Positions 1-64,000 of a DNA stretch of 64,000 nucleotides are shown here, in pieces. Under the pieces are notes generated by a model. The model did not search any database, was not told where the DNA came from, and saw nothing but the letters and a program-made list of their open reading frames with translations. The stretch's first letter is position 1; every line of letters starts with the position of its first letter. Where the stretch lies: the sequence record OR844650.1; one strand, written 5' to 3'. The position numbers and the translations under genes were made by a program.

Positions 1-543
1 AAAAAGCATACTAAACGGTGGCAGCATGTCCGATAACTCTTTAGCTAAATTGATTTCTGCTCTTAACTCTTGAACATCAATGATATCATGTACTAAAGAT
101 AATTGAAACATGAATGCATCTACATCTTCATTCATTTCTGAATTGTAATATAACTCTTCAGGGAATTTGTCGGTTTCGTAATAATAAAAAACTTTATTGT
201 TGAACACACCACTAATAGGAACATCATTTTCATCTTTCTTTGAAATGTTTGTTTCCCATGACTCTATATTATTAGGAACAAAAAAATCATAGGCTGATTT
301 TGAACCCTGAACTGAATCCAACTTTATTCCATAATATTCCGTATCCATGTATTTCTGCTGTAATGTAATACCACGTGTACTGACATTCACTTGGAATATA
401 TCATCTTTATCTGGAACGCTAAATGGAATACATAACACTGAATTCTCAGGGTATTTGGCAATGAATGCATCCAGCACTTTATTAAGCACTGGAATGGCAA
501 TTTTACTGTACTGCATCAAATCATACATTTTAATTCTGGTCAT
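1..543 (-). CDS. Hypothetical protein, FQxSLVxD-motif family (runs off left edge)
   Basis: Hand translation from ATG at 543 (MTRIKMYDL...) is open to position 1 and contains DAFMFQLSLVHD; absent from ORF track because no stop is in the window. Confidence 0.75.
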   Translation of the reverse strand, partial: MTRIKMYDLMQYSKIAIPVLNKVLDAFIAKYPENSVLCIPFSVPDKDDIFQVNVSTRGITLQQKYMDTEYYGIKLDSVQGSKSAYDFFVPNNIESWETNISKKDENDVPISGVFNNKVFYYYETDKFPEELYYNSEMNEDVDAFMFQLSLVHDIIDVQELRAEINLAKELSDMLPPFSMLF

Positions 544-544
544 A

Positions 545-1072
545 TCATTCACCTGTGTATGTTTTCACCCTTAGCGATTCAAAATCCCATACATCACTGA
601 TTGTACCATTGTGCCTGTAATCATAATATTCTACTAATACATTATACAATAACTTCAACGATACAAATTCATGATTCCACGGAGCTTTATTCTCATGAAC
701 ACATTTGGTGATATAAGGTATAATATATAAACTAAACAACACTAATGGTGAATGTATACATTGCATTTGAAAATATTCTTCTTCTTGCATACAATGTTCA
801 GGAATAATTAGATCATAATGTGTCTCAAATAAATGTAAACCTATTGTGGTTTTTTTCGTATCACATGCGTACCATATTGTACTATCCGAAATAAATGGAA
901 TGATACCATTATTGTTTGCAATGTACATCATATGGTAAGAGCGATTTGTCTTGTTAAATATCTCGATACTTTCGATATTACTACAAATCATGTATTCAAT
1001 GCAATCAATGATCTTATCTTTAAATGTACCAATTTCATTGAATGTCATTGATTTCTGCACTTCACTGCTCAT
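545..1072 (-). CDS. Hypothetical protein, FQxSLV-motif family
   Basis: 175 aa, EEEYFQMQCIH; RBS AAGGAG; overlaps neighbours. Confidence 0.8.
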   Translation of the reverse strand: MSSEVQKSMTFNEIGTFKDKIIDCIEYMICSNIESIEIFNKTNRSYHMMYIANNNGIIPFISDSTIWYACDTKKTTIGLHLFETHYDLIIPEHCMQEEEYFQMQCIHSPLVLFSLYIIPYITKCVHENKAPWNHEFVSLKLLYNVLVEYYDYRHNGTISDVWDFESLRVKTYTGE

Positions 1073-1611
1073 ATTTTCTCCTTAAAAAAATTCAAATACT
1101 CTTCATTGAAAGCATATGTATCATCTTTTTTGTTATGCACCACATAATCATAAAGAGCTATGAATGCAGGGATTATGATCTTACATGATTTATTATTGTA
1201 TTTGTACTGCTCCAAATCAACGGTATTCAATTTAGCAATAAGCATAGCAACAAAGATATCTTCATGGTGGTGTACTGTACTGTACTGAAAATATTCATCC
1301 TCTCCAATATCAGGATGATATAACGGTATATCCAAATTATTACGAATTGACATTTTATATTTTTGTAATGCAGCTAAATGCATGAACCACAATCTATCTT
1401 CATGGAAAGATGGAAAAATAATTTTGTCTGTGCTAATAAAAATTTCTTCATTTCGATTATTTGTCACAAGAGGTGCATACATTTTAATTTTTGCAGATCT
1501 AATAATTAAATTAAAAATATAATGAATCTTATGAACTGCACTTGATGCATCTTCGTATGTACTTGGGATTATGAAACTCACTATATGTTCTCCTTTAAAA
1601 TGATTACACAT
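1069..1611 (-). CDS. Hypothetical protein, FQxSLV-motif family
   Basis: 180 aa, EDEYFQYSTVH. Confidence 0.8.
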   Translation of the reverse strand: MCNHFKGEHIVSFIIPSTYEDASSAVHKIHYIFNLIIRSAKIKMYAPLVTNNRNEEIFISTDKIIFPSFHEDRLWFMHLAALQKYKMSIRNNLDIPLYHPDIGEDEYFQYSTVHHHEDIFVAMLIAKLNTVDLEQYKYNNKSCKIIIPAFIALYDYVVHNKKDDTYAFNEEYLNFFKEKI

Positions 1612-1663
1612 GATAACAGCTTTGGTCTTCTATGTCAATACCAAAACGAAAAAAGCCCATATC

Positions 1664-2170
1664 TTACGATACAGGCGTTCTGGGCATGTTTATTTGAATT
1701 TCATTGTACAAATCATCAATATATAGACATGAAAACGATACACTTTCTTTAACTATATTGTTGTGATAAAGCATTTTAAATGCAATATAGAAAAATAAAT
1801 CAATATCATCATGTACTAAATTCTGCTGGAACCACCACTCTTCTGTTAAATCTTGTGCATTAAAATCATCAGGAACTACAATTGACGACATATCAGAATC
1901 TTCTTTGTACTCAAACCACATGTCGTCATTCGGATAACGTTCATGCTTCTCTGGGTAACAATTGGTGGGATTAAATGCTAAAATATAAAATGCCGTCGAA
2001 GAATGTTCTTTATTAAAAAATGAATTATTCCACACCTGATATTTTTCACCAACATCAAGCTCTTCTGTTACTGATTTTATTGCACATAATGTACTGTATA
2101 TTGTTTCTATCTTGTGAACATATTTAAATGCAGCATCTAAGCTGAACTCTAAATCATACATGTACTGCAT
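1664..2170 (-). CDS. Hypothetical protein, FQxSLV-motif family
   Basis: 168 aa, EEWWFQQNLVHD. Confidence 0.8.
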   Translation of the reverse strand: MQYMYDLEFSLDAAFKYVHKIETIYSTLCAIKSVTEELDVGEKYQVWNNSFFNKEHSSTAFYILAFNPTNCYPEKHERYPNDDMWFEYKEDSDMSSIVVPDDFNAQDLTEEWWFQQNLVHDDIDLFFYIAFKMLYHNNIVKESVSFSCLYIDDLYNEIQINMPRTPVS

Positions 2171-2490
2171 AAAATTACCTCAACTAAAGCAAGGACTGTA
2201 TTGAATTCCACTATACTTGTAATTCCTTGAAGGTACATGTACTTTGCTACTACATATTTCTGTACTAAATTATAATTTTTAAATTCCTCAAAATTGTAAT
2301 TTAGAACAAAATCTGTACTCAAAAATAACTTATGCATCTCTAATGCACTTTGATAATACGCGTACAACTCACTGATATCAATACTGGTTAAATTATATTG
2401 TTCATATCTATGATACGGGATGGCTTCAATTTCAATACTATAAAACCATTCTCTTAACTTATTAATATCAAATGTATTATTCAGCTTCAT
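2149..2490 (-). CDS. Hypothetical protein
   Basis: 113 aa, in operon context. Confidence 0.7.
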   Translation of the reverse strand: MKLNNTFDINKLREWFYSIEIEAIPYHRYEQYNLTSIDISELYAYYQSALEMHKLFLSTDFVLNYNFEEFKNYNLVQKYVVAKYMYLQGITSIVEFNTVLALVEVILCSTCMI

Positions 2491-3043
2491 AACTCAATAT
2501 CTCCATTAAGCACTCATAAACACCATCAATCGCATAAGCACAAAAATTGAAATTAATTTTGTGATTCTTGTGTAATGGACTATTGTGTACTGTACTCATT
2601 ATGACATTATAAAATAACAAACGCACTGGTACAAGCATTGAACCTTGGAAAAATTCTTCCTCTGATTTATATGTATTGTACTCTATTGTTTTGTTCGTTT
2701 CTTTATTATATGTTACCATTACTAATGGGGAATTTTTATTATACCATGCGTACTCTAAATCATTCTTTCCAATAACAGCCCCAGGGGCAAAATCCAAAAG
2801 ACCAATAACACTACGGGCATTTGGGTTATCAGGTGTATTGAATCGTTTATCAAAATGACTCGTGCACGTAATATATGTATTGTACTTCGATGGAATAATA
2901 CCAATACATTTGTGGATGTGACGCTTGTAATCTTTCTGTGCATTATATAAGGCTGCAACAATACAAGCTAACTTTTGTCCCATAAGGATTGCATTAGCGT
3001 AGGTGTACTGAATATCATTGCTGGTACGGTACTTCGAGGTCAT
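2477..3043 (-). CDS. Hypothetical protein, FQxSLV-motif family
   Basis: 188 aa, EEEFFQGSML. Confidence 0.8.
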   Translation of the reverse strand: MTSKYRTSNDIQYTYANAILMGQKLACIVAALYNAQKDYKRHIHKCIGIIPSKYNTYITCTSHFDKRFNTPDNPNARSVIGLLDFAPGAVIGKNDLEYAWYNKNSPLVMVTYNKETNKTIEYNTYKSEEEFFQGSMLVPVRLLFYNVIMSTVHNSPLHKNHKINFNFCAYAIDGVYECLMEILSYEAE

Positions 3044-3326
3044 AATATTTCCTTTGCCATATCATGGGCTTAAAATCAATAACAGCTTTCTGTATCTTTT
3101 TTAATAATAAGACATCATAACCACCCGTGTCAATCACTAATTGCTGTTGGAACAATTCTTCATCGGATAATGTATTGAAATCTACAAAATAATCTGTAAC
3201 TATCGAATCATTTAAATGTGCCATGTACCAACCTGAACTTCTTGAATAAATCAAATTCCACCCATCGTCATCATCTTCTAATTCAACATAAATCATATCT
3301 GGGGTATACATCATTTTATACTTCAT
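3015..3326 (-). CDS. Hypothetical protein, FQxSLV-motif family
   Basis: 103 aa, DEELFQQQLVID. Confidence 0.8.
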   Translation of the reverse strand: MKYKMMYTPDMIYVELEDDDDGWNLIYSRSSGWYMAHLNDSIVTDYFVDFNTLSDEELFQQQLVIDTGGYDVLLLKKIQKAVIDFKPMIWQRKYYDLEVPYQQ

Positions 3327-3822
3327 AACTATATCCTTGCATCAAAATATCATAAACGTTTGAAAGGTACGGAATTTTGATATAAAATTTAAAACCCTTA
3401 ATTAAAGGATTCGCGTACAATGAACTGAATAACTTTAGATAATGTATTTGACGAGGACTGTATAATAACGATTTCTGAAATAATTCAGAACTACAATCTG
3501 AACTAATATCAATTAAATCAATTCGTGCTTCTACTTCATCATTTTGTTTCAAATCATAAAAGAAATAATCGTTTGTGTTGACCCACAAATACCCTTCACT
3601 ATTTTCGTATATAACAGGAGATGCTTGTTCTGGATTGCCTTGGGCAAATGCTGCAAAACAAACTTTTGCATTACTTTCATCTTTAAACAAAAACGATAAT
3701 TTATCATATCTATCTTCTATGCGTAAATCACCTATATAAATGTACTTATGCATAGAATGATTATTCTTGAGCATAAGCATTACTGTACTAATCTTGTGTG
3801 CTAATAATTCTATCTCATTCAT
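3316..3822 (-). CDS. Hypothetical protein, paralogue of 3894-4448
   Basis: Shared MNEIELLAHKIST start and LMQGYSYEV end; SELFQKSLL. Confidence 0.8.
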   Translation of the reverse strand: MNEIELLAHKISTVMLMLKNNHSMHKYIYIGDLRIEDRYDKLSFLFKDESNAKVCFAAFAQGNPEQASPVIYENSEGYLWVNTNDYFFYDLKQNDEVEARIDLIDISSDCSSELFQKSLLYSPRQIHYLKLFSSLYANPLIKGFKFYIKIPYLSNVYDILMQGYSYEV

Positions 3823-3845
3823 ATATTATTACCTATTGATGGATG

Positions 3846-3904
3846 CATCATCTTCTAATTCAACATAAATCATATCTTGGGGTATACATCATTTTATACT
3901 TCAT
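3846..3904 (-). pseudogene. Frameshifted, truncated copy of the 5' end of gene 3015-3326
   Basis: 3846-3920 nearly identical to 3269-3342; an extra base gives MKYKMMYTPRYDLC-stop. Confidence 0.65.
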
Positions 3905-4448
3905 AACTATATCCTTGCATTAATAAATCATAAACTACATGGACTAAATTTAATTGAATATAAAATTTTAAACCTTTAATTAATGGATTCAAATGCATTG
4001 TACTGAATAAAATTAGATACATCATCTCATGCGGTTTTGTGATTAATGATTTTTGAAATACTTCAGCTTCATCATAAGGGTCTATGAACTGAAATTTGTC
4101 TTCATCATAATTTGTATTGGAATGCTGATATATAAAATAATCATCATTGGTATTGTACCACAAATACCCTTCGAATCCTGTACTTACATTTCTTGTCAAT
4201 GGTGATGCTGATACTGGATTTGAACTGATTAATGCACCTACACCAACAATCCCCGTTGTATCATATTCGATTTCAACATCAATGTCAATATCAATGTATT
4301 TCCTTGCGATATCTGCGTTTATGGACAAATATAAACTACCACCTGTCCTCTGACTCAGGATTCCATCTATCTGCGATATAGGATGGTTGTTATTGAGGAT
4401 AAGCATTATTGTACTTATCTTGTGTGCTAATAACTCTATCTCATTCAT
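3894..4448 (-). CDS. Hypothetical protein, paralogue of 3316-3822
   Basis: 184 aa, EAEVFQKSLIT. Confidence 0.8.
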   Translation of the reverse strand: MNEIELLAHKISTIMLILNNNHPISQIDGILSQRTGGSLYLSINADIARKYIDIDIDVEIEYDTTGIVGVGALISSNPVSASPLTRNVSTGFEGYLWYNTNDDYFIYQHSNTNYDEDKFQFIDPYDEAEVFQKSLITKPHEMMYLILFSTMHLNPLIKGLKFYIQLNLVHVVYDLLMQGYSYEV

Positions 4449-4648
4449 AATTTACCTATCGATGGATACCTAGGATTTGTAGGATGTAAAATCCTGTCCT
4501 GTACTGAAAGGTGCTCAAATGTAATTAAACTCAAATAATAATCGTAATCATCAATACCACCCTTCAAATGTATATTGTAATACATCTTAATACTATCTAA
4601 TAATGAATCCTGTAATGCATTTAATGTTATCGTATTAATCTTTTGCAT
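4445..4648 (-). CDS. Hypothetical protein
   Basis: 67 aa, start/stop overlaps with neighbours. Confidence 0.65.
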   Translation of the reverse strand: MQKINTITLNALQDSLLDSIKMYYNIHLKGGIDDYDYYLSLITFEHLSVQDRILHPTNPRYPSIGKL

Positions 4649-4809
4649 TAATGTTCTTCTCTTAAAAATCGTTTGATAGCATAATCTAAATAAAATTCAT
4701 AACACATGCTATCTCTGTTCTTTATCCATATTTTGTAATCGGATTTTATATTACGCAACAAATAATTTGTATTAATTGTGTAATAATCTAATCGCCCTAA
4801 TCTTTCCAT
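4648..4809 (-). CDS. Small hypothetical protein (53 aa, MERLGRLDYY...)
   Basis: Hand translation; fills gap, TAATG overlap with next gene. Confidence 0.5.
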   Translation of the reverse strand: MERLGRLDYYTINTNYLLRNIKSDYKIWIKNRDSMCYEFYLDYAIKRFLREEH

Positions 4810-5183
4810 TTAATAGGATACTCCTTTCCTTGTACTATATATGACAAAATCCATCCGTAATGAATAGGATGATTTTTATCTGAATCAGGAATAAAATATA
4901 AAGCTGTACTTGGATTATGACTGAATAAATCTTTATTGTCAAATGTAAAATGTGATAATATAATTTTCCTTGTACTTGGACGAATAACATTCTTAACACT
5001 GAACTCTGTTCCTTTGTATTTCTCCGAGAATTCAAATAATGCATCTGTAATTAAATCACTGAACTCTTGGATTACAAAATTCTGATAAAATGCATTAATC
5101 TCTTTTAACTCTGTATACAATTCACTTCTGGTATTCAAAAGGAATATTACTTGTTTAAGATCCTGTACTATTGTTGGGTTCAT
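4797..5183 (-). CDS. Hypothetical protein
   Basis: 128 aa ORF in operon. Confidence 0.7.
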   Translation of the reverse strand: MNPTIVQDLKQVIFLLNTRSELYTELKEINAFYQNFVIQEFSDLITDALFEFSEKYKGTEFSVKNVIRPSTRKIILSHFTFDNKDLFSHNPSTALYFIPDSDKNHPIHYGWILSYIVQGKEYPIKWKD

Positions 5184-5442
5184 ATTTGTTTATCTCATTA
5201 TGTACCTTAAGCATAAAAATTTGCATATGAATTTTTTGTTCAAGGTGCTTGATAAATTTCTGTACTGTATCTTCTTGATCTTTTGTACCAAGATAAAATA
5301 ACATATTAAATTCAGATAATCTCAGAGAGAAATCTTCCTCTCCCCCTCGTAAACAAAAATCCCTGTACTTTGAAGCGTACAATAAAGAATCTACCTTTTT
5401 ATATATTTGGGTCTGCATTGTATCTCCATTTTCAAGGACCAT
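5155..5442 (-). CDS. LGT-motif family small protein (start may be internal MQTQ)
   Basis: FYLGTKDQE. Confidence 0.7.
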   Translation of the reverse strand: MVLENGDTMQTQIYKKVDSLLYASKYRDFCLRGGEEDFSLRLSEFNMLFYLGTKDQEDTVQKFIKHLEQKIHMQIFMLKVHNEINKYEPNNSTGS

Positions 5443-5603
5443 ATGAGCTTATCAACGCATTGATCCTGTGCTATTGTCCCTAGATAAAATAATACATCAA
5501 AATCTGATATTTTGATATTAAAAGGATCGGTGTGTACATTTTTAATAAACTCCCTGTACTTCATTTCATATGCATTAGGTATATTCTTATATGTCAATTT
5601 CAA
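5391..5603 (-). CDS. LGT-motif family small protein
   Basis: FYLGTIAQD. Confidence 0.7.
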   Translation of the reverse strand: MKLTYKNIPNAYEMKYREFIKNVHTDPFNIKISDFDVLFYLGTIAQDQCVDKLIWSLKMEIQCRPKYIKR

Positions 5604-5904
5604 TGATCCTCCCTGACATACCTTGTATTAGCTTATCATACATATCGAGCATCACTTTTTGAATACTAATTAGTACTGGCATCGTGCAAATATCAATGTC
5701 GTATACTAAGCTGTACTGGAATAATTCATCTTCCTGCATTTGTACTAAATTAGGTAAAAGATAATTGTCTGCCTCTTCATCCTGGTACTTGAAATGCATA
5801 ACACCATCCTTTTTGTACAAAAGAATGTCAATATCACCCAACTCTTCGGCATAACCAAATATACATATATTAGATGTTTTTGCTATATTAAATTTCATCT
5901 CCAC
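5587..5904 (-). CDS. Hypothetical protein, FQxSLV-motif family
   Basis: EDELFQYSLVYD. Confidence 0.8.
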   Translation of the reverse strand: MEMKFNIAKTSNICIFGYAEELGDIDILLYKKDGVMHFKYQDEEADNYLLPNLVQMQEDELFQYSLVYDIDICTMPVLISIQKVMLDMYDKLIQGMSGRIIEIDI

Positions 5905-6140
5905 CTCTCTCCGTCAGCACAAGAGTACTGGTACGTTGTCGTTAGGGTAGGGACCATGTTTGTAATGGGCATATTATTAACAATAACGGTAACAGGCATA
6001 AGAATCGTCTCTACTCTACTCTGTCCTGTCCTTGTACAATTCATCTTCTGCATTTCATCTGAATCCATGAAATACAATACAAATGGTGCAATCCCAAGAA
6101 CAATACACAAGACGATAAGGAAATTTAAAAAATTTAACAT
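5895..6140 (-). CDS. Small membrane-anchored protein
   Basis: Hydrophobic N-terminal segment (FLIVLCIVLGIAPFVLYF). Confidence 0.7.
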   Translation of the reverse strand: MLNFLNFLIVLCIVLGIAPFVLYFMDSDEMQKMNCTRTGQSRVETILMPVTVIVNNMPITNMVPTLTTTYQYSCADGERWR

Positions 6141-6199
6141 AATTTTTACCCTATGATTAACGTTAGTGTACTATATCAGTAATGAAAAGTACTGTCAAG

Positions 6200-6604
6200 C
6201 TAGTATTGCACTGTTCTAATGAAAGTACCTGAACTCATGGATTTAAGCTTATGAACCTCTTCCTGTATACCCTTGAGCAACTCTAAAGGTATAGGTACAT
6301 CATGTACTAAGCTGTACTGAAAATATTCTTCTTCAGATAAAGTACTAACATCTGGAACGCCAATTTTAGTTAGATAATCTTGATGTGTTGACCAATAAAT
6401 TATATCTTCAGTAGAATTGTACTCCCCATATACTGAACAATATTGATGAATATCTTTCCTGTACCCTTGAGCAATAAAGAACTTATCTACTGCATTACCA
6501 GCATTAATAGAATTCACTTCGATTGTCACAGTACTTGAGCTTGTATAACTCTTAATATTATCAGTACTTTTAATACTCAACTGTGTGTTCTTCATAATCA
6601 CCAT
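6200..6604 (-). CDS. Hypothetical protein, FQxSLV-motif family
   Basis: EEEYFQYSLVHD. Confidence 0.8.
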   Translation of the reverse strand: MVIMKNTQLSIKSTDNIKSYTSSSTVTIEVNSINAGNAVDKFFIAQGYRKDIHQYCSVYGEYNSTEDIIYWSTHQDYLTKIGVPDVSTLSEEEYFQYSLVHDVPIPLELLKGIQEEVHKLKSMSSGTFIRTVQY

Positions 6605-6914
6605 TAGGCTCCTGTTTAGATTCTTTCATTAGTACTATCATCTTATGTACTAATGGCATAGGAAACTCTAAATCCCATACTAATGATTCCTGAAAGTATT
6701 CCTCTGGTGATAAAGTACTTAAATCTTTAATATCAACGTGCTTGTATATTTTATTTTCGTAATTAACAAATGATATATATAAATCACTAACATAAGAATC
6801 ATAGGTAATTGTGAATGGCTTACCCTTGTAATCCATTACATCTCTACATAGACTACTTTTGATATATGTATGTTCAAATGATTTATATACCTTGAGTTGT
6901 ATATTAGTTTTCAT
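6570..6914 (-). CDS. Hypothetical protein, FQxSLV-motif family
   Basis: EEYFQESLVWD. Confidence 0.8.
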   Translation of the reverse strand: MKTNIQLKVYKSFEHTYIKSSLCRDVMDYKGKPFTITYDSYVSDLYISFVNYENKIYKHVDIKDLSTLSPEEYFQESLVWDLEFPMPLVHKMIVLMKESKQEPNGDYEEHTVEY

Positions 6915-7179
6915 ATTTCTCTTTATTAGCTTGTTTGGTTTTATAGTGAATTAAATCTATTAATGTAATCAAGTACAACGTCAAATAGTACTCTTGTTGA
7001 TCTGTACCTAATGATACAAAGAACTTGTGCTCATAGATTAAAACCTGTTTCTCTTCAAATGGACATTTAATCCTCTGTATAGGCTTAAGTAAATGATAGT
7101 ACTTATTAAATCTATGATACATTTCTAGTTCTGTCAGTACTTTCATATTAAACACATACTCCATTAGCTGTAGCATCAC
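6904..7179 (-). CDS. LGTNYQ-family protein
   Basis: SLGTDQQEYY. Confidence 0.75.
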   Translation of the reverse strand: MMLQLMEYVFNMKVLTELEMYHRFNKYYHLLKPIQRIKCPFEEKQVLIYEHKFFVSLGTDQQEYYLTLYLITLIDLIHYKTKQANKEKYEN

Positions 7180-7369
7180 GTAAAGCTGTCAAATACTTCT
7201 GTACGGCTTGCTCTTGCTTATTTGTACCTAAAAGTATATACATCCATAATTCACTGTAATGTACATCTTGTGTATAAGGGTTGTTGTAACTTTTTGATAA
7301 TATAGCATCAAATTCAGATGCATGAACCCTTGTGAACTTAAGAATATCTTGTTGTGATATGATTCTCAT
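7148..7369 (-). CDS. LGTNYQ-family protein
   Basis: LLGTNKQEQ. Confidence 0.8.
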   Translation of the reverse strand: MRIISQQDILKFTRVHASEFDAILSKSYNNPYTQDVHYSELWMYILLGTNKQEQAVQKYLTALRDATANGVCV

Positions 7370-7581
7370 ATCTTTTCCTGTACAATCTGTATAAGAATAC
7401 CTATGTGTGAATTAACAGTTCTCTCTTGATGCTGTGTTCCTAAGAGTGTCAGTACTATCATATCTGAACGCAAAAGATTTTTTTCAAGTTCACTTATATC
7501 AGTTCTTGAATCAAGTGCCATATATTTGTGATTATTCTTCCTGAATAGTGCCAAGTACTCTTGGTTTGATATTATCTTCAT
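7366..7581 (-). CDS. LGTNYQ-family protein
   Basis: LLGTQHQER. Confidence 0.8.
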   Translation of the reverse strand: MKIISNQEYLALFRKNNHKYMALDSRTDISELEKNLLRSDMIVLTLLGTQHQERTVNSHIGILIQIVQEKI

Positions 7582-7793
7582 AGTTTACTTTGAATTTCCA
7601 TTAAAAGTGCTCTAATATGCTCATTGACAAATCTCTCTTGGGAATCTGTGTCTAGGGTGAGAAGCATTCTTAAATCGGAACCTCTGATGGTATATTCTAA
7701 ATCATTCTTTGATTCTCGCATAAGTTTCTGAAAGGATGAGAAGTGTAATCCCATGAGTTCAATGTATTCTGCTGTTCCTAGTGGTTTTGGCAT
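7578..7793 (-). CDS. LGTNYQ-family protein
   Basis: TLDTDSQER. Confidence 0.8.
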   Translation of the reverse strand: MPKPLGTAEYIELMGLHFSSFQKLMRESKNDLEYTIRGSDLRMLLTLDTDSQERFVNEHIRALLMEIQSKL

Positions 7794-8005
7794 TTTAGTT
7801 CAATCGCTCGTTTAAGTGTATTAATATAATCATTAATATAGCATTCTTGATAGTTAGTCCCTAGTGTAGCTTGAACATAGATTTCATTTCTCTTAATAAT
7901 TTTATCCATATCTGGTATATCTGATGTGTTAATAACAAACAACTTCAAAAACAATCCATTTATAATTGTTAGGTATTCTTCGTCGGTAATCATTCGCATT
8001 TGCAT
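7778..8005 (-). CDS. LGTNYQ-family protein
   Basis: TLGTNYQECY. Confidence 0.8.
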   Translation of the reverse strand: MQMRMITDEEYLTIINGLFLKLFVINTSDIPDMDKIIKRNEIYVQATLGTNYQECYINDYINTLKRAIELKCQNH

Positions 8006-8211
8006 CTTCTCAGTACTGATTCTTTAAGTTCATCAATGTAGTACTCTACATATTCTTCTTGTAGGTTTGTTCCGAGATGTAACAGTACTCTTAAATCTGC
8101 TCTCAGTACTTCTTTATCATCTTCATCTATATCAGACAGTGTTATGTTTAAGAATTTACTTGAACTCTCTATAAGTAATATTACTGAATCACCTTTGCTT
8201 AAAATTTTCAT
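7990..8211 (-). CDS. LGTNYQ-family protein
   Basis: HLGTNLQEEY. Confidence 0.8.
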   Translation of the reverse strand: MKILSKGDSVILLIESSSKFLNITLSDIDEDDKEVLRADLRVLLHLGTNLQEEYVEYYIDELKESVLRRCKCE

Positions 8212-8419
8212 AATCTCTTTTTGCTTTCCTCGCCAAAAGGTACATATACGATTCTTCGTATTGTGCTTGGTAGTTTGTGTTTAAGAGTCGAAACAACTTC
8301 TGTTCTGCTAGAACTAGTTGCTTATCTTCATAACAACGATAGCGTATCAACTTTTTGTATTCGATGTTGATTACATCCATTACTATAAGCCCATGTTCAT
8401 CATCTGTCAAGTGTTTCAT
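8189..8419 (-). CDS. LGTNYQ-family protein
   Basis: LLNTNYQAQY. Confidence 0.8.
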   Translation of the reverse strand: MKHLTDDEHGLIVMDVINIEYKKLIRYRCYEDKQLVLAEQKLFRLLNTNYQAQYEESYMYLLARKAKRDYENFKQR

Positions 8420-8657
8420 GCATTTTTCTTTTTCTTATATGTTTAGTTAAAAGGTATATTAGTTTTCTATTGTATTCTTCCTGATAGTTTGTTCCTAATA
8501 GTGCAAGAAGTTTTGCTTCAACTAAAGCTAATTGACGTTCTTCAAATGTGTGTTCCAGTATGTACTTGGGGTTTGATTTTTTAGCGTAAGCACTATTAGT
8601 CTTCATTACAATCTTATGATATTCATTAGCAGTTAGGATTTTTAAATACTTGATCAT
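8400..8657 (-). CDS. LGTNYQ-family protein
   Basis: LLGTNYQEEY. Confidence 0.8.
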   Translation of the reverse strand: MIKYLKILTANEYHKIVMKTNSAYAKKSNPKYILEHTFEERQLALVEAKLLALLGTNYQEEYNRKLIYLLTKHIRKRKMHETLDR

Positions 8658-8877
8658 GTATCTTTTCCTTTATAGAGAATTTAAGATATCGAAGCATACT
8701 TTCAATGTAATACTCTTGTCTGTCAGTGCCAAGAAAGTACATGAGTTGAATGTATAAAACTTCTGCACTCCTTTCCGCTGGAGACTTGTTTGTGTCGTTT
8801 GGAAGTTGATTTGTATGTTTTCTTGATTTAATTAGTCGTTCTTTTAACTCATCGTCTGTTAAGTATTTCATTTGCAT
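8626..8877 (-). CDS. LGTNYQ-family protein
   Basis: FLGTDRQEYY; close paralogue of 8849-9103. Confidence 0.8.
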   Translation of the reverse strand: MQMKYLTDDELKERLIKSRKHTNQLPNDTNKSPAERSAEVLYIQLMYFLGTDRQEYYIESMLRYLKFSIKEKIHDQVFKNPNC

Positions 8878-9103
8878 TTACTTTTTCCTTAATAGTGATT
8901 TTAAGATATCTAATCATACGTGCAACATATTCCTCTTGTCTATCAGTTCCCAGAAGATATGGTAGTGATTGGAATAATACTTCTGCACTCCTTTCTGCTG
9001 GGGTTTGGTTTAGGTCAATTGGACGTTTATTGGTATATCTCTTGGCACGAACTAATCTCTCGACGTATTCATTATAGGTTAAGTATATCATTTCATTTTG
9101 CAT
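8849..9103 (-). CDS. LGTNYQ-family protein
   Basis: LLGTDRQEEY. Confidence 0.8.
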   Translation of the reverse strand: MQNEMIYLTYNEYVERLVRAKRYTNKRPIDLNQTPAERSAEVLFQSLPYLLGTDRQEEYVARMIRYLKITIKEKVNANEILNRR

Positions 9104-9323
9104 TTACTTTTTCCTTAATACTCATTATAAGATGTTCAATCATATTTTGAACCATAAATTCTTGTTTATCAGTTCCAAGAACGTATGGTAGCTTCTGAAA
9201 CAATACATTTGCAGATACTTCAGATATTGATTGATTTGGAACGAACTTAAGAGTAATGTTTTTGGTTTTTAACATCTTCTCTTGAAATTCTTCATTCGTT
9301 AAGTATATCATTTCATTTTGCAT
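9093..9323 (-). CDS. LGTNYQ-family protein
   Basis: VLGTDKQEF; identical MQNEMIYLT start to 8849-9103. Confidence 0.8.
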   Translation of the reverse strand: MQNEMIYLTNEEFQEKMLKTKNITLKFVPNQSISEVSANVLFQKLPYVLGTDKQEFMVQNMIEHLIMSIKEKVNAK

Positions 9324-9539
9324 TTACATTCTCTCATATATATTTTGGGTTAAAAGGTCAATCCAGATTTCCACATATCGTTGTTGGTGTTGCGTCCCTA
9401 ACAGTACACCCAACTTAGCTTCACACTCTAATAACAATCTGGTTTTGTATGGTAGACTTTGGAATCCTATAGTAGCATCTAATTTGGTAATTGCATAGTT
9501 GATTCGGATGAATCTTTCTTGCAATGTGATGTTGATCAT
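9324..9539 (-). CDS. LGTNYQ-family protein
   Basis: LLGTQHQQRY. Confidence 0.8.
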   Translation of the reverse strand: MINITLQERFIRINYAITKLDATIGFQSLPYKTRLLLECEAKLGVLLGTQHQQRYVEIWIDLLTQNIYERM

Positions 9540-9799
9540 TTCTTAGTACACCTCAGTGGTTGGGTCATTTGATGAAAGTACAGCTTACCTCTGATTTCCA
9601 GTAGCAACTCCGCGATTAAGCGATTTACTTCTGTATCTTGATAGTTTGTTCCTAAGAATACACCCATCTTTAACTCACGCATCATAATCATTTTCTTACT
9701 GTGTTGAATTTCTGGGTTGTGATAGATTGTATTACGTTTGTGCGTAATTTTTGTCATACGCTCGGTATATTCATCTTTACTTAAATTGATCATTTGCAT
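9536..9799 (-). CDS. LGTNYQ-family protein
   Basis: FLGTNYQDTE; start re-assigned to MQMINLS. Confidence 0.8.
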   Translation of the reverse strand: MQMINLSKDEYTERMTKITHKRNTIYHNPEIQHSKKMIMMRELKMGVFLGTNYQDTEVNRLIAELLLEIRGKLYFHQMTQPLRCTKK

Positions 9800-9828
9800 G
9801 TTAATTACCCTTACATTTATTTTCAATA

Positions 9829-10068
9829 CTATTCTTTAGTTTGTAGATATAGTTTTCTTCCAATGTATCTCTTAAGTGCGATTATGTATTCATCTACATA
9901 ATACTCCTGATAGTTTGTTCCTATGAATGCACCCACCTTTAACTCAAGTTTCATAATCATCTTATTTCCGTGTTTAATGACTTCTCCGTGATGGATTTCA
10001 TTAAGTCCAGGTGCAATTTTTACCAGGCGTTCTTTATATTTTGCTTGAGATAATTTAATCATTTTCAT
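9829..10068 (-). CDS. LGTNYQ-family protein
   Basis: FIGTNYQEYY; start re-assigned to MKMIKLS. Confidence 0.8.
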   Translation of the reverse strand: MKMIKLSQAKYKERLVKIAPGLNEIHHGEVIKHGNKMIMKLELKVGAFIGTNYQEYYVDEYIIALKRYIGRKLYLQTKE

Positions 10069-10069
10069 G

Positions 10070-10300
10070 TTAATTACCCTTACATTTATTTTCAATACTA
10101 TTCATGAGTTCTATAAGATAGTTTTCTACCTTACCTTCCTGATAGTTAGTCCCTAGGAAGTTGCACAACACGGCTTCTATGATTTTGATTTTCCTGATAT
10201 CAGGCTTCAATCTTTTGTTATTGAATATTTGAATCCTTATATCTCTGGATGCATTTAAACGTTTTTGATATTCATGGTAAGTTAAATTAATCATTTTCAT
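10070..10300 (-). CDS. LGTNYQ-family protein
   Basis: FLGTNYQEG. Confidence 0.8.
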   Translation of the reverse strand: MKMINLTYHEYQKRLNASRDIRIQIFNNKRLKPDIRKIKIIEAVLCNFLGTNYQEGKVENYLIELMNSIENKCKGN

Positions 10301-10515
10301 TTACGTTTAACCTCTCGCTGGAGGGCATCAATTAACATCAGTACAGCATTCTCTTGATAGTTTGTTCCTAAGACTGAAAGCATCTTTATCTCATTTACTA
10401 AAATCAACTTCTTTGAGGGTTCAATAATGTGACTATCATAAACGGCCTTACGTGCTGGATAAGTTTTCGCCAGTATAACATAAAATTCGTCTTTACTTAA
10501 ATTAATCATTTGCAT
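10297..10515 (-). CDS. LGTNYQ-family protein
   Basis: VLGTNYQEN. Confidence 0.8.
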   Translation of the reverse strand: MQMINLSKDEFYVILAKTYPARKAVYDSHIIEPSKKLILVNEIKMLSVLGTNYQENAVLMLIDALQREVKRK

Positions 10516-10763
10516 TTACTTTTAACCTCTTTCTGTAGAGCGTCAATCCATAGATCCACATACATTTGTTGATAGTTTGTGCCTAAGAGTGTTAAGACAT
10601 AAAGTTCAGTTATCATTATATACTTTCGTTCTTCGGCAATTCTTTTATCCTTTTGAATCATTCTCCTTCTGATTCCACAGGTTTGTAGAAGCTTAACATA
10701 TTCGAAACCTATTAATTTTCTCATTTTAAACTCACCGACTTCAGACGTAAGCTGCTTAACCAT
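10506..10763 (-). CDS. LGTNYQ-family protein (start uncertain)
   Basis: LLGTNYQQMY. Confidence 0.75.
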   Translation of the reverse strand: MVKQLTSEVGEFKMRKLIGFEYVKLLQTCGIRRRMIQKDKRIAEERKYIMITELYVLTLLGTNYQQMYVDLWIDALQKEVKSKCK

Positions 10764-10936
10764 GCGTCTATGTAGATACTTTGATAGTTTGTCCCAATGA
10801 AGAGTAATAGCTTCATTTCAGCTATTATAACACATCGGTCCGCTTCTGCAATAGAATTATCTAAAAAAGTCCACGAGACTTTTCCTTGTATAGTTCTTAA
10901 CCTATTGTAATACTCATGCTCAGTCAGGATTTTCAT
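10721..10936 (-). CDS. LGTNYQ-family protein
   Basis: FIGTNYQSIY; start re-assigned to MKILT. Confidence 0.8.
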   Translation of the reverse strand: MKILTEHEYYNRLRTIQGKVSWTFLDNSIAEADRCVIIAEMKLLLFIGTNYQSIYIDAWLSSLRLKSVSLK

Positions 10937-11171
10937 TCTCACGTCTCCATATCTCGGTTCTAATGTGTTGGCAGTGTGCATCGATGAACATATCTATAGA
11001 TTTGGTAATTGCTGTTTTATCAGTGCCTGTCATCAGTACAAGCATCTCTGCCTCACTATGAATTAAACGCATGATATCATAGGGTAATATTTCAGATACA
11101 GTGTCATAGTGTTTCTGTGCCAGTGTCTGTAATAGTTTACAATACATTTTGTGATTTAGTCTGTGTCGCAT
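10920..11171 (-). CDS. LGTNYQ-family protein (divergent)
   Basis: LMTGTDKT variant. Confidence 0.7.
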   Translation of the reverse strand: MRHRLNHKMYCKLLQTLAQKHYDTVSEILPYDIMRLIHSEAEMLVLMTGTDKTAITKSIDMFIDAHCQHIRTEIWRRENENPD

Positions 11172-11407
11172 TGTTTATTCCATTCTCTTCTGGCTTGACG
11201 GGTTTTATCTGATATTTCGTTTCTCAATGCAGCGATATATCGTAGAGTGAACAGTTCTTGATAGTTAGTCCCTATGAATTTATTAAGATATACATCAGCG
11301 TTGACGATATCAGCTTCACGGGAATTATAAAGTTTATTGTTCGTGCGGAGGGTGTTTAGAAGAGAGAAGAGGGCAGTCTGATACTCCACTCCTGATAAAA
11401 TCTTCAT
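11156..11407 (-). CDS. LGTNYQ-family protein
   Basis: FIGTNYQELF; start re-assigned to MKILS. Confidence 0.8.
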   Translation of the reverse strand: MKILSGVEYQTALFSLLNTLRTNNKLYNSREADIVNADVYLNKFIGTNYQELFTLRYIAALRNEISDKTRQARREWNKQCDTD

Positions 11408-11648
11408 GTTTTGTGAGCAAATAATCATCTAGTTTATCCTGTATAACATTCGTTAATTGTTCGATATATTCTGTGCAAAACTTATCTTGATATTGAGTCC
11501 CCATAAAGTACAGCAACCATAGCTCATTAACTTTAGCTCGCATTTGGTTCCATGTAAGGCTGGGGTCACCGTAGACTATCCTTGTGATGGGGGTTAGTTT
11601 ACGAATTATAGTTTCAAATTCATCATCAGTTAAGTGTTTCATTTGCAT
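11334..11648 (-). CDS. LGTNYQ-family protein with C-terminal extension
   Basis: FMGTQYQDKF. Confidence 0.75.
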   Translation of the reverse strand: MQMKHLTDDEFETIIRKLTPITRIVYGDPSLTWNQMRAKVNELWLLYFMGTQYQDKFCTEYIEQLTNVIQDKLDDYLLTKHEDFIRSGVSDCPLLSSKHPPHEQ

Positions 11649-11857
11649 TTGTCCCTTATTAAATCAGTGAGGGCAACTATGTGTGCAATAACATACTCTT
11701 CCTGGAAGTTCGTCCCCAGTACAGCCATCATGCGTTTATCGGTGGTGTTTATCCTGTGTTCCCTTACACATAAACCTTCTTTGTGAGGAAGTGTAAAATA
11801 TTTGTTTATTGCAGCTATGATAATTTTATTCTTCTCTATATTACTTAAATGTTTCAT
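11639..11857 (-). CDS. LGTNYQ-family protein
   Basis: VLGTNFQEEY. Confidence 0.8.
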   Translation of the reverse strand: MKHLSNIEKNKIIIAAINKYFTLPHKEGLCVREHRINTTDKRMMAVLGTNFQEEYVIAHIVALTDLIRDKCK

Positions 11858-12066
11858 AGTTTACTCTTAATGTAGTTCTGAAGTTCAATTAAGTATTTCC
11901 CTACATAATACTCCTGAAAGTCTGTATCCAAAAATGCACCCATAAGTAAATCCTTCTCCATTGCCCTTGATAAGTTAAGGTCTGCATTTGAAAGGTATAT
12001 AAGTAATATTTCAGTCTGGACAGAATTAAAACGTTTCTTATATTCTTCAGGTGTTAATATAATCAT
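11854..12066 (-). CDS. LGTNYQ-family protein
   Basis: FLDTDFQEYY. Confidence 0.8.
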   Translation of the reverse strand: MIILTPEEYKKRFNSVQTEILLIYLSNADLNLSRAMEKDLLMGAFLDTDFQEYYVGKYLIELQNYIKSKL

Positions 12067-12278
12067 AATTTGCTCCTGATGTATTTCTCAAGAGATGACA
12101 AATACTTTTCCTCATAATACTCCTGATAGTCTGTTCCCAAGAATGCACCCAAAAGTATTTCATTTTCCAATACCTCGGCTAAGTTTAAATCAGACGTCTC
12201 TTCGTATATTATGAGGATTTCAAGTTGTCTGGCAGCGATGCGTTCAGTATATTGATATGAGTTTTCTATAATAATCAT
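12063..12278 (-). CDS. LGTNYQ-family protein
   Basis: FLGTDYQEYY. Confidence 0.8.
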   Translation of the reverse strand: MIIIENSYQYTERIAARQLEILIIYEETSDLNLAEVLENEILLGAFLGTDYQEYYEEKYLSSLEKYIRSKL

Positions 12279-12484
12279 ATTTTACTCTTAATATCTTCTA
12301 TTAAAAATCGAATCCATTCTTCAACATAATCTTCCTGATGGTTTGTGTTCAGTACAGCCAACATGCGGATCTCTGCTCTTGCAACTTCAATTTCAGTTTT
12401 AGGCAGGTCTTTGCTGATATCCACCATTAAGTCCATGTATTTCAAGATAAGACCGTATGATTGGGTTCGTGTTATAGTTTTCAT
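12275..12484 (-). CDS. LGTNYQ-family protein
   Basis: VLNTNHQEDY. Confidence 0.8.
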   Translation of the reverse strand: MKTITRTQSYGLILKYMDLMVDISKDLPKTEIEVARAEIRMLAVLNTNHQEDYVEEWIRFLIEDIKSKI

Positions 12485-12681
12485 TGTTTCCTCGTGGACA
12501 ATATTTTATTTTTCAATGTATCCATATATTGCCACACCCATCTACCCTGATAGTTTGTTCCCAATGTAATCAAAAGGTATAACTCCATTCGTTCTACGTG
12601 TGTGTCTGTGTTGTAAATCTTTACGTAGTTTTTACGTAACAGTGATTGATATTCTTCTTTATTTAAAATACGCATTTTCAT
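12481..12681 (-). CDS. LGTNYQ-family protein
   Basis: TLGTNYQGRW. Confidence 0.8.
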   Translation of the reverse strand: MKMRILNKEEYQSLLRKNYVKIYNTDTHVERMELYLLITLGTNYQGRWVWQYMDTLKNKILSTRKQ

Positions 12682-12875
12682 AGTTTACTCGTTATATCTT
12701 CAATTAAATACCAAATCCAATCGTTGACATACCTTTCCTGAAAGTTAGTTCCAATGAATAGTGCCATAATTAATTCACGCTTATAGGCAATACCACGGTC
12801 ATGGGACTTATACATTATCATAGCCATGTTATTGATAAGTCTTTCGTGGTGCTGTTCTTTAGTTAAAATACGCAT
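12678..12875 (-). CDS. LGTNYQ-family protein, first gene of array
   Basis: FIGTNFQERY; start MRILTK after AAGGGAG RBS. Confidence 0.8.
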   Translation of the reverse strand: MRILTKEQHHERLINNMAMIMYKSHDRGIAYKRELIMALFIGTNFQERYVNDWIWYLIEDITSKL

Positions 12876-12905
12876 AGGGACTCCCTTAAAATTAATATCA
12901 ATCAT

Positions 12906-12933
12906 ATTTTATACGATTCATATAAAAAGTCAA
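12906..12933 (-). promoter_or_regulatory. sigma70-type promoter driving the LGTNYQ array
   Basis: TTGACT-16 bp-TAAAAT on minus strand. Confidence 0.6.
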
Positions 12934-13124
12934 TAACATTTTATTCGTAATACCCCTTTATCGAAGTCGCTAAGGTTACCCGCCCTTTAGCCCCCTACGC
13001 ATTTTGCCATAGTCCAATCCCTTTTATTTCAAAAAAGTCAAGGGATTACCTATGCATTTTTTTAACGCATAATTTTAAAAACGCCTTGACTTTTTTCTGA
13101 ATCAGTACTAGATCCCTTTACGCA

Positions 13125-13334
13125 TTAATCCTTCGTTACGCTAACGATTATCTGTGTATCCCCGTAGTCCTGCCATACTTCCACGCCATCGGTCGCCCTG
13201 GTTAGTCGTGCTGTCATCTGCTTAATGGTCTTAGGCTTTAGTGGAACCTGTTGCAGTACTGTACGCATAGCATCATTGACGTTATCATGTACGCCTGCAA
13301 TAGTACCTAGAACGCTGTATACTGTATAGAACAT
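13125..13334 (-). CDS. Early hypothetical protein
   Basis: 69 aa, AGGAGG RBS. Confidence 0.75.
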   Translation of the reverse strand: MFYTVYSVLGTIAGVHDNVNDAMRTVLQQVPLKPKTIKQMTARLTRATDGVEVWQDYGDTQIIVSVTKD

Positions 13335-13402
13335 ATGTATGCCCTCCTGATATAGTTAAGGCCGCTACAAGGCGGCCTATGATGTTTGGTGATGTGTAAC
13401 GC

Positions 13403-13804
13403 TTACAGTCCTAAGATAGTGCGTGCTTCGTTACGTTCCGTACACAGCTGCATGATGTGAGCAAGTAAGTCCTTGCTAATGTATCCGGTGTTCATAGCTT
13501 CACGAATAGATACATCATAAGCACCGAACCCCGTGCGAACGATACGCACATCATTCAGGTTAGTATTATAGATACCGCCGAGATCAACGGCTTCGAATAC
13601 TACATCAACAGAATATTCATTGTTGCCATCGTGGAAGTTTTCCAGTGCAATAGTATTGGATACCGCCCAACGTTTGCAGTTTCCAATGATGCGGCACTGT
13701 TCCGGTTGGATAGTACCATTACTTACAGCGTACTCCAGTGCATCTTTACCGAAAGTCCGAGCCAGTACTAAAACGTCAGCGAAGGAATTGATTGAGAAGG
13801 TCAT
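13403..13804 (-). CDS. Early hypothetical protein
   Basis: Start MTFSINS after AAGGAG, downstream of promoter/stem-loop cassette. Confidence 0.8.
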   Translation of the reverse strand: MTFSINSFADVLVLARTFGKDALEYAVSNGTIQPEQCRIIGNCKRWAVSNTIALENFHDGNNEYSVDVVFEAVDLGGIYNTNLNDVRIVRTGFGAYDVSIREAMNTGYISKDLLAHIMQLCTERNEARTILGL

Positions 13805-13893
13805 GATAAAACTCCTTAATTTAGGAGGGAGAACCATTTCCCCCTCTCTATGTAAAACATTATACTTGATTCTAAGTACTATGCAAGTACTTT

Positions 13894-14226
13894 TTACATT
13901 TTAATACCTGGATTCAGATAGCGGTGAGAACCATATTCTGGATCGGTTTCGGTCCAGTACTGTAAATCGATAGTACCTTTCGCGTTAATCTTGTCTACCA
14001 GCTTATTCATCTTAGCGTATACTACGTCAGCATCGATGCGTTTAAAGCCAGTAGCTTTAGTGAAGTAGTAGTGATTTGCTTCACTATCATTAAGGATATA
14101 CCGAGCACCGTTTGCAGTCTGTGCGATAATGATTGAGTATTCTACTTCCCGATCCAGACCGTCGATGAATACAGATGAAACATTGGTACGGATGAAAGCT
14201 TTAACGATAGCGATTGAAGTACTCAT
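13894..14226 (-). CDS. Early hypothetical protein
   Basis: 110 aa, AGGAG RBS, own promoter. Confidence 0.8.
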   Translation of the reverse strand: MSTSIAIVKAFIRTNVSSVFIDGLDREVEYSIIIAQTANGARYILNDSEANHYYFTKATGFKRIDADVVYAKMNKLVDKINAKGTIDLQYWTETDPEYGSHRYLNPGIKM

Positions 14227-14329
14227 TTTGAATCTCCTAACTTTGTGGGCCGTCGCACCATTGCCGCCCTACGAGATACATTATTGCAGTACTGATATAC
14301 TTTGTCAATACTTTTTTTATTAATAGTTT

Positions 14330-14415
14330 TCACCCCACCAGCAGATAGTTACTCACCGTTATTAACTATATATTTTAGATACACTCCTGCACCCAGTGGG
14401 CTAGTTTTTGTCTAT
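14330..14415 (-). ncRNA. Putative small RNA or leader, CCCANNGGGTGC family copy A
   Basis: TTGACT-17-TATTAT promoter at 14422-14450, no ORF downstream, GCCCACTGGGTGC at 14389-14401. Confidence 0.4.
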
Positions 14416-14472
14416 GCGTATATAATAGCAAAGGGACTGACCGGAGTCAATCCCTTTTTTTATTCTTTTTTG

Positions 14473-14673
14473 TTAGATGATTCTCCAATCTTCTACGATC
14501 ATGGTAAGATAACGGACCATCGATTCAAGTGATTCGAATTCCCGATAGTCTGCCGCTCCACCAGCGGTACAAGTACAGCCGATTAAACCATTTTGTAATT
14601 CCTTAATCTGTACATCGATAAGGTTGGCTTTAGCTTCTTTCAGTACTTCAACCAGGGCGATAGCGATAGACAT
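14473..14673 (-). CDS. Early hypothetical protein
   Basis: 66 aa behind cassette. Confidence 0.75.
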   Translation of the reverse strand: MSIAIALVEVLKEAKANLIDVQIKELQNGLIGCTCTAGGAADYREFESLESMVRYLTMIVEDWRII

Positions 14674-14762
14674 AATGTTTTACTCCAAACTATTGACGGG
14701 AGAACTATTCCCCCGCTCTATGTAAAACATTATACATTACTTGTTAGTACTGTCAAATAGTT

Positions 14763-15020
14763 TTATGAAATATCTTCGATGTAGTCGGCCCATTTCATTT
14801 TTTCAGTACTGTCAATGGCTACCGGATTATTTGGATCAAACCATTCACCATTACCGCAGTACATACCAACGGCTACGGTTTTATAGCCATCCTGGGCCGT
14901 ACTCCACGACATTGCACGATAGATATGGCCTTTAACTGGTTGCAGTACTGGTAACGTTTTATGGTCTTCTACGTAGGCCATAGCTTGAGGATTTACCCGA
15001 TATTGTGTGAATTGTTCCAT
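14763..15020 (-). CDS. Early hypothetical protein
   Basis: 85 aa, own promoter. Confidence 0.75.
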   Translation of the reverse strand: MEQFTQYRVNPQAMAYVEDHKTLPVLQPVKGHIYRAMSWSTAQDGYKTVAVGMYCGNGEWFDPNNPVAIDSTEKMKWADYIEDIS

Positions 15021-15096
15021 GATGTTTCCCCTTGTAGTTAGTAAAGTTATTACATCAGTACTATCAAGCTATGTCAATAGTACTGAAATAAAACTT

Positions 15097-15321
15097 TTAG
15101 ATTAGATTATTGATGCCGTTGATGGTAGACTCGCTTTCTTCTTTCTCCCATTGGCGGTAGTACTTCCATGCTTCATGATATGTGGCGATTAGTTCATCTT
15201 TTTGATCCTGAGTACATGCCAGTACTGAATCACGGTGAGCGGTGTTATAGATAGAATCGAATGATTTCTTCTCTTCTGCCAGGTTAGCTACTTCCCGCAT
15301 CAGTTCATCAAAGTTAGCCAT
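15097..15321 (-). CDS. Early hypothetical protein (acidic, helical)
   Basis: 74 aa behind cassette. Confidence 0.75.
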   Translation of the reverse strand: MANFDELMREVANLAEEKKSFDSIYNTAHRDSVLACTQDQKDELIATYHEAWKYYRQWEKEESESTINGINNLI

Positions 15322-15388
15322 TTTATTACTCCTTTTAGTGGGGGAGGATATCTCCCCCTATGCAAAACATTATACTTTGTTTTAGTTA

Positions 15389-15652
15389 TTATGCAAGTAC
15401 TTTTTTCATATAAAGATTATATTCTACACCGCCGTAACCTTCTACGATGATATGTTTTGCGTTATCACGTTTGCACATAGTGAAACCGTTGTTGATGTGT
15501 TCTGCATTTTCCAGGGCGACATCACCGATAGCGGCACATACGGCACTAATAACAGTATTCCGCAAAGTACTGGTATCATTAGCGGTCATAGTAGTTTGCA
15601 GTACTACGTTGTCGTATACGTGTGCATTGATAGTGATTTCGATAGTGTTCAT
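15389..15652 (-). CDS. Early hypothetical protein
   Basis: 87 aa, CAGGAG RBS behind cassette. Confidence 0.75.
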   Translation of the reverse strand: MNTIEITINAHVYDNVVLQTTMTANDTSTLRNTVISAVCAAIGDVALENAEHINNGFTMCKRDNAKHIIVEGYGGVEYNLYMKKVLA

Positions 15653-15738
15653 GGTGTATCTCCTGGACTGGCGGGAGAACTATTCCCCCGCTCTATGTAA
15701 AACATTATACGTTAATCTAACTACAATGCAAGTACTTT

Positions 15739-15930
15739 TTAAATTTTATTTCCGATATAGTCCGGTCTATTCTTTTCGGTCATACGCTTTGCTAATGTTT
15801 GCATATGGCTTATTGCGTTTAATGTGTCTTCCTCCAGGGATGAATCAACATAATCAGGATCATTCTTCACCTTGCAATGATTATGATAGCGTAGTACTGC
15901 CAGTACTTTTTTAACTTCTTCTACTGTCAT
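15739..15930 (-). CDS. Early hypothetical protein
   Basis: 63 aa, coupled to upstream gene. Confidence 0.7.
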   Translation of the reverse strand: MTVEEVKKVLAVLRYHNHCKVKNDPDYVDSSLEEDTLNAISHMQTLAKRMTEKNRPDYIGNKI

Positions 15931-16199
15931 AATAAGTACCCCACTTCGTTAGCTTTCAGGTTAGTATCAATCATCAGTGGATTTTTGTAGTTCACAAAAC
16001 GATTAGTTTTCTCGATAGCGAATCCCATATAATCCAGCTTACTAACAGTACATTCATTCTTAAAAACTTCTTTCGCTGCATCGATGGCTGATTGCATGGA
16101 TAACCGACCATCTAAATTAATGTTTCCAAATGATCCACCAGCAGAAGTAGGATTACCGTTCATATCTTTAATGATCATAGTAGCGGAGTAGCTGGACAT
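15927..16199 (-). CDS. Early hypothetical protein
   Basis: 90 aa behind cassette. Confidence 0.75.
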   Translation of the reverse strand: MSSYSATMIIKDMNGNPTSAGGSFGNINLDGRLSMQSAIDAAKEVFKNECTVSKLDYMGFAIEKTNRFVNYKNPLMIDTNLKANEVGYLL

Positions 16200-16286
16200 A
16201 ATTTTGTTTCCTTTTAGTATCGGGGAGAACTATTCTCCCCTTGATGTAAACTATTATACAGTACTGATATACTTTGTCAAATACTT

Positions 16287-16694
16287 TTATTCGCCCATAT
16301 AGATTAGATTATCATCGCCTACATAGGGATCGCAAACGTTGATTTCTTCGCAGTACTTAGTGAATACATCGCCATAGTGACCTAAACCACGATCCCAAAA
16401 ACCAGTTCCGTGACCTTCGCGGGTAAGGAACAGATCATGACCAGCTTGCTCATAACCGTAATCAATAAACATACCGCGAACTACTTCCAGATCATTACCG
16501 TGTTTCTCAATGAAGCGAGAACATGCAATCACCGCCGCTTGACGTGCTTCATCAGATAACTCATAATCTTCCAGGTAATCGCCGTTATCATTATGTACAG
16601 TACTGAATTGCATAGCTTCAATGTAAGCTACAACCATTGCAGCATGATTTTTATCGTTAGTGATGTTCCGAGCGAGATTAGTAGTAGTAGACAT
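16287..16694 (-). CDS. Conserved phage early protein with GHDLFLTREGHGTGFWDR motif
   Basis: Motif recalled from a widespread uncharacterised phage family; behind cassette. Confidence 0.8.
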   Translation of the reverse strand: MSTTTNLARNITNDKNHAAMVVAYIEAMQFSTVHNDNGDYLEDYELSDEARQAAVIACSRFIEKHGNDLEVVRGMFIDYGYEQAGHDLFLTREGHGTGFWDRGLGHYGDVFTKYCEEINVCDPYVGDDNLIYMGE

Positions 16695-16777
16695 GATTTT
16701 ATTCCTTATTGTATTGGGGAGAACTATTCTCCCCTTGATGTAAACTATTATACAGTACTGATATACTTTGTCAATAC

Positions 16778-16999
16778 TTAATTACGTTTAAAATGATATG
16801 TGCCTTTATCATCCTGTACGCCCCACACTGATTTACCATCAACACCAGTGAAACCGGATTGTAATTCAATATGGAAACCATTATTATCAACTACAAAAAC
16901 TTTTTTATTTTCATCCCGATAACATTGATATTCTGAATCAACATTAAAGGCCGCATCATTCAGAAGATTGGAAGCGTAAATGCAAGTCATTGTAGTCAT
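16778..16999 (-). CDS. Early hypothetical protein
   Basis: Start MTTMTC after AAGGAA RBS. Confidence 0.75.
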   Translation of the reverse strand: MTTMTCIYASNLLNDAAFNVDSEYQCYRDENKKVFVVDNNGFHIELQSGFTGVDGKSVWGVQDDKGTYHFKRN

Positions 17000-17094
17000 G
17001 ATTTTATTCCTTATTACCAGGGAGAACCATTTCCCCCTCTCTATGTAAAACATTATACTTGATTCTAAGTACAATGCAAGTACTTTTTATCAAA

Positions 17095-17167
17095 TAGTTT
17101 TCAGTACTGAATACTTATATAATAGATACACTTCCGCACCCTATGGGTCAGTGAGTTATCTCTCAAT
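17095..17167 (-). ncRNA. Putative small RNA or leader, CCCANNGGGTGC family copy B
   Basis: Promoter 17174-17202; ACCCATAGGGTGC at 17136-17148; TGAG-AGATAA-CTCA hairpin. Confidence 0.4.
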
Positions 17168-17220
17168 GAATATATAATAGCAAAGGGACTGACCGGAGTC
17201 AATCCCTTTTTTAATCTTTT

Positions 17221-17805
17221 TTATCGTGTTACCTTACTTGCTTCTACATCACGCTTTTTATAGTACTGATTCCAGATATTGCGGGTTAAACCGTAATCAA
17301 GTACTTTAATAAGGCCGTTGCGATCCTGGCCGATATTCTGTTTTCTGATATCTCTTATCGTTAGTGTTGACAGTGTATCATCAACGTGTTGTAGTGCATC
17401 AGCAAAGCGGTGCTGGCGTTCAATTGCATTACGTTTAATATTGTACTTTAATTCGTTGCACGCGTTAACGTGCTTTACACTGCCTTTACTTGCAGTACTC
17501 AACCGATCCATAACGATAAACATATTATCAGGATCGCATAAATGCATATGCACCTTTGCAAAGTACTGTTTCAATTGAGGGCGGTCATAGTCTAAAAAAT
17601 TCCATACCTTACATTCAGTTTCATTTTGTTCTACACCCGCATCACAATTGGCGACCTTAATCACTAACCGATCATTTAAAGCGAATACAATACGGGAAGA
17701 ACCCGCACCGATGATCTCCAGACCAGCTAACCGACAAGCTGAAAGGATCTCTTTGTTGGTTTCCATTTCTGACAGGGTACGGATGAATTTAGTATAATTA
17801 CGCAT
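17221..17805 (-). CDS. Protein kinase-like (Ser/Thr kinase fold)
   Basis: Gly loop IGAGSSRIV, VIKVA, helix-C Glu, catalytic DIRKQN, DYG; start MRNYTK. Confidence 0.8.
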   Translation of the reverse strand: MRNYTKFIRTLSEMETNKEILSACRLAGLEIIGAGSSRIVFALNDRLVIKVANCDAGVEQNETECKVWNFLDYDRPQLKQYFAKVHMHLCDPDNMFIVMDRLSTASKGSVKHVNACNELKYNIKRNAIERQHRFADALQHVDDTLSTLTIRDIRKQNIGQDRNGLIKVLDYGLTRNIWNQYYKKRDVEASKVTR

Positions 17806-17836
17806 TGCATGTTCTCCTTGAGTTAATGAAACTATC

Positions 17837-18079
17837 TTACAGTACTTTACTATCAATGGCAACCACTTTTTTCACACTAACCGCGTGAATCACTTCCTTA
17901 GTGTTTTTAGTACTGAATACTTTCGCTGTTCCTTGTTCTACTGCAATGCGATAACGACCGTTAACATCAACCATATTAATAAAGTCCGGTGTACTAAACC
18001 GAGTAGTACGGCATTTCAGTACTGTTAACAGTTCCACCAGCGATGTAGTTTCTTTGATACGTTTTTCTAAAGTAATCAT
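17837..18079 (-). CDS. Early hypothetical protein
   Basis: Start MITLEK; upstream region duplicated at 18360-18411. Confidence 0.7.
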   Translation of the reverse strand: MITLEKRIKETTSLVELLTVLKCRTTRFSTPDFINMVDVNGRYRIAVEQGTAKVFSTKNTKEVIHAVSVKKVVAIDSKVL

Positions 18080-18136
18080 TTTGTTTTCCCCGTGTTGGTA
18101 TGTACATATAGTACTAAAACATTTGAGTACTGTCAA

Positions 18137-18355
18137 TTAGATAATTGCATATTTCTTTAAAGATAATGCGTCTTGGGTTGGCTGATACTCAATGCCGTTA
18201 CCGTTATCTACTTTAACTAATAAACCTTTGTCAATTAGTTTTTTAATAGTCCTTTGGCCTTGTTGAAAATTGGTAAAATGTGAATCATTACGAAAGGTAT
18301 AACCGTGCTTAACTGCTTCATCAATAGTTTTCTTTTCGATTTTAGATAATTTCAT
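18137..18355 (-). CDS. Small basic protein, possible winged-helix
   Basis: Start MKLSK; TIKKLIDKGLLVK pattern. Confidence 0.65.
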   Translation of the reverse strand: MKLSKIEKKTIDEAVKHGYTFRNDSHFTNFQQGQRTIKKLIDKGLLVKVDNGNGIEYQPTQDALSLKKYAII

Positions 18356-18408
18356 TTTGTTTCTCCCGTGTTGGTATGTGTACATAATACTAAAACAATT
18401 GAGTACTG

Positions 18409-18663
18409 TCAACGTGATATTAGTTTTATTTTCTTATTATATTGTTGATGTTCATAAAGGTTTATCTTTCCTGTGTTCTCTATTACTATTCTGTTGTTAG
18501 TGTCTACATCGATTACACGCAGTTTTCCGTTGCTTAACTTCCTTGGTAATAGGTTACCATTAATAAACTCATTAGCAAGCTGTACGGCCTTTGTGATGAT
18601 TCTCTGTGGTGCTTTATAGTGTACCCGCAAGATATTATCTTTAGATAGTTGTACCTTAATCAT
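18409..18663 (-). CDS. Possible ParE/RelE-like small basic protein
   Basis: LRVIDV..NRIV...G....YEHQQYNK resembles prophage ParE-like proteins ending in SHExYN (recalled pattern). Confidence 0.45.
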   Translation of the reverse strand: MIKVQLSKDNILRVHYKAPQRIITKAVQLANEFINGNLLPRKLSNGKLRVIDVDTNNRIVIENTGKINLYEHQQYNKKIKLISR

Positions 18664-18725
18664 TTTAGTTTATCCTATAAAAAAGGCGGGAACTGATCCC
18701 GCCGTGTTGTTAGTACTGCAAGTTA

Positions 18726-19130
18726 TTAGATAACCTGGCGGCGTTTACTGTATACTGTTACACGATTACCCTTACGGTCGTGTCGGATCTCTTTCTGGTT
18801 GCGAACCAGTTCACTTGGACGCTTAAGGTTTGCCAGGTGATCCGCGTGAGTCCAAGCGGTATGGTTTGTCTGTACTTTGATATCAGAATCAGCGATAAAT
18901 TCATCTTGTGCGTTAAGTACTGCCGCCAGTAAATCCGCTCGTTTTAGTTCTGCTGCTGTTAGTACTGGCTCCGGTGAATTCACGATATCAGAGATTTCTT
19001 TGAACTGTACGGCCCAGCGTTGACCTTTCGGTGCATCTTTGCCCATGTCTTTAAATGCTGCTCCTTCCTCGCGTGCAACAATACGGGCAGCTTCACGGGT
19101 AGCGTAGAATTTAGTAATCATGGTATACAT
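18726..19130 (-). CDS. Early hypothetical protein, paralogue of 31151-31417
   Basis: ATRE.AR..AR..GA.FKDMG...G.RWA and DRKGNRVTVY shared. Confidence 0.8.
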   Translation of the reverse strand: MYTMITKFYATREAARIVAREEGAAFKDMGKDAPKGQRWAVQFKEISDIVNSPEPVLTAAELKRADLLAAVLNAQDEFIADSDIKVQTNHTAWTHADHLANLKRPSELVRNQKEIRHDRKGNRVTVYSKRRQVI

Positions 19131-19216
19131 CCTATTAGTTGAGTTAGTACTACAAGTTAGAGTCTATTATAAAGTACTATCTGGGCAATGTCAAATAGTA
19201 CTTTAAATGGATTCTA

Positions 19217-19540
19217 TTACATGTCTTTCTTACGTTTTACATCGTAGTAGCGAACTGTTATTTCTTTGTTAATCTCTTTTTCGATGCGGTGAATAACTTT
19301 TTCTTTCGGGTTGAAACCTATAACGGTTTCTTTAATGATCTCCAAGCCCGTGTATTCTCCTTGTGTACCGTAACCGTAAGTAAAGGTTTCATGTCCCAAG
19401 TCTTCCCAGCGGTCGCCAATTAACGCGGACACGTAGCAAGAGTGGTAAGTGTTACCGTTCCGATCAGTCCAGCGATTAACTTTAATGTCAAAGGAGGTTA
19501 CAATTTTCAGTTCTACTTTCTGGGTAAGGATCATAGCCAT
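19217..19540 (-). CDS. Early hypothetical protein, paralogue of 25604-25927
   Basis: RWTDxxGNTYHSC and FTYGY, ends VKRKKD(M/L). Confidence 0.8.
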   Translation of the reverse strand: MAMILTQKVELKIVTSFDIKVNRWTDRNGNTYHSCYVSALIGDRWEDLGHETFTYGYGTQGEYTGLEIIKETVIGFNPKEKVIHRIEKEINKEITVRYYDVKRKKDM

Positions 19541-19627
19541 TTTTATTTCTCTCTCTTTGTTAGGAGGGGAACCATTCCCCTCGCTTGATGTAAACTATTA
19601 TACAGTACTAAGATACTTTGTCAATAC

Positions 19628-19810
19628 TTATTTTTTGGAAAGTTTACGCATTAATTCTACGCTTTCTTGTGAACGTTTTGCTACCTGGCAAGCTGTATGG
19701 GCAGTAAACATTTTTGTATAGTCTGACGCTTTGCCACCAAACCGAGCGGCACGTTCACGGGCACTTGGAACTAATACTATTTCTTTCTTGCAGATAGTGC
19801 ACTTAGCCAT
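19628..19810 (-). CDS. Small Cys/His (Zn-ribbon-like) early protein
   Basis: CxxC ... HxxC. Confidence 0.75.
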   Translation of the reverse strand: MAKCTICKKEIVLVPSARERAARFGGKASDYTKMFTAHTACQVAKRSQESVELMRKLSKK

Positions 19811-19897
19811 TTTAATTTCTCTCTTTTAGTTAGGAGGGGAACCATTTCCCCGCCTTGATGTAAACTATTATACAGTACTAAGATACTTTGTCAATAC

Positions 19898-20173
19898 TTA
19901 AGTATTGTAAATGTCGTGAATAGTGATAAAGTTTTTACGCCCGTAAACCTGTAAATCGGTATTAATGTAGTGCTTATCAAGTACATCCTCGACGCTTAAC
20001 GCGGTGTCGTGAATATCTTCGTAGAATTGGGGATCTACAATCTTGCTTAAGTCATCCGGCGTTAACTTATCGTTAAGCCATTGAACCGCCTGGATATCTG
20101 CATCACGTTTCCATTGTTCCAGGTTAGTAGTCAGTACTTGCTCGATTTCGTTAGCTGTCAGTAGAATCCGCAT
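19898..20173 (-). CDS. Early hypothetical protein
   Basis: 91 aa, own promoter 20207-20234. Confidence 0.75.
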   Translation of the reverse strand: MRILLTANEIEQVLTTNLEQWKRDADIQAVQWLNDKLTPDDLSKIVDPQFYEDIHDTALSVEDVLDKHYINTDLQVYGRKNFITIHDIYNT

Positions 20174-20239
20174 TTTAATGTTTCCTTATCAGTGGTTGAT
20201 GTAAGTATTATACTCGTTTACTTTCTATTGTCAAACTAT

Positions 20240-20317
20240 TTTATCAGGGGAGTTTTTCGTATGTCTTACTCCTGGACTACTTAACGGGGTTACTTGTTTC
20301 GTTCCCCGTCCTGATGT
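20240..20317 (-). ncRNA. Putative two-hairpin small RNA or long leader, copy 1 (copy 2 at 30470-30550)
   Basis: Strong promoter with no RBS/ORF before the next promoter; ACGGGG/CCCCGT stem. Confidence 0.4.
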
Positions 20318-20364
20318 AAAACATTATACTTGATTCTAAGTACAATGCAAGTACTTTTTAAAAA

Positions 20365-20434
20365 TAGTTTTCAGTACTAGCCACCAGCAAACAATAGATA
20401 CATTTATGCACCCTGTGGGCTGATTTGTTTCTAT
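20365..20434 (-). ncRNA. Putative small RNA or leader, CCCANNGGGTGC family copy C
   Basis: Promoter 20441-20469; motif 20408-20420; Chi at 20381. Confidence 0.4.
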
Positions 20435-20487
20435 GCGTATATAATAGCAAAGGGACTGACTGGAGTCAATCCCTTTTTCAAATATTT

Positions 20488-20637
20488 TTAAACTTCTTTC
20501 GGGTTGCGATAGGTGATAGCGTTCGGGTACATTTGTTTAATGTTATTCCATGCCTGGTTAACATTATAACCACTTGAGCGAATCAGTTGGTTACTACCGA
20601 CACCTTGAAACACTACTTCGAATAAGAATTCTTTCAT
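20488..20637 (-). CDS. Small early protein (49 aa, MKEFLFEVVF...)
   Basis: Hand translation; ATGA-coupled to upstream gene. Confidence 0.65.
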   Translation of the reverse strand: MKEFLFEVVFQGVGSNQLIRSSGYNVNQAWNNIKQMYPNAITYRNPKEV

Positions 20638-20807
20638 GCTTTCACCTCGCTATCTGCTTTACCTTTACGCCAGGACATTACTAATTGTTCGCGTTGCCAT
20701 AAGTCGAGTGATACAAAAAGTTTTGCGGTATCACTTTTAGGATACTCGCCATTAGTACCTAACCGATAAAATAGATCTTTCAGTACTGATAATTCTACTT
20801 GGATCAT
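20634..20807 (-). CDS. Small early protein
   Basis: Start MIQVELS behind cassette. Confidence 0.7.
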   Translation of the reverse strand: MIQVELSVLKDLFYRLGTNGEYPKSDTAKLFVSLDLWQREQLVMSWRKGKADSEVKA

Positions 20808-20893
20808 TATACTTTCCTTTTTGTTAGGAGGGGAACTATTCCCCTCTCGATATAAAACATTATACACTTTATTCAGTACTGTGCAAGTACTTT

Positions 20894-21106
20894 TTAATCT
20901 TTCAGCCAATGATCTTGGATGAATTTTTCACCGAAGCCTTGCTGCATGGATTGTAACAGTCGTTCACGGTGAGCGGCGGCAAATTGCTCAGTACTATGCG
21001 TTACACCTGGTTGATAACGTGATTCACCATTGGGGGCGATGTATTGTACATCCCACGGTTTAGCGTTAGTATCAGACCATTTACGAACGATTAGTTGACC
21101 TTGCAT
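20894..21106 (-). CDS. Early hypothetical protein
   Basis: Start MQGQ after GAGGA. Confidence 0.7.
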   Translation of the reverse strand: MQGQLIVRKWSDTNAKPWDVQYIAPNGESRYQPGVTHSTEQFAAAHRERLLQSMQQGFGEKFIQDHWLKD

Positions 21107-21193
21107 TTTTCTTTCCTCAGTACTGGGGAGAATCATTTCTCCCCTTCATGTAACTTATTATACAGTACTATAATCTATTGTCCAGTACTTTTT

Positions 21194-21382
21194 TTACAGT
21201 TTATGAATCAATTCTTTATCTAAGCGATAGCGTACATTATTAATGGTAACAGCATTATTTTTAATGCTACGCTGTACTGGCCCACCAGCAATAACAAACG
21301 TTGCCTTATTACCCCGAACAATAATAGCACTTCCTGGATTGCTGTATTCATCTTGTACTAAAATACTTGATAAGTTTTCCAT
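21194..21382 (-). CDS. Early hypothetical protein
   Basis: 62 aa behind cassette. Confidence 0.7.
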   Translation of the reverse strand: MENLSSILVQDEYSNPGSAIIVRGNKATFVIAGGPVQRSIKNNAVTINNVRYRLDKELIHKL

Positions 21383-21463
21383 TTTTATTTCCTCTTAGTA
21401 GGGGAAGACGTTTCCCCTTGATGCAATACAGTATACACTATCTTTCAGTACTTTCAATACTTT

Positions 21464-21721
21464 TTATCTCATAGATCTATGCCAACAATTACGCGGATCT
21501 CTTTTAAAAGTACTATCATGATCCTCCTGGCAAGTTATGCAGTACTTACATCCCTTAACAGCCTGGCGGCGATTCTCAGGGATTTTATCGCCACAGTCGA
21601 GGCAATGTATCAGTGATTCTATTTGTGCGTTAATTTGCTTTCTAGCGTGGTTTACGGCGGCCTGAATCACTGCGTTAATCTCGTCTTGTTCGGCCCCGTC
21701 TTTCGCGAATCCGACAGCCAT
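21464..21721 (-). CDS. TraR/DksA C4 zinc-finger protein (YbiI-like)
   Basis: MAVGFAKDGAEQDEIN N-terminus, CLDCGDKIPENRRQAVKGCKYCITCQ. Confidence 0.9.
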   Translation of the reverse strand: MAVGFAKDGAEQDEINAVIQAAVNHARKQINAQIESLIHCLDCGDKIPENRRQAVKGCKYCITCQEDHDSTFKRDPRNCWHRSMR

Positions 21722-21918
21722 TATTTTAACCTTTTTCTATCATTAATTAATGCTTTCAGTACTATACTAATAACTTGCAATGATTCATCAATAACTATAA
21801 AATTATTTTCTTTCATTAGATGATAGTTACCATTGATATTATATTCTAACGAGTACTGTTTACGTTTAATTTTTGATAATGTTTCTATTTGTTTTTGTAC
21901 TGATTTCATGCTAATCAT
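21721..21918 (-). CDS. Early hypothetical protein
   Basis: 65 aa. Confidence 0.65.
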   Translation of the reverse strand: MISMKSVQKQIETLSKIKRKQYSLEYNINGNYHLMKENNFIVIDESLQVISIVLKALINDRKRLK

Positions 21919-21987
21919 TGGTAAACGTCCTGTAACGCATTCTAACGAGATAAACGGTTGAGTACTGACATTGTATAGGGTAATGAA

Positions 21988-22017
21988 TTAAAGCCCACCA
22001 GCGTTAACCAGTGGGCT
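21988..22017 (-). terminator. Intrinsic terminator (AGCCCAC/GTGGGCT stem) containing a Chi site
   Basis: Stem followed by short U tract on minus strand. Confidence 0.55.
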
Positions 22018-22023
22018 ATAATC

Positions 22024-22167
22024 TTACATCTTGCGGATAATCTTAACAGTATCTTTCACCGATTTACCGTCTTGCTGGCATTGCTCGATCATTGCGTATT
22101 GTTCTGCGGTCAGATCCTCGCCAGTTTTTGCCAGTACTGCGTCGATGAATGAATCCAGTGCGATCAT
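22024..22167 (-). CDS. Small early protein (47 aa, MIALDSFID...)
   Basis: Hand translation; own promoter and RBS. Confidence 0.65.
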   Translation of the reverse strand: MIALDSFIDAVLAKTGEDLTAEQYAMIEQCQQDGKSVKDTVKIIRKM

Positions 22168-22266
22168 TTTATTTCTCTCTTAGGTTAAGTTAACTACTGT
22201 TGATAAAACTTATTATACAGTACTATCAAACGTTGTCAATATCTTTAATAGTACTGGTAATATATT

Positions 22267-22446
22267 TTAGCGGTAATCGTCGTATGCTTTATTCACCTGG
22301 CGAATGTAACTTTCAAAGGCTTCGTCTACCGTTTCATACTCCCGAACATAATCACCATAGGAAACTACATACATACCTTTTTGATCTTCAAACGTCATGA
22401 TGATAGAATCCAGACCAACGATTTCAGTTTTTGCGATGATAGCCAT
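22267..22446 (-). CDS. Small early protein (59 aa, MAIIAKTE...)
   Basis: Hand translation; AAGGAA RBS and promoter. Confidence 0.7.
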   Translation of the reverse strand: MAIIAKTEIVGLDSIIMTFEDQKGMYVVSYGDYVREYETVDEAFESYIRQVNKAYDDYR

Positions 22447-22529
22447 TTTTTAATTCCTTAGTAGTGTAGTTGATAAAAGTTATTATGTCAGTACTATCAA
22501 ACTATGTCAATAGTACTGTGATAATATTT

Positions 22530-22742
22530 TTAGTTAATGATAGTCAGTGTAAAATTGTAATCACCGCAGCGATATAGCACGTTATTCCCAAATGTTCCAA
22601 CTAATCGCACATCACACAAAACGCCGGTTTTTTCTTTTACTTCCTTGATACTTGTAACTCCTGTAATATCTTTATTAAAGTATTCATGATCTGAAAATAA
22701 AACTTGTTTTGCATTTTTTAATTTCGACCGGATATTAGCCAT
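22530..22742 (-). CDS. Early hypothetical protein
   Basis: 70 aa behind cassette. Confidence 0.75.
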   Translation of the reverse strand: MANIRSKLKNAKQVLFSDHEYFNKDITGVTSIKEVKEKTGVLCDVRLVGTFGNNVLYRCGDYNFTLTIIN

Positions 22743-22838
22743 TTTGTTTTCTCTCTCTGTTAGTGGGGAGAACTATTCTCCCCTTGATGTAAACTATTAT
22801 ACAGTACTATAATCTATTGTCAAACTATTTTTTTTATA

Positions 22839-23180
22839 TTATTCGAAATCTTCTGGACCGGACTGATAATCATCTTCACCGTATGCACTTTCTAACCGCT
22901 CGCCAGTGTGATCATCAGTTAGTGAGTCATCCTCATAGTTCACGTTCACGCCCGTGATGTAAAACTGGCTATCGTCTGGATCATTGAAATTAATTTTTTG
23001 GATGTTTACAATAACTGTATTGATACCCAGGACACCGCCATCAGCCGTTACAAAGTACTGATATTTTTCGCAACCGCCTGAATTGAAACCGTAATTAATT
23101 TCGGCCCGACCATCATTTAAACGCAGTGCCTGGGCGATGATTTCATTTTCAAAGTTAGATTGAGCAATTGAGATAGTCAT
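22839..23180 (-). CDS. Acidic early hypothetical protein
   Basis: 113 aa, NVNYED..L.D.HTGE.LESAYG-type C-terminus. Confidence 0.8.
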   Translation of the reverse strand: MTISIAQSNFENEIIAQALRLNDGRAEINYGFNSGGCEKYQYFVTADGGVLGINTVIVNIQKINFNDPDDSQFYITGVNVNYEDDSLTDDHTGERLESAYGEDDYQSGPEDFE

Positions 23181-23262
23181 GATTTGTTTCCTTATTATCA
23201 GGGGAAACCGTTTCCCCTTTCGATGTAAAACATTATACGCTTATCAGGAAGTAATGCAAGTA

Positions 23263-23730
23263 CTATTTCACGTTAATTTCAAAGTACTGCTCTTTGATGT
23301 TTTCCTGTTGGTAAATCTCGTTTAATGCTTTAAGATCTAAAACCTGTTTACCTGCTGCCTGAATATACTTTTTAAGAGTCGCTAACAGCTTCTCAGGCGT
23401 GTTTGTAGTCTTACGTGTTGGGATCTTATCGTGCCCCATAGCGTAGTACTGCTTACGTGCTATAGTACTGATAACACTGCGGTACGGTTCCATGATCAGC
23501 TTGTCTGTGTATTCGTCGCTATCCCCAAACTTCATACCGTGGATCGCAAAGGTCATCATCATGCGGTCGTTATCGCGGATATTGTGGGGGCAGTCGGCAA
23601 GCTCGCGAGTCAGTGACATAGTGATCCCCACGTCGCCACCCAGCGGTAAAGGTCGGGCGATAAAGAAACCGTTAGGGAATACTTTCAGGAAGTTTTCTTG
23701 AACTGCTGCGACGAATTCGATGCTATTCAT
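23263..23730 (-). CDS. Early hypothetical protein
   Basis: 155 aa behind cassette. Confidence 0.8.
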   Translation of the reverse strand: MNSIEFVAAVQENFLKVFPNGFFIARPLPLGGDVGITMSLTRELADCPHNIRDNDRMMMTFAIHGMKFGDSDEYTDKLIMEPYRSVISTIARKQYYAMGHDKIPTRKTTNTPEKLLATLKKYIQAAGKQVLDLKALNEIYQQENIKEQYFEINVK

Positions 23731-23834
23731 AATTCATTTCCTTAATTAGTGGGGGAAGTTGTTTCCCCTCTCGATGTAAAACATTATACGCCAATTGAGA
23801 TAGTTTGCAAGTACTTTCTACAAATACTATTAAA

Positions 23835-23908
23835 ATAGTTTTCAGTACTCAATACTCATATAATAGATACACTTATGCACCCTGTGGGCTAGTGAGCTAT
23901 CTCTCAAT
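23835..23908 (-). ncRNA. Putative small RNA or leader, CCCANNGGGTGC family copy D
   Basis: Promoter 23915-23943; motif 23877-23889. Confidence 0.4.
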
Positions 23909-23952
23909 GAATATATAATAGCAAAATGGCTGACCGGAGTCAACCACTTTTT

Positions 23953-24096
23953 TCATTTATTTTTAGCTTTTAGAATCGCCGCCTTTCGTGTCATGCCTTG
24001 TTTGATGTATTCCTGTACTTTCGCTTTACGTGCATTCGCTTTATTTGCTTTCGTAAACGCCGAACAACTTTTATAGTTTAAACCTGTTGGATTCAT
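23953..24096 (-). CDS. Small basic early protein (47 aa, MNPTGLNY...)
   Basis: Hand translation. Confidence 0.6.
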   Translation of the reverse strand: MNPTGLNYKSCSAFTKANKANARKAKVQEYIKQGMTRKAAILKAKNK

Positions 24097-24186
24097 TTAA
24101 ATCACCATAAAGAATAGATAGGTTACTAACAACGCCGCGATCAATGCACCGACCAGGGCCGAACTATAGTAAGCTAATGTTTTCAT
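24097..24186 (-). CDS. 29 aa single-TM peptide (MKTLAYYSSALVGALIAALLVTYLFFMVI)
   Basis: Hand translation; abuts both neighbours. Confidence 0.55.
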   Translation of the reverse strand: MKTLAYYSSALVGALIAALLVTYLFFMVI

Positions 24187-24335
24187 TTTTTAGCCTGAAA
24201 GTAATGTTTAATTTGAGCGGCGGTCAGTGCACAATTACGCAGGAAGTTTTCTGTATAACTTTTGCGAGTACTGAAAGAGAATTGACCTTTGCCGTTACCG
24301 ATAGTAACATCAAACCGAGCGTTGTATTGTTTCAT
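24183..24335 (-). CDS. Small early protein
   Basis: Start MKQY after AGGAG. Confidence 0.65.
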   Translation of the reverse strand: MKQYNARFDVTIGNGKGQFSFSTRKSYTENFLRNCALTAAQIKHYFQAKK

Positions 24336-24416
24336 TTTGATTCTCCTGTTATTGGGGAGAATCATTTCTCCCCTTCATGTAAACTATTATACAGTACTGA
24401 AAACTAATTGCAAGTA

Positions 24417-24659
24417 TTATTTTAAACTTTGTGCGACTAATTTCGCACGGTCAATCATATACTGCCATTTTTGGATCTCTTCTGGAAGAAAACGATATTC
24501 ACCAATAACAATAGTGATACACTTTTCAGCCTGGTCAATGTATGTAGTATCAATCTCGACTTGAACGGGTACACGTTCGCCGTAATCAGTGCCAGGGATA
24601 ATACAATCATTATCATAAGTAACAGTAGTTGCAGTGTCTTTGATTAAAATGGTTTCCAT
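24417..24659 (-). CDS. Early hypothetical protein
   Basis: Start METIL after GAGGA. Confidence 0.7.
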   Translation of the reverse strand: METILIKDTATTVTYDNDCIIPGTDYGERVPVQVEIDTTYIDQAEKCITIVIGEYRFLPEEIQKWQYMIDRAKLVAQSLK

Positions 24660-24729
24660 TATACTTTCCTCGTTAGGTGTAAGGGGAAAAAGTTTCCCCT
24701 CTATGTAAACAATTATACAGTACTGAAAA

Positions 24730-24939
24730 CTAATTGCAAGTACTATTTGAAAGTAAATGCTCATACGCTGCATTAACTACGTTTTCAATAACCGACTGTA
24801 CAGAAAGATTCCCCACGTCCTGGCTATAGTAGAAATCGCTTACAGTGGTGTCATCGTATGCAAATACTTTACCAGGTACGGCATCAATCACATACATATT
24901 AACCTTTAAGATGTCGATCTTATCCTGTACAGTAAGCAT
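24730..24939 (-). CDS. Early hypothetical protein
   Basis: 69 aa. Confidence 0.6.
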   Translation of the reverse strand: MLTVQDKIDILKVNMYVIDAVPGKVFAYDDTTVSDFYYSQDVGNLSVQSVIENVVNAAYEHLLSNSTCN

Positions 24940-24944
24940 ATTAA

Positions 24945-25202
24945 TTAACCTTTTAAGTACTGGCTCAAATAGTCTTTTTGTTCTTCGGTGATTGGTGGCA
25001 TCTTCCCTAGTACTGGATTAATGATATAATCCTGATCCGCGTTCTCAGTACTAGCAACCGGACGGATACGGGCCATCGCCTGGGCTTGTTCTACGCTGTA
25101 TTGTTCGTATAGTCTGCATTCTTCCGGTGTAGGCATTACATCGCTACGCTGCATAGGTTTAATGATGCTTTCAACTTCATTCAGTACTTGATTAACGTTC
25201 AT
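24945..25202 (-). CDS. Early hypothetical protein
   Basis: 85 aa. Confidence 0.7.
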   Translation of the reverse strand: MNVNQVLNEVESIIKPMQRSDVMPTPEECRLYEQYSVEQAQAMARIRPVASTENADQDYIINPVLGKMPPITEEQKDYLSQYLKG

Positions 25203-25253
25203 GGTATAATCCCCAATATAAGCGGCCTAAATCGACCGCTAACGATGTTTTGA

Positions 25254-25523
25254 TTAATAGGTGTATGGTTGACGTTCAAACAATGATTGCACGTTGTACG
25301 CCCCGCTTATGGGCTTTGCTGGTAAATCAATTTTATATTGTTCACGCTTAAAGATAATAAAACGGCAATTGTTTTTAACATCAAAATTGATTGAACGTTC
25401 CATGAGTTTACCATCGTGCACAAATACAAGATAACCGCTCGCTACTTGTTTTGTAGTACTGGTTGCAACCATAGACCGCCGAACATGTGTACCTGCGTCG
25501 ATTAAAGTACTGATATTTTTCAT
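25254..25523 (-). CDS. Early hypothetical protein
   Basis: 89 aa, GAGGA RBS. Confidence 0.7.
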   Translation of the reverse strand: MKNISTLIDAGTHVRRSMVATSTTKQVASGYLVFVHDGKLMERSINFDVKNNCRFIIFKREQYKIDLPAKPISGAYNVQSLFERQPYTY

Positions 25524-25603
25524 TATACGTTCCTCTTAAGTTAATTTAATTTCTTTCCCCTATGCAGACACTATATCAAAGTATCTGCATAAAGTAAAGC
25601 TAA

Positions 25604-25927
25604 TTAAAGATCTTTTTTGCGTTTAACATTCTGTACAGTACAATGCAACGGGATATTAAGATCATTGCACAAACGAGTAAGGGAGGTTTCATCAGTATTA
25701 AGCCCGTCTACTGATTCCTTTAAGAGAGATAACGCCGTTTGTTGATATGCATCTTCATAGCCATAAGTAAATGATTCAACCGCCAGATCATTCAAACCGT
25801 TATCCAGTTCAACGCTTACATGACAAGAATGATAAGTATTGCCATATGAATCAGTCCAACGTTTACCGTCAACATTGATTGCACGGATTGCAGCCAGGGA
25901 AACGGTGTTAATGATAGTTTTAGCCAT
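25604..25927 (-). CDS. Early hypothetical protein, paralogue of 19217-19540
   Basis: RWTDSYGNTYHSC. Confidence 0.8.
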   Translation of the reverse strand: MAKTIINTVSLAAIRAINVDGKRWTDSYGNTYHSCHVSVELDNGLNDLAVESFTYGYEDAYQQTALSLLKESVDGLNTDETSLTRLCNDLNIPLHCTVQNVKRKKDL

Positions 25928-26016
25928 TTTTGTATTCCTTAAATTAATATGTTGTCTTGATAAAATCTATTATGCCAGTACTATCAAACTATGTCAATAG
26001 TACTGTGATAATATTT

Positions 26017-26160
26017 TTACTTACTTTTTGCTTTCTTTACTGCTTCCACCTGGTCGGCCCACTCTTTACCCCATACTTGTAAATTATAATGGTACTGGCA
26101 AAGTGCAACGCCCCGCTTTAAACCAGTAATAGATTTTTTACCACATTGACAAGTTTTCAT
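26017..26160 (-). CDS. Small Cys/His early protein (47 aa, MKTCQCGKK...)
   Basis: Hand translation; CxC...CxxH; behind cassette. Confidence 0.65.
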   Translation of the reverse strand: MKTCQCGKKSITGLKRGVALCQYHYNLQVWGKEWADQVEAVKKAKSK

Positions 26161-26246
26161 ATTAGTTTCCTCATTATCAGGGAGAACCATTTCTCCCCTT
26201 GATGTAATGTATTATACTTTATCTGATTTACTTTGCAAGTACTTTT

Positions 26247-26474
26247 TTAATTTAATTCATCAAGGCAAAGGATACGCTCAACGCCCAAATCAGTTAAACT
26301 AATCGACGGCACTTGATAGGTTTCAATGTATGCTACACTTGCCCACTGACCGAACTCATTAACGGCCCAGGTATTCATTGCATTTTGCAATTCCGCACCT
26401 TCCTTGTTGGTAATGACTGCAACTACTTGTTCGTTGCCAGTAGTACCAGATACGCGAGTAATGATAATAGCCAT
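26247..26474 (-). CDS. Early hypothetical protein
   Basis: Start MAIII after AAGGAA. Confidence 0.7.
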   Translation of the reverse strand: MAIIITRVSGTTGNEQVVAVITNKEGAELQNAMNTWAVNEFGQWASVAYIETYQVPSISLTDLGVERILCLDELN

Positions 26475-26711
26475 TGTTTTGATTCCTTTGATTTGGAAGG
26501 AGAACCGTTTCCCCCTCTCGATGTAAAACATTATACGCTAATCTCTTAATCGTGCAAGTACTTTTTATTACTTTTTGCAAAATACTTTAAACGCTCTCAA
26601 TCGCATTCTAACGACCTTAACGCCACCAGCTAGGGCGATGCATCAGATAATCAGTTTAATGCGTTAGAATCGATTCTAGGCGGTGCTGGTGGCCTGGTAA
26701 ACGATAAACAC

Positions 26712-26737
26712 AAAAAAGCCCACTTATGCAGTGGGCT
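26712..26737 (-). terminator. Intrinsic terminator
   Basis: AGCCCAC-TGCATAA-GTGGGCT then T run on minus strand. Confidence 0.75.
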
Positions 26738-26758
26738 AGTGATTCAGTACTTTAATTG

Positions 26759-27241
26759 TTATGCTTCAACTTTGCGATGAGATTCGATCCATTCCTCGCG
26801 AGTCATACCGCTGGCGTTAATCGCGTCCAGTACTACCGCAATACAGTTACCACGCACCGGAATCAGATATTCTTCCCCGTTGTCCAGTACTACCGCTACG
26901 CGTTCCTGAATCCATTTTTTGGCTTTTACTTCTGGCTTGTCTTCCCCATACTTAACCGCCAGGGCTTTTTGTGCCATCTCTGTAACTACTTCCAGATCCA
27001 ATCCAACTACTGCCGCCTGAATACTTTCGATTGTTGCTTGTAGTTCTGCTTCACGGGCCGCCTTTGCCGCTTCAATTTCTGCCGCTTTATTTGCTTGTAG
27101 TTCTTTCGCAGTACTGTACGCGATGTTAAAATTATTGCGTACCGCTTTCATGGTATCGTTATCCAGTTCAGCCAGGATCTCAGCCGCGACGTTAGTTTCA
27201 TTTGCTACCAGTGCTTTGATGAATGATTTTACATTAGCCAT
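26759..27241 (-). CDS. Coiled-coil early protein
   Basis: Start MANVK; Ala/Glu/Lys-rich helix. Confidence 0.8.
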   Translation of the reverse strand: MANVKSFIKALVANETNVAAEILAELDNDTMKAVRNNFNIAYSTAKELQANKAAEIEAAKAAREAELQATIESIQAAVVGLDLEVVTEMAQKALAVKYGEDKPEVKAKKWIQERVAVVLDNGEEYLIPVRGNCIAVVLDAINASGMTREEWIESHRKVEA

Positions 27242-27446
27242 TTTATAAATCCTCAATTAAAGTTTAGTTTACGTTTATTAGTGTATCAAAGTTTTCTCGA
27301 CGTGTCCAGTTTTTCGTTCGACTTACTGGCGGTCTACTTAGTGCTCCCCGTCTTGATGTAATACATTCTACGCTTTTCTGCGGTAATGTCAACTACTTTT
27401 TTAAAACTATTTTCAAAGTATCTCAGTACTACGATACTACAAAAAC

Positions 27447-27469
27447 AAAAAAAGCCCACCAGGTGGGCT
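27447..27469 (-). terminator. Intrinsic terminator
   Basis: AGCCCAC-CTG-GTGGGCT then long T run on minus strand. Confidence 0.75.
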
Positions 27470-27475
27470 ATGTAC

Positions 27476-27706
27476 TTAATCAGTGAGTAAAATATTAAAC
27501 ACTTTACCATTTAACGTTATTGGTGCACTGCTACCAGGCTCAAGATCCGTTAGTATACCTGCAATCGCTTTATCATTGGCGACCTTTCCAGTGTCCAACA
27601 GTACGACAGTACTGATAAGATTAACGCTCGTTTCAATATCATAATGCACGGCGTTAAGTAGTTGTGTAGTACTGCTTTCGTTAAGTAAAACAATTCGCTT
27701 AGTCAT
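27476..27706 (-). CDS. Early hypothetical protein
   Basis: 76 aa. Confidence 0.7.
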   Translation of the reverse strand: MTKRIVLLNESSTTQLLNAVHYDIETSVNLISTVVLLDTGKVANDKAIAGILTDLEPGSSAPITLNGKVFNILLTD

Positions 27707-27727
27707 GATGTTACCCCGTAGTATCTA

Positions 27728-28027
27728 TCAACGGCAATTAATAACGCCAGTATGAGTTACTTTCTCAGTATCCATAACAGTGACCGAACCGCGTTTAGTA
27801 CTTGCATCGTAATAAATTGTCGTGCTACCTTTTTCGTCTTCTTCATGGAACGGCCCGTTTTTAAATGCTTCCGGCTGGATCTCTAAATCCTTTAATACAA
27901 TCTCGCCAGTTCTTTCATCGGTCATTGCAACAGTGCACTGAATGAATTTTTCACTACTTACATCTAATGACGCATTAACAGCGAAAGAGGAAACAGATAA
28001 AGCCAGGGCGATGATTGCAATTTTCAT
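27728..28027 (-). CDS. Exported early protein with signal peptide
   Basis: MKIAIIALALSVSSFAVNA signal-peptide pattern. Confidence 0.75.
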   Translation of the reverse strand: MKIAIIALALSVSSFAVNASLDVSSEKFIQCTVAMTDERTGEIVLKDLEIQPEAFKNGPFHEEDEKGSTTIYYDASTKRGSVTVMDTEKVTHTGVINCR

Positions 28028-28111
28028 TTGATTATCCTTAGTTACCAGGGGGAACCGCTCCCCCTTGCGATGTAAAATATTATACAGTACTAAAAACTAT
28101 TATCAAGTACT

Positions 28112-28348
28112 TTATGATTTTTTATAAAACATTTCAGCAGTGATATTTTTACCCGTTGGCTGTACTTTATCCAGAATTTTTTGATGCCCTGGCCGTCCAA
28201 ATGAATATGATCCGTAAACCGTAAACCAGTAGTTACCCTCAGTGTTTACATGTACAGCACAATAGGGAACGCCCCGCGATTCATCACTAGTAAAGTGTGC
28301 TACCGTTCCCGTTACATTCGAAGACGTTGATTTGATTTGTTCGACCAT
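28112..28348 (-). CDS. Early hypothetical protein
   Basis: 78 aa behind cassette. Confidence 0.7.
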   Translation of the reverse strand: MVEQIKSTSSNVTGTVAHFTSDESRGVPYCAVHVNTEGNYWFTVYGSYSFGRPGHQKILDKVQPTGKNITAEMFYKKS

Positions 28349-28491
28349 TTTCTTATTCCTTAGTTACCAGGGGAACCGCTCCCCCTATGCAAAACATTAT
28401 ACGCGTTTAAAAACTAATTGCAAGTATTTTAATAAAAAGTATTTGAAAAATAGTTGTTGACAAGTGCATCCAGTACTGGCATAATTACTAC

Positions 28492-28600
28492 ATCAAGACG
28501 AAACAGTCACTAACCCACCGGGTGCCGAGATCCGTCTATTAAATGATTCAGTACTGAAAAAGTAACGGGGAGTTATTATCTCCCCGCGTTGTTATTTTGT
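28492..28600 (+). ncRNA. Putative plus-strand small RNA, CCCANNGGGTGC family copy G
   Basis: TTGACA-17-CATAAT at 28457-28485, motif 28513-28525, CGGGGAG/CTCCCCG hairpin 28566-28586; no ORF. Confidence 0.5.
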
Positions 28601-28813
28601 AAGGTATAAACAGAAGTCACCTTTATTTGCTACGCCGCCAGTGTAACGCGATGAATAGTTAGAAACGTCCTGGACTTCTGCTATTACCAGGGTATCATCA
28701 TTCAATTCGTCGCAGAAGCAAACGGCTGGATCTTGTACGCCGATTTTGTCGGCATGTTCCCGCATAGATTTAACCAGTGCTTCCAGTTGGGAAAGAGTAG
28801 TGATATTAGCCAT
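28592..28813 (-). CDS. Early hypothetical protein
   Basis: Start MANITT after GAGGA. Confidence 0.7.
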   Translation of the reverse strand: MANITTLSQLEALVKSMREHADKIGVQDPAVCFCDELNDDTLVIAEVQDVSNYSSRYTGGVANKGDFCLYLTK

Positions 28814-28900
28814 TTTATTTTCCTCATTACCAGGGAGAACCATTTCCCCCCTCTATGTAAACCATTATACAGTACTGAAAACTAATTGCAAGTACTTTTT

Positions 28901-29104
28901 TTAATTTAATTGCTTTAAAACATAATCAAAGACACCACGCACATCATTGATCATTGCCGTGCGGTTAGCAGGTAACGCATCAGGATCGCCACTATCCCAG
29001 GCATTGATAAAACTCCCCAAATCATGAAAGATTTTATTCTGTAAGCCGATTAACTGCAATTCTTTTTCTTCAAGCTCTTTGATACGTTCAATTAAATCAC
29101 TCAT
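28901..29104 (-). CDS. Early hypothetical protein
   Basis: Start MSDLIE after AAGGA. Confidence 0.7.
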   Translation of the reverse strand: MSDLIERIKELEEKELQLIGLQNKIFHDLGSFINAWDSGDPDALPANRTAMINDVRGVFDYVLKQLN

Positions 29105-29121
29105 TATATAATCCTTAGTAC

Positions 29122-29403
29122 TTAACTGTAAGATCCGCAACGGTCGCAGTAGTGCCCCTCGTCATCGTCAACGAATTGACCAACGAAATTATCTACTTTC
29201 GCTTTCAGGTTATTATAATCGTTTTCTACTTCCTTTAAACGCTTCTGGTAGTATTCCAGTGCTTTAAGATATGCCGCGTCAGCAGTTTTCTCCTGCATAG
29301 CTAAATTCATGCCACGCGTTTCATCGTACAGCCAAAAACCATCGGTGCACTGGCTAATAGATAATGACTTGCTTAGTACTGTATAGTTAATTACTTTACT
29401 CAT
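29122..29403 (-). CDS. Early hypothetical protein
   Basis: Start MSKVIN after GAGGG. Confidence 0.75.
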   Translation of the reverse strand: MSKVINYTVLSKSLSISQCTDGFWLYDETRGMNLAMQEKTADAAYLKALEYYQKRLKEVENDYNNLKAKVDNFVGQFVDDDEGHYCDRCGSYS

Positions 29404-29461
29404 TAGATAAACCCTCAATAAAGGCGGGAACCATTCCCCGCCATTGTTACAGTACTGAATA

Positions 29462-29701
29462 TTACATTCCAACCATTGCAGCACGGATCGCCGTAGTGCT
29501 ATACTTGAATCCGTCCGGCGTTGTAGTAGTACCGTTGGCTTTTAATCTGCGGTACATACATTCCGCAGCAATATCTTTAGTTCTACTTTGTGCGATGCAA
29601 CTTTGAGCAAGCCGATACAATGACTCACCGTTATTAATCCATAAGGAAACATTCCAATGAGTTTTGTTTTTGTGCCCGTTGTAAGTTTTAGTACTAGCCA
29701 T
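29462..29701 (-). CDS. Early protein, paralogue of 31501-31740
   Basis: GHKNKTHWNVSLWINN and identical TPDGFKYSTTAIRAAMVGM end. Confidence 0.8.
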   Translation of the reverse strand: MASTKTYNGHKNKTHWNVSLWINNGESLYRLAQSCIAQSRTKDIAAECMYRRLKANGTTTTPDGFKYSTTAIRAAMVGM

Positions 29702-29793
29702 TTTTTTTAATCCTCGTTTGAGCGGGGAACCACTCCCCGCCTCGATATAAAGTATTATACGCCTTTAAACTTAGTTTGCAAGTACTTTTTAAA

Positions 29794-30405
29794 TTAATAT
29801 TCGATTGATTCTACTACACCATCAATGACATTGAATTGATATTCGTTACCCTCAATCAGTGCCGTAATGTTTTCAGTAGTGAATTGATCCTCATATGCAT
29901 TCTCTAAATCACGGTACAACTTGCGGGACAATTCACGAATAGTGTCAGTGAGTAGTTCCTCAAGCTCATTAACTAACGTTTCTTGTTTTGCGGTTAAATC
30001 AGTGTAAGCCGATTCAATGTACCCGCTTACAGTGTTCTCATGCGAGTAGTGGGAGTGAGAACGCTTTACACTCATCGCCAAATCATCTTCATTCAGCAAG
30101 TGACGGATTGAGCGATACTTAGTTAATGCTCTTACCTTGCGTAAAAACTTCACTGCGTCAACGTGGTCAGTACTGATTGATGCACCGTCACCCTGGGACC
30201 AAAAACCACTGAATTGTATTTCAGCGTCATTAATGCCATATTCCGGTAGTACTGTTTCTTTATAGTATTCAATTTCACTTTCAGAAAAATAATCATCGTT
30301 TAAGTTTTTTTCACGTTCCCGAACCAGTTCGATAGCTGACGTTTTTTGTTCTGCGTTCAATTCAGAAAAATCCATAACGAAAGTAGTAGTAGTGATAGTT
30401 TTCAT
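29794..30405 (-). CDS. Acidic conserved phage early protein (FSGFWSQGDGAS motif)
   Basis: 203 aa, Glu/Asp-rich; motif recalled from a widespread phage family. Confidence 0.8.
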   Translation of the reverse strand: MKTITTTTFVMDFSELNAEQKTSAIELVREREKNLNDDYFSESEIEYYKETVLPEYGINDAEIQFSGFWSQGDGASISTDHVDAVKFLRKVRALTKYRSIRHLLNEDDLAMSVKRSHSHYSHENTVSGYIESAYTDLTAKQETLVNELEELLTDTIRELSRKLYRDLENAYEDQFTTENITALIEGNEYQFNVIDGVVESIEY

Positions 30406-30469
30406 TTTGTAACTCTCATTCAGTAGTTGATGTAAGTATTATACGCTTTTAAAAACATTTGTCAAACTA

Positions 30470-30550
30470 TTTTATCAGGGGAGTTTTTCGTGTGCCTTAC
30501 TCCTGGGCTACTTAACGGGGAGTTACTTATTTCGTTCCCCGTCCTGATGT
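30470..30550 (-). ncRNA. Putative two-hairpin small RNA or long leader, copy 2
   Basis: Near-identical to 20240-20317; ACGGGGA/TCCCCGT stem. Confidence 0.4.
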
Positions 30551-30664
30551 AAAACATTATACGCCTTTAAACATAGTTTGCAAGTACTTTTTAAAAATAG
30601 TTTTCAGTACTGAATATTAAAAAAAAGTATTGACAGCATTATCAAGTACTGGCATAATATACCC

Positions 30665-30767
30665 CATGACAACAGCTAACCCACCGGGTGCACAATTGTA
30701 ACTGTAATAAACTACTTTTTCTATAGATACACTCCCGCACCCTATGGGCTACGGCTTATCTGCCAAT
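30665..30767. ncRNA. Convergent pair of motif-bearing transcripts (copy H plus, copy E minus)
   Basis: Plus promoter 30630-30658 with motif 30679-30691; minus promoter 30774-30802 with motif 30737-30749. Confidence 0.45.
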
Positions 30768-30832
30768 GAATACATTATGCCAGTACTGACAAAATAAGTC
30801 AATACCGGCAATTGTAAAGATTTGTAAACTGC

Positions 30833-31063
30833 TTATACTGCAATCGCGTCCAGGCTATAATAATAATAAGTGCCGTATTGGTGTACTTTATTACCTTTTA
30901 TTTCAGTACTGAATGAATCCGAACGGTTTGCATATGATGTTAATTTAAAGTACTTTGATTTGCTGATACGTTGCCATACACCGCAGATCCGCTGTAAGTA
31001 AGTAGTTTTATTCGTGGTAGTATCTTTTACGGTTTTAACTTCAGTCATATACATATTAGTCAT
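30833..31063 (-). CDS. Early hypothetical protein
   Basis: 76 aa behind cassette. Confidence 0.7.
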   Translation of the reverse strand: MTNMYMTEVKTVKDTTTNKTTYLQRICGVWQRISKSKYFKLTSYANRSDSFSTEIKGNKVHQYGTYYYYSLDAIAV

Positions 31064-31150
31064 TTTTATTACTCCAGGTTATAGGCGGGATGTGTTCCCG
31101 CTCTAGATGTAAAACATTATACGCCATTAAACATAGTTTGCAAGTACTTT

Positions 31151-31417
31151 TTATTCAAGTACTGCAATCTTTTTAGTACGGTACACGGTCACGCGGTTGC
31201 CCTTTCGGTCGAGCTTTATTTCTACCACTCGACGCGATACACTATCGGGACTTTTTAAGGCCGCTAACCAGTACTGTAATGATCTGGCTGTACTACGCTT
31301 TACAATGGCCCAACGTTCACCACTTGCCGATCCCGCACCCATATCTTTAAACGTTGCCCCGTCCTGGCGAGCGGCGATCCGAGCTTGTTCACGCGTCGCA
31401 AAATACTTAATATTCAT
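31151..31417 (-). CDS. Early protein, paralogue of 18726-19130
   Basis: Start MNIKY. Confidence 0.75.
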   Translation of the reverse strand: MNIKYFATREQARIAARQDGATFKDMGAGSASGERWAIVKRSTARSLQYWLAALKSPDSVSRRVVEIKLDRKGNRVTVYRTKKIAVLE

Positions 31418-31500
31418 GCTGTTGCCCTTATCGTTGGTGTATGAATAAAACACTATTATAAAGTACTATCACCGTGCAATAGTACTTTAAATAAATTCTA

Positions 31501-31740
31501 TTACATTCCAACCATCGCCGCACGGATCGCAGTAGTGCTATATTTGAATCCGTCCGGTGTTTTATCTTGTCCAGTCTGTTCTAAAAATAGCATCATATGA
31601 CGGGCCGCATCATTGCGATTAGTGCTATCGTTAATAAAGTCCTGGGCCAACCGGTACAATGATTCATCGTTATTAATCCAAAGGCTTACATTCCAATGAG
31701 TTTTGTTTTTGTGACCTAAGAACATTTTTGATTTTGCCAT
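31501..31740 (-). CDS. Early protein, paralogue of 29462-29701
   Basis: Start MAKSK after GAGGA. Confidence 0.8.
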   Translation of the reverse strand: MAKSKMFLGHKNKTHWNVSLWINNDESLYRLAQDFINDSTNRNDAARHMMLFLEQTGQDKTPDGFKYSTTAIRAAMVGM

Positions 31741-31823
31741 TTTTTTTAATCCTCTTATATAGTGGGGAACTATTCCCCACCTGATGTAAAACATTATACG
31801 CTTTTAAACTTAGTTTGCAAGTA

Positions 31824-32057
31824 CTATTTTTTCAGTACTGGTAAACCTTTGATCTCACCTGGCTGTACTTCCTCAAAGGCGACCGCCATCATACGGCTAT
31901 CATCTTCCTTACATTCTTCCATCGCATCACAAAAATGATTAATAACGTCCGGTGCAACGTCAACCACATCAAACAAGCCAACCTCAGTGCAACGGCTTAA
32001 AGCGTTTAATAGGTCAGTCAGTGCAACGGATTGAGAAACAGTTAAAATAGTACTCAT
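31824..32057 (-). CDS. Early hypothetical protein
   Basis: 77 aa behind cassette. Confidence 0.7.
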   Translation of the reverse strand: MSTILTVSQSVALTDLLNALSRCTEVGLFDVVDVAPDVINHFCDAMEECKEDDSRMMAVAFEEVQPGEIKGLPVLKK

Positions 32058-32151
32058 AAAATTAATCTCTTAATTTTAGTGGGGAACTATTCCCCACCTG
32101 ATGTAAAACATTATACGCCATTAAACATAGTTTGCAAGTACTTTATTAAAC

Positions 32152-32514
32152 TTATTTGTAAATTTTGCCACTGTCAGCCCATACCAGGAAACGAGGCATA
32201 TTATCCCATGCATCTTGTTTTAAGTTTAAGCCGTGCAATTCCTCAGTTGTTGCCATCCCTGGTACTGGCTTACTACACACCGCGAAATTTTCGCCCATGT
32301 ACTGATAAACCATCGTCAAATCATTTGAGATCATTACATGGATCATTGAATCAAGCATCAAAGTAGCGGCGTATTGTTCACGCTTAAGCGGCAACATTGC
32401 AATAAGTTCCCGATAAGCTGCAATGTGAATTTTTACAGTTTCAGCCGGAAGACCTTTCATCTCTTCGCGGAAGTTTACCAGGTTAAGCATGATTTTAGTG
32501 ATTTGAGTCGCCAT
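32152..32514 (-). CDS. Early hypothetical protein
   Basis: Start MATQI behind cassette. Confidence 0.75.
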   Translation of the reverse strand: MATQITKIMLNLVNFREEMKGLPAETVKIHIAAYRELIAMLPLKREQYAATLMLDSMIHVMISNDLTMVYQYMGENFAVCSKPVPGMATTEELHGLNLKQDAWDNMPRFLVWADSGKIYK

Positions 32515-32907
32515 CGTTTTAATCTCTCTTAATGTGTAGCGGGAAGTGTTCCCGCTCTCGATGTAAAACATTATACGCCTTTAAACATAGTTTGCAAGTA
32601 CTTTCTACATGTACTTTTAAAATAGTTTTCTTTCTATATAGGGGAACTATCATTCAGTACTGCAACCATCCAGGGGAACTATCTTTCTATATAGGAGTAC
32701 TATTATTCAGTACTGAATCAACCAAATCACTACTACACCCCGTAAAACGGCCTCAGACGCATTCTAACGCATTAATACACCTAAGCTATACATTTGCACC
32801 ATTCCAATCATTCCAGGGCTTTACGGGCCGTTTAAACGCGTTAAATTATTTTCAATTATTTTGTTTTTAGGTATTGACTTGATCCTGAAAAAGCGTATAA
32901 TTACTAC

Positions 32908-33200
32908 ATAGACGCGAGAAAGCGGAAACCCCAGAGGGTGCGGAATTACGCCCAAAATTCAAGATATAAAAAAAGGATACACTCCCGCACCCTAGCAGGT
33001 AAACGCACTTTCTCAGTACTGAAATATAGTACCATAGTACGGCCCAGGATAGCAAGCAAATTAATTAAAACTTTTTTGCTTCCAGGGTATTGCTTTATTT
33101 TTTCAGTACTGTATAATAGTTCCATCAAGTCGAGAAAGACTCAAGCCCACCGGGTGCATAGTTACGCCCAAAATTCAGTACTGAAAAAATTTTTAAAAAA
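32908..33200 (+). ncRNA. Two tandem plus-strand motif-bearing transcripts (copies I, J) with opposing degenerate copy F
   Basis: Promoters 32874-32901 and 33090-33117; motifs 32929-32941 and 33145-33157, each followed by TTACGCCCAAAATTC. Confidence 0.4.
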
Positions 33201-33340
33201 TATCCGTCCAGGCCGTTGACATTGCCCCCAGTTTATAAGATAATGATTCCAGATTCAGAAAAATCTAACTTCAGATACTGCGGGGAAACTATCCCCACGC
33301 GGTAGGGGAACTATTGGAAAAACAAAATAAAATTTTGATT

Positions 33341-33452
33341 TAGCCGTCTATACTTCCAGACGTGTAACCATCTAGCCGTTTAGCCGTCCAAACGTCTAGC
33401 CATCCAGCCATCCAGAAATCTAGCCGTTTAGCCGTCTAGATGGATAGCCATC
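33341..33452 (+). repeat. 8-bp periodic array, consensus TAGCCRTC
   Basis: Units in register at 33341, 33373, 33381, 33397, 33405, 33421, 33429, 33445. Confidence 0.8.
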
Positions 33453-33650
33453 TTTACTTCCAGACTTCTGGAGGGCTAGACATATCTACGTCCAAAATCC
33501 ATCCAGGGTAACTACACCCAAAATCCGTCAGTACTATACCATAGATCTATCTTTTGAAAGGGAGTATTCAGTACTGCCATCATAGCCCTCACTATGTTAC
33601 CCTAGGAGGATGAAGACCATCATGTAGTACTGAATACTGTTAGAGGGAAT

Positions 33651-33670
33651 CCACCAGCACAAGCTGGTGG
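33651..33670. other. Inverted pair of Chi octamers
   Basis: CCACCAGC-ACAA-GCTGGTGG. Confidence 0.8.
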
Positions 33671-34549
33671 CATAATGCTTTAGATTAAAATCAGTACTGA
33701 CACCATTCTGTTAATATCAGTACTGTTATTACGATTTTCATATGAGGTTCAAAAAGATGTACCACCACAGGAGGAACTATCTTTTCTGTACTGTCTCACG
33801 ACAGGAGGTAGAGTAAATGAATTGTTCGCAGCAACTCATCACCCTATGTAGAACATTATACAGTACTGAATCATAAAGTCAATAACTTTCTTTCATCTTT
33901 CAGTACTGATATTCTTGAGAACTACCCGACTACAAACATCATTATATCCCACAAATCATAAACGTCCCAACGTAAATTTCAACTTTCGAAGATCCAACTT
34001 TTATTTCATAGGTACTCCAAAATTTTTAGGATCGAGATTTAGGATGGAGTACTAACCAACTTTTTGCTGGAGCCTCAAGGGGTAATGGAATTTTACCCCG
34101 AAGGGTAAAGGGGTAATTGAAATTAAGGTGAAAGTAATAATTCAGTACTAATCATTGCGTGATTACTTTTGATTACATTTGATGTAATTTGCAAAATGGA
34201 AAAGGAGCTTGGAAACTACAAAGTACGGCAGACTTCCTCTGCCTACTTAGTGGCATATCGACACCTTCAGTACTGAATACTTTTAGGGCAGTACTGAATC
34301 CTTCCCTAGCATTCTTGAGTAATCTTGTCTATAATAATCAGTACTGAATCATATATAATCATTCTGTGATTCTACGGTGCTCATATAAATGTTTATATAT
34401 GATTACTTATGACTACATATGATTACGGGGTTTAGCCTGGGGAGAATCCTAGTGATCGCATTTGTCCAGGCTGAATTTTAACAATTCTTCTAATTGTTAA
34501 AGCCTGTCCAATGCTTTCCCTGCGGAGCTTCCCCTGTCTATATGTTGAA

Positions 34550-34756
34550 TTACTTCCTATATATAAGCATTAACATATAGTAGTACTGATTATGCTGTAC
34601 ATTCTCTTTAATATTATAAGGGTCTATAGCAATCTCGGTACATCTGTTAAATGCATATCTATTAAATGCCAGTACTATTATAGATCTAATCCATGCTTGG
34701 TCAGTCGGTGGTAGTTTACTTATATAGTACTCTTTATAGTTTTTTATGTTCTGCAT
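34550..34756 (-). CDS. KEYY-family small protein
   Basis: KEYYISKL...MLIYRK. Confidence 0.7.
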   Translation of the reverse strand: MQNIKNYKEYYISKLPPTDQAWIRSIIVLAFNRYAFNRCTEIAIDPYNIKENVQHNQYYYMLMLIYRK

Positions 34757-34767
34757 AGTATACCTTA

Positions 34768-34959
34768 TTATTTCAAAGTACCATATAGTACTCTTAATAG
34801 GAAGTAGTACGTATTAGAGATATCATTAGTAGTTAAAACAATCTTTGTACACATATTAAATTCGTATTGAGTCATTGCCAGGGGGATTAAATTGTTAACC
34901 CATGCTTGTTCGTTTTCTTTTAGTTTACTTATATAGAAATCTTTATGTTCTTTATTCAT
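34768..34959 (-). CDS. KEYY-family small protein
   Basis: KDFYISKL. Confidence 0.7.
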   Translation of the reverse strand: MNKEHKDFYISKLKENEQAWVNNLIPLAMTQYEFNMCTKIVLTTNDISNTYYFLLRVLYGTLK

Positions 34960-35161
34960 ATAGGAATAGTATACCTATGATGCCGGAGTACATATTAGTA
35001 CTGTTATTATTGTCGTTTGCGTTTAAAGTCATTTGAATACAATTATTGTAGCATACTCTGCCGAAATATGTATCAGTACTTAAAGGTGCTGTAGTCCTTA
35101 GAAACATTTGTTCTGTGGGGCTGAGGTGTTTGGAGTAGAATTCTTTATGTTCTTTATTCAT
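34952..35161 (-). CDS. KEYY-family small protein
   Basis: Close paralogue of 35535-35741. Confidence 0.75.
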   Translation of the reverse strand: MNKEHKEFYSKHLSPTEQMFLRTTAPLSTDTYFGRVCYNNCIQMTLNANDNNNSTNMYSGIIGILFLYE

Positions 35162-35166
35162 ATTAG

Positions 35167-35352
35167 TTAGTGTCTGTATATAAGTAATAGTAAGAATACG
35201 TACTGCACCTGTTCATCTTTAGTATTGAGTACTGTACGTATTGCGTCATGGAACAAGAATATAGTACTTGGGTCATTAGAATTTAAGGGGTTTACGGGGA
35301 CGGCGTGTTTGTAGTTCCCTTTAACAAATTGTATATAGTATTCTCTATGCAT
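35167..35352 (-). CDS. KEYY-family small protein
   Basis: LLLIYRH. Confidence 0.7.
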   Translation of the reverse strand: MHREYYIQFVKGNYKHAVPVNPLNSNDPSTIFLFHDAIRTVLNTKDEQVQYVFLLLLIYRH

Positions 35353-35353
35353 A

Positions 35354-35542
35354 TCAGTACCTATATATTAGGGCGAGAATGTAGTACAGTTTATATGTAT
35401 TATAATCTGGGTTGATAGCACATAGTGTGTGGTAGTGGAATTGTTTGGTATTTTTCTTATCCTTGATATCTATTGGGTTTAGTGGTATAAGCATTTGGGA
35501 GTTTAGTTCCAGATGGTTTAAGTAGAATTCTTTGTTATTCAT
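35354..35542 (-). CDS. KEYY-family small protein
   Basis: ALIYRY. Confidence 0.7.
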   Translation of the reverse strand: MNNKEFYLNHLELNSQMLIPLNPIDIKDKKNTKQFHYHTLCAINPDYNTYKLYYILALIYRY

Positions 35543-35741
35543 AGAAGAATATTAGTCCCATTACGCCTGAGTACTGAATATTTTTGTTATTGTTTTCTAA
35601 AGCTTCTAGAGTAATACGTATACAATTATTAAAGCAATCTCTGGCGTGTGGTGTATCTAAACGTAAAGGTGATACACTCCTTAGAAACATTTGTTCTGAT
35701 GCACTGAGGTGTTTGGTGTAAAATTCTTTCTGTTCGTTCAT
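35535..35741 (-). CDS. KEYY-family small protein
   Basis: KEFYTKHLS. Confidence 0.75.
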   Translation of the reverse strand: MNEQKEFYTKHLSASEQMFLRSVSPLRLDTPHARDCFNNCIRITLEALENNNKNIQYSGVMGLIFFYE

Positions 35742-35751
35742 ATTGGCCTCT

Positions 35752-35940
35752 TTAGTACACGAAAGCTAGGTACAGTGTATGATACAGTACTCGATGATAG
35801 CTATCAAAATCTAGTATACATGCTTTAGTGCACATAGTAAAGTACACTTTATCGTTTTGAGCATTGATACCGCGAGGTTTATCTAATAGATTAGTACTGA
35901 GGTACATTGGGAAATATTTTGTGTAGTATTCTTTATGCAT
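35752..35940 (-). CDS. KEYY-family small protein
   Basis: Start MHKEYY. Confidence 0.7.
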   Translation of the reverse strand: MHKEYYTKYFPMYLSTNLLDKPRGINAQNDKVYFTMCTKACILDFDSYHRVLYHTLYLAFVY

Positions 35941-35941
35941 A

Positions 35942-36124
35942 TTAGTACCTGAATATAAGTAGGATAGTGTTATATAATTGGTCATAGCTACTACTATTTT
36001 CTATACTGCGTTCTATGCAATTATTGAATCCCAGTACTGCCAAATCGTTATCCAGGGGGACTTTATATCTGGCGTAGTGTTCAAATATACTGGGGAGAAA
36101 TTGTGTGTAGTATTCTTTGTGCAT
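35942..36124 (-). CDS. KEYY-family small protein
   Basis: MHKEYY...LIFRY. Confidence 0.7.
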   Translation of the reverse strand: MHKEYYTQFLPSIFEHYARYKVPLDNDLAVLGFNNCIERSIENSSSYDQLYNTILLIFRY

Positions 36125-36125
36125 A

Positions 36126-36317
36126 TTAGTACCTATATATTAGTAAAAGGATGTGATACAGTACTCGATTATAGTCTTCAATATATATCGAGGATTTAGT
36201 GCACTGAATGAAGTAGTCTTTTTCGTAGTTTTTTTCTATACCCAATGGTTCTGTTGGTAGAAGGTGTTGGAGATACATTGGGAGTTTCTCTATGTAGTAT
36301 TCTTTGTGGTTATTCAT
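36126..36317 (-). CDS. KEYY-family small protein
   Basis: KEYY...LLIYRY. Confidence 0.7.
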   Translation of the reverse strand: MNNHKEYYIEKLPMYLQHLLPTEPLGIEKNYEKDYFIQCTKSSIYIEDYNRVLYHILLLIYRY

Positions 36318-36325
36318 ATTATGTG

Positions 36326-36505
36326 TTATTTCGTGAAAACAAGGGTTAGTACTGCATAGTACAAGTCATACGTATCTTTAGGGTTAATAGCACCTTTAAT
36401 ACATTCTTTCATTACTTCATTATAGATAATTTTAGTACTGAATGTATTGGATGTTACTATATCGGAATTAAGGTACGAGAGGTAGAATTCTTTATAAGTA
36501 TTCAT
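36326..36505 (-). CDS. KEYY-family small protein (59 aa, MNTYKEFY...)
   Basis: Hand translation. Confidence 0.65.
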   Translation of the reverse strand: MNTYKEFYLSYLNSDIVTSNTFSTKIIYNEVMKECIKGAINPKDTYDLYYAVLTLVFTK

Positions 36506-36506
36506 A

Positions 36507-36689
36507 TTAGTACCTGAATGTTAGCATTACTACGTAGTACAGCATATATGGATTATCATCGTATATGAGCGTGTACTTAGTACATTGTTGGAACATTATC
36601 TTTGCGTGATCTTTGATACCCAATGCAACGTTTGGTATATGGTGTTGTAGATGCATTGGGATTTTATCTTTGTAGTATTCTTTATACAT
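36507..36689 (-). CDS. KEYY-family small protein
   Basis: Start MYKEYY. Confidence 0.7.
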   Translation of the reverse strand: MYKEYYKDKIPMHLQHHIPNVALGIKDHAKIMFQQCTKYTLIYDDNPYMLYYVVMLTFRY

Positions 36690-37341
36690 AGTTTGAAATA
36701 TACGTAATGAGGTGATGAAATTTCTTATCAGTACTGATAAGTTCCTGTACATGTTTTGTTAGTTTGTACGCGTTTTTATAGAGTCCTGGATTATCGATTA
36801 CAGTACTGTACATGAATTCTTCTTCCTCGGATAATTCTTTGTGTTCTAGTTCTTTGAGGAATTGCAGTACTGTATCAGTTTCGTTAGTACGTTGCTTTTG
36901 GAAGAAGTGCATGTTATTGTGTATTTTTTCTGAACCCATGCAGTACATATCGCCGATTTGGAATTGTGCAGTACTGATATCATGGGTGCTATTACAATTC
37001 CCGAAGAAGTATACATTCCCGAAAGATAGAATTATAGTGCACGGGATATTATCCATGTGTATATAGATAGATGCATTCTTTAGTGCTTTTGTGCTGGTAT
37101 TAGTACTCAATACTTTTAAATCAGTATTATAGATATTAATAAAAGCAAGAGCTATATTATTTTTCTTCAAGTACGATTTGAGGTTCTTAGATACGAGAAC
37201 ATTTCTGGATTTTTTCTTTTTATTTCGTTTCTTTAGTACACACGGGTCGTAAGTATATGCTGGTGTAAAAGATTCTGCTTGAATACTGTTGAGGTATTTA
37301 AAGTGCTTAAGGTATTGTTTGCTGTGTGCATTAAGTTTCAT
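36682..37341 (-). CDS. Basic hypothetical protein with FQxSLV-like motif
   Basis: 219 aa, EEEEFMYSTVID. Confidence 0.75.
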   Translation of the reverse strand: MKLNAHSKQYLKHFKYLNSIQAESFTPAYTYDPCVLKKRNKKKKSRNVLVSKNLKSYLKKNNIALAFINIYNTDLKVLSTNTSTKALKNASIYIHMDNIPCTIILSFGNVYFFGNCNSTHDISTAQFQIGDMYCMGSEKIHNNMHFFQKQRTNETDTVLQFLKELEHKELSEEEEFMYSTVIDNPGLYKNAYKLTKHVQELISTDKKFHHLITYISNYV

Positions 37342-37351
37342 TTGGTTTCCT

Positions 37352-37531
37352 TTATACAGATGCGAGAGCGAGGATTTCCCTGAAGGGATTATCTTTTGTT
37401 AGTGCGTGATGAATGCAGCTATTGAGATTAATATTTTTAGTACTATTAGTTGCCAGGTTGTAGTACTTCACGAAGGTGTCGTACATGAAACGGTCTTTAA
37501 TGCTTATGTGTTCTATATAGTATTCTTGCAT
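37352..37531 (-). CDS. KEYY-family small protein (59 aa, MQEYYIE...)
   Basis: Hand translation; AAGGAA RBS. Confidence 0.65.
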   Translation of the reverse strand: MQEYYIEHISIKDRFMYDTFVKYYNLATNSTKNINLNSCIHHALTKDNPFREILALASV

Positions 37532-37539
37532 ATTATTCC

Positions 37540-37728
37540 TTACATAGAGATGAGTTTCAGTACATCAATATACATATAACGTTCAGATGACAGTACACGG
37601 GTAGTGATAATCTCAATCGATATATTTTTAATTCCATGTGCAGATGATTGATGGTGCTGAATAAATGAGTTGTGCATACTTTGTTCTATGTGGTTTAGTT
37701 TATTGAAGTAGTACTCAAAAGTGTTCAT
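37540..37728 (-). CDS. KEYY-family small protein
   Basis: MNTFEYY...VLKLISM. Confidence 0.7.
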   Translation of the reverse strand: MNTFEYYFNKLNHIEQSMHNSFIQHHQSSAHGIKNISIEIITTRVLSSERYMYIDVLKLISM

Positions 37729-37735
37729 GTCTACC

Positions 37736-37915
37736 TTAGATTGAGATTAGTTTAAGTACTTCTCTGTACGTGTACTTTTCGTTTTGTGCTTCTACTGTAC
37801 ACGAGAGTAGATAACGTTTTTTATCTCTTTTGTTCCCGACTGTGTAGTACCTTTGGAATTTATTATAGTTGTATCTATCTTTGTGCTGGAGGTTATAGAT
37901 ATAGAATTCTTGCAT
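37736..37915 (-). CDS. KEYY-family small protein (59 aa, MQEFYIY...)
   Basis: Hand translation; C-terminal AQNEKYTYREVLKLISI identical to 38118-38300. Confidence 0.7.
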   Translation of the reverse strand: MQEFYIYNLQHKDRYNYNKFQRYYTVGNKRDKKRYLLSCTVEAQNEKYTYREVLKLISI

Positions 37916-37923
37916 AGAGTACC

Positions 37924-38109
37924 TTAGATTGCTATCAGTTTGAGTACTTCAATATATGTGCGGTACTCTGCTTTAATTAAATTTGTACACACTGTAAGGG
38001 AATTTCTTTGTATAAGTTTATTGCCGCTTTTATACGCATTTCTCCACACATAGAGATGAGATCTTTCAGGCATAGATAGTTTATTTGTATAGTACTCAAA
38101 TGTATTCAT
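37924..38109 (-). CDS. KEYY-family small protein
   Basis: MNTFEYY...VLKLIAI. Confidence 0.7.
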   Translation of the reverse strand: MNTFEYYTNKLSMPERSHLYVWRNAYKSGNKLIQRNSLTVCTNLIKAEYRTYIEVLKLIAI

Positions 38110-38117
38110 ATATTACC

Positions 38118-38300
38118 TCAAATAGAGATTAGTTTAAGTACTTCTCTGTATGTGTACTTTTCGTTTTGTGCATCTCTTGTGCTTGTATATAGGTATCCTC
38201 GACGATATTTGTTGCTCCCGTTCTTGTAGTTGAATTCGAACTTATTGTAGATGAATCTATCGCCAGGCTGTAATTTACTTAAGTACAATTCAATGCTCAT
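38118..38300 (-). CDS. KEYY-family small protein
   Basis: Start MSIELY. Confidence 0.7.
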   Translation of the reverse strand: MSIELYLSKLQPGDRFIYNKFEFNYKNGSNKYRRGYLYTSTRDAQNEKYTYREVLKLISI

Positions 38301-38310
38301 AGTATTCTCT

Positions 38311-38496
38311 TTACATATCAATAAGTTTCAGTACTGCTCTGTACGTGTACTTAGTTGTTAGTACTTCTGTTATAGCAGCACTGAAGTAATGATGTTTGTC
38401 TCTTATACTGCCGCGTTTGTAGTACCACACATGGGAGTTGTGGGTGTACTTGTCCCTGTCGGATAGTTGTTGGTAGTAGTAGCTTATGTGATTCAT
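38311..38496 (-). CDS. KEYY-family small protein
   Basis: KYTYRAVLKLIDM. Confidence 0.7.
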   Translation of the reverse strand: MNHISYYYQQLSDRDKYTHNSHVWYYKRGSIRDKHHYFSAAITEVLTTKYTYRAVLKLIDM

Positions 38497-38697
38497 GGTA
38501 GTGTAATTAGCCTTACTATATTAAAGTACTCGGTCCCTGGTACACCTTGTAGAATATTATCAACTACATTTTCTTGGTGCAGGATTAATACATTCGGTGC
38601 GGTTCTTTTAAGGTTTTTTTAAAGTACTGTATTCTTGTTTAAGGATGAACTGTACATCTTTAGGGAGAATATCTAAGTAGTACTGGTGTATGTTCAT
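38493..38697 (-). pseudogene. KEYY-family gene with +1 frameshift in an A7 run
   Basis: Removing one A at 38614-38620 restores a 67 aa ORF ending YFNIVRLITLP with ATGA coupling to the next gene. Confidence 0.6.
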
Positions 38698-38717
38698 AGT
38701 TTTCATATAGTACTCTT

Positions 38718-38903
38718 TTAGAACTTAAAGATGAGGTTCATGATAGATAAGTACTTAGTTTCAGGAAATTGATGTTCTATTGCATAACGTGTCTCCAGTC
38801 TGAAGTCAAATTTATAAAAGGGACTATTCATATCCATAGGTTCATTGGGAAATGAATCTCTGTATTGTTTGTGCAGCTTACTACAGTAGAATTCTTTATA
38901 CAT
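38718..38903 (-). CDS. KEYY-family small protein
   Basis: MYKEFY...LIFKF. Confidence 0.7.
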   Translation of the reverse strand: MYKEFYCSKLHKQYRDSFPNEPMDMNSPFYKFDFRLETRYAIEHQFPETKYLSIMNLIFKF

Positions 38904-38904
38904 A

Positions 38905-39117
38905 TTAGTGCTCGATTAAAAGGGTTAGGATGTAATAGTATTGCATACTTTCTACCCCTTGTACAGCATTTCTTATTTTATTATTCCTGTACGAGTTCAA
39001 GAGTTTAGGACAATGTTTGAAGTTTATATAATTATTTTGTGTATACAGTAGGCTTTCTCGTAGACCTTTTGTTGGTAGTGCATCAATGTAGTACTGTTCA
39101 ATGTTCATAGTGTTCAT
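38905..39117 (-). CDS. KEYY-family small protein
   Basis: EQYYIDAL...ILTLLIEH. Confidence 0.7.
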   Translation of the reverse strand: MNTMNIEQYYIDALPTKGLRESLLYTQNNYINFKHCPKLLNSYRNNKIRNAVQGVESMQYYYILTLLIEH

Positions 39118-39341
39118 AGAGCTACCAGTACTAAGATTTTTGATAATTGTTTGTTTCTATCCCCGCAGATGTTGTTGTGTAAAATGCTCACTACAAGGGT
39201 ATCAAGTGCATTGTTCAGCATAAGGTTACATCCAGTACTGTTATGTGTTTTTAGCTCAATTAGCCACGAACAATCCGCGAGAAATTTCCCGTACTCTAGT
39301 TCATTTAGCGTATTAATGTAGTACTTAAGTGCATTTGTCAT
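39114..39341 (-). CDS. KEYY-family-like small protein, first in array
   Basis: AAGGAG RBS; downstream of promoter 39367-39395. Confidence 0.7.
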   Translation of the reverse strand: MTNALKYYINTLNELEYGKFLADCSWLIELKTHNSTGCNLMLNNALDTLVVSILHNNICGDRNKQLSKILVLVAL

Positions 39342-39366
39342 GTACAGTTCTCCTTATATTCCTTCT

Positions 39367-39443
39367 ATAGTACATCAGTACTGAAAGGTTGTCAAGGGTT
39401 TTCTTTTTGGGGTAAATATGATATAATGAATAAAGGAGGAAAT
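39367..39443. promoter_or_regulatory. Divergent promoters: leftward sigma70, rightward TAAATA-type
   Basis: Minus TTGACA-17-TACTAT (39367-39395); plus TAAATATGATATAAT then AAGGAGG. Confidence 0.65.
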
Positions 39444-40592
39444 ATGTTACCTTTTGTTAGAATGTTTGATTATGGGAATGAAGCACCTACCAACTCTGGG
39501 CGTTTTAAAATATATTCCAGTGATTCTATGTATCTTCATGATACTTATACTGACAAGTTGTATGCATCTTCTGCGACGAATTGGGGTACTGGTACAGGTG
39601 TAGCATCGAGTAAATTTATTCTTTGTGCGGAGAATGTTAAACGAGTTCTATTGGAAGATAACAGTAGTGATTGTCAATTGTATGAAGAGAAAGGTACTGG
39701 AAAAGTTTTTATCACTGGTAACACGAAGGCATTCACTGGTGTAACTGATAGAAAAACTTTGTGGACGGACTGTACTACGTGGATAACATCAAGTGGTATT
39801 AATGTTTCTGATATAAAATACATGAGTAGTTTTTATGATATGAAGGTGAATTTGATAACAAACGATGGTACATTGTATTGTTGTGGAGCTAACAATATAT
39901 CGAACATATCATCATTTGGTGATGGCACAAACATTAATTCTTTTAACACATTCAAAAGAGTAGATACTATAACTTCGGTTAAAAAGGCAGTTGGTAACAT
40001 TTATTTGCGAGAAGATAATACTTTATGGGGTTGTGGTTTTAACTATTACTACCAGTTGGGCACGGGTAATCAAACTTCTATTACTGGGGTGACGATGATT
40101 TCTTCGGATGTTATAGATTTTAATGTAAGTTATCAGAGTACATTTTTTATCAAATCGGATAATAATTTGTACGCTTGTGGTAAACAGTTCGGTGCACAAT
40201 ATGGGAACGAATTTGGTACAGGTGGTACTTCCTCTTCTACTGATATACAATATAAAACTCCCACATTATTGAGTGCAGGTGTTTATAGTTTATATACTTG
40301 TGTTGGTAACATGGCATCACATATAGTTAAAGGTGATGAAGTACTTTATGCATCTGGAAGCAACTCGTCTGGTCAATTAGGTGTTGGTAATAATAATAAT
40401 CAGTACTCCTATACTCCTTCATATACTTCGTTTAATACCTCTTGTAATTTGGTACGCACCCCATCTGGTTCACTTATACTTACTGATACTGGAAAATTAT
40501 ATTATTGTGGCCTTGCAATAGTAGTAATGGGTGGTATTTCTGGACAGAACGTTCTTAATTATACAGAAGTCGATATGTCATTTTTGCAGTAA
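39444..40592 (+). CDS. MLPF-leader RCC1/BLIP-II-like beta-propeller protein 1
   Basis: GxNxxGQLG-type repeats (CGFNYYYQLGTG, SGSNSSGQLGVG); 382 aa. Confidence 0.85.
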   Translation: MLPFVRMFDYGNEAPTNSGRFKIYSSDSMYLHDTYTDKLYASSATNWGTGTGVASSKFILCAENVKRVLLEDNSSDCQLYEEKGTGKVFITGNTKAFTGVTDRKTLWTDCTTWITSSGINVSDIKYMSSFYDMKVNLITNDGTLYCCGANNISNISSFGDGTNINSFNTFKRVDTITSVKKAVGNIYLREDNTLWGCGFNYYYQLGTGNQTSITGVTMISSDVIDFNVSYQSTFFIKSDNNLYACGKQFGAQYGNEFGTGGTSSSTDIQYKTPTLLSAGVYSLYTCVGNMASHIVKGDEVLYASGSNSSGQLGVGNNNNQYSYTPSYTSFNTSCNLVRTPSGSLILTDTGKLYYCGLAIVVMGGISGQNVLNYTEVDMSFLQ

Positions 40593-40600
40593 ATTAATAT

Positions 40601-40660
40601 GCCAGTACTTGATACTGGCTTTTTTTGATTAAATATAGTATAATGAATAAAGGAGGAAAT
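40601..40660 (+). promoter_or_regulatory. Terminator + TAAATA promoter + RBS cassette
   Basis: GCCAGTA-CTTGA-TACTGGC-T7, TTAAATATAGTATAATGAATAAAGGAGG. Confidence 0.85.
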
Positions 40661-41770
40661 ATGTTACCTTTTGTAAGAATGGTTAAGTACGGGAATATTG
40701 CACCAGTACCGAAAAAAATAAAGAAAGTTATAGCAGGATATGATAATTTATATGTACTATATGGTGATGGTTCGCTATATGGTTGTGGAATCAATAACTA
40801 TCAACAGTTAAATATTGATGGAACTGCTACACAAAATAATTGGGTACTAATTACCAATGGTGTTAGTAATGCATGGGCTGGTGGATACAATATTTTATAT
40901 TTGAAAGAAGATAAATTTATAATGCACGGAACTAATGTCTCATTAGGTTTAGGAAATACTACAATTCCATTAGGTGGAGTAGATGTAACTTCTTCATTCC
41001 CAGATATCTCTAATATTAAAATGATATCCATTGGTTTTGATTCAATGCACTATGTTAGTGCTGATGGTACAACTGTATATGGAAGAGGTATGAACACAAA
41101 TGGTTCTGTTGGTTCAGGTAGTACTTACTCACAGAGTACTTTCACTTCAGTACTGAATAATGGAACTAATCAGGTTATTGATATATTTGGTAACGTTAAT
41201 AATACAGTGCTTCTAACATCGAATGGTGAGCTTCGAGCATGTGGGACAAGTGCTTATGGTTCTATAGGAAATGAAACTGGTAAGTGGACATCGTTTGGTT
41301 TAAAATTATCTGGCACTAAAATAATGGGTGGTAATGGGTATAGTACGCTTGCATATACAAATTCGGGAATGTACCACTCAGGGTGGCAGTTAAATGGGGA
41401 ACTAGGAAATGGTTTAGATACTAACGTACAGGTATATCCATTTCAATTTAACTCTAAAACGATAGATAGCAAGATAGATAAAATTGCCAAATCATCATCT
41501 GGGTCATATGTTAACATGTACTCAACAACAGAAGGAAAGATATATACGACAGGTTCGTTTGGTAAAAACGGGTCAACTACTGCATTGAATTTGTTCACCA
41601 ATACATTAACACTTATAAATTACAATCCAGATACCGCCTCGTTGTATACGTGCACAAACTTCAGTGTTGTGTATGATGGTAATGAAACTATTGCTGTAAG
41701 TGGTAGTCCTACATATGTACCAGGGGGCGTTGCCGCTAATAGATGGACTACAATTCCATTACCCAAGTAA
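40661..41770 (+). CDS. MLPF-leader RCC1-like protein 2
   Basis: 369 aa; close paralogue of 54854-55963. Confidence 0.85.
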   Translation: MLPFVRMVKYGNIAPVPKKIKKVIAGYDNLYVLYGDGSLYGCGINNYQQLNIDGTATQNNWVLITNGVSNAWAGGYNILYLKEDKFIMHGTNVSLGLGNTTIPLGGVDVTSSFPDISNIKMISIGFDSMHYVSADGTTVYGRGMNTNGSVGSGSTYSQSTFTSVLNNGTNQVIDIFGNVNNTVLLTSNGELRACGTSAYGSIGNETGKWTSFGLKLSGTKIMGGNGYSTLAYTNSGMYHSGWQLNGELGNGLDTNVQVYPFQFNSKTIDSKIDKIAKSSSGSYVNMYSTTEGKIYTTGSFGKNGSTTALNLFTNTLTLINYNPDTASLYTCTNFSVVYDGNETIAVSGSPTYVPGGVAANRWTTIPLPK

Positions 41771-41774
41771 TACT

Positions 41775-41841
41775 ATGCCAGTACTTGATGCTGGCATTTC
41801 TTTTTGTATTAAATATAGTATAATGTATAAAGGAGGAAAAT
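41775..41841 (+). promoter_or_regulatory. Terminator + TAAATA promoter + RBS cassette
   Basis: Same repeat. Confidence 0.85.
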
Positions 41842-43023
41842 ATGTTACCTTTTGTTAGAATGTTTGATTATGGGAACGTCGTTGAGCCACCTGTGGGTAC
41901 ACGTTATACCTGTAGTGACTATAGTGCGACTTATAGTTTAATAAAGGATGGTGTGTTATATGTATCTGGGATGAATAACTATTATCAGTTAGGTAATAAC
42001 ACTAACGTAACACGTTACAACGAGTGGTTAAAAGTTCCAGAGACTGATAGTGTTAAGTTTTGTAGTACTGGTTATAGTCAGACAATGTATCTGACTAACA
42101 ATGGTAGGATAATGATAGCAGGTGAAGATCCTACTTCCAGTGCGACTTCGGTAAGTGTAAAGGTTTGGACGGATATAACTTCTAGATTTCGTGCAGTTGA
42201 TACTAAAAAGATTGTTTATATTTCAATAGAACGCTTTGGTGTAATGATGATCATGGAAGATGGTTCAGTATGGGCGTGTGGTGTTGATAATACTGGTTGG
42301 AGTGGACAAGGGAGTAAGACTGTTGGTTTCTTTACTTTCAGACAAATATACACCGGAAGTGCAGGAAGTGCAGTTGCTTGTACTGCTGGTACTGGTACTG
42401 CGAGAATTCTGTTAGCTAATGGAACAATCTTGTCCTCTGGTACTAATACATATCATCAATGTAATGCTAGTACTAATCCGGCTGTTCTAACATTCACTGA
42501 ATCATTCCCTGGGGTTGATCCTTCATTGATATATCAAATCAAGATGTGTAATAACAACTGTATTATATTTTTGAGTGATAAGAGATATTACGGTACTGGC
42601 TGGGGAAGTTTTGGTGCATTGGGTGATGGTGATATTACGGGTTCGAATAATAAATTCTATGCAGGTACATTGTCAGTTGCTCCTAAAAACATGCGTGCTT
42701 ATATGTCGTATCTATGTAGTTCTTCTGGGGATTCTAGTATGTACATAGGCGATGATAATTTCATATACACCTGCGGTTATCGTGGGAGGAACTTAATAAA
42801 TGCCACTACAGATATTGGTACGTTCACGAAATGCATTCAAAGTGCACAAGGATACAAGAATGGACTTATATATAGTGGGAATTATTGTGCTGTAGTTTTT
42901 GATCCAGATTTGGGTTCAGGAATGTCATATGCGGTTTCATCACCAAAATTGAATTCTCCAGCACCACAGGCTAGTGTTCCAGCATTGGGTATGAGTTCGT
43001 TACAATCTATCATTTTACCATAA
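41842..43023 (+). CDS. MLPF-leader RCC1-like protein 3
   Basis: 393 aa; SGMNNYYQLGN. Confidence 0.85.
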   Translation: MLPFVRMFDYGNVVEPPVGTRYTCSDYSATYSLIKDGVLYVSGMNNYYQLGNNTNVTRYNEWLKVPETDSVKFCSTGYSQTMYLTNNGRIMIAGEDPTSSATSVSVKVWTDITSRFRAVDTKKIVYISIERFGVMMIMEDGSVWACGVDNTGWSGQGSKTVGFFTFRQIYTGSAGSAVACTAGTGTARILLANGTILSSGTNTYHQCNASTNPAVLTFTESFPGVDPSLIYQIKMCNNNCIIFLSDKRYYGTGWGSFGALGDGDITGSNNKFYAGTLSVAPKNMRAYMSYLCSSSGDSSMYIGDDNFIYTCGYRGRNLINATTDIGTFTKCIQSAQGYKNGLIYSGNYCAVVFDPDLGSGMSYAVSSPKLNSPAPQASVPALGMSSLQSIILP

Positions 43024-43026
43024 ATG

Positions 43027-43098
43027 ATACCAGTACTGAAATATGTGCTGGTATTTTTTTTGTAAATACATTATAATTATTATATGGAGATTTTAGTT
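43027..43098 (+). promoter_or_regulatory. Divergent terminator + TAAATA promoter cassette
   Basis: ATACCAGTAC/GTGCTGGTAT stem, T tract, TAAATA at 43063. Confidence 0.7.
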
Positions 43099-44229
43099 AT
43101 GTTACCTTTTGTTAGAATGTTTGATTATGGGAATACAGTGGCTGCTCCCACTGGTATAAAGGATTTCCAAGCAAATGGAAGCCACTGTATGGCACTAACA
43201 TATAGTGGTGAGATGTGGGCTTATGGTACAAGTACAAGTGGATCAATGGGAACCGGATTCACGGTGGGTGCTGCTGAGAAGGGTTGGTACAAGTCTAACA
43301 TTAGTAATGTTAAATCATTCAGTTCTAATATGCAGACTAGCACAGTGGCTTTGACAAATGATGATAGAGTGCTAGTTTGTGGCTCAACTAGATTTGACAA
43401 ATTCAGTACTCCAGATATTGCATCATCTAACCTTGATTGGTTGGATGTTACTGATCATATTCCACAGGAAGTTATTGATGCTGGGATGAAGCAAGTTATT
43501 AACCACGCATATTATGTTGCCATTCTTACTGAAAACAATCTATTATATAGTGTGGCATTATCTTTGGGTAATACTAGTACTATAATAGATAGAACATGGC
43601 GAAGAAATACATTTGGTGATATACAAGTTGAACGTGTTGTTTCGTTGACACAAACCCCAAGTGGTCCTTTGTGTATAGTTCAAGATGCTGCCGGATACCA
43701 GTATGGTATTGGATATAATGGTAATAAGATTATTGATAATACTTCCACTAATTCATATTCTGTATATACCAAAATGGGTACACTTCCTTACAATGAATTT
43801 GCCATATCGAATAGCGGGAAATTCAGTTCAGCGGTATTATCAGATGGGAGAAGTGTTTATAGTGGTACATTTCCAAAGTCATTCAATAATAGTTTTGGTT
43901 CATTTTTGAAAGTTGGTGCGGTATCAGATACTGTGTTTGGTTTAGATGCAAAAAATATGCGTGGTCAATATGGTCAAAATCAATTACCAATTGCGTCGGC
44001 TGATAACAATGCAAGTAATGGTGTTGTGAACCTTCGTAATGTTCCAGCGGGAACACAAACGAAAGACATTCGATTTATATGCGGAAATGATGTAAAGAAC
44101 GTTTATATCATATACACAAATGAAGACGGCATTAGCTCATTTTATGGATTGGGACCAAACTTTGATCAAAATTCCTCAGCATATGCACAATTCGTCAAAG
44201 TGGATTTGCCAGGGGCATTATTAAATTAA
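43099..44229 (+). CDS. MLPF-leader RCC1-like protein 4 (divergent)
   Basis: 376 aa; YGTSTSGSMGTG, NMRGQYGQ. Confidence 0.8.
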   Translation: MLPFVRMFDYGNTVAAPTGIKDFQANGSHCMALTYSGEMWAYGTSTSGSMGTGFTVGAAEKGWYKSNISNVKSFSSNMQTSTVALTNDDRVLVCGSTRFDKFSTPDIASSNLDWLDVTDHIPQEVIDAGMKQVINHAYYVAILTENNLLYSVALSLGNTSTIIDRTWRRNTFGDIQVERVVSLTQTPSGPLCIVQDAAGYQYGIGYNGNKIIDNTSTNSYSVYTKMGTLPYNEFAISNSGKFSSAVLSDGRSVYSGTFPKSFNNSFGSFLKVGAVSDTVFGLDAKNMRGQYGQNQLPIASADNNASNGVVNLRNVPAGTQTKDIRFICGNDVKNVYIIYTNEDGISSFYGLGPNFDQNSSAYAQFVKVDLPGALLN

Positions 44230-44239
44230 GGAGAGAAAT

Positions 44240-45382
44240 ATGTTACCTTTTGTGAGGATGGTTAAGTTCGGGAATATTGCACCTGCACAAATAGGTAGAT
44301 ATAAAATATACAGTTCATCTTCTTCAATATTTTTATTGGATACCCAAAAACACAATTTGTATAGTACATCGAACATTAATTATACTAGTGGTACAGGTAA
44401 TGTTGAGCCTAAATTTGTGTTAAGTGCAACTAATGTTAAAAGATTATTACTTTCAGATAATAGTTGTGCAATGCAAATATATGAAGATATGAATGGACGT
44501 GCAGCGATGTGTGGTACAAGAACTGCATATAGTGGGGTTACAAATGATAATGTACTGGTATGGACGGATTGCACTACATGGTTCACAAATGTAGGGTTGA
44601 ATGTATCAGATATTCAGTACATGTCTGGTTTTTATAATTTGAAACTAAACATAGTTATGAATAATGGTGATTTGTGGTGTAGTGGGAAAAACAACACTAC
44701 TACTATGTCATCATTTGGTAATGGCACAAATATCGATTCATTTAATCAGTTTACCAAAATAACAACCATATCAAATGTTATTAAAGCAACCGGAAATATA
44801 TACTTATGTGCAGATAATACTTTATGGGGATGTGGTTTAAACTCTTATTATCAGTTAGGGACAGGTACTCAAACATCCAGTATTAATTTGATTATGATGG
44901 CTTCTAATGTTATCGACTCTAATGTTGGTCTTCAAAATACTTATTACTTGACTAATAATAAAGAACTTTATGGTTGTGGTACACAATTTGGTACAACTTA
45001 CGGGAATGAATTTGGAACAGGAAGGCAGGGAACAGCAATACAGTATAAGACTCCTACTATAATTTTCACAAATGCAGATGGTATGGCTGTTTGTGTCGGT
45101 AATATGTCTACTCATGTTATTCAATATGATAAAGTTTTTAGTTCTGGTAATAATGCCCTTGCACAGTTAGGTGTAGGCAACCGTGACAATGTGTACACAT
45201 ATACACAATCATTTGATAATTTCAAAATGGATTCTTCTATAGTACGTGCAAACGTTGGAACATTGATACTGACAGCAGACAATAAGTTATATTACAGTGG
45301 GCGAAATGATGTTGTTATGGGTGGAACAAGCACACAATACACAATGGTTTTCAGTGAAGTTAATATGTCATTTATACAATGA
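44240..45382 (+). CDS. MLPF-leader RCC1-like protein 5
   Basis: 380 aa; close paralogue of protein 1. Confidence 0.85.
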   Translation: MLPFVRMVKFGNIAPAQIGRYKIYSSSSSIFLLDTQKHNLYSTSNINYTSGTGNVEPKFVLSATNVKRLLLSDNSCAMQIYEDMNGRAAMCGTRTAYSGVTNDNVLVWTDCTTWFTNVGLNVSDIQYMSGFYNLKLNIVMNNGDLWCSGKNNTTTMSSFGNGTNIDSFNQFTKITTISNVIKATGNIYLCADNTLWGCGLNSYYQLGTGTQTSSINLIMMASNVIDSNVGLQNTYYLTNNKELYGCGTQFGTTYGNEFGTGRQGTAIQYKTPTIIFTNADGMAVCVGNMSTHVIQYDKVFSSGNNALAQLGVGNRDNVYTYTQSFDNFKMDSSIVRANVGTLILTADNKLYYSGRNDVVMGGTSTQYTMVFSEVNMSFIQ

Positions 45383-45388
45383 ATTAAT

Positions 45389-45453
45389 GCCAGTACTCAA
45401 GTACTGGCTTTTATTTTTTATTAAATATAGTATAATGAATAAAGGAGGGAAAT
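45389..45453 (+). promoter_or_regulatory. Terminator + TAAATA promoter + RBS cassette
   Basis: GCCAGTAC-TCAA-GTACTGGC. Confidence 0.85.
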
Positions 45454-46656
45454 ATGTTACCTTTTGCTAGAATGGTTAAGTACGCGAATATTGCACCAGG
45501 GCCAGAACCTATAGAGTTCTCAAATGTTTTACAACAACATTATACAAACTGTATGTATCTACATAGCCCAACTAATACTTTATATGGTTATGGTAGTAAT
45601 AACTTTTATCAATTTGGTCTTGGGAATTCAGCAGCAGTTGCGTCATTTACAGTACTTGCAACGCGATGTGCAGCCTTTTGGCTTGGTGTTCAAGGTTCAT
45701 TGATGATTGATTTGGATAATAAAATATACTACACTGGGTCGGTTGGTGCATTTTCTGATTATGGAGATGCAACACCTGTTAATGGTTATTTGAGAACATG
45801 GACTGATGTTACTGCTTCATTTAATAAAATTGGTGTTATGGCTAATATGATCAAGTGTGTGTATATAGGTGAAAGTACTAGAATATTATTAACCGATGGT
45901 AGAGTAATTGCGTGTGGAAGAAATACCAATGGTGAATGTGGGTCTGGTAATCAAAATTCCATACCTACACTAACAGTTATGACTAATATGGGTGAAGTTA
46001 CACATATGGCATGTTCATTACAAGGAACGCACTATATTAAATCAAATAAAAAGGCATGGTTTTGTGGTAAGGATAACTTCGGTGAAAGTGGTTGTGGTGC
46101 TAGTTCTATGATATATTTGAACAAATATGTGATGAGTGATGTCGAACATATTAGTACTACATACGATGTTACTTGGTGGTTTACTACTGGTGGGCCTGTA
46201 TATTATAGCGGGGCTAACAGTACTGGACAAGCTGGTAATGGTACGACTACATCGGTAAATCAGCTAACACCAATTAGGAACACATCGGTCACGGTTGATG
46301 TAAGTAAGTACAGTACTTTTATTTGTCCAAGTAATATGGGAAATGCATCAATTGGTGCACCTATGGCACAATACGCACCATATGTTAGAAGTAGTGGTGC
46401 TAACGGATACGGTCAAGAAGGTAATGGAACTAATACATTAGTTAGGACTTGGAATATTTTTAATCTTAATGCAATAAGTGGTGGTTATGACAATGTTCTT
46501 ATGGCATCTAAAGATTGGAGCAGAACCATAATAATTACTAAAGATTATAAATTATATGCATGTGGTGGCTGGAATGGTAATGGTGGTAGATTGCCTGATG
46601 GCACTTATAGTATTACTACACTAACATTAATGCCAACGCAGTTATGGCAACAATAG
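45454..46656 (+). CDS. MLPF-leader RCC1-like protein 6
   Basis: 400 aa; CGRNTNGECGSG, SGANSTGQAGNG. Confidence 0.85.
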   Translation: MLPFARMVKYANIAPGPEPIEFSNVLQQHYTNCMYLHSPTNTLYGYGSNNFYQFGLGNSAAVASFTVLATRCAAFWLGVQGSLMIDLDNKIYYTGSVGAFSDYGDATPVNGYLRTWTDVTASFNKIGVMANMIKCVYIGESTRILLTDGRVIACGRNTNGECGSGNQNSIPTLTVMTNMGEVTHMACSLQGTHYIKSNKKAWFCGKDNFGESGCGASSMIYLNKYVMSDVEHISTTYDVTWWFTTGGPVYYSGANSTGQAGNGTTTSVNQLTPIRNTSVTVDVSKYSTFICPSNMGNASIGAPMAQYAPYVRSSGANGYGQEGNGTNTLVRTWNIFNLNAISGGYDNVLMASKDWSRTIIITKDYKLYACGGWNGNGGRLPDGTYSITTLTLMPTQLWQQ

Positions 46657-46664
46657 GAGGAATT

Positions 46665-47774
46665 ATGTTACCTTTTGTAAGACTATTTGATTATGGGAAT
46701 ATTACACCTGGTCCTAAAAATATAATAAAAGTTGGTGCTTCTACACAAGGTCAATTCGTATTGACTGATTCACATGAATTATATTACATAGGCAGAAATC
46801 AAGGTGGTGAATCTGGAAATGGTAATAAAAACACGGTATCTTCTTGGACATTAGTAAGTGCAGATGTTTCTAATTTTTTCACTGGAGGACGAACACTTGT
46901 TATTATTAAAAATGACAATACGATATGGACATCAGGTGAAACATATTGGTTCACATCATCAACAACAACTTCTTACAGTACTACATTAGTTGATAGAACG
47001 GAGTGGTTTACAAATACAATTCCTGTGAATCAAATTGCTAATATTGTATGCAATGGTGGTGTAATATTTGTACTCAGTTCAAGTTCAGTACTCTATGGTG
47101 CTGGGGCTAATGGATACCGTGGTGTATTGGGGATTGGTTCTTCATCAATATATACATTAACACTATGTGCTTCTAATGTGCGTAAAGTTATGTCTACTCC
47201 TAATGATAGTATGTATATTAGCATAGATAATAAGTTATATAGTTCAGGGTGGAATGACCGTGGATTACATGGCACAGGGAACAGAACACAAGTTAACATT
47301 TGGGGACTGCGTAGTTCTGGTGTAATAGATGCAGCTATTGGTGGACATACACTCAATTACTATAATGGTACATCATATTTCACATGTGGTACAACTCCAA
47401 ACTTTCTTAGTTCAGATTCAACTACATTCAAAGCAGTTCCTGTAAGTACTTTACCTAATAATTCACCTTTGTTTATGACAAATTCAGAGGCAACAAGCAC
47501 GGCTACGCAAATTATATTAACTAGTGCATATCAGAAAGGTATTGGGGGAAACCGTGGTTTGGGATTAAACAATTCTCAAACGGGTGCTATCTATAGTGCT
47601 GCTAATTTACAATTACCTGTAGAAGTTAGTGAGATTAGTGATGTTGCTTTTAGTGACGGATTAACATCATTATTAACCAAAGACGGGAATGTATATAGTA
47701 CTGGATCGTATTACGCCATTCCAGGTGCAAGTGCAGATGTTGCAGTCTTTACTAAAATTGATTTACCAAAATAA
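46665..47774 (+). CDS. MLPF-leader RCC1-like protein 7
   Basis: 369 aa; IGRNQGGESGNG. Confidence 0.85.
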   Translation: MLPFVRLFDYGNITPGPKNIIKVGASTQGQFVLTDSHELYYIGRNQGGESGNGNKNTVSSWTLVSADVSNFFTGGRTLVIIKNDNTIWTSGETYWFTSSTTTSYSTTLVDRTEWFTNTIPVNQIANIVCNGGVIFVLSSSSVLYGAGANGYRGVLGIGSSSIYTLTLCASNVRKVMSTPNDSMYISIDNKLYSSGWNDRGLHGTGNRTQVNIWGLRSSGVIDAAIGGHTLNYYNGTSYFTCGTTPNFLSSDSTTFKAVPVSTLPNNSPLFMTNSEATSTATQIILTSAYQKGIGGNRGLGLNNSQTGAIYSAANLQLPVEVSEISDVAFSDGLTSLLTKDGNVYSTGSYYAIPGASADVAVFTKIDLPK

Positions 47775-47780
47775 CATAAT

Positions 47781-47844
47781 GCCAGTACTCAGTACTGGCT
47801 TTTCTTTTTTATTAAATATAGTATAATGAATAAAGGAGGAATAT
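47781..47844 (+). promoter_or_regulatory. Terminator + TAAATA promoter + RBS cassette
   Basis: Same repeat. Confidence 0.85.
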
Positions 47845-49024
47845 ATGTTACCTTTTGTTAGATTATTTGATTATGGGAATATTGCCCCTGTCAAAGATAC
47901 TGTTGTTAAAATTAATAGTGATGAAAATTCAATAAGCGTATTATACAGTGATGGGTCATTATATATGCGTGGACGGAAACCAATCAGCAAAAATGGGAGT
48001 TACTGGTTCATCTTTTTTGGATAGATGGGTTTTATGTCCTTATAGTGTTGATGATTTCTGGAGTTCTCTATATTGTACTATAATTAGAACAAAACAAGGG
48101 GAATTGTACTATAGTGGGACTAACTCAGTTTTTGGTATATCATCTTCGGTTTCAACATGGACTCGTTGTGAATCATATTTTGGATCTATTTCTCCGAGTT
48201 CAATAAAAGATATAAAAATAACATCATCAACCGGAACTAACAATTCCATGTTAATACTAACAAGTGACGGGCAGTTATATGGTATAGGCATGAATGGTGC
48301 AAGTGAATTGGGTACAGCAACTGCACCAATTACATCTCCACTCTTAATTGACACTAGTGTATCTGCAATTGCATCTAGTGAAATGAGCAGAAACTTTCAC
48401 TATATAAAAGATGGTATATATTATCGTTGTGGTGAGAATACTTTTTATCAATTAGGAACCGGTGATAATAAGCCTATTACTAGTTTTACTGCATTGAATC
48501 TTGGTAGTTCTCATGTAATTGCAGTACAAGCTACACGATGGGTAACACGTTTGATTGTTCAAAGTAGTACATCTGCTTTGTCTTTAATGGCGGCTGGTTG
48601 GAACACACAGTTGACTATAGGTGGTTCTGAAAATACTGGTATAATAAGGTCATCATTTACTACCAATCCCTATACCGATATAACAGCAAATTCATTCGAT
48701 AAACTTTCACCAGTATCCTATGTTAATGCAATAAAATCCAGTACTAACATTATTAATACGAATGGTAAGGGATATAATTCTAATGGTGCTGGTTTAGGCC
48801 GCAACGCAGTCTCTGGGAATTATGGTTCAATATTACCAATAGAATTCTTTGATGATAGTGTTGACTTATCACATGTTGAGTGGTTTGGTACGATTGGTAA
48901 TGGTTCAGTATCGGTAGTTAGTATAGGTGAGGATTTATACTGGACTGGAAACCCTGGGTATTTTACTGAACAAGGTGAGACTGGATATATATATAAATTC
49001 AAAAAGTGCGTTCCTTTTAGATAA
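47845..49024 (+). pseudogene. MLPF-leader RCC1-like protein 8, +1 frameshift
   Basis: ATG 47845 reads MLPFVRLFDYGN and stops at 48024; deleting one A at 47977-47979 gives MRGRNQSAKMG and a 392 aa product paralogous to protein 15. Confidence 0.75.
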
Positions 49025-49029
49025 ACACA

Positions 49030-49094
49030 ATGCCAGTACTTGAGTACTGGCATTCTTTTTGATTAAATATAGTATAATGAATAAAGGAGGAAAT
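49030..49094 (+). promoter_or_regulatory. Terminator + TAAATA promoter + RBS cassette
   Basis: Same repeat. Confidence 0.85.
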
Positions 49095-50249
49095 ATGTTA
49101 CCTTTTGTTAGAATGTTTGATTATGGGAATGAAGCACCTGTACCAGTTGGTATAAAGATGGTAAAAGTTTTACAGAATAATGTGTTTATTTTATTAGAAG
49201 ACGGAAGATTATATGGCAGAGGGCATAATTTTTACTATCAATTAGGTACTGGTAGTAGTTCTCCTACTATAGTTGAAGAGTGGGTTTTATGTTTAACTGA
49301 TGTAAAGGAATTTTGGACTACTGGTGATACACAAGGAATATTAGTACGTAAAAATGATGGCACATGGTGGAGTACTGGTACTCAAATCTATCGTGGTGTT
49401 AATACTACTTATCGTGTATGGACAGAAATACTTGGTATTTTTAATAATGTGAATGACACATATAGTAAAATAGTTATAGGAAACGGCGTTACATTATTAT
49501 TAACAATAGATAATAAATTATATAAGATGGGTGACAATAACAACGGTGAAGTTTTTACTGGGGCTGTTGGACAAAGAGTATCAGTACTGACATTGACACC
49601 TGAAGTTGATGTTAAAGATATTGGTGTAACCGCGAATAATGCTTCATTTGTATTATACAATGATGGGACATTAAAGTACAGTGGGAATAAATCTAGTATT
49701 GGTTCGACTGGTACGACTAGTACAACTACCACATTGACTACTGTTACTACTGGAGTATTACAGATAAATTCAGAAAATGCATATAGTGCTAATTACGTAT
49801 TAAAGAGTGATGGGCTATATGTATTCGGTTCACAAATAGATGGACAGTTGGGTGATGGCACTGATGGCACTATTAACAGTCTTAGAACAATCACAAAGAT
49901 ACCAGCTTCTAGTATTCCTAGTACTGCGATTGATTACATAGGTGGTTCTAATTATGAAGCACACGTTAGAGCAGGTGGTATATGGTATTTCGCTGGGCGT
50001 GGAAACGCTTCTGGAGATGGAATAACGAACTCTAATGTTATTAAAACATGGCGTGCATGTACTAATATAACTGAACCAGTTCCATATGATAAAATGACAC
50101 ATGGTTATATGATAACATTCATGTTAAAAAACGGTGAATTATATGGTTCAGGGAATGGTAGTAGAACTGCTGGTATGGGTACAATTCCGTATGAAGAAGA
50201 AAATGCCGGAAATACAGGATTATTTAAAAAAATAGTTACACCGAGTTAA
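49095..50249 (+). CDS. MLPF-leader RCC1-like protein 9
   Basis: 384 aa; GRGHNFYYQLGTG. Confidence 0.85.
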   Translation: MLPFVRMFDYGNEAPVPVGIKMVKVLQNNVFILLEDGRLYGRGHNFYYQLGTGSSSPTIVEEWVLCLTDVKEFWTTGDTQGILVRKNDGTWWSTGTQIYRGVNTTYRVWTEILGIFNNVNDTYSKIVIGNGVTLLLTIDNKLYKMGDNNNGEVFTGAVGQRVSVLTLTPEVDVKDIGVTANNASFVLYNDGTLKYSGNKSSIGSTGTTSTTTTLTTVTTGVLQINSENAYSANYVLKSDGLYVFGSQIDGQLGDGTDGTINSLRTITKIPASSIPSTAIDYIGGSNYEAHVRAGGIWYFAGRGNASGDGITNSNVIKTWRACTNITEPVPYDKMTHGYMITFMLKNGELYGSGNGSRTAGMGTIPYEEENAGNTGLFKKIVTPS

Positions 50250-50256
50250 AATTAAA

Positions 50257-50325
50257 ATGCCAGTACTCAAGTACTGGCATTTCTTTTTTTGATTAAATAT
50301 AGTATAATGAATAAAGGAGGAAAAT
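50257..50325 (+). promoter_or_regulatory. Terminator + TAAATA promoter + RBS cassette
   Basis: Same repeat. Confidence 0.85.
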
Positions 50326-51516
50326 ATGTTACCTTTTGTTAGATTGTTTGATTATGGGAATATCACACCTGAACCTCTTCTAATTAAGAAAATAATACCA
50401 ACTGATACTGATGTGGTTGTACTTTATACTGACGGTCAACTATACGCACGAGGAAATAATAGTTATGGGAAGTTCGGTCGCGGAAATAATAATGCAGTAA
50501 GGTCGTGGACATTAATTAGAGAAAATGTCAAAGATTGCTGGATGACACAAGGAACTTTGTTAGTTCAAGATAAGGACTTAAATTATTTTTATTGTGGATA
50601 TGGTGGTCATATTGGTTTAGAAACTAGTACTACATCATTTTTAAGTTATAACCAATATATTGAAAATTTGTACACACAAAGTTCAGGTACTTCAATTAAA
50701 CAGATGTATGCAGGTACTACGTGGTTTACTTTCTTAATGGATAATAATACAATATGGAGTACTGGTTGGAGTGGGGCTAGACAATTCGCTGATGGTACTG
50801 GTAGTACTCAACAAATAACAGATGGATCATTTGTAAAAGCTGTCACGCCTAATGTTGATATTGCACGAATACAGTCAACAAATAGCTGTGTAATGTTTTA
50901 TGATACACAAAATAATTTATATATTGGTGGTAGTACATCAGGTATAAGTACTACTGATACATGGACTCCATACAATCAATATACTTTATATCAGCCAAGT
51001 ACAACATATACAAAAACATTACAATATGTTGTATGTACAATTGGTGCAGTCAGTGCTTTAGTGGAGAATCCAAGTACAGGAGCACGTCAGTTCCTAGTGG
51101 GTGGGAACGCCAATAATGGGGCATGGGGTAATAACACTACGTCTAGTACAGCACGAGCAGTATTAGGAAATAATAGTACAACCTTACCACCCGGTACTTT
51201 GTATTCAATTCATACTGGATACCCAGCACAATCTAGTATACTAGTTACGAGTTCTGGTGTATATGCAACAGGTTTAAATGCGAGTAGTTATGCTGGTTCA
51301 TTGGGTGTTGGTTCTAATGTTACCATTGGTAAATTTACTGCATGTCCATTGCCGTCAGAAATAACATATTCTATGTATGATAAAATAAAAATATATCGAG
51401 GGTCGTTACGTACTTTCCTAACTGCTGATATGAAAAATATATATTCAACCGGAACTTATGATGATGGTGGTCCTAGTACAAATAGATATGTACTTGATAC
51501 TCCAAGACAACTATAA
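50326..51516 (+). CDS. MLPF-leader RCC1-like protein 10
   Basis: 396 aa; RGNNSYGKFGRG. Confidence 0.85.
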   Translation: MLPFVRLFDYGNITPEPLLIKKIIPTDTDVVVLYTDGQLYARGNNSYGKFGRGNNNAVRSWTLIRENVKDCWMTQGTLLVQDKDLNYFYCGYGGHIGLETSTTSFLSYNQYIENLYTQSSGTSIKQMYAGTTWFTFLMDNNTIWSTGWSGARQFADGTGSTQQITDGSFVKAVTPNVDIARIQSTNSCVMFYDTQNNLYIGGSTSGISTTDTWTPYNQYTLYQPSTTYTKTLQYVVCTIGAVSALVENPSTGARQFLVGGNANNGAWGNNTTSSTARAVLGNNSTTLPPGTLYSIHTGYPAQSSILVTSSGVYATGLNASSYAGSLGVGSNVTIGKFTACPLPSEITYSMYDKIKIYRGSLRTFLTADMKNIYSTGTYDDGGPSTNRYVLDTPRQL

Positions 51517-51523
51517 CAATAAT

Positions 51524-51589
51524 GCCAGTACTTTGTACTGGCTTTTATTTTTTTTGATTAAATATAGTATAATGAATAAAGGAGGAAAT
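51524..51589 (+). promoter_or_regulatory. Terminator + TAAATA promoter + RBS cassette
   Basis: Same repeat. Confidence 0.85.
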
Positions 51590-52777
51590 ATGTTACCTTT
51601 TGCAAGAATGGTTAAGTACGGGAATAAAGTCATTCCATATGTTCCCAATTTTACTAAATTAGTCACCCCAGCAGTTGGTTATTCATTTACATGCACAATG
51701 CTGCTTGATGTAAATGGATCAGTGTGGGCTATGGGTCTTCAGAATGCAGGAATTTTTGGGTTAGGTAATACTACACAGGTTACTGAATGGACAAAAATAT
51801 ATAACAATGTTAAAGATTTTTGGTGCAGCACGGGGAATGGTTTTTGTCTAATACGAACAAATGATGATAGATTCTTTTATAGTGGTTTAGATAAATGGCT
51901 AGGTAACAATACAACAAATACTGTAACAACATTCACTGAATGTACGAGTTATTTTACACAATTTGGTATTTCAAAAATCAAAGAGATATATGTAGGTCTT
52001 GATTATGCTTTGATTTTAGGTACTGATAATAGTTTATATTTGTTAGGTGATAATAAAAATTCAAAGTTTGGTTTAAACACTGCATCATATTTTAATAAAT
52101 TTACATTTTTAGTCGATAATGTTAAAAAATTCTGTTCATCCATCACACCATCTAACTGGATTATTAAACTAGATAATACAATATGGCGTACTGGGACAAC
52201 ATCTCATGGAACGTTGGGAAATGGAGTTCAAAACACATATATATTTCCTTGGGTTCAATATAAGGGCACACCTGTTACCGAAGCTATAGACGTTTTTTGT
52301 AGTGCGAGTTATATTGGTATTATAACTAAAGGTACACCAGAATCATGTCCTATGTATACACTAGGCTATCAAGCTGATGGTCAGTTGGGTAATAATACTA
52401 CAGCAGGGGGTTATAAATTAACGCCAACATTATCGAAAACCGTTCCAGATGATAGTGAATTCATTCGAATTGAAAACATCTCATCCCGTGGTCTGGTATA
52501 TTATAGCTCTGGTAAAATTTATAGTACTGGTTATAATAACAATGGTCAGTTGGCAAATAATACTAAAATCAATTCTGGTTCATTTGTTGAAGCAATTTTA
52601 CCTAATGGTGTTAACTTTAAGAAAAGTGAATCACTTGTAGCTGGGAACGATGCAACGTTGTATATGTACATTAATAATAAATTATACTACGCGGGGAAAT
52701 CTCCTGATAATATTTCAGCAAGTAGTTCGTCTGTCATGAAAGAATTCCCACTTCCAACAATTAATGCCAGTACTTGA
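51590..52777 (+). CDS. MLPF-leader RCC1-like protein 11
   Basis: 395 aa; TGYNNNGQLAN; stop codon lies inside the next terminator stem. Confidence 0.85.
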   Translation: MLPFARMVKYGNKVIPYVPNFTKLVTPAVGYSFTCTMLLDVNGSVWAMGLQNAGIFGLGNTTQVTEWTKIYNNVKDFWCSTGNGFCLIRTNDDRFFYSGLDKWLGNNTTNTVTTFTECTSYFTQFGISKIKEIYVGLDYALILGTDNSLYLLGDNKNSKFGLNTASYFNKFTFLVDNVKKFCSSITPSNWIIKLDNTIWRTGTTSHGTLGNGVQNTYIFPWVQYKGTPVTEAIDVFCSASYIGIITKGTPESCPMYTLGYQADGQLGNNTTAGGYKLTPTLSKTVPDDSEFIRIENISSRGLVYYSSGKIYSTGYNNNGQLANNTKINSGSFVEAILPNGVNFKKSESLVAGNDATLYMYINNKLYYAGKSPDNISASSSSVMKEFPLPTINAST

Positions 52778-52830
52778 TACTGGCTTTCTTATTTGTATTA
52801 AATATAGTATAATGAATAAGGAGGGGAATT
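52766..52830 (+). promoter_or_regulatory. Terminator + TAAATA promoter + RBS cassette
   Basis: Identical to 53980-54044. Confidence 0.85.
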
Positions 52831-53973
52831 ATGTTACCTTTTGCAAGAATGGTTAAGTACGGGAATATAGCACCAGTTCCAGTAGTTCCTACAATAAAAG
52901 ATTTTAAGATTGGCTTTTCACATGAAGTGTTATTGGACAGTGCAGGTGATGCATGGGGTATTGGATACAATACAGATGGGCAGTTAGGCTTTTTGGATGC
53001 AAATACAAATTCACTAGGTGCGTGGTCTAAGATATATACTGATGTTCGATTAATTGGAGTTACTGCTAGATATACAGTGGTAGTTACTAATAATAATAGA
53101 ATACTATATGCAGGAAATAACTTAATTTCTAGTACTACTACTCTTGGGTGGACCGATATAACTGCCAGTATGGGTCCGGTTGCGGTGGATAGCATCGATG
53201 CATTATATTGCACAGATGGTATGATGCATATTAAAACTTCAGATGGTTCTTTATATGCATATGGTCGTAACATGAACGCAAACAGTGGTGTTACTGGCGG
53301 TGTTATTAGTGTTGCAACTAAGGTTAATTTGCCTTCTGCTGTAAATGACATGCGATATACGTTTAGTTATGGTTCAGTACTATGTCGCTTGGATACAACT
53401 TCTATATACGCATGGGGACGAAACACAAATGGTGAATTAGGCCAGGGTAATACAACAGCTATCGTTACACCAAAACTATTGTCTGGTGCTTCTATTGCAA
53501 TGGGTACTTCGTATAATGCTACTGCAATTGTTTCTGGTTCTGCATTGTTGCTTACATGTGGTGGACAAAGCAGTGGGCAGTTAGGTAATGGTATTACAAC
53601 TGATGGTAATGTATACACCTTTGGTGTCAGGACATACCCAGGCGATCTTAATACAATAAGAAGTCCAGTGGATTGCAGTACAACTTACACCTCTGCATTT
53701 ATGAGTCCAGATGGTATATATTACACTGGTGCTAACCGAAGTATGTTTGGTGGTATTAGTGGTGCTTCTACCGTTGCTGTATATACTAAATGTAGTGATT
53801 TACCAATAACATATTCTAATATAATTCAGTGGAGTAGTGGTACTATAGGTGGTGCTATATGTAGTAGTACAGAGTTATACCAATGTGGTATAGGTAGATA
53901 CATTGCTGGTGATGGTGCGAGCACAACCAGGTATGGATTTAGGAAGACACCATTACCTTGGGATACTTATTGA
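52831..53973 (+). CDS. MLPF-leader RCC1-like protein 12
   Basis: 380 aa; WGRNTNGELGQG. Confidence 0.85.
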   Translation: MLPFARMVKYGNIAPVPVVPTIKDFKIGFSHEVLLDSAGDAWGIGYNTDGQLGFLDANTNSLGAWSKIYTDVRLIGVTARYTVVVTNNNRILYAGNNLISSTTTLGWTDITASMGPVAVDSIDALYCTDGMMHIKTSDGSLYAYGRNMNANSGVTGGVISVATKVNLPSAVNDMRYTFSYGSVLCRLDTTSIYAWGRNTNGELGQGNTTAIVTPKLLSGASIAMGTSYNATAIVSGSALLLTCGGQSSGQLGNGITTDGNVYTFGVRTYPGDLNTIRSPVDCSTTYTSAFMSPDGIYYTGANRSMFGGISGASTVAVYTKCSDLPITYSNIIQWSSGTIGGAICSSTELYQCGIGRYIAGDGASTTRYGFRKTPLPWDTY

Positions 53974-53979
53974 CATTAC

Positions 53980-54044
53980 GCCAGTACTTGATACTGGCTT
54001 TCTTATTTGTATTAAATATAGTATAATGAATAAGGAGGGGAATT
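53980..54044 (+). promoter_or_regulatory. Terminator + TAAATA promoter + RBS cassette
   Basis: Same repeat. Confidence 0.85.
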
Positions 54045-54782
54045 ATGTTACCTTTTGGAAGAATGGTTAAGTACGGGAATAAAATTGAATATAAGCCACA
54101 TGGTGAACAATTAATCACGACAATAGGAACAACACAATTTACAGTTCCTGCTGGCGTTACCGAAATATCAGTATGTGTTATTTCGCCGGGTGGTCAACGT
54201 GGTGCTGGTGGCGGCTTATCGTGGCGTAATAATATTCCGGTTACTAGTGGTGAGTACTTAAGTGTTTCTCTTACACATCCCAACACTACTACACCAGTTG
54301 AAAACGGTTTATATCGTGGAACTGAAAAACTATGTGTTAGCTTCACTGGTGAATATAGGGTTGGTGGACTAGGTGGGAAAGCTGCTAACGCTATTAATGA
54401 TGGTGGTGGTAATGGGGGCAACGCTGGTGTAAGTGGTGGTGCAGTCATTGGTGGTGGTGCTGGTGGCTACACTGGTAAAGGTGGTAACGGAGATGCAATC
54501 ACTGGTGAAAATGGTGCTGGGGGCGGCGGTGGTGGTGGTGCATTCTATAATACCTCGTTCATTGGTACGGGTGGTGGTACTGGTATCATTGTTCAAGGTG
54601 CTAATGGTATTGGCGGTAGATACGATGGTTCATATAATGGTGGTGCTGGTAGTGGTGGTGCTGGTAAGATGTATGGTGGTGGTGGTAGTATATGGGATAA
54701 TTTTTCTTATACGGCTGCTGGTGGTGGTGCTGTGCGAATAATATGGGGACGTGGGAGATATTATCCTAACAATTCAGTCTAA
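54045..54782 (+). CDS. MLPF-leader glycine-rich protein (virion fibre-type Gly-rich domain), array member 13
   Basis: MLPFGRMVKYGN leader, then GTTQFTVPAGVTEISVCVI..GG and GGGAVRIIWG typical of phage Gly-rich structural domains. Confidence 0.8.
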   Translation: MLPFGRMVKYGNKIEYKPHGEQLITTIGTTQFTVPAGVTEISVCVISPGGQRGAGGGLSWRNNIPVTSGEYLSVSLTHPNTTTPVENGLYRGTEKLCVSFTGEYRVGGLGGKAANAINDGGGNGGNAGVSGGAVIGGGAGGYTGKGGNGDAITGENGAGGGGGGGAFYNTSFIGTGGGTGIIVQGANGIGGRYDGSYNGGAGSGGAGKMYGGGGSIWDNFSYTAAGGGAVRIIWGRGRYYPNNSV

Positions 54783-54789
54783 AATATAG

Positions 54790-54853
54790 GCCAGTACTTG
54801 ATACTGGCTTTCTTATTTGTATTAAATATAGTATAATGAATAAGGAGGGAAAT
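54790..54853 (+). promoter_or_regulatory. Terminator + TAAATA promoter + RBS cassette
   Basis: Same repeat. Confidence 0.85.
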
Positions 54854-55963
54854 ATGTTACCTTTTGTTAGAATGATTAAGTACGGAAATATTGCACCTGA
54901 AGCACCAAAGATAAAGAAAGTACTGTGCGGTCTTGATAATTTGTACGTCCTCTATGGCGATGGCTCACTTTATGGTTGTGGGGTTAATACGTATTTGCAG
55001 TTAAACGTTGAAAATACAGCAACAAGAAATACTTGGATATTAATTTCAGAAGGTGTTACTGATGCATGGGCTGGTGCGTACAATATTCTTTATCTCAAGG
55101 GTGAAGAATTCATAATGCATGGAGTTACCACACAATTAGGCACAGGAAATACTATGATTCCGTTGGGTGGTTTGAATGTTACTTCTTCATTTCCACATAT
55201 ATCTAATATTAAAATGATATCAATTGGTGCAGATACAATGCACTACGTTGATGCTAGTGGTTCGATTGTTTATGGTAGAGGCATGAATGGTAACTATTCA
55301 CTCGGTGGTGGGTATTCCACGGCTCAGAGTACTTTTGTTTCAGTTATTAATACCGGAGCTAATACAGTTCTTGATATATTGGGTACACAGAATAACACAT
55401 TAATATTAACATCAAATAATGAACTTCTCGGTTGCGGGAGCAGTGGGTATGGTTCACTTGGCGTAAGTCCAGGACAGTATACTACACTAGTAAGCAGGTT
55501 AACAAGTGTTAAACTATTTGGTGGTAACAGTACTGGTACTCTTGCTTATTCAGCCAGCAATATATACAACGCAGGTTGGCAGTATATTGGTCAACTTGGT
55601 AACGGTATTACAACGAACACACAAGTATATCCATTTGCATTTAACTCCACTACTATTGATAGTAAGATACATAAAATATCAAAATCAAGTGCGACTTCAT
55701 ATGTTAATATGTACGCAACAACCGAAGGAAAGATATACAGTACTGGTGAATTTGGTAGAAATGGTTCGGGAGGTGGTTTGAGTAGATTCACCAATACACT
55801 AACTTTAGATAATTACAACCCAGAAAAATCATCATTATACACATGTGCACATTTTAGTATAGTATTTGATGGTAATAATCAAATTTATGCTTGTGGTTCT
55901 TTTTTGTATGTACCAGGTCCTATTACCACGAACTCATGGTCTGCAATTACAATGCCGAAATAA
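54854..55963 (+). CDS. MLPF-leader RCC1-like protein 14
   Basis: 369 aa; close paralogue of protein 2. Confidence 0.85.
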   Translation: MLPFVRMIKYGNIAPEAPKIKKVLCGLDNLYVLYGDGSLYGCGVNTYLQLNVENTATRNTWILISEGVTDAWAGAYNILYLKGEEFIMHGVTTQLGTGNTMIPLGGLNVTSSFPHISNIKMISIGADTMHYVDASGSIVYGRGMNGNYSLGGGYSTAQSTFVSVINTGANTVLDILGTQNNTLILTSNNELLGCGSSGYGSLGVSPGQYTTLVSRLTSVKLFGGNSTGTLAYSASNIYNAGWQYIGQLGNGITTNTQVYPFAFNSTTIDSKIHKISKSSATSYVNMYATTEGKIYSTGEFGRNGSGGGLSRFTNTLTLDNYNPEKSSLYTCAHFSIVFDGNNQIYACGSFLYVPGPITTNSWSAITMPK

Positions 55964-55977
55964 TACTATAAAACTAT

Positions 55978-56041
55978 GCCAGTACTTTGTACTGGCTTTC
56001 TTATTTGTATTAAATATAGTATAATGAATAAAGGAGGAATT
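55978..56041 (+). promoter_or_regulatory. Terminator + TAAATA promoter + RBS cassette
   Basis: Same repeat. Confidence 0.85.
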
Positions 56042-57211
56042 ATGTTACCTTTTGGAAGAATGTTCAAGTACGGAAATATTAAACCAACTCTTCCTGAAAT
56101 AAAGAAATTGGATGGTAGTCAATTACATGTCGGATTACTTTATAGTACAGGGAATATGTACATGCGTGGTTCTGGTTCGAACTATAAATTAGGTACAGGG
56201 GATGCTAGTGATGTATTAGGTGGTTGGGTACATGTACCCTATGAAGTTGATGATTTTTGGGCGTGTGTATCCGGTACATTAATAAAGACTGTTGATAATA
56301 AATTATATTGTGCAGGTCTATACATGGGTGGATATTTTGGGGCTAGTGGTTCATATGTTAACTGGACTGAAGTAACTTCATTATTTGTAGGTATTGACGT
56401 GTCGCAAATAAAGAATATAGAATTTACGTCAGCGGGTACTTCCGGTAGTACACTAATATTGATGTTAGATGGTCGTTTATATGGGTTCGGTATGAACAGT
56501 AGATCTGAGTTAGGTGTTAATAACAAAGTTGTATCTCCCATTCTCATAGATACTGAGGTAAGTGCAATAGGAGCACATAAGTTAGGGGGTTCATCGTTCC
56601 ATTATATAAAAGGCGGTAAGTACTACAGATGTGGAACATCGGTTGGTAGTAATATTGGAAGTTCTTCTTTAACTACTTTTACGGTATTGAGTATTCCTGA
56701 TAACGTTATATCTATGCAAATATTATATGACAACGTACAGTTATTATGTTTAGGAAGTTCTGGATATAGTATCTATATGGCTGGTTCTAATGATTATGGT
56801 GGAAGAGGTGGTGGTGGTTCTACTGTTTACACTACATTCAGGAAAATAGATCTTACAGGATTTGGTGTTGCTCCCAGTGAAATACTATTTGAAAATGCCG
56901 GGAATGGTTATGTTAATATATCAACTGATAGTACTGGGGTATATACATGTGGTGGTGGGGCTGGTGTTAATGGTTTAGGTAGACCAACTGATGTGATACC
57001 AAGTTCACAGTTGGGTTCGGTTCAGTTCAGTACTGGAGTAGAACCATCAAATATAAGTCGTGTGTATTCACAGAGTTCGAGTTCTGTTATATATTGTATA
57101 GTTAATAATGAATTGTACTGGGCTGGTAGTAATTCATATTTTACTGATCAAACCACAAATACTGGTACACAATTTTCATTTATTAAGATGAAGGATATGC
57201 CTTCTGCTTAG
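56042..57211 (+). CDS. MLPF-leader RCC1-like protein 15
   Basis: 389 aa; FGMNSRSELG; paralogue of protein 8. Confidence 0.85.
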   Translation: MLPFGRMFKYGNIKPTLPEIKKLDGSQLHVGLLYSTGNMYMRGSGSNYKLGTGDASDVLGGWVHVPYEVDDFWACVSGTLIKTVDNKLYCAGLYMGGYFGASGSYVNWTEVTSLFVGIDVSQIKNIEFTSAGTSGSTLILMLDGRLYGFGMNSRSELGVNNKVVSPILIDTEVSAIGAHKLGGSSFHYIKGGKYYRCGTSVGSNIGSSSLTTFTVLSIPDNVISMQILYDNVQLLCLGSSGYSIYMAGSNDYGGRGGGGSTVYTTFRKIDLTGFGVAPSEILFENAGNGYVNISTDSTGVYTCGGGAGVNGLGRPTDVIPSSQLGSVQFSTGVEPSNISRVYSQSSSSVIYCIVNNELYWAGSNSYFTDQTTNTGTQFSFIKMKDMPSA

Positions 57212-57216
57212 ATTTT

Positions 57217-57282
57217 ATGCCAGTGCCTTGTACTGGCATTTTTTGTCCTAAATATAATAACGATTTACATTTGGAGGATACA
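57217..57282 (+). promoter_or_regulatory. Divergent terminator + TAAATA promoter cassette
   Basis: ATGCCAGTG-CCT-TGTACTGGCAT stem, TAAATA at 57249. Confidence 0.7.
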
Positions 57283-57706
57283 ATGCTACCCTTTCGAAGA
57301 ATTATCACATCATCAAAAAAGAACATACAACCTTCTGTTACAAAAATAGCTTCATCTGATACGACAGTTTTTGCCCTTATGTCAGATGGTACGTTGTACA
57401 GTAGAGAATCTCAAGAGTTTGGGTTATTCATATTTTTCTAATCATATTATAACTTCATTGGGTGTTTACGCAACTGGTAATAACACAGGCGATAACGCAG
57501 GTCAATTGGGTATAGGTACACAAACAGATGTGTCGGCCTATACCAAATGTGTACTACCAATAGAGATGAATATGAATAACGTATATGTTACAGCAACTTT
57601 ATACAGAACTTACTTAACCGATGGTATACAAATTTACAGTACTGGACAATATATTACAGACGGTGGAGTTGCCAGTACTGTATTTGTTAAAGATTCACCA
57701 TTTTAG
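57283..57706 (+). pseudogene. Internally deleted MLPF/RCC1 relic (member 16)
   Basis: MLPFRR... N-terminal about 40 aa joined out of frame to about 95 aa resembling the C-terminus of protein 10. Confidence 0.7.
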
Positions 57707-58349
57707 GAATATTGTACAAAGTGTATGCAGTTATTTTAGAACTCTTTTTAAATTCATCATAGAGAAAATTCAAAATTCTGGAGCATTCAATATACTTTTC
57801 AATATCTTTATGGATTAATGAGTACTGAAACATTAAATCAGATGATATAGTGTAGGTACTACCTTTTAAACTGTTTAAAATATCACAGATTTCAGGGTTT
57901 ACTGGTACTTCGTCAAAATTATCATCTAAAACATTTATTTCAAAATCAAAGCTATCTTTGTTTTTGATTAATTTGATAATAGAATCACCATAAACATTAT
58001 ATTGTTTTAATGGATTTACTACAATGTTAAAAAGATTGGATGTATTACAATCAATATCCATAAAGTATGTATTATCATTGTACTTAATATTGAAACATCC
58101 GTACTCAATAAAATCACCAGGAGTTATTGATGAGTTTCTTCTCGTTTCAACATAAGAAGCTTTAATTTTGTTTTTATGTAAAAGAGTAATAAATTTCTTA
58201 GACTGTTTAGCACCAGCTAAGTAAGTATTATAACTTGGTCTTTTAAAGATTATAGGACTAGACTTCTCGCCAGAGAAATATTTTTTTATAAATTTACGTT
58301 GTTTAACAAAATAGTTTTTATAAAACAAACCTAATTTTGATTTCATCAT
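57687..58349 (-). CDS. Hypothetical protein, FQxSLV-motif family
   Basis: 220 aa; DLMFQYSLIHKD; AAGGAG RBS. Confidence 0.8.
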   Translation of the reverse strand: MMKSKLGLFYKNYFVKQRKFIKKYFSGEKSSPIIFKRPSYNTYLAGAKQSKKFITLLHKNKIKASYVETRRNSSITPGDFIEYGCFNIKYNDNTYFMDIDCNTSNLFNIVVNPLKQYNVYGDSIIKLIKNKDSFDFEINVLDDNFDEVPVNPEICDILNSLKGSTYTISSDLMFQYSLIHKDIEKYIECSRILNFLYDEFKKSSKITAYTLYNIPKMVNL

Positions 58350-58361
58350 AACTCCTTATAC

Positions 58362-58390
58362 ATCCAGTACTTAATAGTACTGGATTTTTT
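58362..58390 (+). terminator. Intrinsic terminator with AGTACT stem
   Basis: ATCCAGTAC-TTAATA-GTACTGGAT-TTTTT. Confidence 0.7.
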
Positions 58391-58391
58391 A

Positions 58392-58763
58392 TTATGACAT
58401 ACGCTTATTATGAATGGAATTATGAATGGATTTTAAATAATTATATAATTTTATCAATCCACTACCAGTAGCTACAAACAGTAGTGCTGTTGGTATCATA
58501 CATCCAAACATGGTTATTAATTCATGTATTTCCATACCATCACTATTTGGTCCCACATCAAATATAACAACCAAAACAACACCTAAAATGCTTAGACAAT
58601 AATATCCCATAAAGACCATAAAAGTGATATATCCGGCACTTGATTTAATATTACATAACATATTATACACTGGATTAATACAGAAGAAGTATAATAACCA
58701 TACCAGTGTTCCAGTACTGAACATAATAATTGAAATAATGGAAAATATCTCACGGTAACTCAT
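58392..58763 (-). CDS. Small multi-TM membrane protein
   Basis: Three hydrophobic segments. Confidence 0.75.
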   Translation of the reverse strand: MSYREIFSIISIIMFSTGTLVWLLYFFCINPVYNMLCNIKSSAGYITFMVFMGYYCLSILGVVLVVIFDVGPNSDGMEIHELITMFGCMIPTALLFVATGSGLIKLYNYLKSIHNSIHNKRMS

Positions 58764-58764
58764 A

Positions 58765-59127
58765 TTATTTCCTCATACCCAAACGTTGGTGGATTTCAGA
58801 GATCTTTATATACAATAGTACCACAAGGTGCAGTACTAAACAACATATAATTACGGCTAATACCAATGAACATATCATAAGACCGAAGGTTATTGTATTC
58901 AAAGAGGATGTGAACAGTCCAATTATTAATACAATAAAACCAAAATTGAATACTGTACCCAACACAGTATATGCTGGACTATATCTCTTTTGGATTACAT
59001 CATATATATTTGATAATGGTCGCTTATGGAAGTACTTCCCAATGCACACGAATGCATTCAGTGAGAAGATAAATGTATACGCCATTACTAGTAATTGACC
59101 AACGAAAGATAATTCTATCCCGTTCAT
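58765..59127 (-). CDS. Small multi-TM membrane protein
   Basis: Start MNGIE after GAGGT; three hydrophobic segments. Confidence 0.75.
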   Translation of the reverse strand: MNGIELSFVGQLLVMAYTFIFSLNAFVCIGKYFHKRPLSNIYDVIQKRYSPAYTVLGTVFNFGFIVLIIGLFTSSLNTITFGLMICSLVLAVIICCLVLHLVVLLYIKISEIHQRLGMRK

Positions 59128-59128
59128 A

Positions 59129-59497
59129 CTAACCTCGTTTACGTTTTTTAATTGTACTGTGCATCTTTTCGAAATAGGGAACCAAAACATATTGAACAGT
59201 TTGCCAGATAACCATTAGATTATGCACTGCACCACCAAGGATACCAAACACTAGAACAATAATTGCCATAATAGGATCACCGTCTACCATACCCCATTTA
59301 AAGATATGTAAAATCCAAGCAATGACTAGACAAAATAAACTAAGCCAATACGTAATGAAAAATCCGGCTTGTAGTTCATAATCATCAGCAATTTCATCGT
59401 ATACCGTTTCTAAAAATGATACACAAAAGAATTTACCAATTATAACCACAGTACTAATAAACAACATAGCAGTTAAGATAATAAGAGCAATTTCCAT
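59129..59497 (-). CDS. Small multi-TM membrane protein
   Basis: Three hydrophobic segments, basic C-terminus. Confidence 0.75.
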   Translation of the reverse strand: MEIALIILTAMLFISTVVIIGKFFCVSFLETVYDEIADDYELQAGFFITYWLSLFCLVIAWILHIFKWGMVDGDPIMAIIVLVFGILGGAVHNLMVIWQTVQYVLVPYFEKMHSTIKKRKRG

Positions 59498-59811
59498 TAC
59501 ATCCCTCGTTTACGCTTTTGATTGCGTCTAAATTCTGTTAGTCCACGGCTAATCGGCGGCATCAGACTACATAAAAAAGTAACAGTTGTTGGTAGTAACA
59601 TCAAGTCAATCATTGCAGTGTTATCTGGTGGATCAAAAACCAAAAAATACACACAAGAAACACTAATAATGGTTGAACCGATAAAAGGAATACAAAATTC
59701 TTTTATCTGTTTTTCAACATAATCAAACATCTTGAGTACAAATAAAAATCCAACCCAACACATAATGAAATAGAATGAATACAACGTGTAAATCAATGTT
59801 ACTATATCCAT
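59497..59811 (-). CDS. Small multi-TM membrane protein
   Basis: Three hydrophobic segments. Confidence 0.75.
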   Translation of the reverse strand: MDIVTLIYTLYSFYFIMCWVGFLFVLKMFDYVEKQIKEFCIPFIGSTIISVSCVYFLVFDPPDNTAMIDLMLLPTTVTFLCSLMPPISRGLTEFRRNQKRKRGM

Positions 59812-60149
59812 TAGTACCTCGCATCAGGAACTTTAGCACGTAACTTATGAACGACTGGGAACAACAACAAACTTACATATGCAATAGTTGAACCCCAATA
59901 GAATACTAATACAATTGGTTCACCATTAGAACGGAAACCTCTACTAATCATTGAGTAGTGAATAATAGGCATAATCATCGCCATACCAAACCATGCGTGT
60001 AATTTTAATTGCAGCATGTTATCAGCGATGAATACTGAAATTGGTCGTTTAAAGAACCACATCAGAAAGTAGAATCCAGCACTAATAATATAGTACATGG
60101 TACTAACTTTCATATACCACGGCAGTAAGTGTAAAAAATATTCCATCAT
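59811..60149 (-). CDS. Small multi-TM membrane protein
   Basis: Three hydrophobic segments. Confidence 0.75.
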   Translation of the reverse strand: MMEYFLHLLPWYMKVSTMYYIISAGFYFLMWFFKRPISVFIADNMLQLKLHAWFGMAMIMPIIHYSMISRGFRSNGEPIVLVFYWGSTIAYVSLLLFPVVHKLRAKVPDARY

Positions 60150-60493
60150 TCCTCCGGTATCTTGTTTCGAAGGTCAATCATAACACAACAAAGTTTAATG
60201 ATCAAGTGAAAAACTACACATATCATACCAATTGTTCCATAAACGACTGAAAAAGCAGGTAGTGCTTTTCCGGCTAGAACAGCCACAATACATGCAATCA
60301 ATGTTGATGCAAACAACGATTGATTAATGAAAGAATTCATAAAATCTTCACCATTACGCTTATAGAATTGTCGTTTAAAATACCATCCTAGAAACATAAC
60401 TACCCAAAATGTTACATAACCTGTTAGAATAATCCCTGCAATTGAATGTGCAACTGGACTACTCCTTAAAAACTCAAGATAAGCTTCAAACAT
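60146..60493 (-). CDS. Small multi-TM membrane protein
   Basis: WYFKR motif after TM1. Confidence 0.75.
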   Translation of the reverse strand: MFEAYLEFLRSSPVAHSIAGIILTGYVTFWVVMFLGWYFKRQFYKRNGEDFMNSFINQSLFASTLIACIVAVLAGKALPAFSVVYGTIGMICVVFHLIIKLCCVMIDLRNKIPEE

Positions 60494-60831
60494 TAGAAGT
60501 CTCCGCGAATTTTATCTCTACCATGAATAATGAGATGGATTAAGTATACAACTAACCAAATGAACAACCCAAAGAATACAATATATTGTGAGATTGAGTT
60601 CAAGTGAGGATTAGCACAATAAATTAAGTGTGCCATAAGACCAACAATTGCAAACAAACCTTGAACAAGTGTGTAAAGAACTAGTGATGAATTCCTCACT
60701 GGATACAGTTTAAAAACAATTTTCTTTTTAAAATACCATAGTACTACAACTAGTGCATGATAAAAGAAAAAACCAAACAGATAAATCAAAGTAATACTAA
60801 GCATTGTATCTGACTTAAAGAATGTTAACAT
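60493..60831 (-). CDS. Small multi-TM membrane protein, paralogue of 60831-61172
   Basis: SDTML.ITLIY, WYFK.KIVFKLY, RD.I.GDF shared. Confidence 0.8.
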   Translation of the reverse strand: MLTFFKSDTMLSITLIYLFGFFFYHALVVVLWYFKKKIVFKLYPVRNSSLVLYTLVQGLFAIVGLMAHLIYCANPHLNSISQYIVFFGLFIWLVVYLIHLIIHGRDKIRGDF

Positions 60832-61172
60832 TAGAAATCCCCTTTAATTCTATCACGAGCTTTAATAATAAAGTACATGCTACACACCAACAACCACACG
60901 ATTAGACCTGAAAACACAAGATATTGTGTAATGTGTGGTGTATTATCAATTTGTAACATGTAAATCGCATATGTCATCACACCAAATAAAATAAACCCAC
61001 CTTGGATAATACTATATAAAACTAAGACTACATTATCATCCGAATACAATTTAAAAACAATTTTCCTTTTAAAATACCACAGACTAATTACAATTGAATG
61101 ATAACACAAAAATACAAACATGTAAATTAGCGTGATACCAAGCATTGTATCTGAATTAAAAAACTCAAGCAT
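60831..61172 (-). CDS. Small multi-TM membrane protein
   Basis: Paralogue of 60493-60831. Confidence 0.8.
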   Translation of the reverse strand: MLEFFNSDTMLGITLIYMFVFLCYHSIVISLWYFKRKIVFKLYSDDNVVLVLYSIIQGGFILFGVMTYAIYMLQIDNTPHITQYLVFSGLIVWLLVCSMYFIIKARDRIKGDF

Positions 61173-61201
61173 ATCGTATCTCCGGTGGTGAATATTAAGT
61201 T

Positions 61202-61230
61202 ATAGTACTACACGATGGTAGTACTGTCAA
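61202..61230 (-). promoter_or_regulatory. sigma70 promoter for membrane-protein cluster
   Basis: TTGACA-17-TACTAT containing two AGTACT sites. Confidence 0.7.
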
Positions 61231-61239
61231 TACATGTAA

Positions 61240-62013
61240 TTAAATTTTCTCAAGGAACATATTCTCTGCCATTGACTCCCAATCGTATGGGAATTTATTA
61301 TACAGACCAGCGATCAGTACTGGCATACGCAGTGATGGACTACGCAGACGTTCTTCGTTGTTCAGCATCCAGTTCAGAATTGCTCTACATCCATTCTTGT
61401 TAACACCATTGTTTTCAAGGATGTTTGTTTTGTTCATGATGTTCTCAATGTGAATCATCACTTCTTCGTTGGTGAACAGTTGTAAGTCAACAAAGATGCT
61501 ACGAGTGATCAGTGCATCAATATGTGGTGCTAAACCACTTTTACCTTTAGCCAGTTGTGACAGGTTTTTGTTCGTCAGGAAGATAACCTTACCACGGAAT
61601 TCAAACTGCTTAGGGATACCCTGCTGTTCCAGGTACTTAGCAGAAGTCGCGTAAGAAACTACACGCTTTTCTGACGTATCCAACACAGCTTTAAGCAAAT
61701 CAATATTAGTCTCATCAGAGAAGATATCAACATCATCAAGTAACAGTACTGATGCGGCATGACGTGAACGATACAGTGCTTCGTACAGACCCAAAGTAGT
61801 TACTTTACCACTGATTTTCTTGTAGTCGATTTCAAAGTTATCATCAGCTTTCCGTAAACGCTGGTCCACGTTGTATGTCTTACCAACACCACCTTTACCT
61901 GATACGATCAGAGAGTTGATAGAGTTAGCTTGTGTATCCAGAAGACATTCAAGTGCTGCCATCATGGAGTTGAAGTTCTTTTCGATTTGGATTGCTTTCT
62001 CTGTACGGTTCAT
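61240..62013 (-). CDS. AAA+ family P-loop ATPase
   Basis: Walker A GKGGVGKT, Walker B LLLDDVD, sensor VIFLTN. Confidence 0.9.
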   Translation of the reverse strand: MNRTEKAIQIEKNFNSMMAALECLLDTQANSINSLIVSGKGGVGKTYNVDQRLRKADDNFEIDYKKISGKVTTLGLYEALYRSRHAASVLLLDDVDIFSDETNIDLLKAVLDTSEKRVVSYATSAKYLEQQGIPKQFEFRGKVIFLTNKNLSQLAKGKSGLAPHIDALITRSIFVDLQLFTNEEVMIHIENIMNKTNILENNGVNKNGCRAILNWMLNNEERLRSPSLRMPVLIAGLYNKFPYDWESMAENMFLEKI

Positions 62014-62103
62014 TTCGTTACCCTCTCTAGTTGATGAAATAATTATAGCAAACGAATGGCATATACGTCAAGTACTAAATACATTTTTATTAAGGGGAGA
62101 GAT

Positions 62104-63081
62104 ATGGCAGGTAAAATATCACATGAAGAGGCTAAAGTAATAGTTGATAGTATATGTGAAAATATAAATTTCAAGCTTAATAGCTTTGAATATATAGGTT
62201 CATTGAAAACAATTTTAGATTTAACATGCCCCAATGGACACGCATGTAACACTACCACTTATGCAAAGTTTGTTAGTAGAAAGGGTTTAAAATGTCGAGA
62301 ATGTTTAGGAATAAAAAAGAAATCACAAGAAGATGCGGAAATGGAATTAATAGAAAGATGCAAAGAAAGTGGTTATTCCTATGACAATTTCAAATATATT
62401 GGTGTTGATAAAACTAAATTAAACTTAACTTGCAACAAAGGTCATCAATGGGATACAACAACATATATAAGTTTTGTTAACGATAAAACTGGATGTCCAT
62501 TTTGTGCAGGGAATGTAAAACACACACAATCTTATTGTGAGAAAGTTGTGAATGAGTTGTGTTCTCTATATGGATATTCATGTGAACCATTTGAATACAT
62601 TGGTGTGGATGAAACGTTTTTATCACTAACATGCAATAAAGGTCACACATGGTCTAGTACAGATTTTTATCATTTTACCAAGAAAGGAAACAAATGTCCA
62701 GAATGTCAATCCAACGAATCATACAAATTGAAAGAAATTATTGATCCAATGCTACCTGAATTTGAAAAAGAAAAACGTTTTGATGATTGTAGGTTAGTTC
62801 GCCCATTACCGTTTGATAGATATGTTCCAAGTTTGAATCTACTTATAGAGTATGATGGTGAGCAACATTTTAAATACCGAGAATATATGCATGGTGATAT
62901 AGAATCATACAATAAAATGAAAGAAAGAGATGAAATTAAAACAAAATACGCAATAGATAATGGTTTTAATTTTATCAGGATTGCGTATTTTGAAGATTGT
63001 AATTATACATTACTCGATATTATTAAACAAATTATTGGTTCTTATAATCAATTAATCAAGATTCATGGTGTATATCTTTAA
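62104..63081 (+). mobile_element. Homing endonuclease-like gene: CxxGHxW zinc-ribbon repeats + C-terminal PD-(D/E)XK/Vsr-like nuclease domain
   Basis: Repeated LTC(P/N)(N/K)GH..C(P)xC; LPFDRY..LNLLIEYDGEQHF; TAAATA at 62076 upstream. Confidence 0.75.
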
Positions 63082-63236
63082 TACACCCATCCTTTTTGTT
63101 TACAATACGCTTCAGCAGCGGTGCGGGTTGAAAAACGTAATCTACCTTCACCGTTTTCAGGTTTAACAACAACACCATTTTTCCATATACTATAACGTTC
63201 ATTTCCAAATGCTTCGTCTCTTATTTCTACTTTCAT
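63078..63236 (-). CDS. Small protein (52 aa, MKVEIRDEAF...)
   Basis: Hand translation; GAGGA RBS. Confidence 0.6.
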   Translation of the reverse strand: MKVEIRDEAFGNERYSIWKNGVVVKPENGEGRLRFSTRTAAEAYCKQKGWVY

Positions 63237-63254
63237 TGCATATTTCCTCTATTG

Positions 63255-64000
63255 TTATAAAATTACTTCACCAAAAATGCCATTGATATCACGTTCAATG
63301 ATGTATTCACCTTCATGTTCTTCTAAGAACTTTTTAATGGCTTCATTAACTTTAGGACGATGCATGTTGTTGAATGTTTCAGTACATCCGTCACCTTTTT
63401 CATAATAACCACTTTTGTGATGTGGATTACCGCAGAACGCAATTGTATGTGTAATACGTTCTAACTCAGCAGCAAGATGCCCCCCATTGTCTTTGTTAAA
63501 GAAAATGGAAATTTCATTTTTCCAAAATACTTCAACTTGATATATTTTTTTAAAAGAACTATTAATGCGTTTCAAACGCTTATCGTTATCACCTGCAATA
63601 CCGGCTTTATCTGATTCATTATATACATCGTTATGTATATAATAATAAGCTGTTTTGTCTTTTTTAAAACCACTTGGTGTTCTGTTCGGATGTCCTTGTC
63701 CTCGAAGGAATGCATTAGGTGTAATCTGAAACTCACCGAAATCAGGATCAATTATAGTTACTTTTGTATGTGCATTAATATAATTGGCTTTACTATAATC
63801 ATAATTAATATCAGTTCTTTTTTCCTTTCCTTCAGTGACGAATTGTTCTGTGGTTTTCGATTGTGCTTGCATACTGTTTTTAATAGCTCGCATTGGATGT
63901 CCACCACCAAACAAAAAATCCGAAGGTGTAATCTGAAACTCACCGAAATCAGGATCAATTATAGTTACTTTTGTATATGCATTAATATAATTGGCTTTAC
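63255..64000 (-). mobile_element. Homing endonuclease-like gene, 5' part beyond window; repeated YSKANYINAxTKVTIIDPDFGEFQITP units + GIY-YIG/Seg-like C-terminus
   Basis: Frame open to 64000; 63717-63793 repeats at 63924-64000 (1 mismatch); AYYYIH...KAGIAG...RLKRIN. Confidence 0.65.

Follow-up and report, generated by a model that had tools for sequence, protein, structure and literature searches.

A short N-terminal leader on unrelated proteins of Rak2-like jumbo phages as a candidate virion-incorporation tag

The leader-gene array and its cargos

The window analysed here, i.e., a stretch of 64,000 nucleotides of record OR844650.1, belongs to an Asteriusvirus (121Q/PBECO4/phAPEC6-type) jumbo coliphage whose host is E. 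coli. It harbors 16 genes, arranged in tandem and all on the + strand (39444-57706), whose products share a 12-residue N-terminal leader; this raises the question of what so short a peptide does at the head of bodies that differ widely from each other. The array comprises 13 intact genes for RCC1-like seven-bladed propellers, one gene for a Gly-rich fibre-type protein, and two broken genes, and its gene content varies strongly among close relatives. The genes are listed below, the first coordinate of each line being the leader start located by a six-frame scan; in 16/16 copies, an ORF starts with the first codon of the leader.

39444-40592, + strand: leader gene 1, 382 aa; 12-residue leader, Pro linker, RCC1-like propeller
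40661-41770, + strand: leader gene 2, RCC1-like, 369 aa
41842-43023, + strand: leader gene 3, RCC1-like, 393 aa
43099-44229, + strand: leader gene 4, RCC1-like, 376 aa
44240-45382, + strand: leader gene 5, RCC1-like, 380 aa; directly after gene 4, without promoter cassette
45454-46656, + strand: leader gene 6, RCC1-like, 400 aa
46665-47774, + strand: leader gene 7, RCC1-like, 369 aa; directly after gene 6, without promoter cassette
47845-49024, + strand: leader gene 8, broken; short ORF with leader and RCC1-like body ORF without leader, split by one frameshift
49095-50249, + strand: leader gene 9, RCC1-like, 384 aa; protein modelled with AlphaFold2
50326-51516, + strand: leader gene 10, RCC1-like, 396 aa
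51590-52777, + strand: leader gene 11, RCC1-like, 395 aa
52831-53973, + strand: leader gene 12, RCC1-like, 380 aa
54045-54782, + strand: leader gene 13, 245 aa; Gly-rich domain protein headed by the leader (phrog_4474)
54854-55963, + strand: leader gene 14, RCC1-like, 369 aa
56042-57211, + strand: leader gene 15, RCC1-like, 389 aa
57283-57706, + strand: leader gene 16, decayed remnant; degenerate leader, one frameshift, at least one large deletion in the RCC1-like body

The frameshifted state of leader gene 8 is also found in phages WPEC3 and ECO103 4-12-1, and the decayed state of leader gene 16 in phAPEC6. The degenerate leader at 57283 has retained positions 1-4 and 6 and has lost positions 10-12. 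Outside the array, the strict leader pattern was not found in a 99.7%-identical genome of 352 kb, which was scanned piecewise.

All the RCC1-like bodies tested match Pfam PF25390/PF00415/PF13540, with RCC1/RCC1_2 scores above cut-off in most bodies and PF25390 below its curated cut-off. In profile searches against the PDB they match HERC1, UVR8, RPGR, and RCC1 (E about 1e-38 to 1e-24), and the Foldseek comparison of an RCC1-like body with RCC1-type structures gave TM values of 0.6-0.75 (0.73-0.75 to UVR8). The bodies are, therefore, seven-bladed propellers like those of RCC1 and RCC1-like proteins (UVR8, HERC, RPGR); the leader proteins are not basic (pI 5.1-9.0, net charge -5 to +4.5), and the database names "regulator of chromosome condensation" and "DNA condensation protein" are carried over from the fold only. 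Judging from pI and charge, there is no pointer here to a role in chromatin or DNA binding.

It had been noted from the sequence that the leader is also fused to an unrelated Gly-rich domain, and this holds: the product of 54045-54782 starts with the leader and shows no RCC1 signal. This window protein itself has no match in Pfam; it matches phrog_4474 (E=1e-68), and PF21722 is carried by its homologs. In BFVD, its model resembles Gly-rich domain proteins (TM up to 0.75), the neighbours also including baseplate and minor-tail proteins, and its best structural neighbours in the PDB, at low TM, are the cyanophage Pam3 fibre and the Bxb1 tail-tip protein. Among the cellular RCC1-like relatives, T9SS, Big, SLH, and FN3 modules are found. 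Judged by their relatives in surface proteins and phage fibres, the cargos look extracellular.

Conservation of the leader at the DNA and peptide levels

Among the 13 intact RCC1-like paralogs, the leaders share 58-100% identity (median 83%) and the bodies 13-63% (median 20%), with values above 40% in only 2/78 pairs. The sequence-only reading had described the leader as conserved and the bodies as barely alignable; the first statement stands, and the second is slightly overstated, given that the bodies align as RCC1 repeats. The Pro-containing linker that it had placed behind the leader was recovered too, with Pro at position 15 in 11/16 and at position 17 in 9/16 window copies.

A profile built on leader and linker retrieved 74 proteins at E<=1e-3 out of 1.84 billion representatives, the match starting at residue 1 in nearly all of them; the recurrence of the leader is far beyond chance. 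In 119 distinct N-termini, the most conserved columns are M1 (100%), P3 (100%), F4 (98%), Y10 (97%), and N12 (97%), followed by G11 (92%), R6 (91%), and L2 (81%, with I in 18%). No description of such a tag was found in the searchable literature. The leader is distributed across the whole Rak2-like jumbo-phage group, in several genera, and it heads at least five unrelated cargo classes, namely RCC1-like, Kelch, ConA-like/Laminin_G_3, Gly-rich, and phrog_6011 proteins, the last being a 220-residue "virion structural protein" family. As an example, the nine tagged genes of phage CBB encode Kelch, Laminin_G_3, and phrog_6011 proteins plus a further family; a 350 kb metagenomic phage has tagged RCC1-like and Laminin_G_3 proteins, Escherichia phage BF17 a tagged Kelch protein, and GAP32 a tagged phrog_6011 protein. 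Gly-rich homologs only 55-58% identical to that of the window still keep the leader.

Part of the conservation observed within the array resides in the DNA. The intergenic regions contain a repeated cassette, of which a representative copy and the recurrences of the promoter/Shine-Dalgarno (SD) box are the following:

40601-40660, + strand: representative intergenic cassette; GC-rich hairpin and T-run, AT-rich box with a -10-like hexamer, Shine-Dalgarno, ending at the ATG
39413, 40630, 41810, 45422, 47813, 49064, 50294, 51559, 52799, 54013, 54823, 56011, + strand: promoter/SD box recurrences

The GC-rich hairpin and T-run are predicted to be the intrinsic terminator of the upstream gene. The promoter/SD box has 12 matches vs. 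0 expected, and terminator-like sites number 27 vs. 7.5 expected. Fifteen leader copies have the same first 12 nt, and hardly any variation is seen at synonymous sites, the Gly codon at position 11 among them; gene conversion therefore inflates the apparent conservation of the leader in this genome. Moreover, phAPEC6 orthologs with 90-100% identical bodies differ from those of the window at 1-4 leader positions, and this shows that leader variants have been exchanged. Within this genome, therefore, the conservation of the leader is partly a DNA-level effect of a repeated terminator-promoter-RBS cassette and of leader-haplotype swapping, a component that had escaped the first reading.

One might go further and regard the first 36 nt as a mere part of a repeated terminator-promoter-RBS-initiation cassette, whose uniformity would be due to gene conversion or to translation-initiation needs and whose peptide would have no function of its own; the 12 repetitions of the cassette, the first 12 nt common to 15 copies, the nearly fixed codon choice, and the exchange of variants with phAPEC6 are in agreement with this idea. 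It is, however, largely refuted by CBB and L012, where the tagged genes lie in packed operons without the promoter cassette and downstream of unrelated DNA, and where the codons of the conserved leader residues vary, with three or four in use for Pro, both for Phe, and several for Leu. This combination reveals that conservation acts at the peptide level, with selection on the peptide itself. The decayed copy at 57283, whose positions 2 and 3 are retained via synonymous codon changes, and the lineage-matched leader variants of divergent Gly-rich homologs also argue against a purely nucleic-acid feature, which we consider very improbable.

Predicted structure of the leader and tagged proteins in virions

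The peptide might be a structural element of the propeller, i.e., its closing "velcro" strand, its occurrence on the Gly-rich protein being a recombination accident. Propellers often close with an N-terminal strand, and most of the cargos (RCC1-like and Kelch) are propellers. In the AlphaFold2 model of the RCC1-like protein of leader gene 9 (pTM 0.87; pLDDT >90 from about residue 20), however, residues 1-10 have a pLDDT of 52 and form no strand, and the first propeller strand is found at residues 20-26. In the model of the Gly-rich protein (pLDDT >93 from residue 20), the leader is a coil with a pLDDT of 48; furthermore, the tag is also carried by ConA-like, Gly-rich, and phrog_6011 proteins and is hence independent of the fold behind it. 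The closing strand, a possibility already raised by the sequence-only reading, was thus not seen in the models of two different cargos; as far as prediction allows, it is refuted, and we regard it as scarcely credible. The low pLDDT of the leader denotes the absence of a predicted fold and is not proof of a docking function.

The presence of tagged proteins in virions was assessed by mapping the genes to the published mass spectrometry (MS) tables of phAPEC6 and CBB, i.e., of phages other than that of the window. Of the tagged proteins, 8/11 were detected in the phAPEC6 virion, compared with 62/551 proteins genome-wide (P=2e-6), and 7/9 in that of CBB, compared with 55/554 (P=2e-6); the tagged protein GAP32_001 is also detected by virion MS. 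Three of the 11 tagged proteins of phAPEC6 and two of the nine of CBB were missed, and the peptide counts of tagged proteins are low (1-8). Several products of the window have close counterparts among the proteins detected in phAPEC6 virions: the bodies of leader genes 1, 12, and 15 are, respectively, 95%, 84%, and 99% identical to gp549, gp005, and gp010, and that of leader gene 14 is identical to gp009. The detection of tagged proteins by MS could come from the cargos themselves or from co-purification.

The earlier claim that the tag can load varied cargo is supported to the extent that the leader is naturally portable over five cargo classes and that tagged proteins are enriched in the phAPEC6 and CBB virion proteomes. 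On balance, it appears fairly probable that, in Rak2-like jumbo myophages, the 12 residues and the linker represent a virion-incorporation tag that works irrespective of the cargo and serves the display of binding modules. The tag would consist of the first 12 residues plus a roughly 7-residue Pro-containing linker and would behave as an N-terminal anchor without a structure of its own; its free N-terminus and its invariant positions (1, 3, 4, 6, 10-12) would fit a common docking site on the particle, and we infer that the tag itself mediates incorporation. Behind the anchor there would be swappable beta-rich ligand-binding domains (RCC1-like, Kelch, ConA-like lectin, Gly-rich fibre-type, and the 220-residue structural family), and one phage would display a mixed, strain-variable set of them. 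With a terminator, a promoter-like box, and an SD sequence, each leader gene of this genome probably constitutes a separate transcription unit, and the repeated cassette with the leader would promote the exchange of leader variants between paralogs.

The leader could instead be read by a non-virion partner (an assembly chaperone or a modifying enzyme) or act as an oligomerisation hub, virion association being set elsewhere in the proteins; for instance, three leaders could make up the centre of the "triskelion" described on phAPEC6 capsids. The strictly N-terminal position of the leader, its lack of structure, and the flexible linker behind it would suit this role, and the capsid fibres of phAPEC6 look dimeric or trimeric. 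Nevertheless, the five cargo classes have nothing else in common that would explain their presence in virions, and a hub and a docking anchor are compatible with each other; overall, this explanation seems improbable.

Candidate docking sites and comparison with known systems

If the leader is a virion-incorporation tag, the docking site is probably on the outside of the virion. Candidate sites are the decoration at the centre of the hexons and the fibres borne by capsid and sheath in 121Q, phAPEC6, and CBB; in 121Q and phAPEC6, a decoration without an assigned protein has been described at each hexon centre, together with long fibres on capsid and sheath. Some observations run against this reading: globular domains of 25-42 kDa alone cannot form the CBB hairs (119 nm), tagged proteins occur in GAP32 and yet no hairs have been reported for it, the related phage phiKp24 has been modelled without any decoration protein, and the T4-like head, with a processed gp23-family capsid protein, makes an internal, scaffold-directed route mechanistically available.

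In the latter case, the leader would target the prohead scaffolding core and the proteins would lie inside the capsid, in an inner body or ready for ejection, where they might constitute a variable arsenal of binders against host defences. It is known that T4 internal proteins combine a short common N-terminal peptide, diverse proteins, and a hypervariable locus (PMC3012670). The same logic applies to the leader, which, like the T4 capsid-targeting sequence (CTS) of IPI, IPII, IPIII, and Alt, is a short peptide at the extreme N-terminus of unrelated proteins, encoded at a variable locus and linked with presence in the particle, in a lineage with a T4-type head. In addition, the authors of the phAPEC6 work proposed RCC1-like proteins as candidates for its inner-body rod. 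The analogy with the T4 CTS, drawn from the sequence, nonetheless proved weak. Unlike in T4, no acidic residue (T4-type prohead-protease site) is conserved after the leader, positions 13-16 being mostly I/V/A/P and position 13 being Glu in 8% of the N-termini; with the leader proteins as queries, no T4 internal protein was returned by Pfam, PHROGs, PDB sequence, or Foldseek searches; and the cargos are stable, near-neutral, beta-rich domains of lectin/adhesin type, as opposed to small basic internal proteins, with relatives in surface proteins and phage fibres. Being large, stable, and beta-rich, they would be ill suited for condensing DNA or for passing through a tail tube. Internal packaging is, in our opinion, unlikely.

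Going beyond the tag itself, it is possible, albeit doubtful, that about fourteen different binding modules compete via one 12-residue anchor for one class of sites on the particle, or that they form a packaged internal arsenal of propellers, with a minimal loading tag in either case. If the site is external, each virion would bear a mosaic, strain-specific "coat" of adhesins; if it is internal, large propeller-type binders would be delivered with the DNA and would be to jumbo phages what the internal proteins are to T4. With either site, the leader would amount to a minimal loading tag of natural origin and defined sequence for a particle of HK97 fold, and its conservation spans several genera. 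A virion-incorporation tag would also assign a role to one of the most extensive arrays of paralogs in jumbo coliphages, now labelled "chromosome condensation", would tie it to the decoration and fibre densities of 121Q-type virions, and would open the way to direct tests of what the hexon-centre and sheath appendages are; it would be of interest, too, for the way in which phages diversify displayed domains.

Among the known systems, encapsulin cargo peptides are terminal, about 10-15 residues long and joined by a flexible Pro/Gly-rich linker, and they are sufficient for attaching varied cargos to a shell of HK97 fold. The leader shares with them the scheme of a short unstructured tag, a linker, and any fold. 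Encapsulin tags are mostly C-terminal and bind the shell interior, whereas the leader is N-terminal, unrelated in sequence, and belongs to a tailed phage; no encapsulin shell gene is present in the leader-array locus. The hexon-centre density without an assigned protein in 121Q and phAPEC6 recalls T4 Hoc, an accessory protein showing binding-type domains at that position. Hoc, however, is one protein only, built of Ig-like domains and binding the capsid through a folded domain, whereas here about 14 paralogs, each anchored by a peptide, would compete at a presumed hexon location.

Lastly, Rak2-like phages are known for multi-fibre systems, and the branched receptor-binding proteins (CBA120 TSPs, G7C, RaK2/K64-1/phiKp24 fibres) likewise join a conserved N-terminus to a variable C-terminal host-binding module, many binders sharing common attachment sites of one virion. 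In these proteins, which are trimeric beta-helix depolymerases, the anchor is a folded domain of about 100 residues or more, whereas the leader consists of 12 unstructured residues on monomer-like propeller or lectin domains, the fold beginning at about residue 20 in the two modelled proteins.

Leader array and its intergenic cassette

According to megablast, the region 39426-44229 is 99.7% identical to Escherichia phage ECO103 4-12-1 (352 kb) and shares 93-99% identity with 36 jumbo phages of Escherichia and Salmonella, all within the genus Asteriusvirus (121Q/PBECO4/phAPEC6 group). In the annotated relatives, the array corresponds to successive genes named "regulator of chromosome condensation". 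The six-frame scan of the window disclosed sixteen copies of the 12-residue N-terminal leader (hereafter also the tag), all located on the + strand from 39444 to 57283 and all starting at the first codon of their ORF; when the near-identical 352 kb genome was scanned as eight separate pieces, the strict leader pattern was absent outside the array. Thirteen of the leader ORFs encode intact RCC1-repeat proteins (369-400 residues each); the other leader-bearing genes are as follows.

47845-49024, + strand, broken leader gene, in which a single frameshift separates a short ORF with the leader from an RCC1-like body without it
54045-54782, + strand, Gly-rich protein of 245 residues, with the leader and no RCC1 signal
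57283-57706, + strand, remnant of a decayed leader gene, in which the leader is degenerate and one frameshift and at least one large deletion have occurred

The broken states at 47845-49024 and 57283-57706 are both found in relatives, too. The analysis of the 13 intact paralogs bore out the sequence-only reading, which had described a conserved leader on highly diverged bodies: the identity of the leaders is 58-100% (median 83%), versus 13-63% (median 20%) for the bodies. The Pro-containing linker that it had placed behind the leader is recognizable as well (positions 15 and 17 are often Pro), as is the presence of the leader on an unrelated Gly-rich domain. The leader is a real feature and, statistically, an overwhelming one.

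Most of the array genes are preceded by a near-identical cassette composed of a GC-rich hairpin with a T-run, an AT-rich box that includes a -10-like hexamer and a strong Shine-Dalgarno sequence (12 sites within 39413-56037, with matching intergenic hairpins). The promoter-like box was matched 12 times versus 0 expected and terminator-like sites 27 times versus 7.5 expected; the sigma-70 scan gave 101 sites versus 98.5 expected and did not distinguish the cassette, and no -35 element lies at the usual distance from the -10-like box. The existence of a terminator, a promoter-like box and a Shine-Dalgarno sequence before most genes indicates that they are largely separate transcription units.

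The first 12 nucleotides of the leader are identical in 15 window copies, the codon choice is near-fixed among them, and positions 8-10 exist in two variants that move together as linked codon blocks. Where a window gene has a phAPEC6 ortholog with a 90-100% identical body, the two leaders diverge at 1-4 of their 12 positions, and the phAPEC6 leaders belong to one variant type throughout. The finding of differing leaders on near-identical bodies, together with the single variant type of phAPEC6, indicates that the leader region has been swapped between paralogs inside a genome. Part of the leader uniformity is the outcome of concerted evolution, and the pattern speaks for concerted evolution or gene conversion restricted to the 5' ends of the array genes.

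Two other arrays lie on the minus strand. At 34550-39341, some 20 short genes in tandem encode paralogs of 59-81 aa that have a hydrophobic C-terminal end in common; these genes run divergently from the leader array, and the annotation of phage WPEC3 calls their products simply hypothetical. At 58392-61172, eight paralogous small membrane proteins of 104-141 aa are encoded in tandem; Pectobacterium phage CBB has a comparable array (CBB_539-546) between its two leader-gene clusters, so that the neighbourhood is syntenic across genera. At 12000-34000, the GC content is 0.38-0.40 versus 0.31-0.35 in the remaining window, and the GC skew there is negative, with its sign flipping at about 34 kb, at the change of gene direction.

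Distribution of the leader peptide and its cargos

The search of 1.84 billion representative proteins with a profile of leader and linker returned 74 matches at E<=1e-3, beginning at residue 1 in nearly all of the 74 proteins. Nine tag-headed genes are present in phage CBB (genus Mimasvirus) and four in L012, a locus of a 350 kb metagenomic phage. In both cases, the tagged genes are packed head-to-tail behind unrelated upstream DNA, without the cassette, and varied codons lie behind the conserved tag residues; on this basis, a purely DNA-level explanation of the conservation was rejected. In the decayed window copy, positions 2 and 3 are retained via synonymous changes. Over 119 distinct N-termini, the tag columns are M1 and P3 (100%), F4 (98%), Y10 and N12 (97%), G11 (92%), R6 (91%), L2 (81%, with I in 18%), M7 and P15 (71%), while positions 5, 8 and 9 are free to vary. 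Leader variants of an Arg-6 type can be told apart from a Pro-5/Ile-6 type, which is that of L012 and CBB. The conservation of the tag is clade-wide. Scanning IMG/VR for the exact DNA of the leader codons, a query too strict for other genera, retrieved only one Asteriusvirus genome and chance matches in short ORFs, and the word-indexed search with residues 1-40 of the Gly-rich protein retrieved the protein itself, one fragment and nothing further.

The tag heads five unrelated classes of cargo, i.e., of the domain following it.

Tag-headed cargo classes and where they occur
RCC1-like propellers: window, phAPEC6, WPEC3, L012
Kelch propellers: CBB_550, 552, 554; Escherichia phages BF17, vB_Ec-M-J, A4
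ConA-like Laminin_G_3 domains: CBB_548, 551; L012
Gly-rich protein: 54045-54782, + strand
phrog_6011 "virion structural protein", 220 residues: CBB_549, 553; GAP32; Erwinia, Serratia and Salmonella jumbo phages

CBB_536 and 537 represent an additional tagged family. The leader-bearing WPEC3 protein L001:35873-37222 (449 residues, annotated as "regulator of chromosome condensation") has no Pfam match at E<=1, and may represent another type of cargo or else a propeller that has diverged strongly. Gly-rich homologs with 55-58% identity to the window protein retain the tag in lineage-matched variants; the more distant ones of other phage groups (P0005-P0036, locus L024:7176-8744) carry a different short N-terminal motif, conserved and of the type Met, Leu/Ile, Glu, Leu/Met, Leu, which may be an analogous leader of another clade. 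In L024, a 150 kb phage-like contig, two adjacent genes for Gly-rich homologs are located immediately upstream of the terminase gene.

Predicted folds and comparison with known systems

The AlphaFold2 model of an RCC1-like protein, obtained with a 30-sequence alignment, is a seven-bladed propeller predicted with confidence (mean pLDDT 88, pTM 0.87), whose first strand comprises residues 20-26 and which matches UVR8, RPGR, HERC and RCC1 with TM 0.6-0.75; the bodies are genuine RCC1-like propellers. The pLDDT is 52 for residues 1-10 and 73 for residues 11-20. The model of the Gly-rich protein is confident from residue 20 (mean pLDDT 93), and its leader is predicted as a coil (pLDDT 48). As far as prediction can tell, the leader lies outside the fold. 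Since it is unstructured in both models, the idea that it forms the closing strand of the propeller, which the sequence-only reading had named as part of the result that would speak against a tag, was rejected. The "chromosome condensation" label is derived from the fold and unsupported; as the proteins are not basic, a function in DNA condensation was likewise rejected. No solved phage structure with proteins of the leader array was recovered from the PDB, whether by sequence or by fold.

The tag resembles the capsid targeting sequence (CTS) of T4 internal proteins and the cargo-loading peptides of encapsulins in probably acting as a targeting or anchor peptide. Unlike the former, it has no conserved protease site and shares no homology with it; unlike the latter, it is N-terminal rather than C-terminal, and the encapsulin shell is absent. 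Branched tail-spike systems also rely on conserved N-terminal anchors; those, however, are folded domains, whereas the phage tag consists of 12 unstructured residues.

Tagged proteins in the virion

The published virion proteomes of phAPEC6 and CBB were mapped onto the tagged genes. Purified phAPEC6 virions contain gp003, 005, 006, 007, 009, 010, 549 and 551 (PMC7247149), all eight of which are tag-headed; this corresponds to 8/11 annotated tagged genes versus 62/551 genome-wide (P=2e-6; data from PMC7247149). CBB virions contain CBB_536, 537, 548, 549, 551, 552 and 553 (PMC5259590), i.e., 7/9 tagged genes versus 55/554 (P=2e-6; data from PMC5259590), and the RCC1-like GAP32_001 is reported as a structural protein (PMC5259590). 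The phAPEC6 record leaves three leader-bearing ORFs unannotated (L010:2434, 6063 and 7325, the Gly-rich one among them), which were thus beyond detection in its virion proteome. Neither PMC7247149 nor PMC5259590 mentions the shared N-terminus, and full-text searches with leader strings yielded no paper; as far as searched, the tag is new to the literature.

Taken with the distribution of the tag and the structure predictions, these proteomes support the core of the sequence-only reading, a portable sorting or docking tag, and it is quite probable that the tag mediates incorporation into the virion. The tagged proteins might be carried inside the head by a route like that of the T4 CTS, given the similar design of the tag, the T4-like head with its processed capsid protein and the inner-body rod of phAPEC6. 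However, the acidic residue expected after the tag for a T4-type mechanism is not conserved, and none of the searches returned a T4 internal protein; the specific T4 parallel drawn in the sequence-only reading is weak. If incorporation is tag-mediated, we infer that a site on the outside of the particle is reasonably likely: the cargos have lectin- or adhesin-type folds, the tagged proteins are near-neutral, and the cellular RCC1-like relatives bear secretion and surface modules. This external location is also consistent with the unassigned decoration in the middle of every hexon and the long fibres on capsid and sheath of 121Q and phAPEC6, and with the structural neighbours of the Gly-rich model, which comprise fibre, tail-tip, baseplate and minor-tail proteins of phages.

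What the first reader, a model, noticed from the sequence alone, without database searches (positions are those of the whole stretch)
40601..57282. 13 copies of a fused terminator-late promoter-RBS insulator
Seen: GCCAGTAC-loop-(G/A)TACTGGC-T tract-TTAAATATAGTATAATGAATAA(A)GGAGG-ATG. Copies at 52766 and 53980 match over about 100 bp with one mismatch, extending into the leader. There is no -35 box, and TAAATA resembles the T4 gp55-type late promoter core (TATAAATA). Inference: each gene is an autonomous late unit, and the roughly 100 bp repeats are RecA/UvsX substrates for excision, duplication and reordering without a site-specific recombinase. It is the late-gene counterpart of the early cassettes.
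Basis: partly seen in the sequence, partly recalled or inferred. Interest (0 to 1): 0.7.

Follow-up and report, generated by a model that had tools for sequence, protein, structure and literature searches.

The report
Terminator-promoter cassettes in phage gene array
A repeated junction of about 110 bases (terminator hairpin, T4-type late-promoter core, ribosome site and a 12-residue protein tag) separates 16 tandem virion-protein genes of an E. coli jumbo phage, and related phages have added, lost and reordered these genes exactly at the junctions, which makes it a late-gene version of the 'PeSL' shuffling cassettes known from T4-like phages.

Summary
The window is the reverse complement of bases 1-64000 of Escherichia phage EC22.5-2, a 352-kb PBECO4-like Asteriusvirus. 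From 39444 to 57441 it carries 16 tandem genes. Fourteen are RCC1-like beta-propellers, including the frame-broken H and the remnant P; D is inferred from profile alignment only. One (M) is an unrelated glycine-rich protein. Thirteen junctions carry hairpin, T tract, TAAATA-N3-TATAAT, AGGAGG and ATG plus about 12 conserved codons. Eleven are canonical and two divergent. The first gene has a promoter-only copy, and two junctions (before E and G) have only a ribosome site. The module occurs nowhere else in the genome. TAAATA fits the genome's late-type motif, found upstream of head and tail genes. The genome encodes a gp55-like sigma, and the array proteins were found in phAPEC6 virions. Across 60 module variants TAAATA never changes, while the last T of TATAAT often does. 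Stem changes are compensatory or G.U. Nine related genomes show at least seven array orders, with breakpoints inside the module. No transcript data could be obtained. Verdict: a late-promoter analogue of PeSL cassettes, a new variant of a known kind. Expression timing and recombination mechanism are inferred, not shown.

The parts
39444..57441 (+). Tandem array of 16 genes (units A-P), all starting MLPF.R. Fourteen are RCC1-like propellers (including the frame-broken H and the remnant P) and one (M) is glycine-rich.
   Evidence: Gene coordinates. Pfam RCC1 hits were scanned for units A, F, K and O. PHROG 4219 matched B, L and H. Unit D was not scanned on its own; its membership rests on alignment with the other paralogues (A1). 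AF2 model plus Foldseek match to UVR8, TM 0.78. Annotated as 'regulator of chromosome condensation' in WPEC3 and PBECO4.
39412..39443 (+). Promoter-only copy before unit A: gTAAATA-TGA-TATAAT (an extended -10 form), AGGAGG, and no hairpin.
   Evidence: Conserved in six relatives.
40593..40660 (+). Canonical module before B. Hairpin 40601-40619, T7 tract, TAAATA 40630-40635, TATAAT 40639-40644, AGGAGG.
41771..41841 (+). Canonical module before C. Hairpin 41775-41797 (ATGCCAGTAC..GCTGGCAT), TAAATA 41810-41815.
43024..43098 (+). Divergent module before D. Hairpin 43026-43055 (ACCAGTAC..GTGCTGGT), T8 tract, gTAAATA 43063-43068, cat-TATAAT, weak RBS GGAG.
44230..44239 (+). Junction D/E. Only an RBS (GGAGAG), with no terminator or promoter, so E is probably co-transcribed with D.
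45383..45453 (+). Canonical module before F. Hairpin 45389-45408, TAAATA 45422-45427.
46657..46664 (+). Junction F/G. Only an RBS overlapping the stop codon (TAGGAGG), with no terminator or promoter.
47775..47844 (+). Canonical module before H. Hairpin 47781-47799, TAAATA 47813-47818.
49025..49094 (+). Canonical module before I. Hairpin 49029-49054, TAAATA 49064-49069.
50250..50325 (+). Canonical module before J. Hairpin 50255-50282, TAAATA 50294-50299.
51517..51589 (+). Canonical module before K. Hairpin 51524-51542, TAAATA 51559-51564.
52766..52830 (+). Canonical module before L. Hairpin 52766-52784, with the stop codon of K (TGA 52775-52777) in its loop. TAAATA 52799-52804.
53974..54044 (+). 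Canonical module before M. Hairpin 53980-53998, TAAATA 54013-54018. It is 99% identical over 102 nt to the copy at 52766.
54783..54853 (+). Canonical module before N. Hairpin 54790-54808, TAAATA 54823-54828.
55964..56041 (+). Canonical module before O. Hairpin 55978-55996, TAAATA 56011-56016.
57212..57282 (+). Divergent module before P. Hairpin 57217-57239 (GCCAGTGC..GTACTGGC with a G.U pair), cTAAATA 57249-57254. TATAAT is lost; RBS GGAGG.
54045..54782 (+). Unit M. A 245-aa glycine-rich protein unrelated to the propellers but carrying the same module and the same N-terminal 12-22 residues.
   Evidence: No Pfam hit. phrog_4474. Atlas neighbours carry Gly_rich_2. hhalign matches the paralogue profile only at residues 1-22.
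47845..49024 (+). Unit H. The RCC1-like gene has a frame break: a 59-codon ORF, then a 357-codon ORF in the +1 frame. The break is conserved in six genomes.
57283..57706 (+). Unit P. A broken, truncated RCC1-like remnant at the end of the array (52-codon ORF, then a 111-codon ORF in another frame).

Best explanation
The repeat is a composite regulatory and recombination cassette at the junctions of a tandem array of virion-associated proteins in a PBECO4-like jumbo phage. Read 5' to 3' on the + strand, each module has five parts:
1. An intrinsic terminator (7-13 bp G+C-rich hairpin plus U tract) that ends the upstream gene's transcript.
2. About 5-8 nt later, a T4-type late promoter whose essential element is TAAATA. 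It has no -35 and is read by host RNA polymerase carrying the phage's gp55-like sigma.
3. A short leader of about 20 nt (inferred).
4. A strong Shine-Dalgarno sequence.
5. The first 12 codons, which encode a shared N-terminal tag (MLPFVRMFDYGN-like). The tag lies outside the propeller fold and probably directs the protein to the virion.

Most genes are therefore separate late transcription units. E and G ride on D and F.

The bodies of the genes are only about 20-25% identical, while the modules are 80-99% identical over about 110 nt. The modules are thus the only sizeable homology in the array. They serve as crossover points for homologous recombination, probably by the phage's UvsX-type recombinase, within and between co-infecting genomes. 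This recombination deletes, inserts, translocates and swaps whole cassettes without polar effects.

Shown here: the sequence anatomy, its restriction to the array, structure-preserving variation in the stem, the invariance of TAAATA, the encoded sigma and recombinase, and comparative rearrangements with breakpoints in the module.

Inferred: promoter class and timing, termination, the tag's function, and the recombination enzyme.
For: Anatomy and non-randomness.

The module is private to the array in the 352-kb genome. It occurs in only one IMG/VR contig, which is also an Asteriusvirus.

Terminator:
- 28 terminator-like sites in 39000-58500 against 7.4 expected, nearly all at the junctions.
- Hairpin energies are about -10 to -19 kcal/mol.
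- Over 56 distinct modules from 7 genomes, the 7 core pairs are paired in 391 of 392 cells. There are 4 compensatory double changes and 10 G.U single changes, and loops vary freely. G.U pairs hold only in the + strand RNA.

Late promoter:
- ATAAATA is 14-fold enriched in upstream regions.
- [A>C>G]TAAATA lies 35-56 nt upstream of 41 non-array genes.
- Eight of 10 of those genes that were tested are major head, tail sheath, tail fibre or virion structural proteins.
- None of the roughly 95 early-type genes of window 1-39341 has TAAATA in that position. They have TTGACA/TTGCAA-N17-TATAAT instead.
- A gp55-like sigma is encoded: phrog_12791 E 2.7e-154 and phrog_234 E 8.5e-18.
- Related phages CBB and GAP32 were predicted to use ATAAATA before structural genes (PMC5259590).
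- T4 late promoters lack a -35, have an A+T-rich downstream segment, and vary at -13/-12 among T4 relatives (PMC2988020).
- In 60 distinct modules TAAATA is invariant. The final T of TATAAT is A or C in 9, and TATAAT is lost in the P type.

Late or virion products: eight 'DNA condensation' (RCC1-like) proteins of the orthologous array were detected in phAPEC6 virions (PMC7247149, Table 1).

Tag:
- It is invariant or near-invariant over 12 residues in paralogues that are 19-26% identical.
- It is shared with the unrelated glycine-rich unit M.
- It is found on no other ORF of the genome.
- It lies outside the confidently folded propeller in the AF2 model; residues 1-19 have low pLDDT.

Shuffling:
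- Unit orders differ among 9 genomes. Examples: A B C D E F G H I J K L M N O P; A B C D F G O H I J K L T R S; A G K J U M L...; F G b A J H L e Y d.
- Several arrangements are shared by independent assemblies.
- Megablast segment boundaries overlap by 29-113 nt exactly in the module.
- Crossovers are resolved at nucleotide level in A3 and A4.
- A contig of run X19 skips 44271->45486, which is exactly unit E.
- dS between the same two genomes ranges from 0.019 (O) to 0.44 (G), with dN/dS 0.15-0.32. The units are functional and have different histories.
- A UvsX homologue is encoded, E 5.7e-24.
Against: - There are no transcript data. The only RNA run of raw reads (X23) laid no read on the stretch.
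- Eleven of the window's 14 promoter copies (13 modules plus the promoter-only copy before A), and 48 of 60 across genomes, have T just before TAAATA. That base occurs at 1 of 41 non-array late-type sites, and the preferred A is never used.
- TAAATA lies 31-32 nt from the ATG, closer than at other late genes (35-56 nt).
- A perfect TATAAT sits 3 nt downstream, and the first copy has TGATATAAT. A sigma-70-family reading is therefore not excluded.
- gp33 and gp45 homologues were not found by single-sequence phmmer.
- The T tracts are often interrupted (TTTCTTATTT), so termination may be partial.
- Invariance among modules is not independent evidence, because the modules share descent and probably gene conversion.
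- Differences in unit order rest on public assemblies, some of them short-read only.
Confidence: 0.62

Rival explanations
1. The functional promoter element is the TATAAT, not TAAATA. It would act as a -10-only promoter read by host sigma-70 or by the phage's RpoD-like sigma factor, so the array would be expressed early, in the middle period, or constitutively rather than as gp55-dependent late genes.
For: - Ten copies carry a perfect TATAAT with the same flanks (GTATAATG) as the early promoters of the window.
- The first copy has an extended -10, TGATATAAT.
- Asteriusviruses encode an RpoD-like sigma (PMC7247149, PMC11895373).
- The base before TAAATA is atypical for the genome's late sites.
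Against: - There is no -35 hexamer or TG extension in 12 of 13 modules.
- The last T of TATAAT is critical for sigma-70-family -10 recognition (established knowledge). It is A or C in 9 of 60 natural modules and absent in the P type, while TAAATA never changes.
- TATAAT alone occurs 779 times in the genome.
- The products are virion proteins in phAPEC6.
- The array runs opposite to the flanking early genes.
Confidence: 0.17
2. The hairpins are not efficient terminators. The array would be largely one polycistronic late transcript from the first promoter, with internal promoters adding to it. The hairpins would serve as 3'-end or processing and stability elements, so the module would not insulate the genes.
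For: - Stems are short (7-8 bp in most copies, about -10 kcal/mol), and several T tracts are interrupted.
- E and G have no module and must be read through.
- The U tract can pair with the Shine-Dalgarno region in read-through RNA.
Against: - A hairpin plus T-rich tail on the + strand is present at 13 of 15 junctions.
- The stems keep pairing through compensatory and G.U changes.
- The same layout, a hairpin and T tract immediately before TAAATA, occurs at 8 other late genes with unrelated stems.
- The stem-loops of the analogous PeSLs were shown to terminate (PMC2839356).
Confidence: 0.2
3. The modules are conserved only because each duplicated gene keeps its regulatory signals and N-terminus under purifying selection. 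They would have no particular role in recombination, and the differences in order among genomes would be assembly errors or rare unrelated events.
For: - Tandem paralogues normally carry similar upstream regions.
- Repeats of about 110 bp spaced 1.2 kb apart can confuse short-read assemblers.
- JP4's K-J order is seen in only one genome.
Against: - Bodies are 19-26% identical, while spacer positions with no obvious function are identical.
- Every one of the roughly 20 synteny breaks falls in the module.
- Arrangements recur in independent assemblies. PBECO4, slurp01 and E9.1 share F G b A J. WPEC3 and the X19 contig share the E deletion. JP4, E9.1 and the IMG/VR contig share M before L.
- dS differs more than 20-fold between units of one genome pair.
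- N-terminal segments are mosaic.
Confidence: 0.1

Closest known systems
PeSLs (promoter-early stem-loops) of T4-type phages (Arbiol et al. 2010, PMC2839356; Comeau et al. 2014, PMC4122927)
   Same: Both are small composite terminator/promoter motifs repeated between variable, non-core genes. Indels and replacements between close relatives have their breakpoints in the motif. The proposed mechanism is recombination between neighbouring motifs that excises or inserts cassettes. Both occur in phages with T4-like recombination genes.
   Different: - The PeSL promoter is a strong sigma-70 early promoter with -35, -10 and an A+T-rich upstream region. Here there is no -35, and the conserved core is the late-type TAAATA.
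- The repeat here also includes the RBS and 12 codons of a shared N-terminal tag.
- It flanks one family of virion-associated paralogues plus one unrelated cargo, rather than unrelated ORFans.
- Promoter activity, terminator activity and mini-circles were shown experimentally for PeSLs and are untested here.
T4 late promoter (TATAAATA, gp55/gp33/gp45; Geiduschek and Kassavetis 2010, PMC2988020)
   Same: Both have an A+T-rich -10-only element with the core TAAATA, no -35, and an A+T-rich downstream segment. Both lie upstream of virion genes, and a gp55-like sigma is encoded.
   Different: The two bases before TAAATA are AT, GT, TG or CC rather than TA. gp33 and gp45 homologues were not detected here by simple search. 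No transcription start is mapped.
Internal-protein (IP) loci of T-even phages with a conserved capsid targeting sequence (PMC3012670, citing Repoila et al. 1994; discussed in PMC2839356)
   Same: Both are hyperplastic loci that encode highly diverse virion-packaged proteins sharing only a short conserved N-terminal sequence. In both, conserved regulatory elements next to the genes are proposed to confine shuffling to the locus.
   Different: IPs are small proteins inside the head, and their tag is cleaved by the prohead protease. Here the cargo is 370-400-aa beta-propellers. The tag sequence is unrelated, and its function, cleavage and location in the virion are unknown.
RCC1-like domain proteins (UVR8, RCC1, HERC2 RLDs)
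   Same: They share the seven-bladed beta-propeller fold and RCC1 repeats.
   Different: These are phage virion-associated paralogues with an extra N-terminal tag. There is no evidence for guanine-nucleotide exchange or chromatin binding, and the database name 'chromosome condensation' is inherited from the fold.

Membership tests
PeSL cassettes | Composite intergenic motif: a stem-loop terminator directly joined to a promoter | tested here: met
   Thirteen junctions carry hairpin + T tract + promoter-like element. This is shown by sequence only.
PeSL cassettes | The promoter is a sigma-70-like early promoter (-35, -10, A+T-rich upstream region) | tested here: not met
   No -35 hexamer lies at 16-18 nt. 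The invariant element is TAAATA. True sigma-70 promoters of the same window look different.
PeSL cassettes | Breakpoints of indels and replacements between close relatives fall in the motif | tested here: met
   plus the X19 contig joint 44271->45486.
PeSL cassettes | Mini-circles formed by recombination between neighbouring motifs (inverse PCR), and promoter and terminator activity in reporters | not testable with these tools
   Needs bench work. The contig joints are only suggestive.
T4-type late promoter | 8-bp TATAAATA box at about -10 | tested here: inconclusive
   The 6-bp core TAAATA is exact in all modules. The two upstream bases differ from TA. The genome's own late-type sites prefer [A/C/G]TAAATA. 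Variation at -13/-12 is known among T4 relatives.
T4-type late promoter | No -35 element; A+T-rich segment downstream of the box | tested here: met
   The downstream sequence is TAGTATAATGAATAAA.
T4-type late promoter | The phage encodes a gp55-type sigma | tested here: met
   L006:17486-18328 matches phrog_12791 'sigma factor for late transcription' (E 2.7e-154) and phrog_234 (E 8.5e-18).
T4-type late promoter | gp33 co-activator and gp45 clamp | tested here: inconclusive
   phmmer with T4 gp33 and gp45 found nothing at E<=1; this is an insensitive single-sequence search. Iyer et al. report gp33 orthologues in group 2 jumbo phages. Buttimer et al. found none in CBB.
T4-type late promoter | Drives late (virion) genes; transcription start a few bases downstream, appearing after replication | not testable with these tools
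   Indirect only: virion mass spectrometry of phAPEC6 orthologues and the association of the motif with head and tail genes. RNA run X23 held no reads.
Intrinsic (factor-independent) terminator | G+C-rich stem-loop followed by a U tract on the transcribed strand, with the stem kept by compensatory change | tested here: met
   391 of 392 core cells are paired, with 4 compensatory and 10 G.U changes. Termination in vivo is not tested.
RCC1-like beta-propeller | RCC1 repeats above Pfam cut-off and a seven-bladed propeller fold | tested here: met
   PF00415 scores 35-38 bits against a cut-off of 21.7. The profile matches UVR8 at E 2e-43. AF2 model has pLDDT 84.5, and Foldseek gives TM 0.78 to UVR8.
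T4 IP-type capsid targeting sequence | Short conserved N-terminal peptide on otherwise unrelated virion-packaged proteins, cleaved by the prohead protease | tested here: inconclusive
   The conserved tag is shared by unrelated bodies and lies outside the fold. Virion association is known only for phAPEC6 orthologues. Cleavage and location were not testable.

The most novel reading that the evidence does not exclude
The module is a complete plug-in unit: stop the previous transcript, start a late one, translate strongly, and address the product to the virion through a 12-residue N-terminal tag. It would let Asteriusviruses exchange unrelated surface or cargo domains (RCC1-like propellers, a tail-fibre-type glycine-rich domain) among co-infecting genomes and within a population. 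That would be a late-gene, protein-addressed counterpart of PeSLs, generating virion heterogeneity such as the 'hairy' fibres.
Probability: 0.3. Interest if true: 0.65.

Novelty: new variant of a known kind. Interest (0 to 1): 0.5.

Why it matters
PeSLs showed that regulatory cassettes can double as portable homology for modular shuffling, but only for early, mostly ORFan genes of T4-like phages. This array would extend that principle in three ways: to late, virion-associated genes; to a distantly related jumbo-phage lineage; and to a repeat that also encodes a shared protein tag. It gives a concrete, testable explanation of why the 'chromosome condensation' genes are the most variable named genes between otherwise near-identical Asteriusviruses. 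It also suggests a route to the identity of their unusual hair-like fibres or internal proteins. For phage engineering, the module could be a natural landing pad for adding virion-displayed or virion-packaged cargo.

Tried and rejected
1. My first guess was a nucleus-forming (phiKZ-like) phage with its own RNA polymerases. I rejected this. The closest relatives are PBECO4-like Asteriusviruses, which are group 2 jumbo phages that use host polymerase with phage sigma factors.
2. Transcript test. One raw-read RNA run (X23) was laid on 42900-48899 and gave 0 reads. That used the single read-laying run, so no 5' or 3' ends could be mapped.
3. A -35 box in the hairpin loop (TTGATA). It lies 24 nt from TATAAT, which is too far, so I rejected it.
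4. A MotA-box-like reading of GGCTTT. The spacing is wrong (19 nt rather than about 12), so I rejected it.
5. A genome-wide consensus. The 22-mer and the hairpin are absent outside the array, so the module is not a general promoter consensus. Only its TAAATA core is general.
6. Rfam: no family matched in 33000-59000.
7. IMG/VR scans for the module and for the tag found only one Asteriusvirus contig.
8. Single-sequence phmmer with T4 gp55 was not significant. PHROGs on the top candidate then identified the late sigma. phmmer with T4 gp33 and gp45 found nothing.
9. N-terminal tag as the closing 'velcro' strand of the propeller. The AF2 model does not support this: residues 1-19 are unstructured with low confidence, and the tag also sits on a non-propeller protein.
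10. Programmed frameshifting in H and P. The breaks look like simple indels in short A or AG runs, without a recognisable slippery site, so I left this open.

Full report
IDENTITY OF THE SEQUENCE

Megablast of 50000-54000 hits 36 phage records. All are Escherichia or Salmonella jumbo phages of about 350 kb, such as PBECO4, slurp01, Ecwhy_1 and WPEC3, and the best hit is 100% identical. The window is exactly the reverse complement of bases 1-64000 of OR845138.1, Escherichia phage EC22.5-2. I fetched the whole 351,992-bp record so that genome-wide statements could be tested. These Asteriusviruses are 'group 2' jumbo phages. They have no RNA polymerase of their own, but they have phage sigma factors and T4-like replication and recombination genes (PMC7824862).

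THE OBSERVATION

The hairpin pattern has 10 exact sites on the + strand against 0 in shuffles. The 22-mer TTAAATATAGTATAATGAATAA has 10 exact and 2 near copies against 0.01 expected.

The region 39444-57441 holds 16 head-to-tail genes (units A-P), each starting ATG TTA CCT TTT (MLPF...). Reading each junction gives:
- eleven canonical modules, before B, C, F, H, I, J, K, L, M, N and O;
- two divergent ones, before D and P;
- a promoter-only copy before A;
- two junctions, before E and G, with nothing but a ribosome site 8-10 nt long.

Identity stays at 93%, 79% and 67% over the first three 15-nt windows of the coding sequence, then falls to the random level. In the alignment of the 13 modules (A2), the eleven canonical copies are 91% identical from promoter to RBS, and about 80% over the hairpin/T tract and over the first 45 coding nt.

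WHAT THE GENES ARE

- Four units scanned against Pfam (A, F, K, O) hit RCC1 repeats and the RCC1-like domain, and three more (B, L, H) match PHROG 4219.
- A profile of the 13 full-length paralogues matches UVR8, RCC1 and HERC2 at E down to 2e-43.
- An AlphaFold2 model of unit B (pLDDT 84.5, pTM 0.86) is a beta-propeller from residue 20 onward. It superposes on UVR8 with TM 0.78.
- The paralogues are only 19-26% identical to one another, apart from one pair at 64%. Even so, M1, L2, P3, F4, R6 and N12 are invariant and Y10 and G11 nearly so.
- In the model the first 19 residues are unstructured and of low confidence.
- Unit M (54045-54782) is a glycine-rich protein of another family (phrog_4474). 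Its Atlas neighbours carry the Gly_rich_2 domain, which is often joined to tail-fibre domains. M matches the paralogue profile only at residues 1-22.
- The tag occurs on no other ORF of the genome.
- In the related phage phAPEC6, eight proteins of the orthologous array ('DNA condensation protein', about 40 kDa) were detected in purified virions by mass spectrometry (PMC7247149, Table 1).
- Orthologous units compared between EC22.5-2 and slurp01 have dN/dS of 0.15-0.32, so they are functional genes.

THE HAIRPIN

The scan finds 28 terminator-like sites in 39000-58500 against 7.4 expected. Nearly all lie at the junctions, with the T-rich tail on the + strand. Folding gives 7-13-bp stems of about -10 to -19 kcal/mol.

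I collected 56 distinct hairpin-bearing modules from seven genomes (A5) and counted pairs. The seven core pairs are formed in 391 of 392 cells. Every departure from GCCAGTA/TACTGGC but one keeps pairing:
- G-C to A-U three times;
- C-G to U-A once;
- ten single changes to G.U.

The loop varies freely in length and sequence. G.U pairs hold only in RNA of the + strand, so the element is selected as a structure in the sense transcript. This is what an intrinsic terminator, or a 3' stability hairpin, requires. Whether it terminates efficiently is not shown, and several T tracts are interrupted.

THE PROMOTER-LIKE ELEMENT

The window gives a useful internal control. The roughly 95 small genes on the minus strand of 1-39341 have textbook sigma-70 promoters: AGTACTTGCAA or TTGACA, 17 nt, then GTATAATG, followed by a 5'-UTR hairpin. 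The array modules have the TATAAT but no -35 and no TG extension. The exception is the first copy, TGATATAAT.

Genome-wide findings:
- The 7-mer ATAAATA is 14-fold enriched in upstream regions.
- TAAATA preceded by A, C or G lies 35-56 nt before the ATG of 41 non-array genes.
- Of ten such genes scanned against PHROGs, eight are major head, tail sheath, tail fibre, tail or 'virion structural' proteins.
- None of the early-type genes has TAAATA in that position.

This matches what was predicted for the related phages CBB and GAP32, namely ATAAATA before structural genes and a gp55-like sigma (PMC5259590). It also matches the T4 late promoter: an 8-bp TATAAATA box at -10, no -35, an A+T-rich downstream segment, and variation at -13/-12 among T4 relatives (PMC2988020). 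The genome encodes a protein matching PHROG 'sigma factor for late transcription' at E 2.7e-154 and the broader late-sigma family at 8.5e-18.

Natural variation is also informative. In 60 distinct modules from seven genomes TAAATA never changes. The final T of TATAAT, a base critical for sigma-70-family -10 recognition (established knowledge), is A or C in nine, and the P-type module has lost TATAAT altogether.

Two points count against the late reading:
- The base before TAAATA is T in 48 of 60 modules and never the preferred A, while T occurs at 1 of 41 other sites.
- The distance to the ATG (31-32 nt) is shorter than elsewhere.

I therefore rate the late, gp55-type reading as the best-supported one, but not as shown. 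The only raw-read RNA run offered (X23) laid no read on 42900-48899.

THE MODULE IS PRIVATE, THE LAYOUT IS GENERAL

Neither the 22-mer (up to 4 mismatches) nor the hairpin occurs anywhere else in the 352-kb genome. In IMG/VR the module and the tag are found in one contig, another Asteriusvirus. The layout 'hairpin, T tract, then TAAATA within a few bases' is also seen at 8 of the 41 other late-type sites, with unrelated stems, against 12 of the 13 array sites scored. So the array uses the genome's ordinary way of joining late units, but with one sequence repeated throughout.

SHUFFLING

I extracted the arrays of eight further genomes and clustered units at 88% nucleotide identity or more. The orders are:

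| Genome | Unit order |
|---|---|
| EC22.5-2 and ECO103 | A B C D E F G H I J K L M N O P |
| EC.P1 | A B Q C D G H I J K R S |
| WPEC3 | A B C D F G O H I J K L T R S |
| JP4 | A G K J U M L V W X O Y P |
| E9.1 | B a F G b A J M L f O d |
| slurp01 | Z B a F G b A J H L c O d |
| PBECO4 | F G b A J H L e Y d |
| IMG/VR contig (partial) | J M g L f X N d |

There are whole-unit deletions (E), insertions (Q), a translocation (O) and order changes (L-M versus M-L, J-K versus K-J).

Several arrangements recur in independent assemblies, which argues against misassembly:
- F G b A J is found in PBECO4, slurp01 and E9.1.
- M before L is found in JP4, E9.1 and the IMG/VR contig.
- The E deletion is found in WPEC3 and in a 1,584-nt contig of run X19 that skips 44271->45486.

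Megablast segments of each relative against the window always change partner inside the module, with 29-113 nt of overlap.

At nucleotide level:
- The WPEC3 D-F junction carries the D/E-type upstream sequence and the E-type first 45 coding nt, then switches to F. The crossover lies at about +34 to +46 (A3).
- The WPEC3 G-O junction has G's hairpin, the common promoter, a K/L-like N-terminal segment and then O's body. It is a fine-scale mosaic (A4).

Synonymous divergence between the same two genomes ranges from 0.019 (O) to 0.44 (G), so cassettes have separate histories. The phage encodes a UvsX homologue (E 5.7e-24 against T4 UvsX). That this enzyme does the recombining is an inference.

In run X1 the contigs of unit E have about a fifth of the depth of their neighbours, and one contig joins 43037 to 47791. 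This may reflect mixed array variants in one sample, but contig data cannot decide.

COMPARISON WITH WHAT IS KNOWN

The closest described system is the PeSL. These are small composite cassettes of a strong sigma-70 early promoter and a terminating stem-loop, repeated in the hyperplastic regions of T4-type phages. For PeSLs, indels between close relatives break in the motif, promoter and terminator activity were measured, and mini-circles were detected by inverse PCR (PMC2839356, PMC4122927).

The present module shares the architecture, the genomic behaviour and the proposed mechanism. It fails the defining 'early sigma-70 promoter' feature and adds an RBS and a coding tag. It therefore works like a PeSL without being one.

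The same authors noted analogous, non-homologous elements at the internal-protein loci of T-even phages. The diverse virion-packaged products of those loci share only a short capsid targeting sequence (PMC2839356, PMC3012670). That is the nearest parallel for the conserved tag.

I found no paper describing the junction module or cassette shuffling in the Asteriusvirus array. The papers note only the multiplicity and variability of the 'chromosome condensation' genes. My search was limited to the held library.

VERDICT

It is right about the layout, the absence of a -35, the late-type core and the role in rearrangement. It is wrong that every gene is autonomous, and it remains untested for transcription and circles. 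I class the finding as a new variant of a known kind, of moderate interest.

Noticed in passing
window 47845-49024 (unit H) and 57283-57706 (unit P): Both RCC1-like genes have a frame break at nearly the same place, just after G.LY.R of the first blade. In H the break is an extra A in CGG AAA CCA. In P it is a 2-nt loss in AGAGA. The H break, followed by an intact 357-codon ORF, is conserved in six genomes, and the P split recurs in JP4, slurp01, PBECO4 and E9.1. These could be pseudogenes, tag-less internal starts or recoding.
   Followed up: partly
whole genome (OR845138.1); densest in window 20000-40000: The palindrome CAGTACTG occurs 204 times against 3.4 expected, and AGTACT 919 times against 119. 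The extended consensus is TTTCAGTACTGAAA, and 74% of copies lie inside coding sequence. It also sits in early promoters (AGTACTTGCA at -35, CAGTACTG before -10), and the array's terminator stem is built on it. Its function is unknown.
   Followed up: partly
window 32870-34550: This 1.7-kb stretch has no convincing gene. It carries about 12 copies of an 8-bp unit (TAGCCGTC) at 33341-33439. The GC skew changes sign at about 34 kb, although the genes on both sides are on the minus strand. This looks like an origin or a boundary.
   Followed up: partly
window 13000-33000, minus strand: There are dozens of small genes, each with a near-identical cassette: AAAGTACTTGCAA or TTGACA, N17, GTATAATG, then a 5'-UTR hairpin GGGGA...TCCCC and an RBS. 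These are PeSL-like early cassettes, but the stem-loop is downstream of the promoter.
   Followed up: partly
window 49032-49051 and 50259-50278; L012 and L001 orthologous sites: The 4-nt loop of the perfectly palindromic terminator is flipped (TTGA versus TCAA) between orthologous junctions of genomes that are 98-99% identical (junctions before I and J). This is the kind of small inversion expected from hairpin or cruciform template switching.
   Followed up: no
window 39412-39433: The first promoter of the array, which alone lacks an upstream hairpin, reads TGATATAAT. That is an extended -10 and could allow sigma-70 transcription of unit A. It is conserved in all relatives, whichever unit comes first.
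   Followed up: no
window 52785-52826 and other junctions: In a read-through RNA the U tract (CUUUCUUAUU) is predicted to pair with AAUAAGGAGG. This would hide the Shine-Dalgarno sequence of the next gene, whereas a transcript started at the internal promoter would leave it free.
   Followed up: no
window 42900-48899 in runs X1 and X19: In X1 the contigs of unit E have a word depth of about 4.5 against about 23 for the neighbours, and one contig joins 43037 to 47791 (hairpin to hairpin). This may reflect coexisting array variants in one sample.
   Followed up: no
window 34550-39341, minus strand: A second paralogue array of about 20 genes of 60-70 aa lies here, spaced about 190 nt apart and almost without intergenic DNA. 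Its copy number also differs among relatives (WPEC3, JP4, PBECO4).
   Followed up: no
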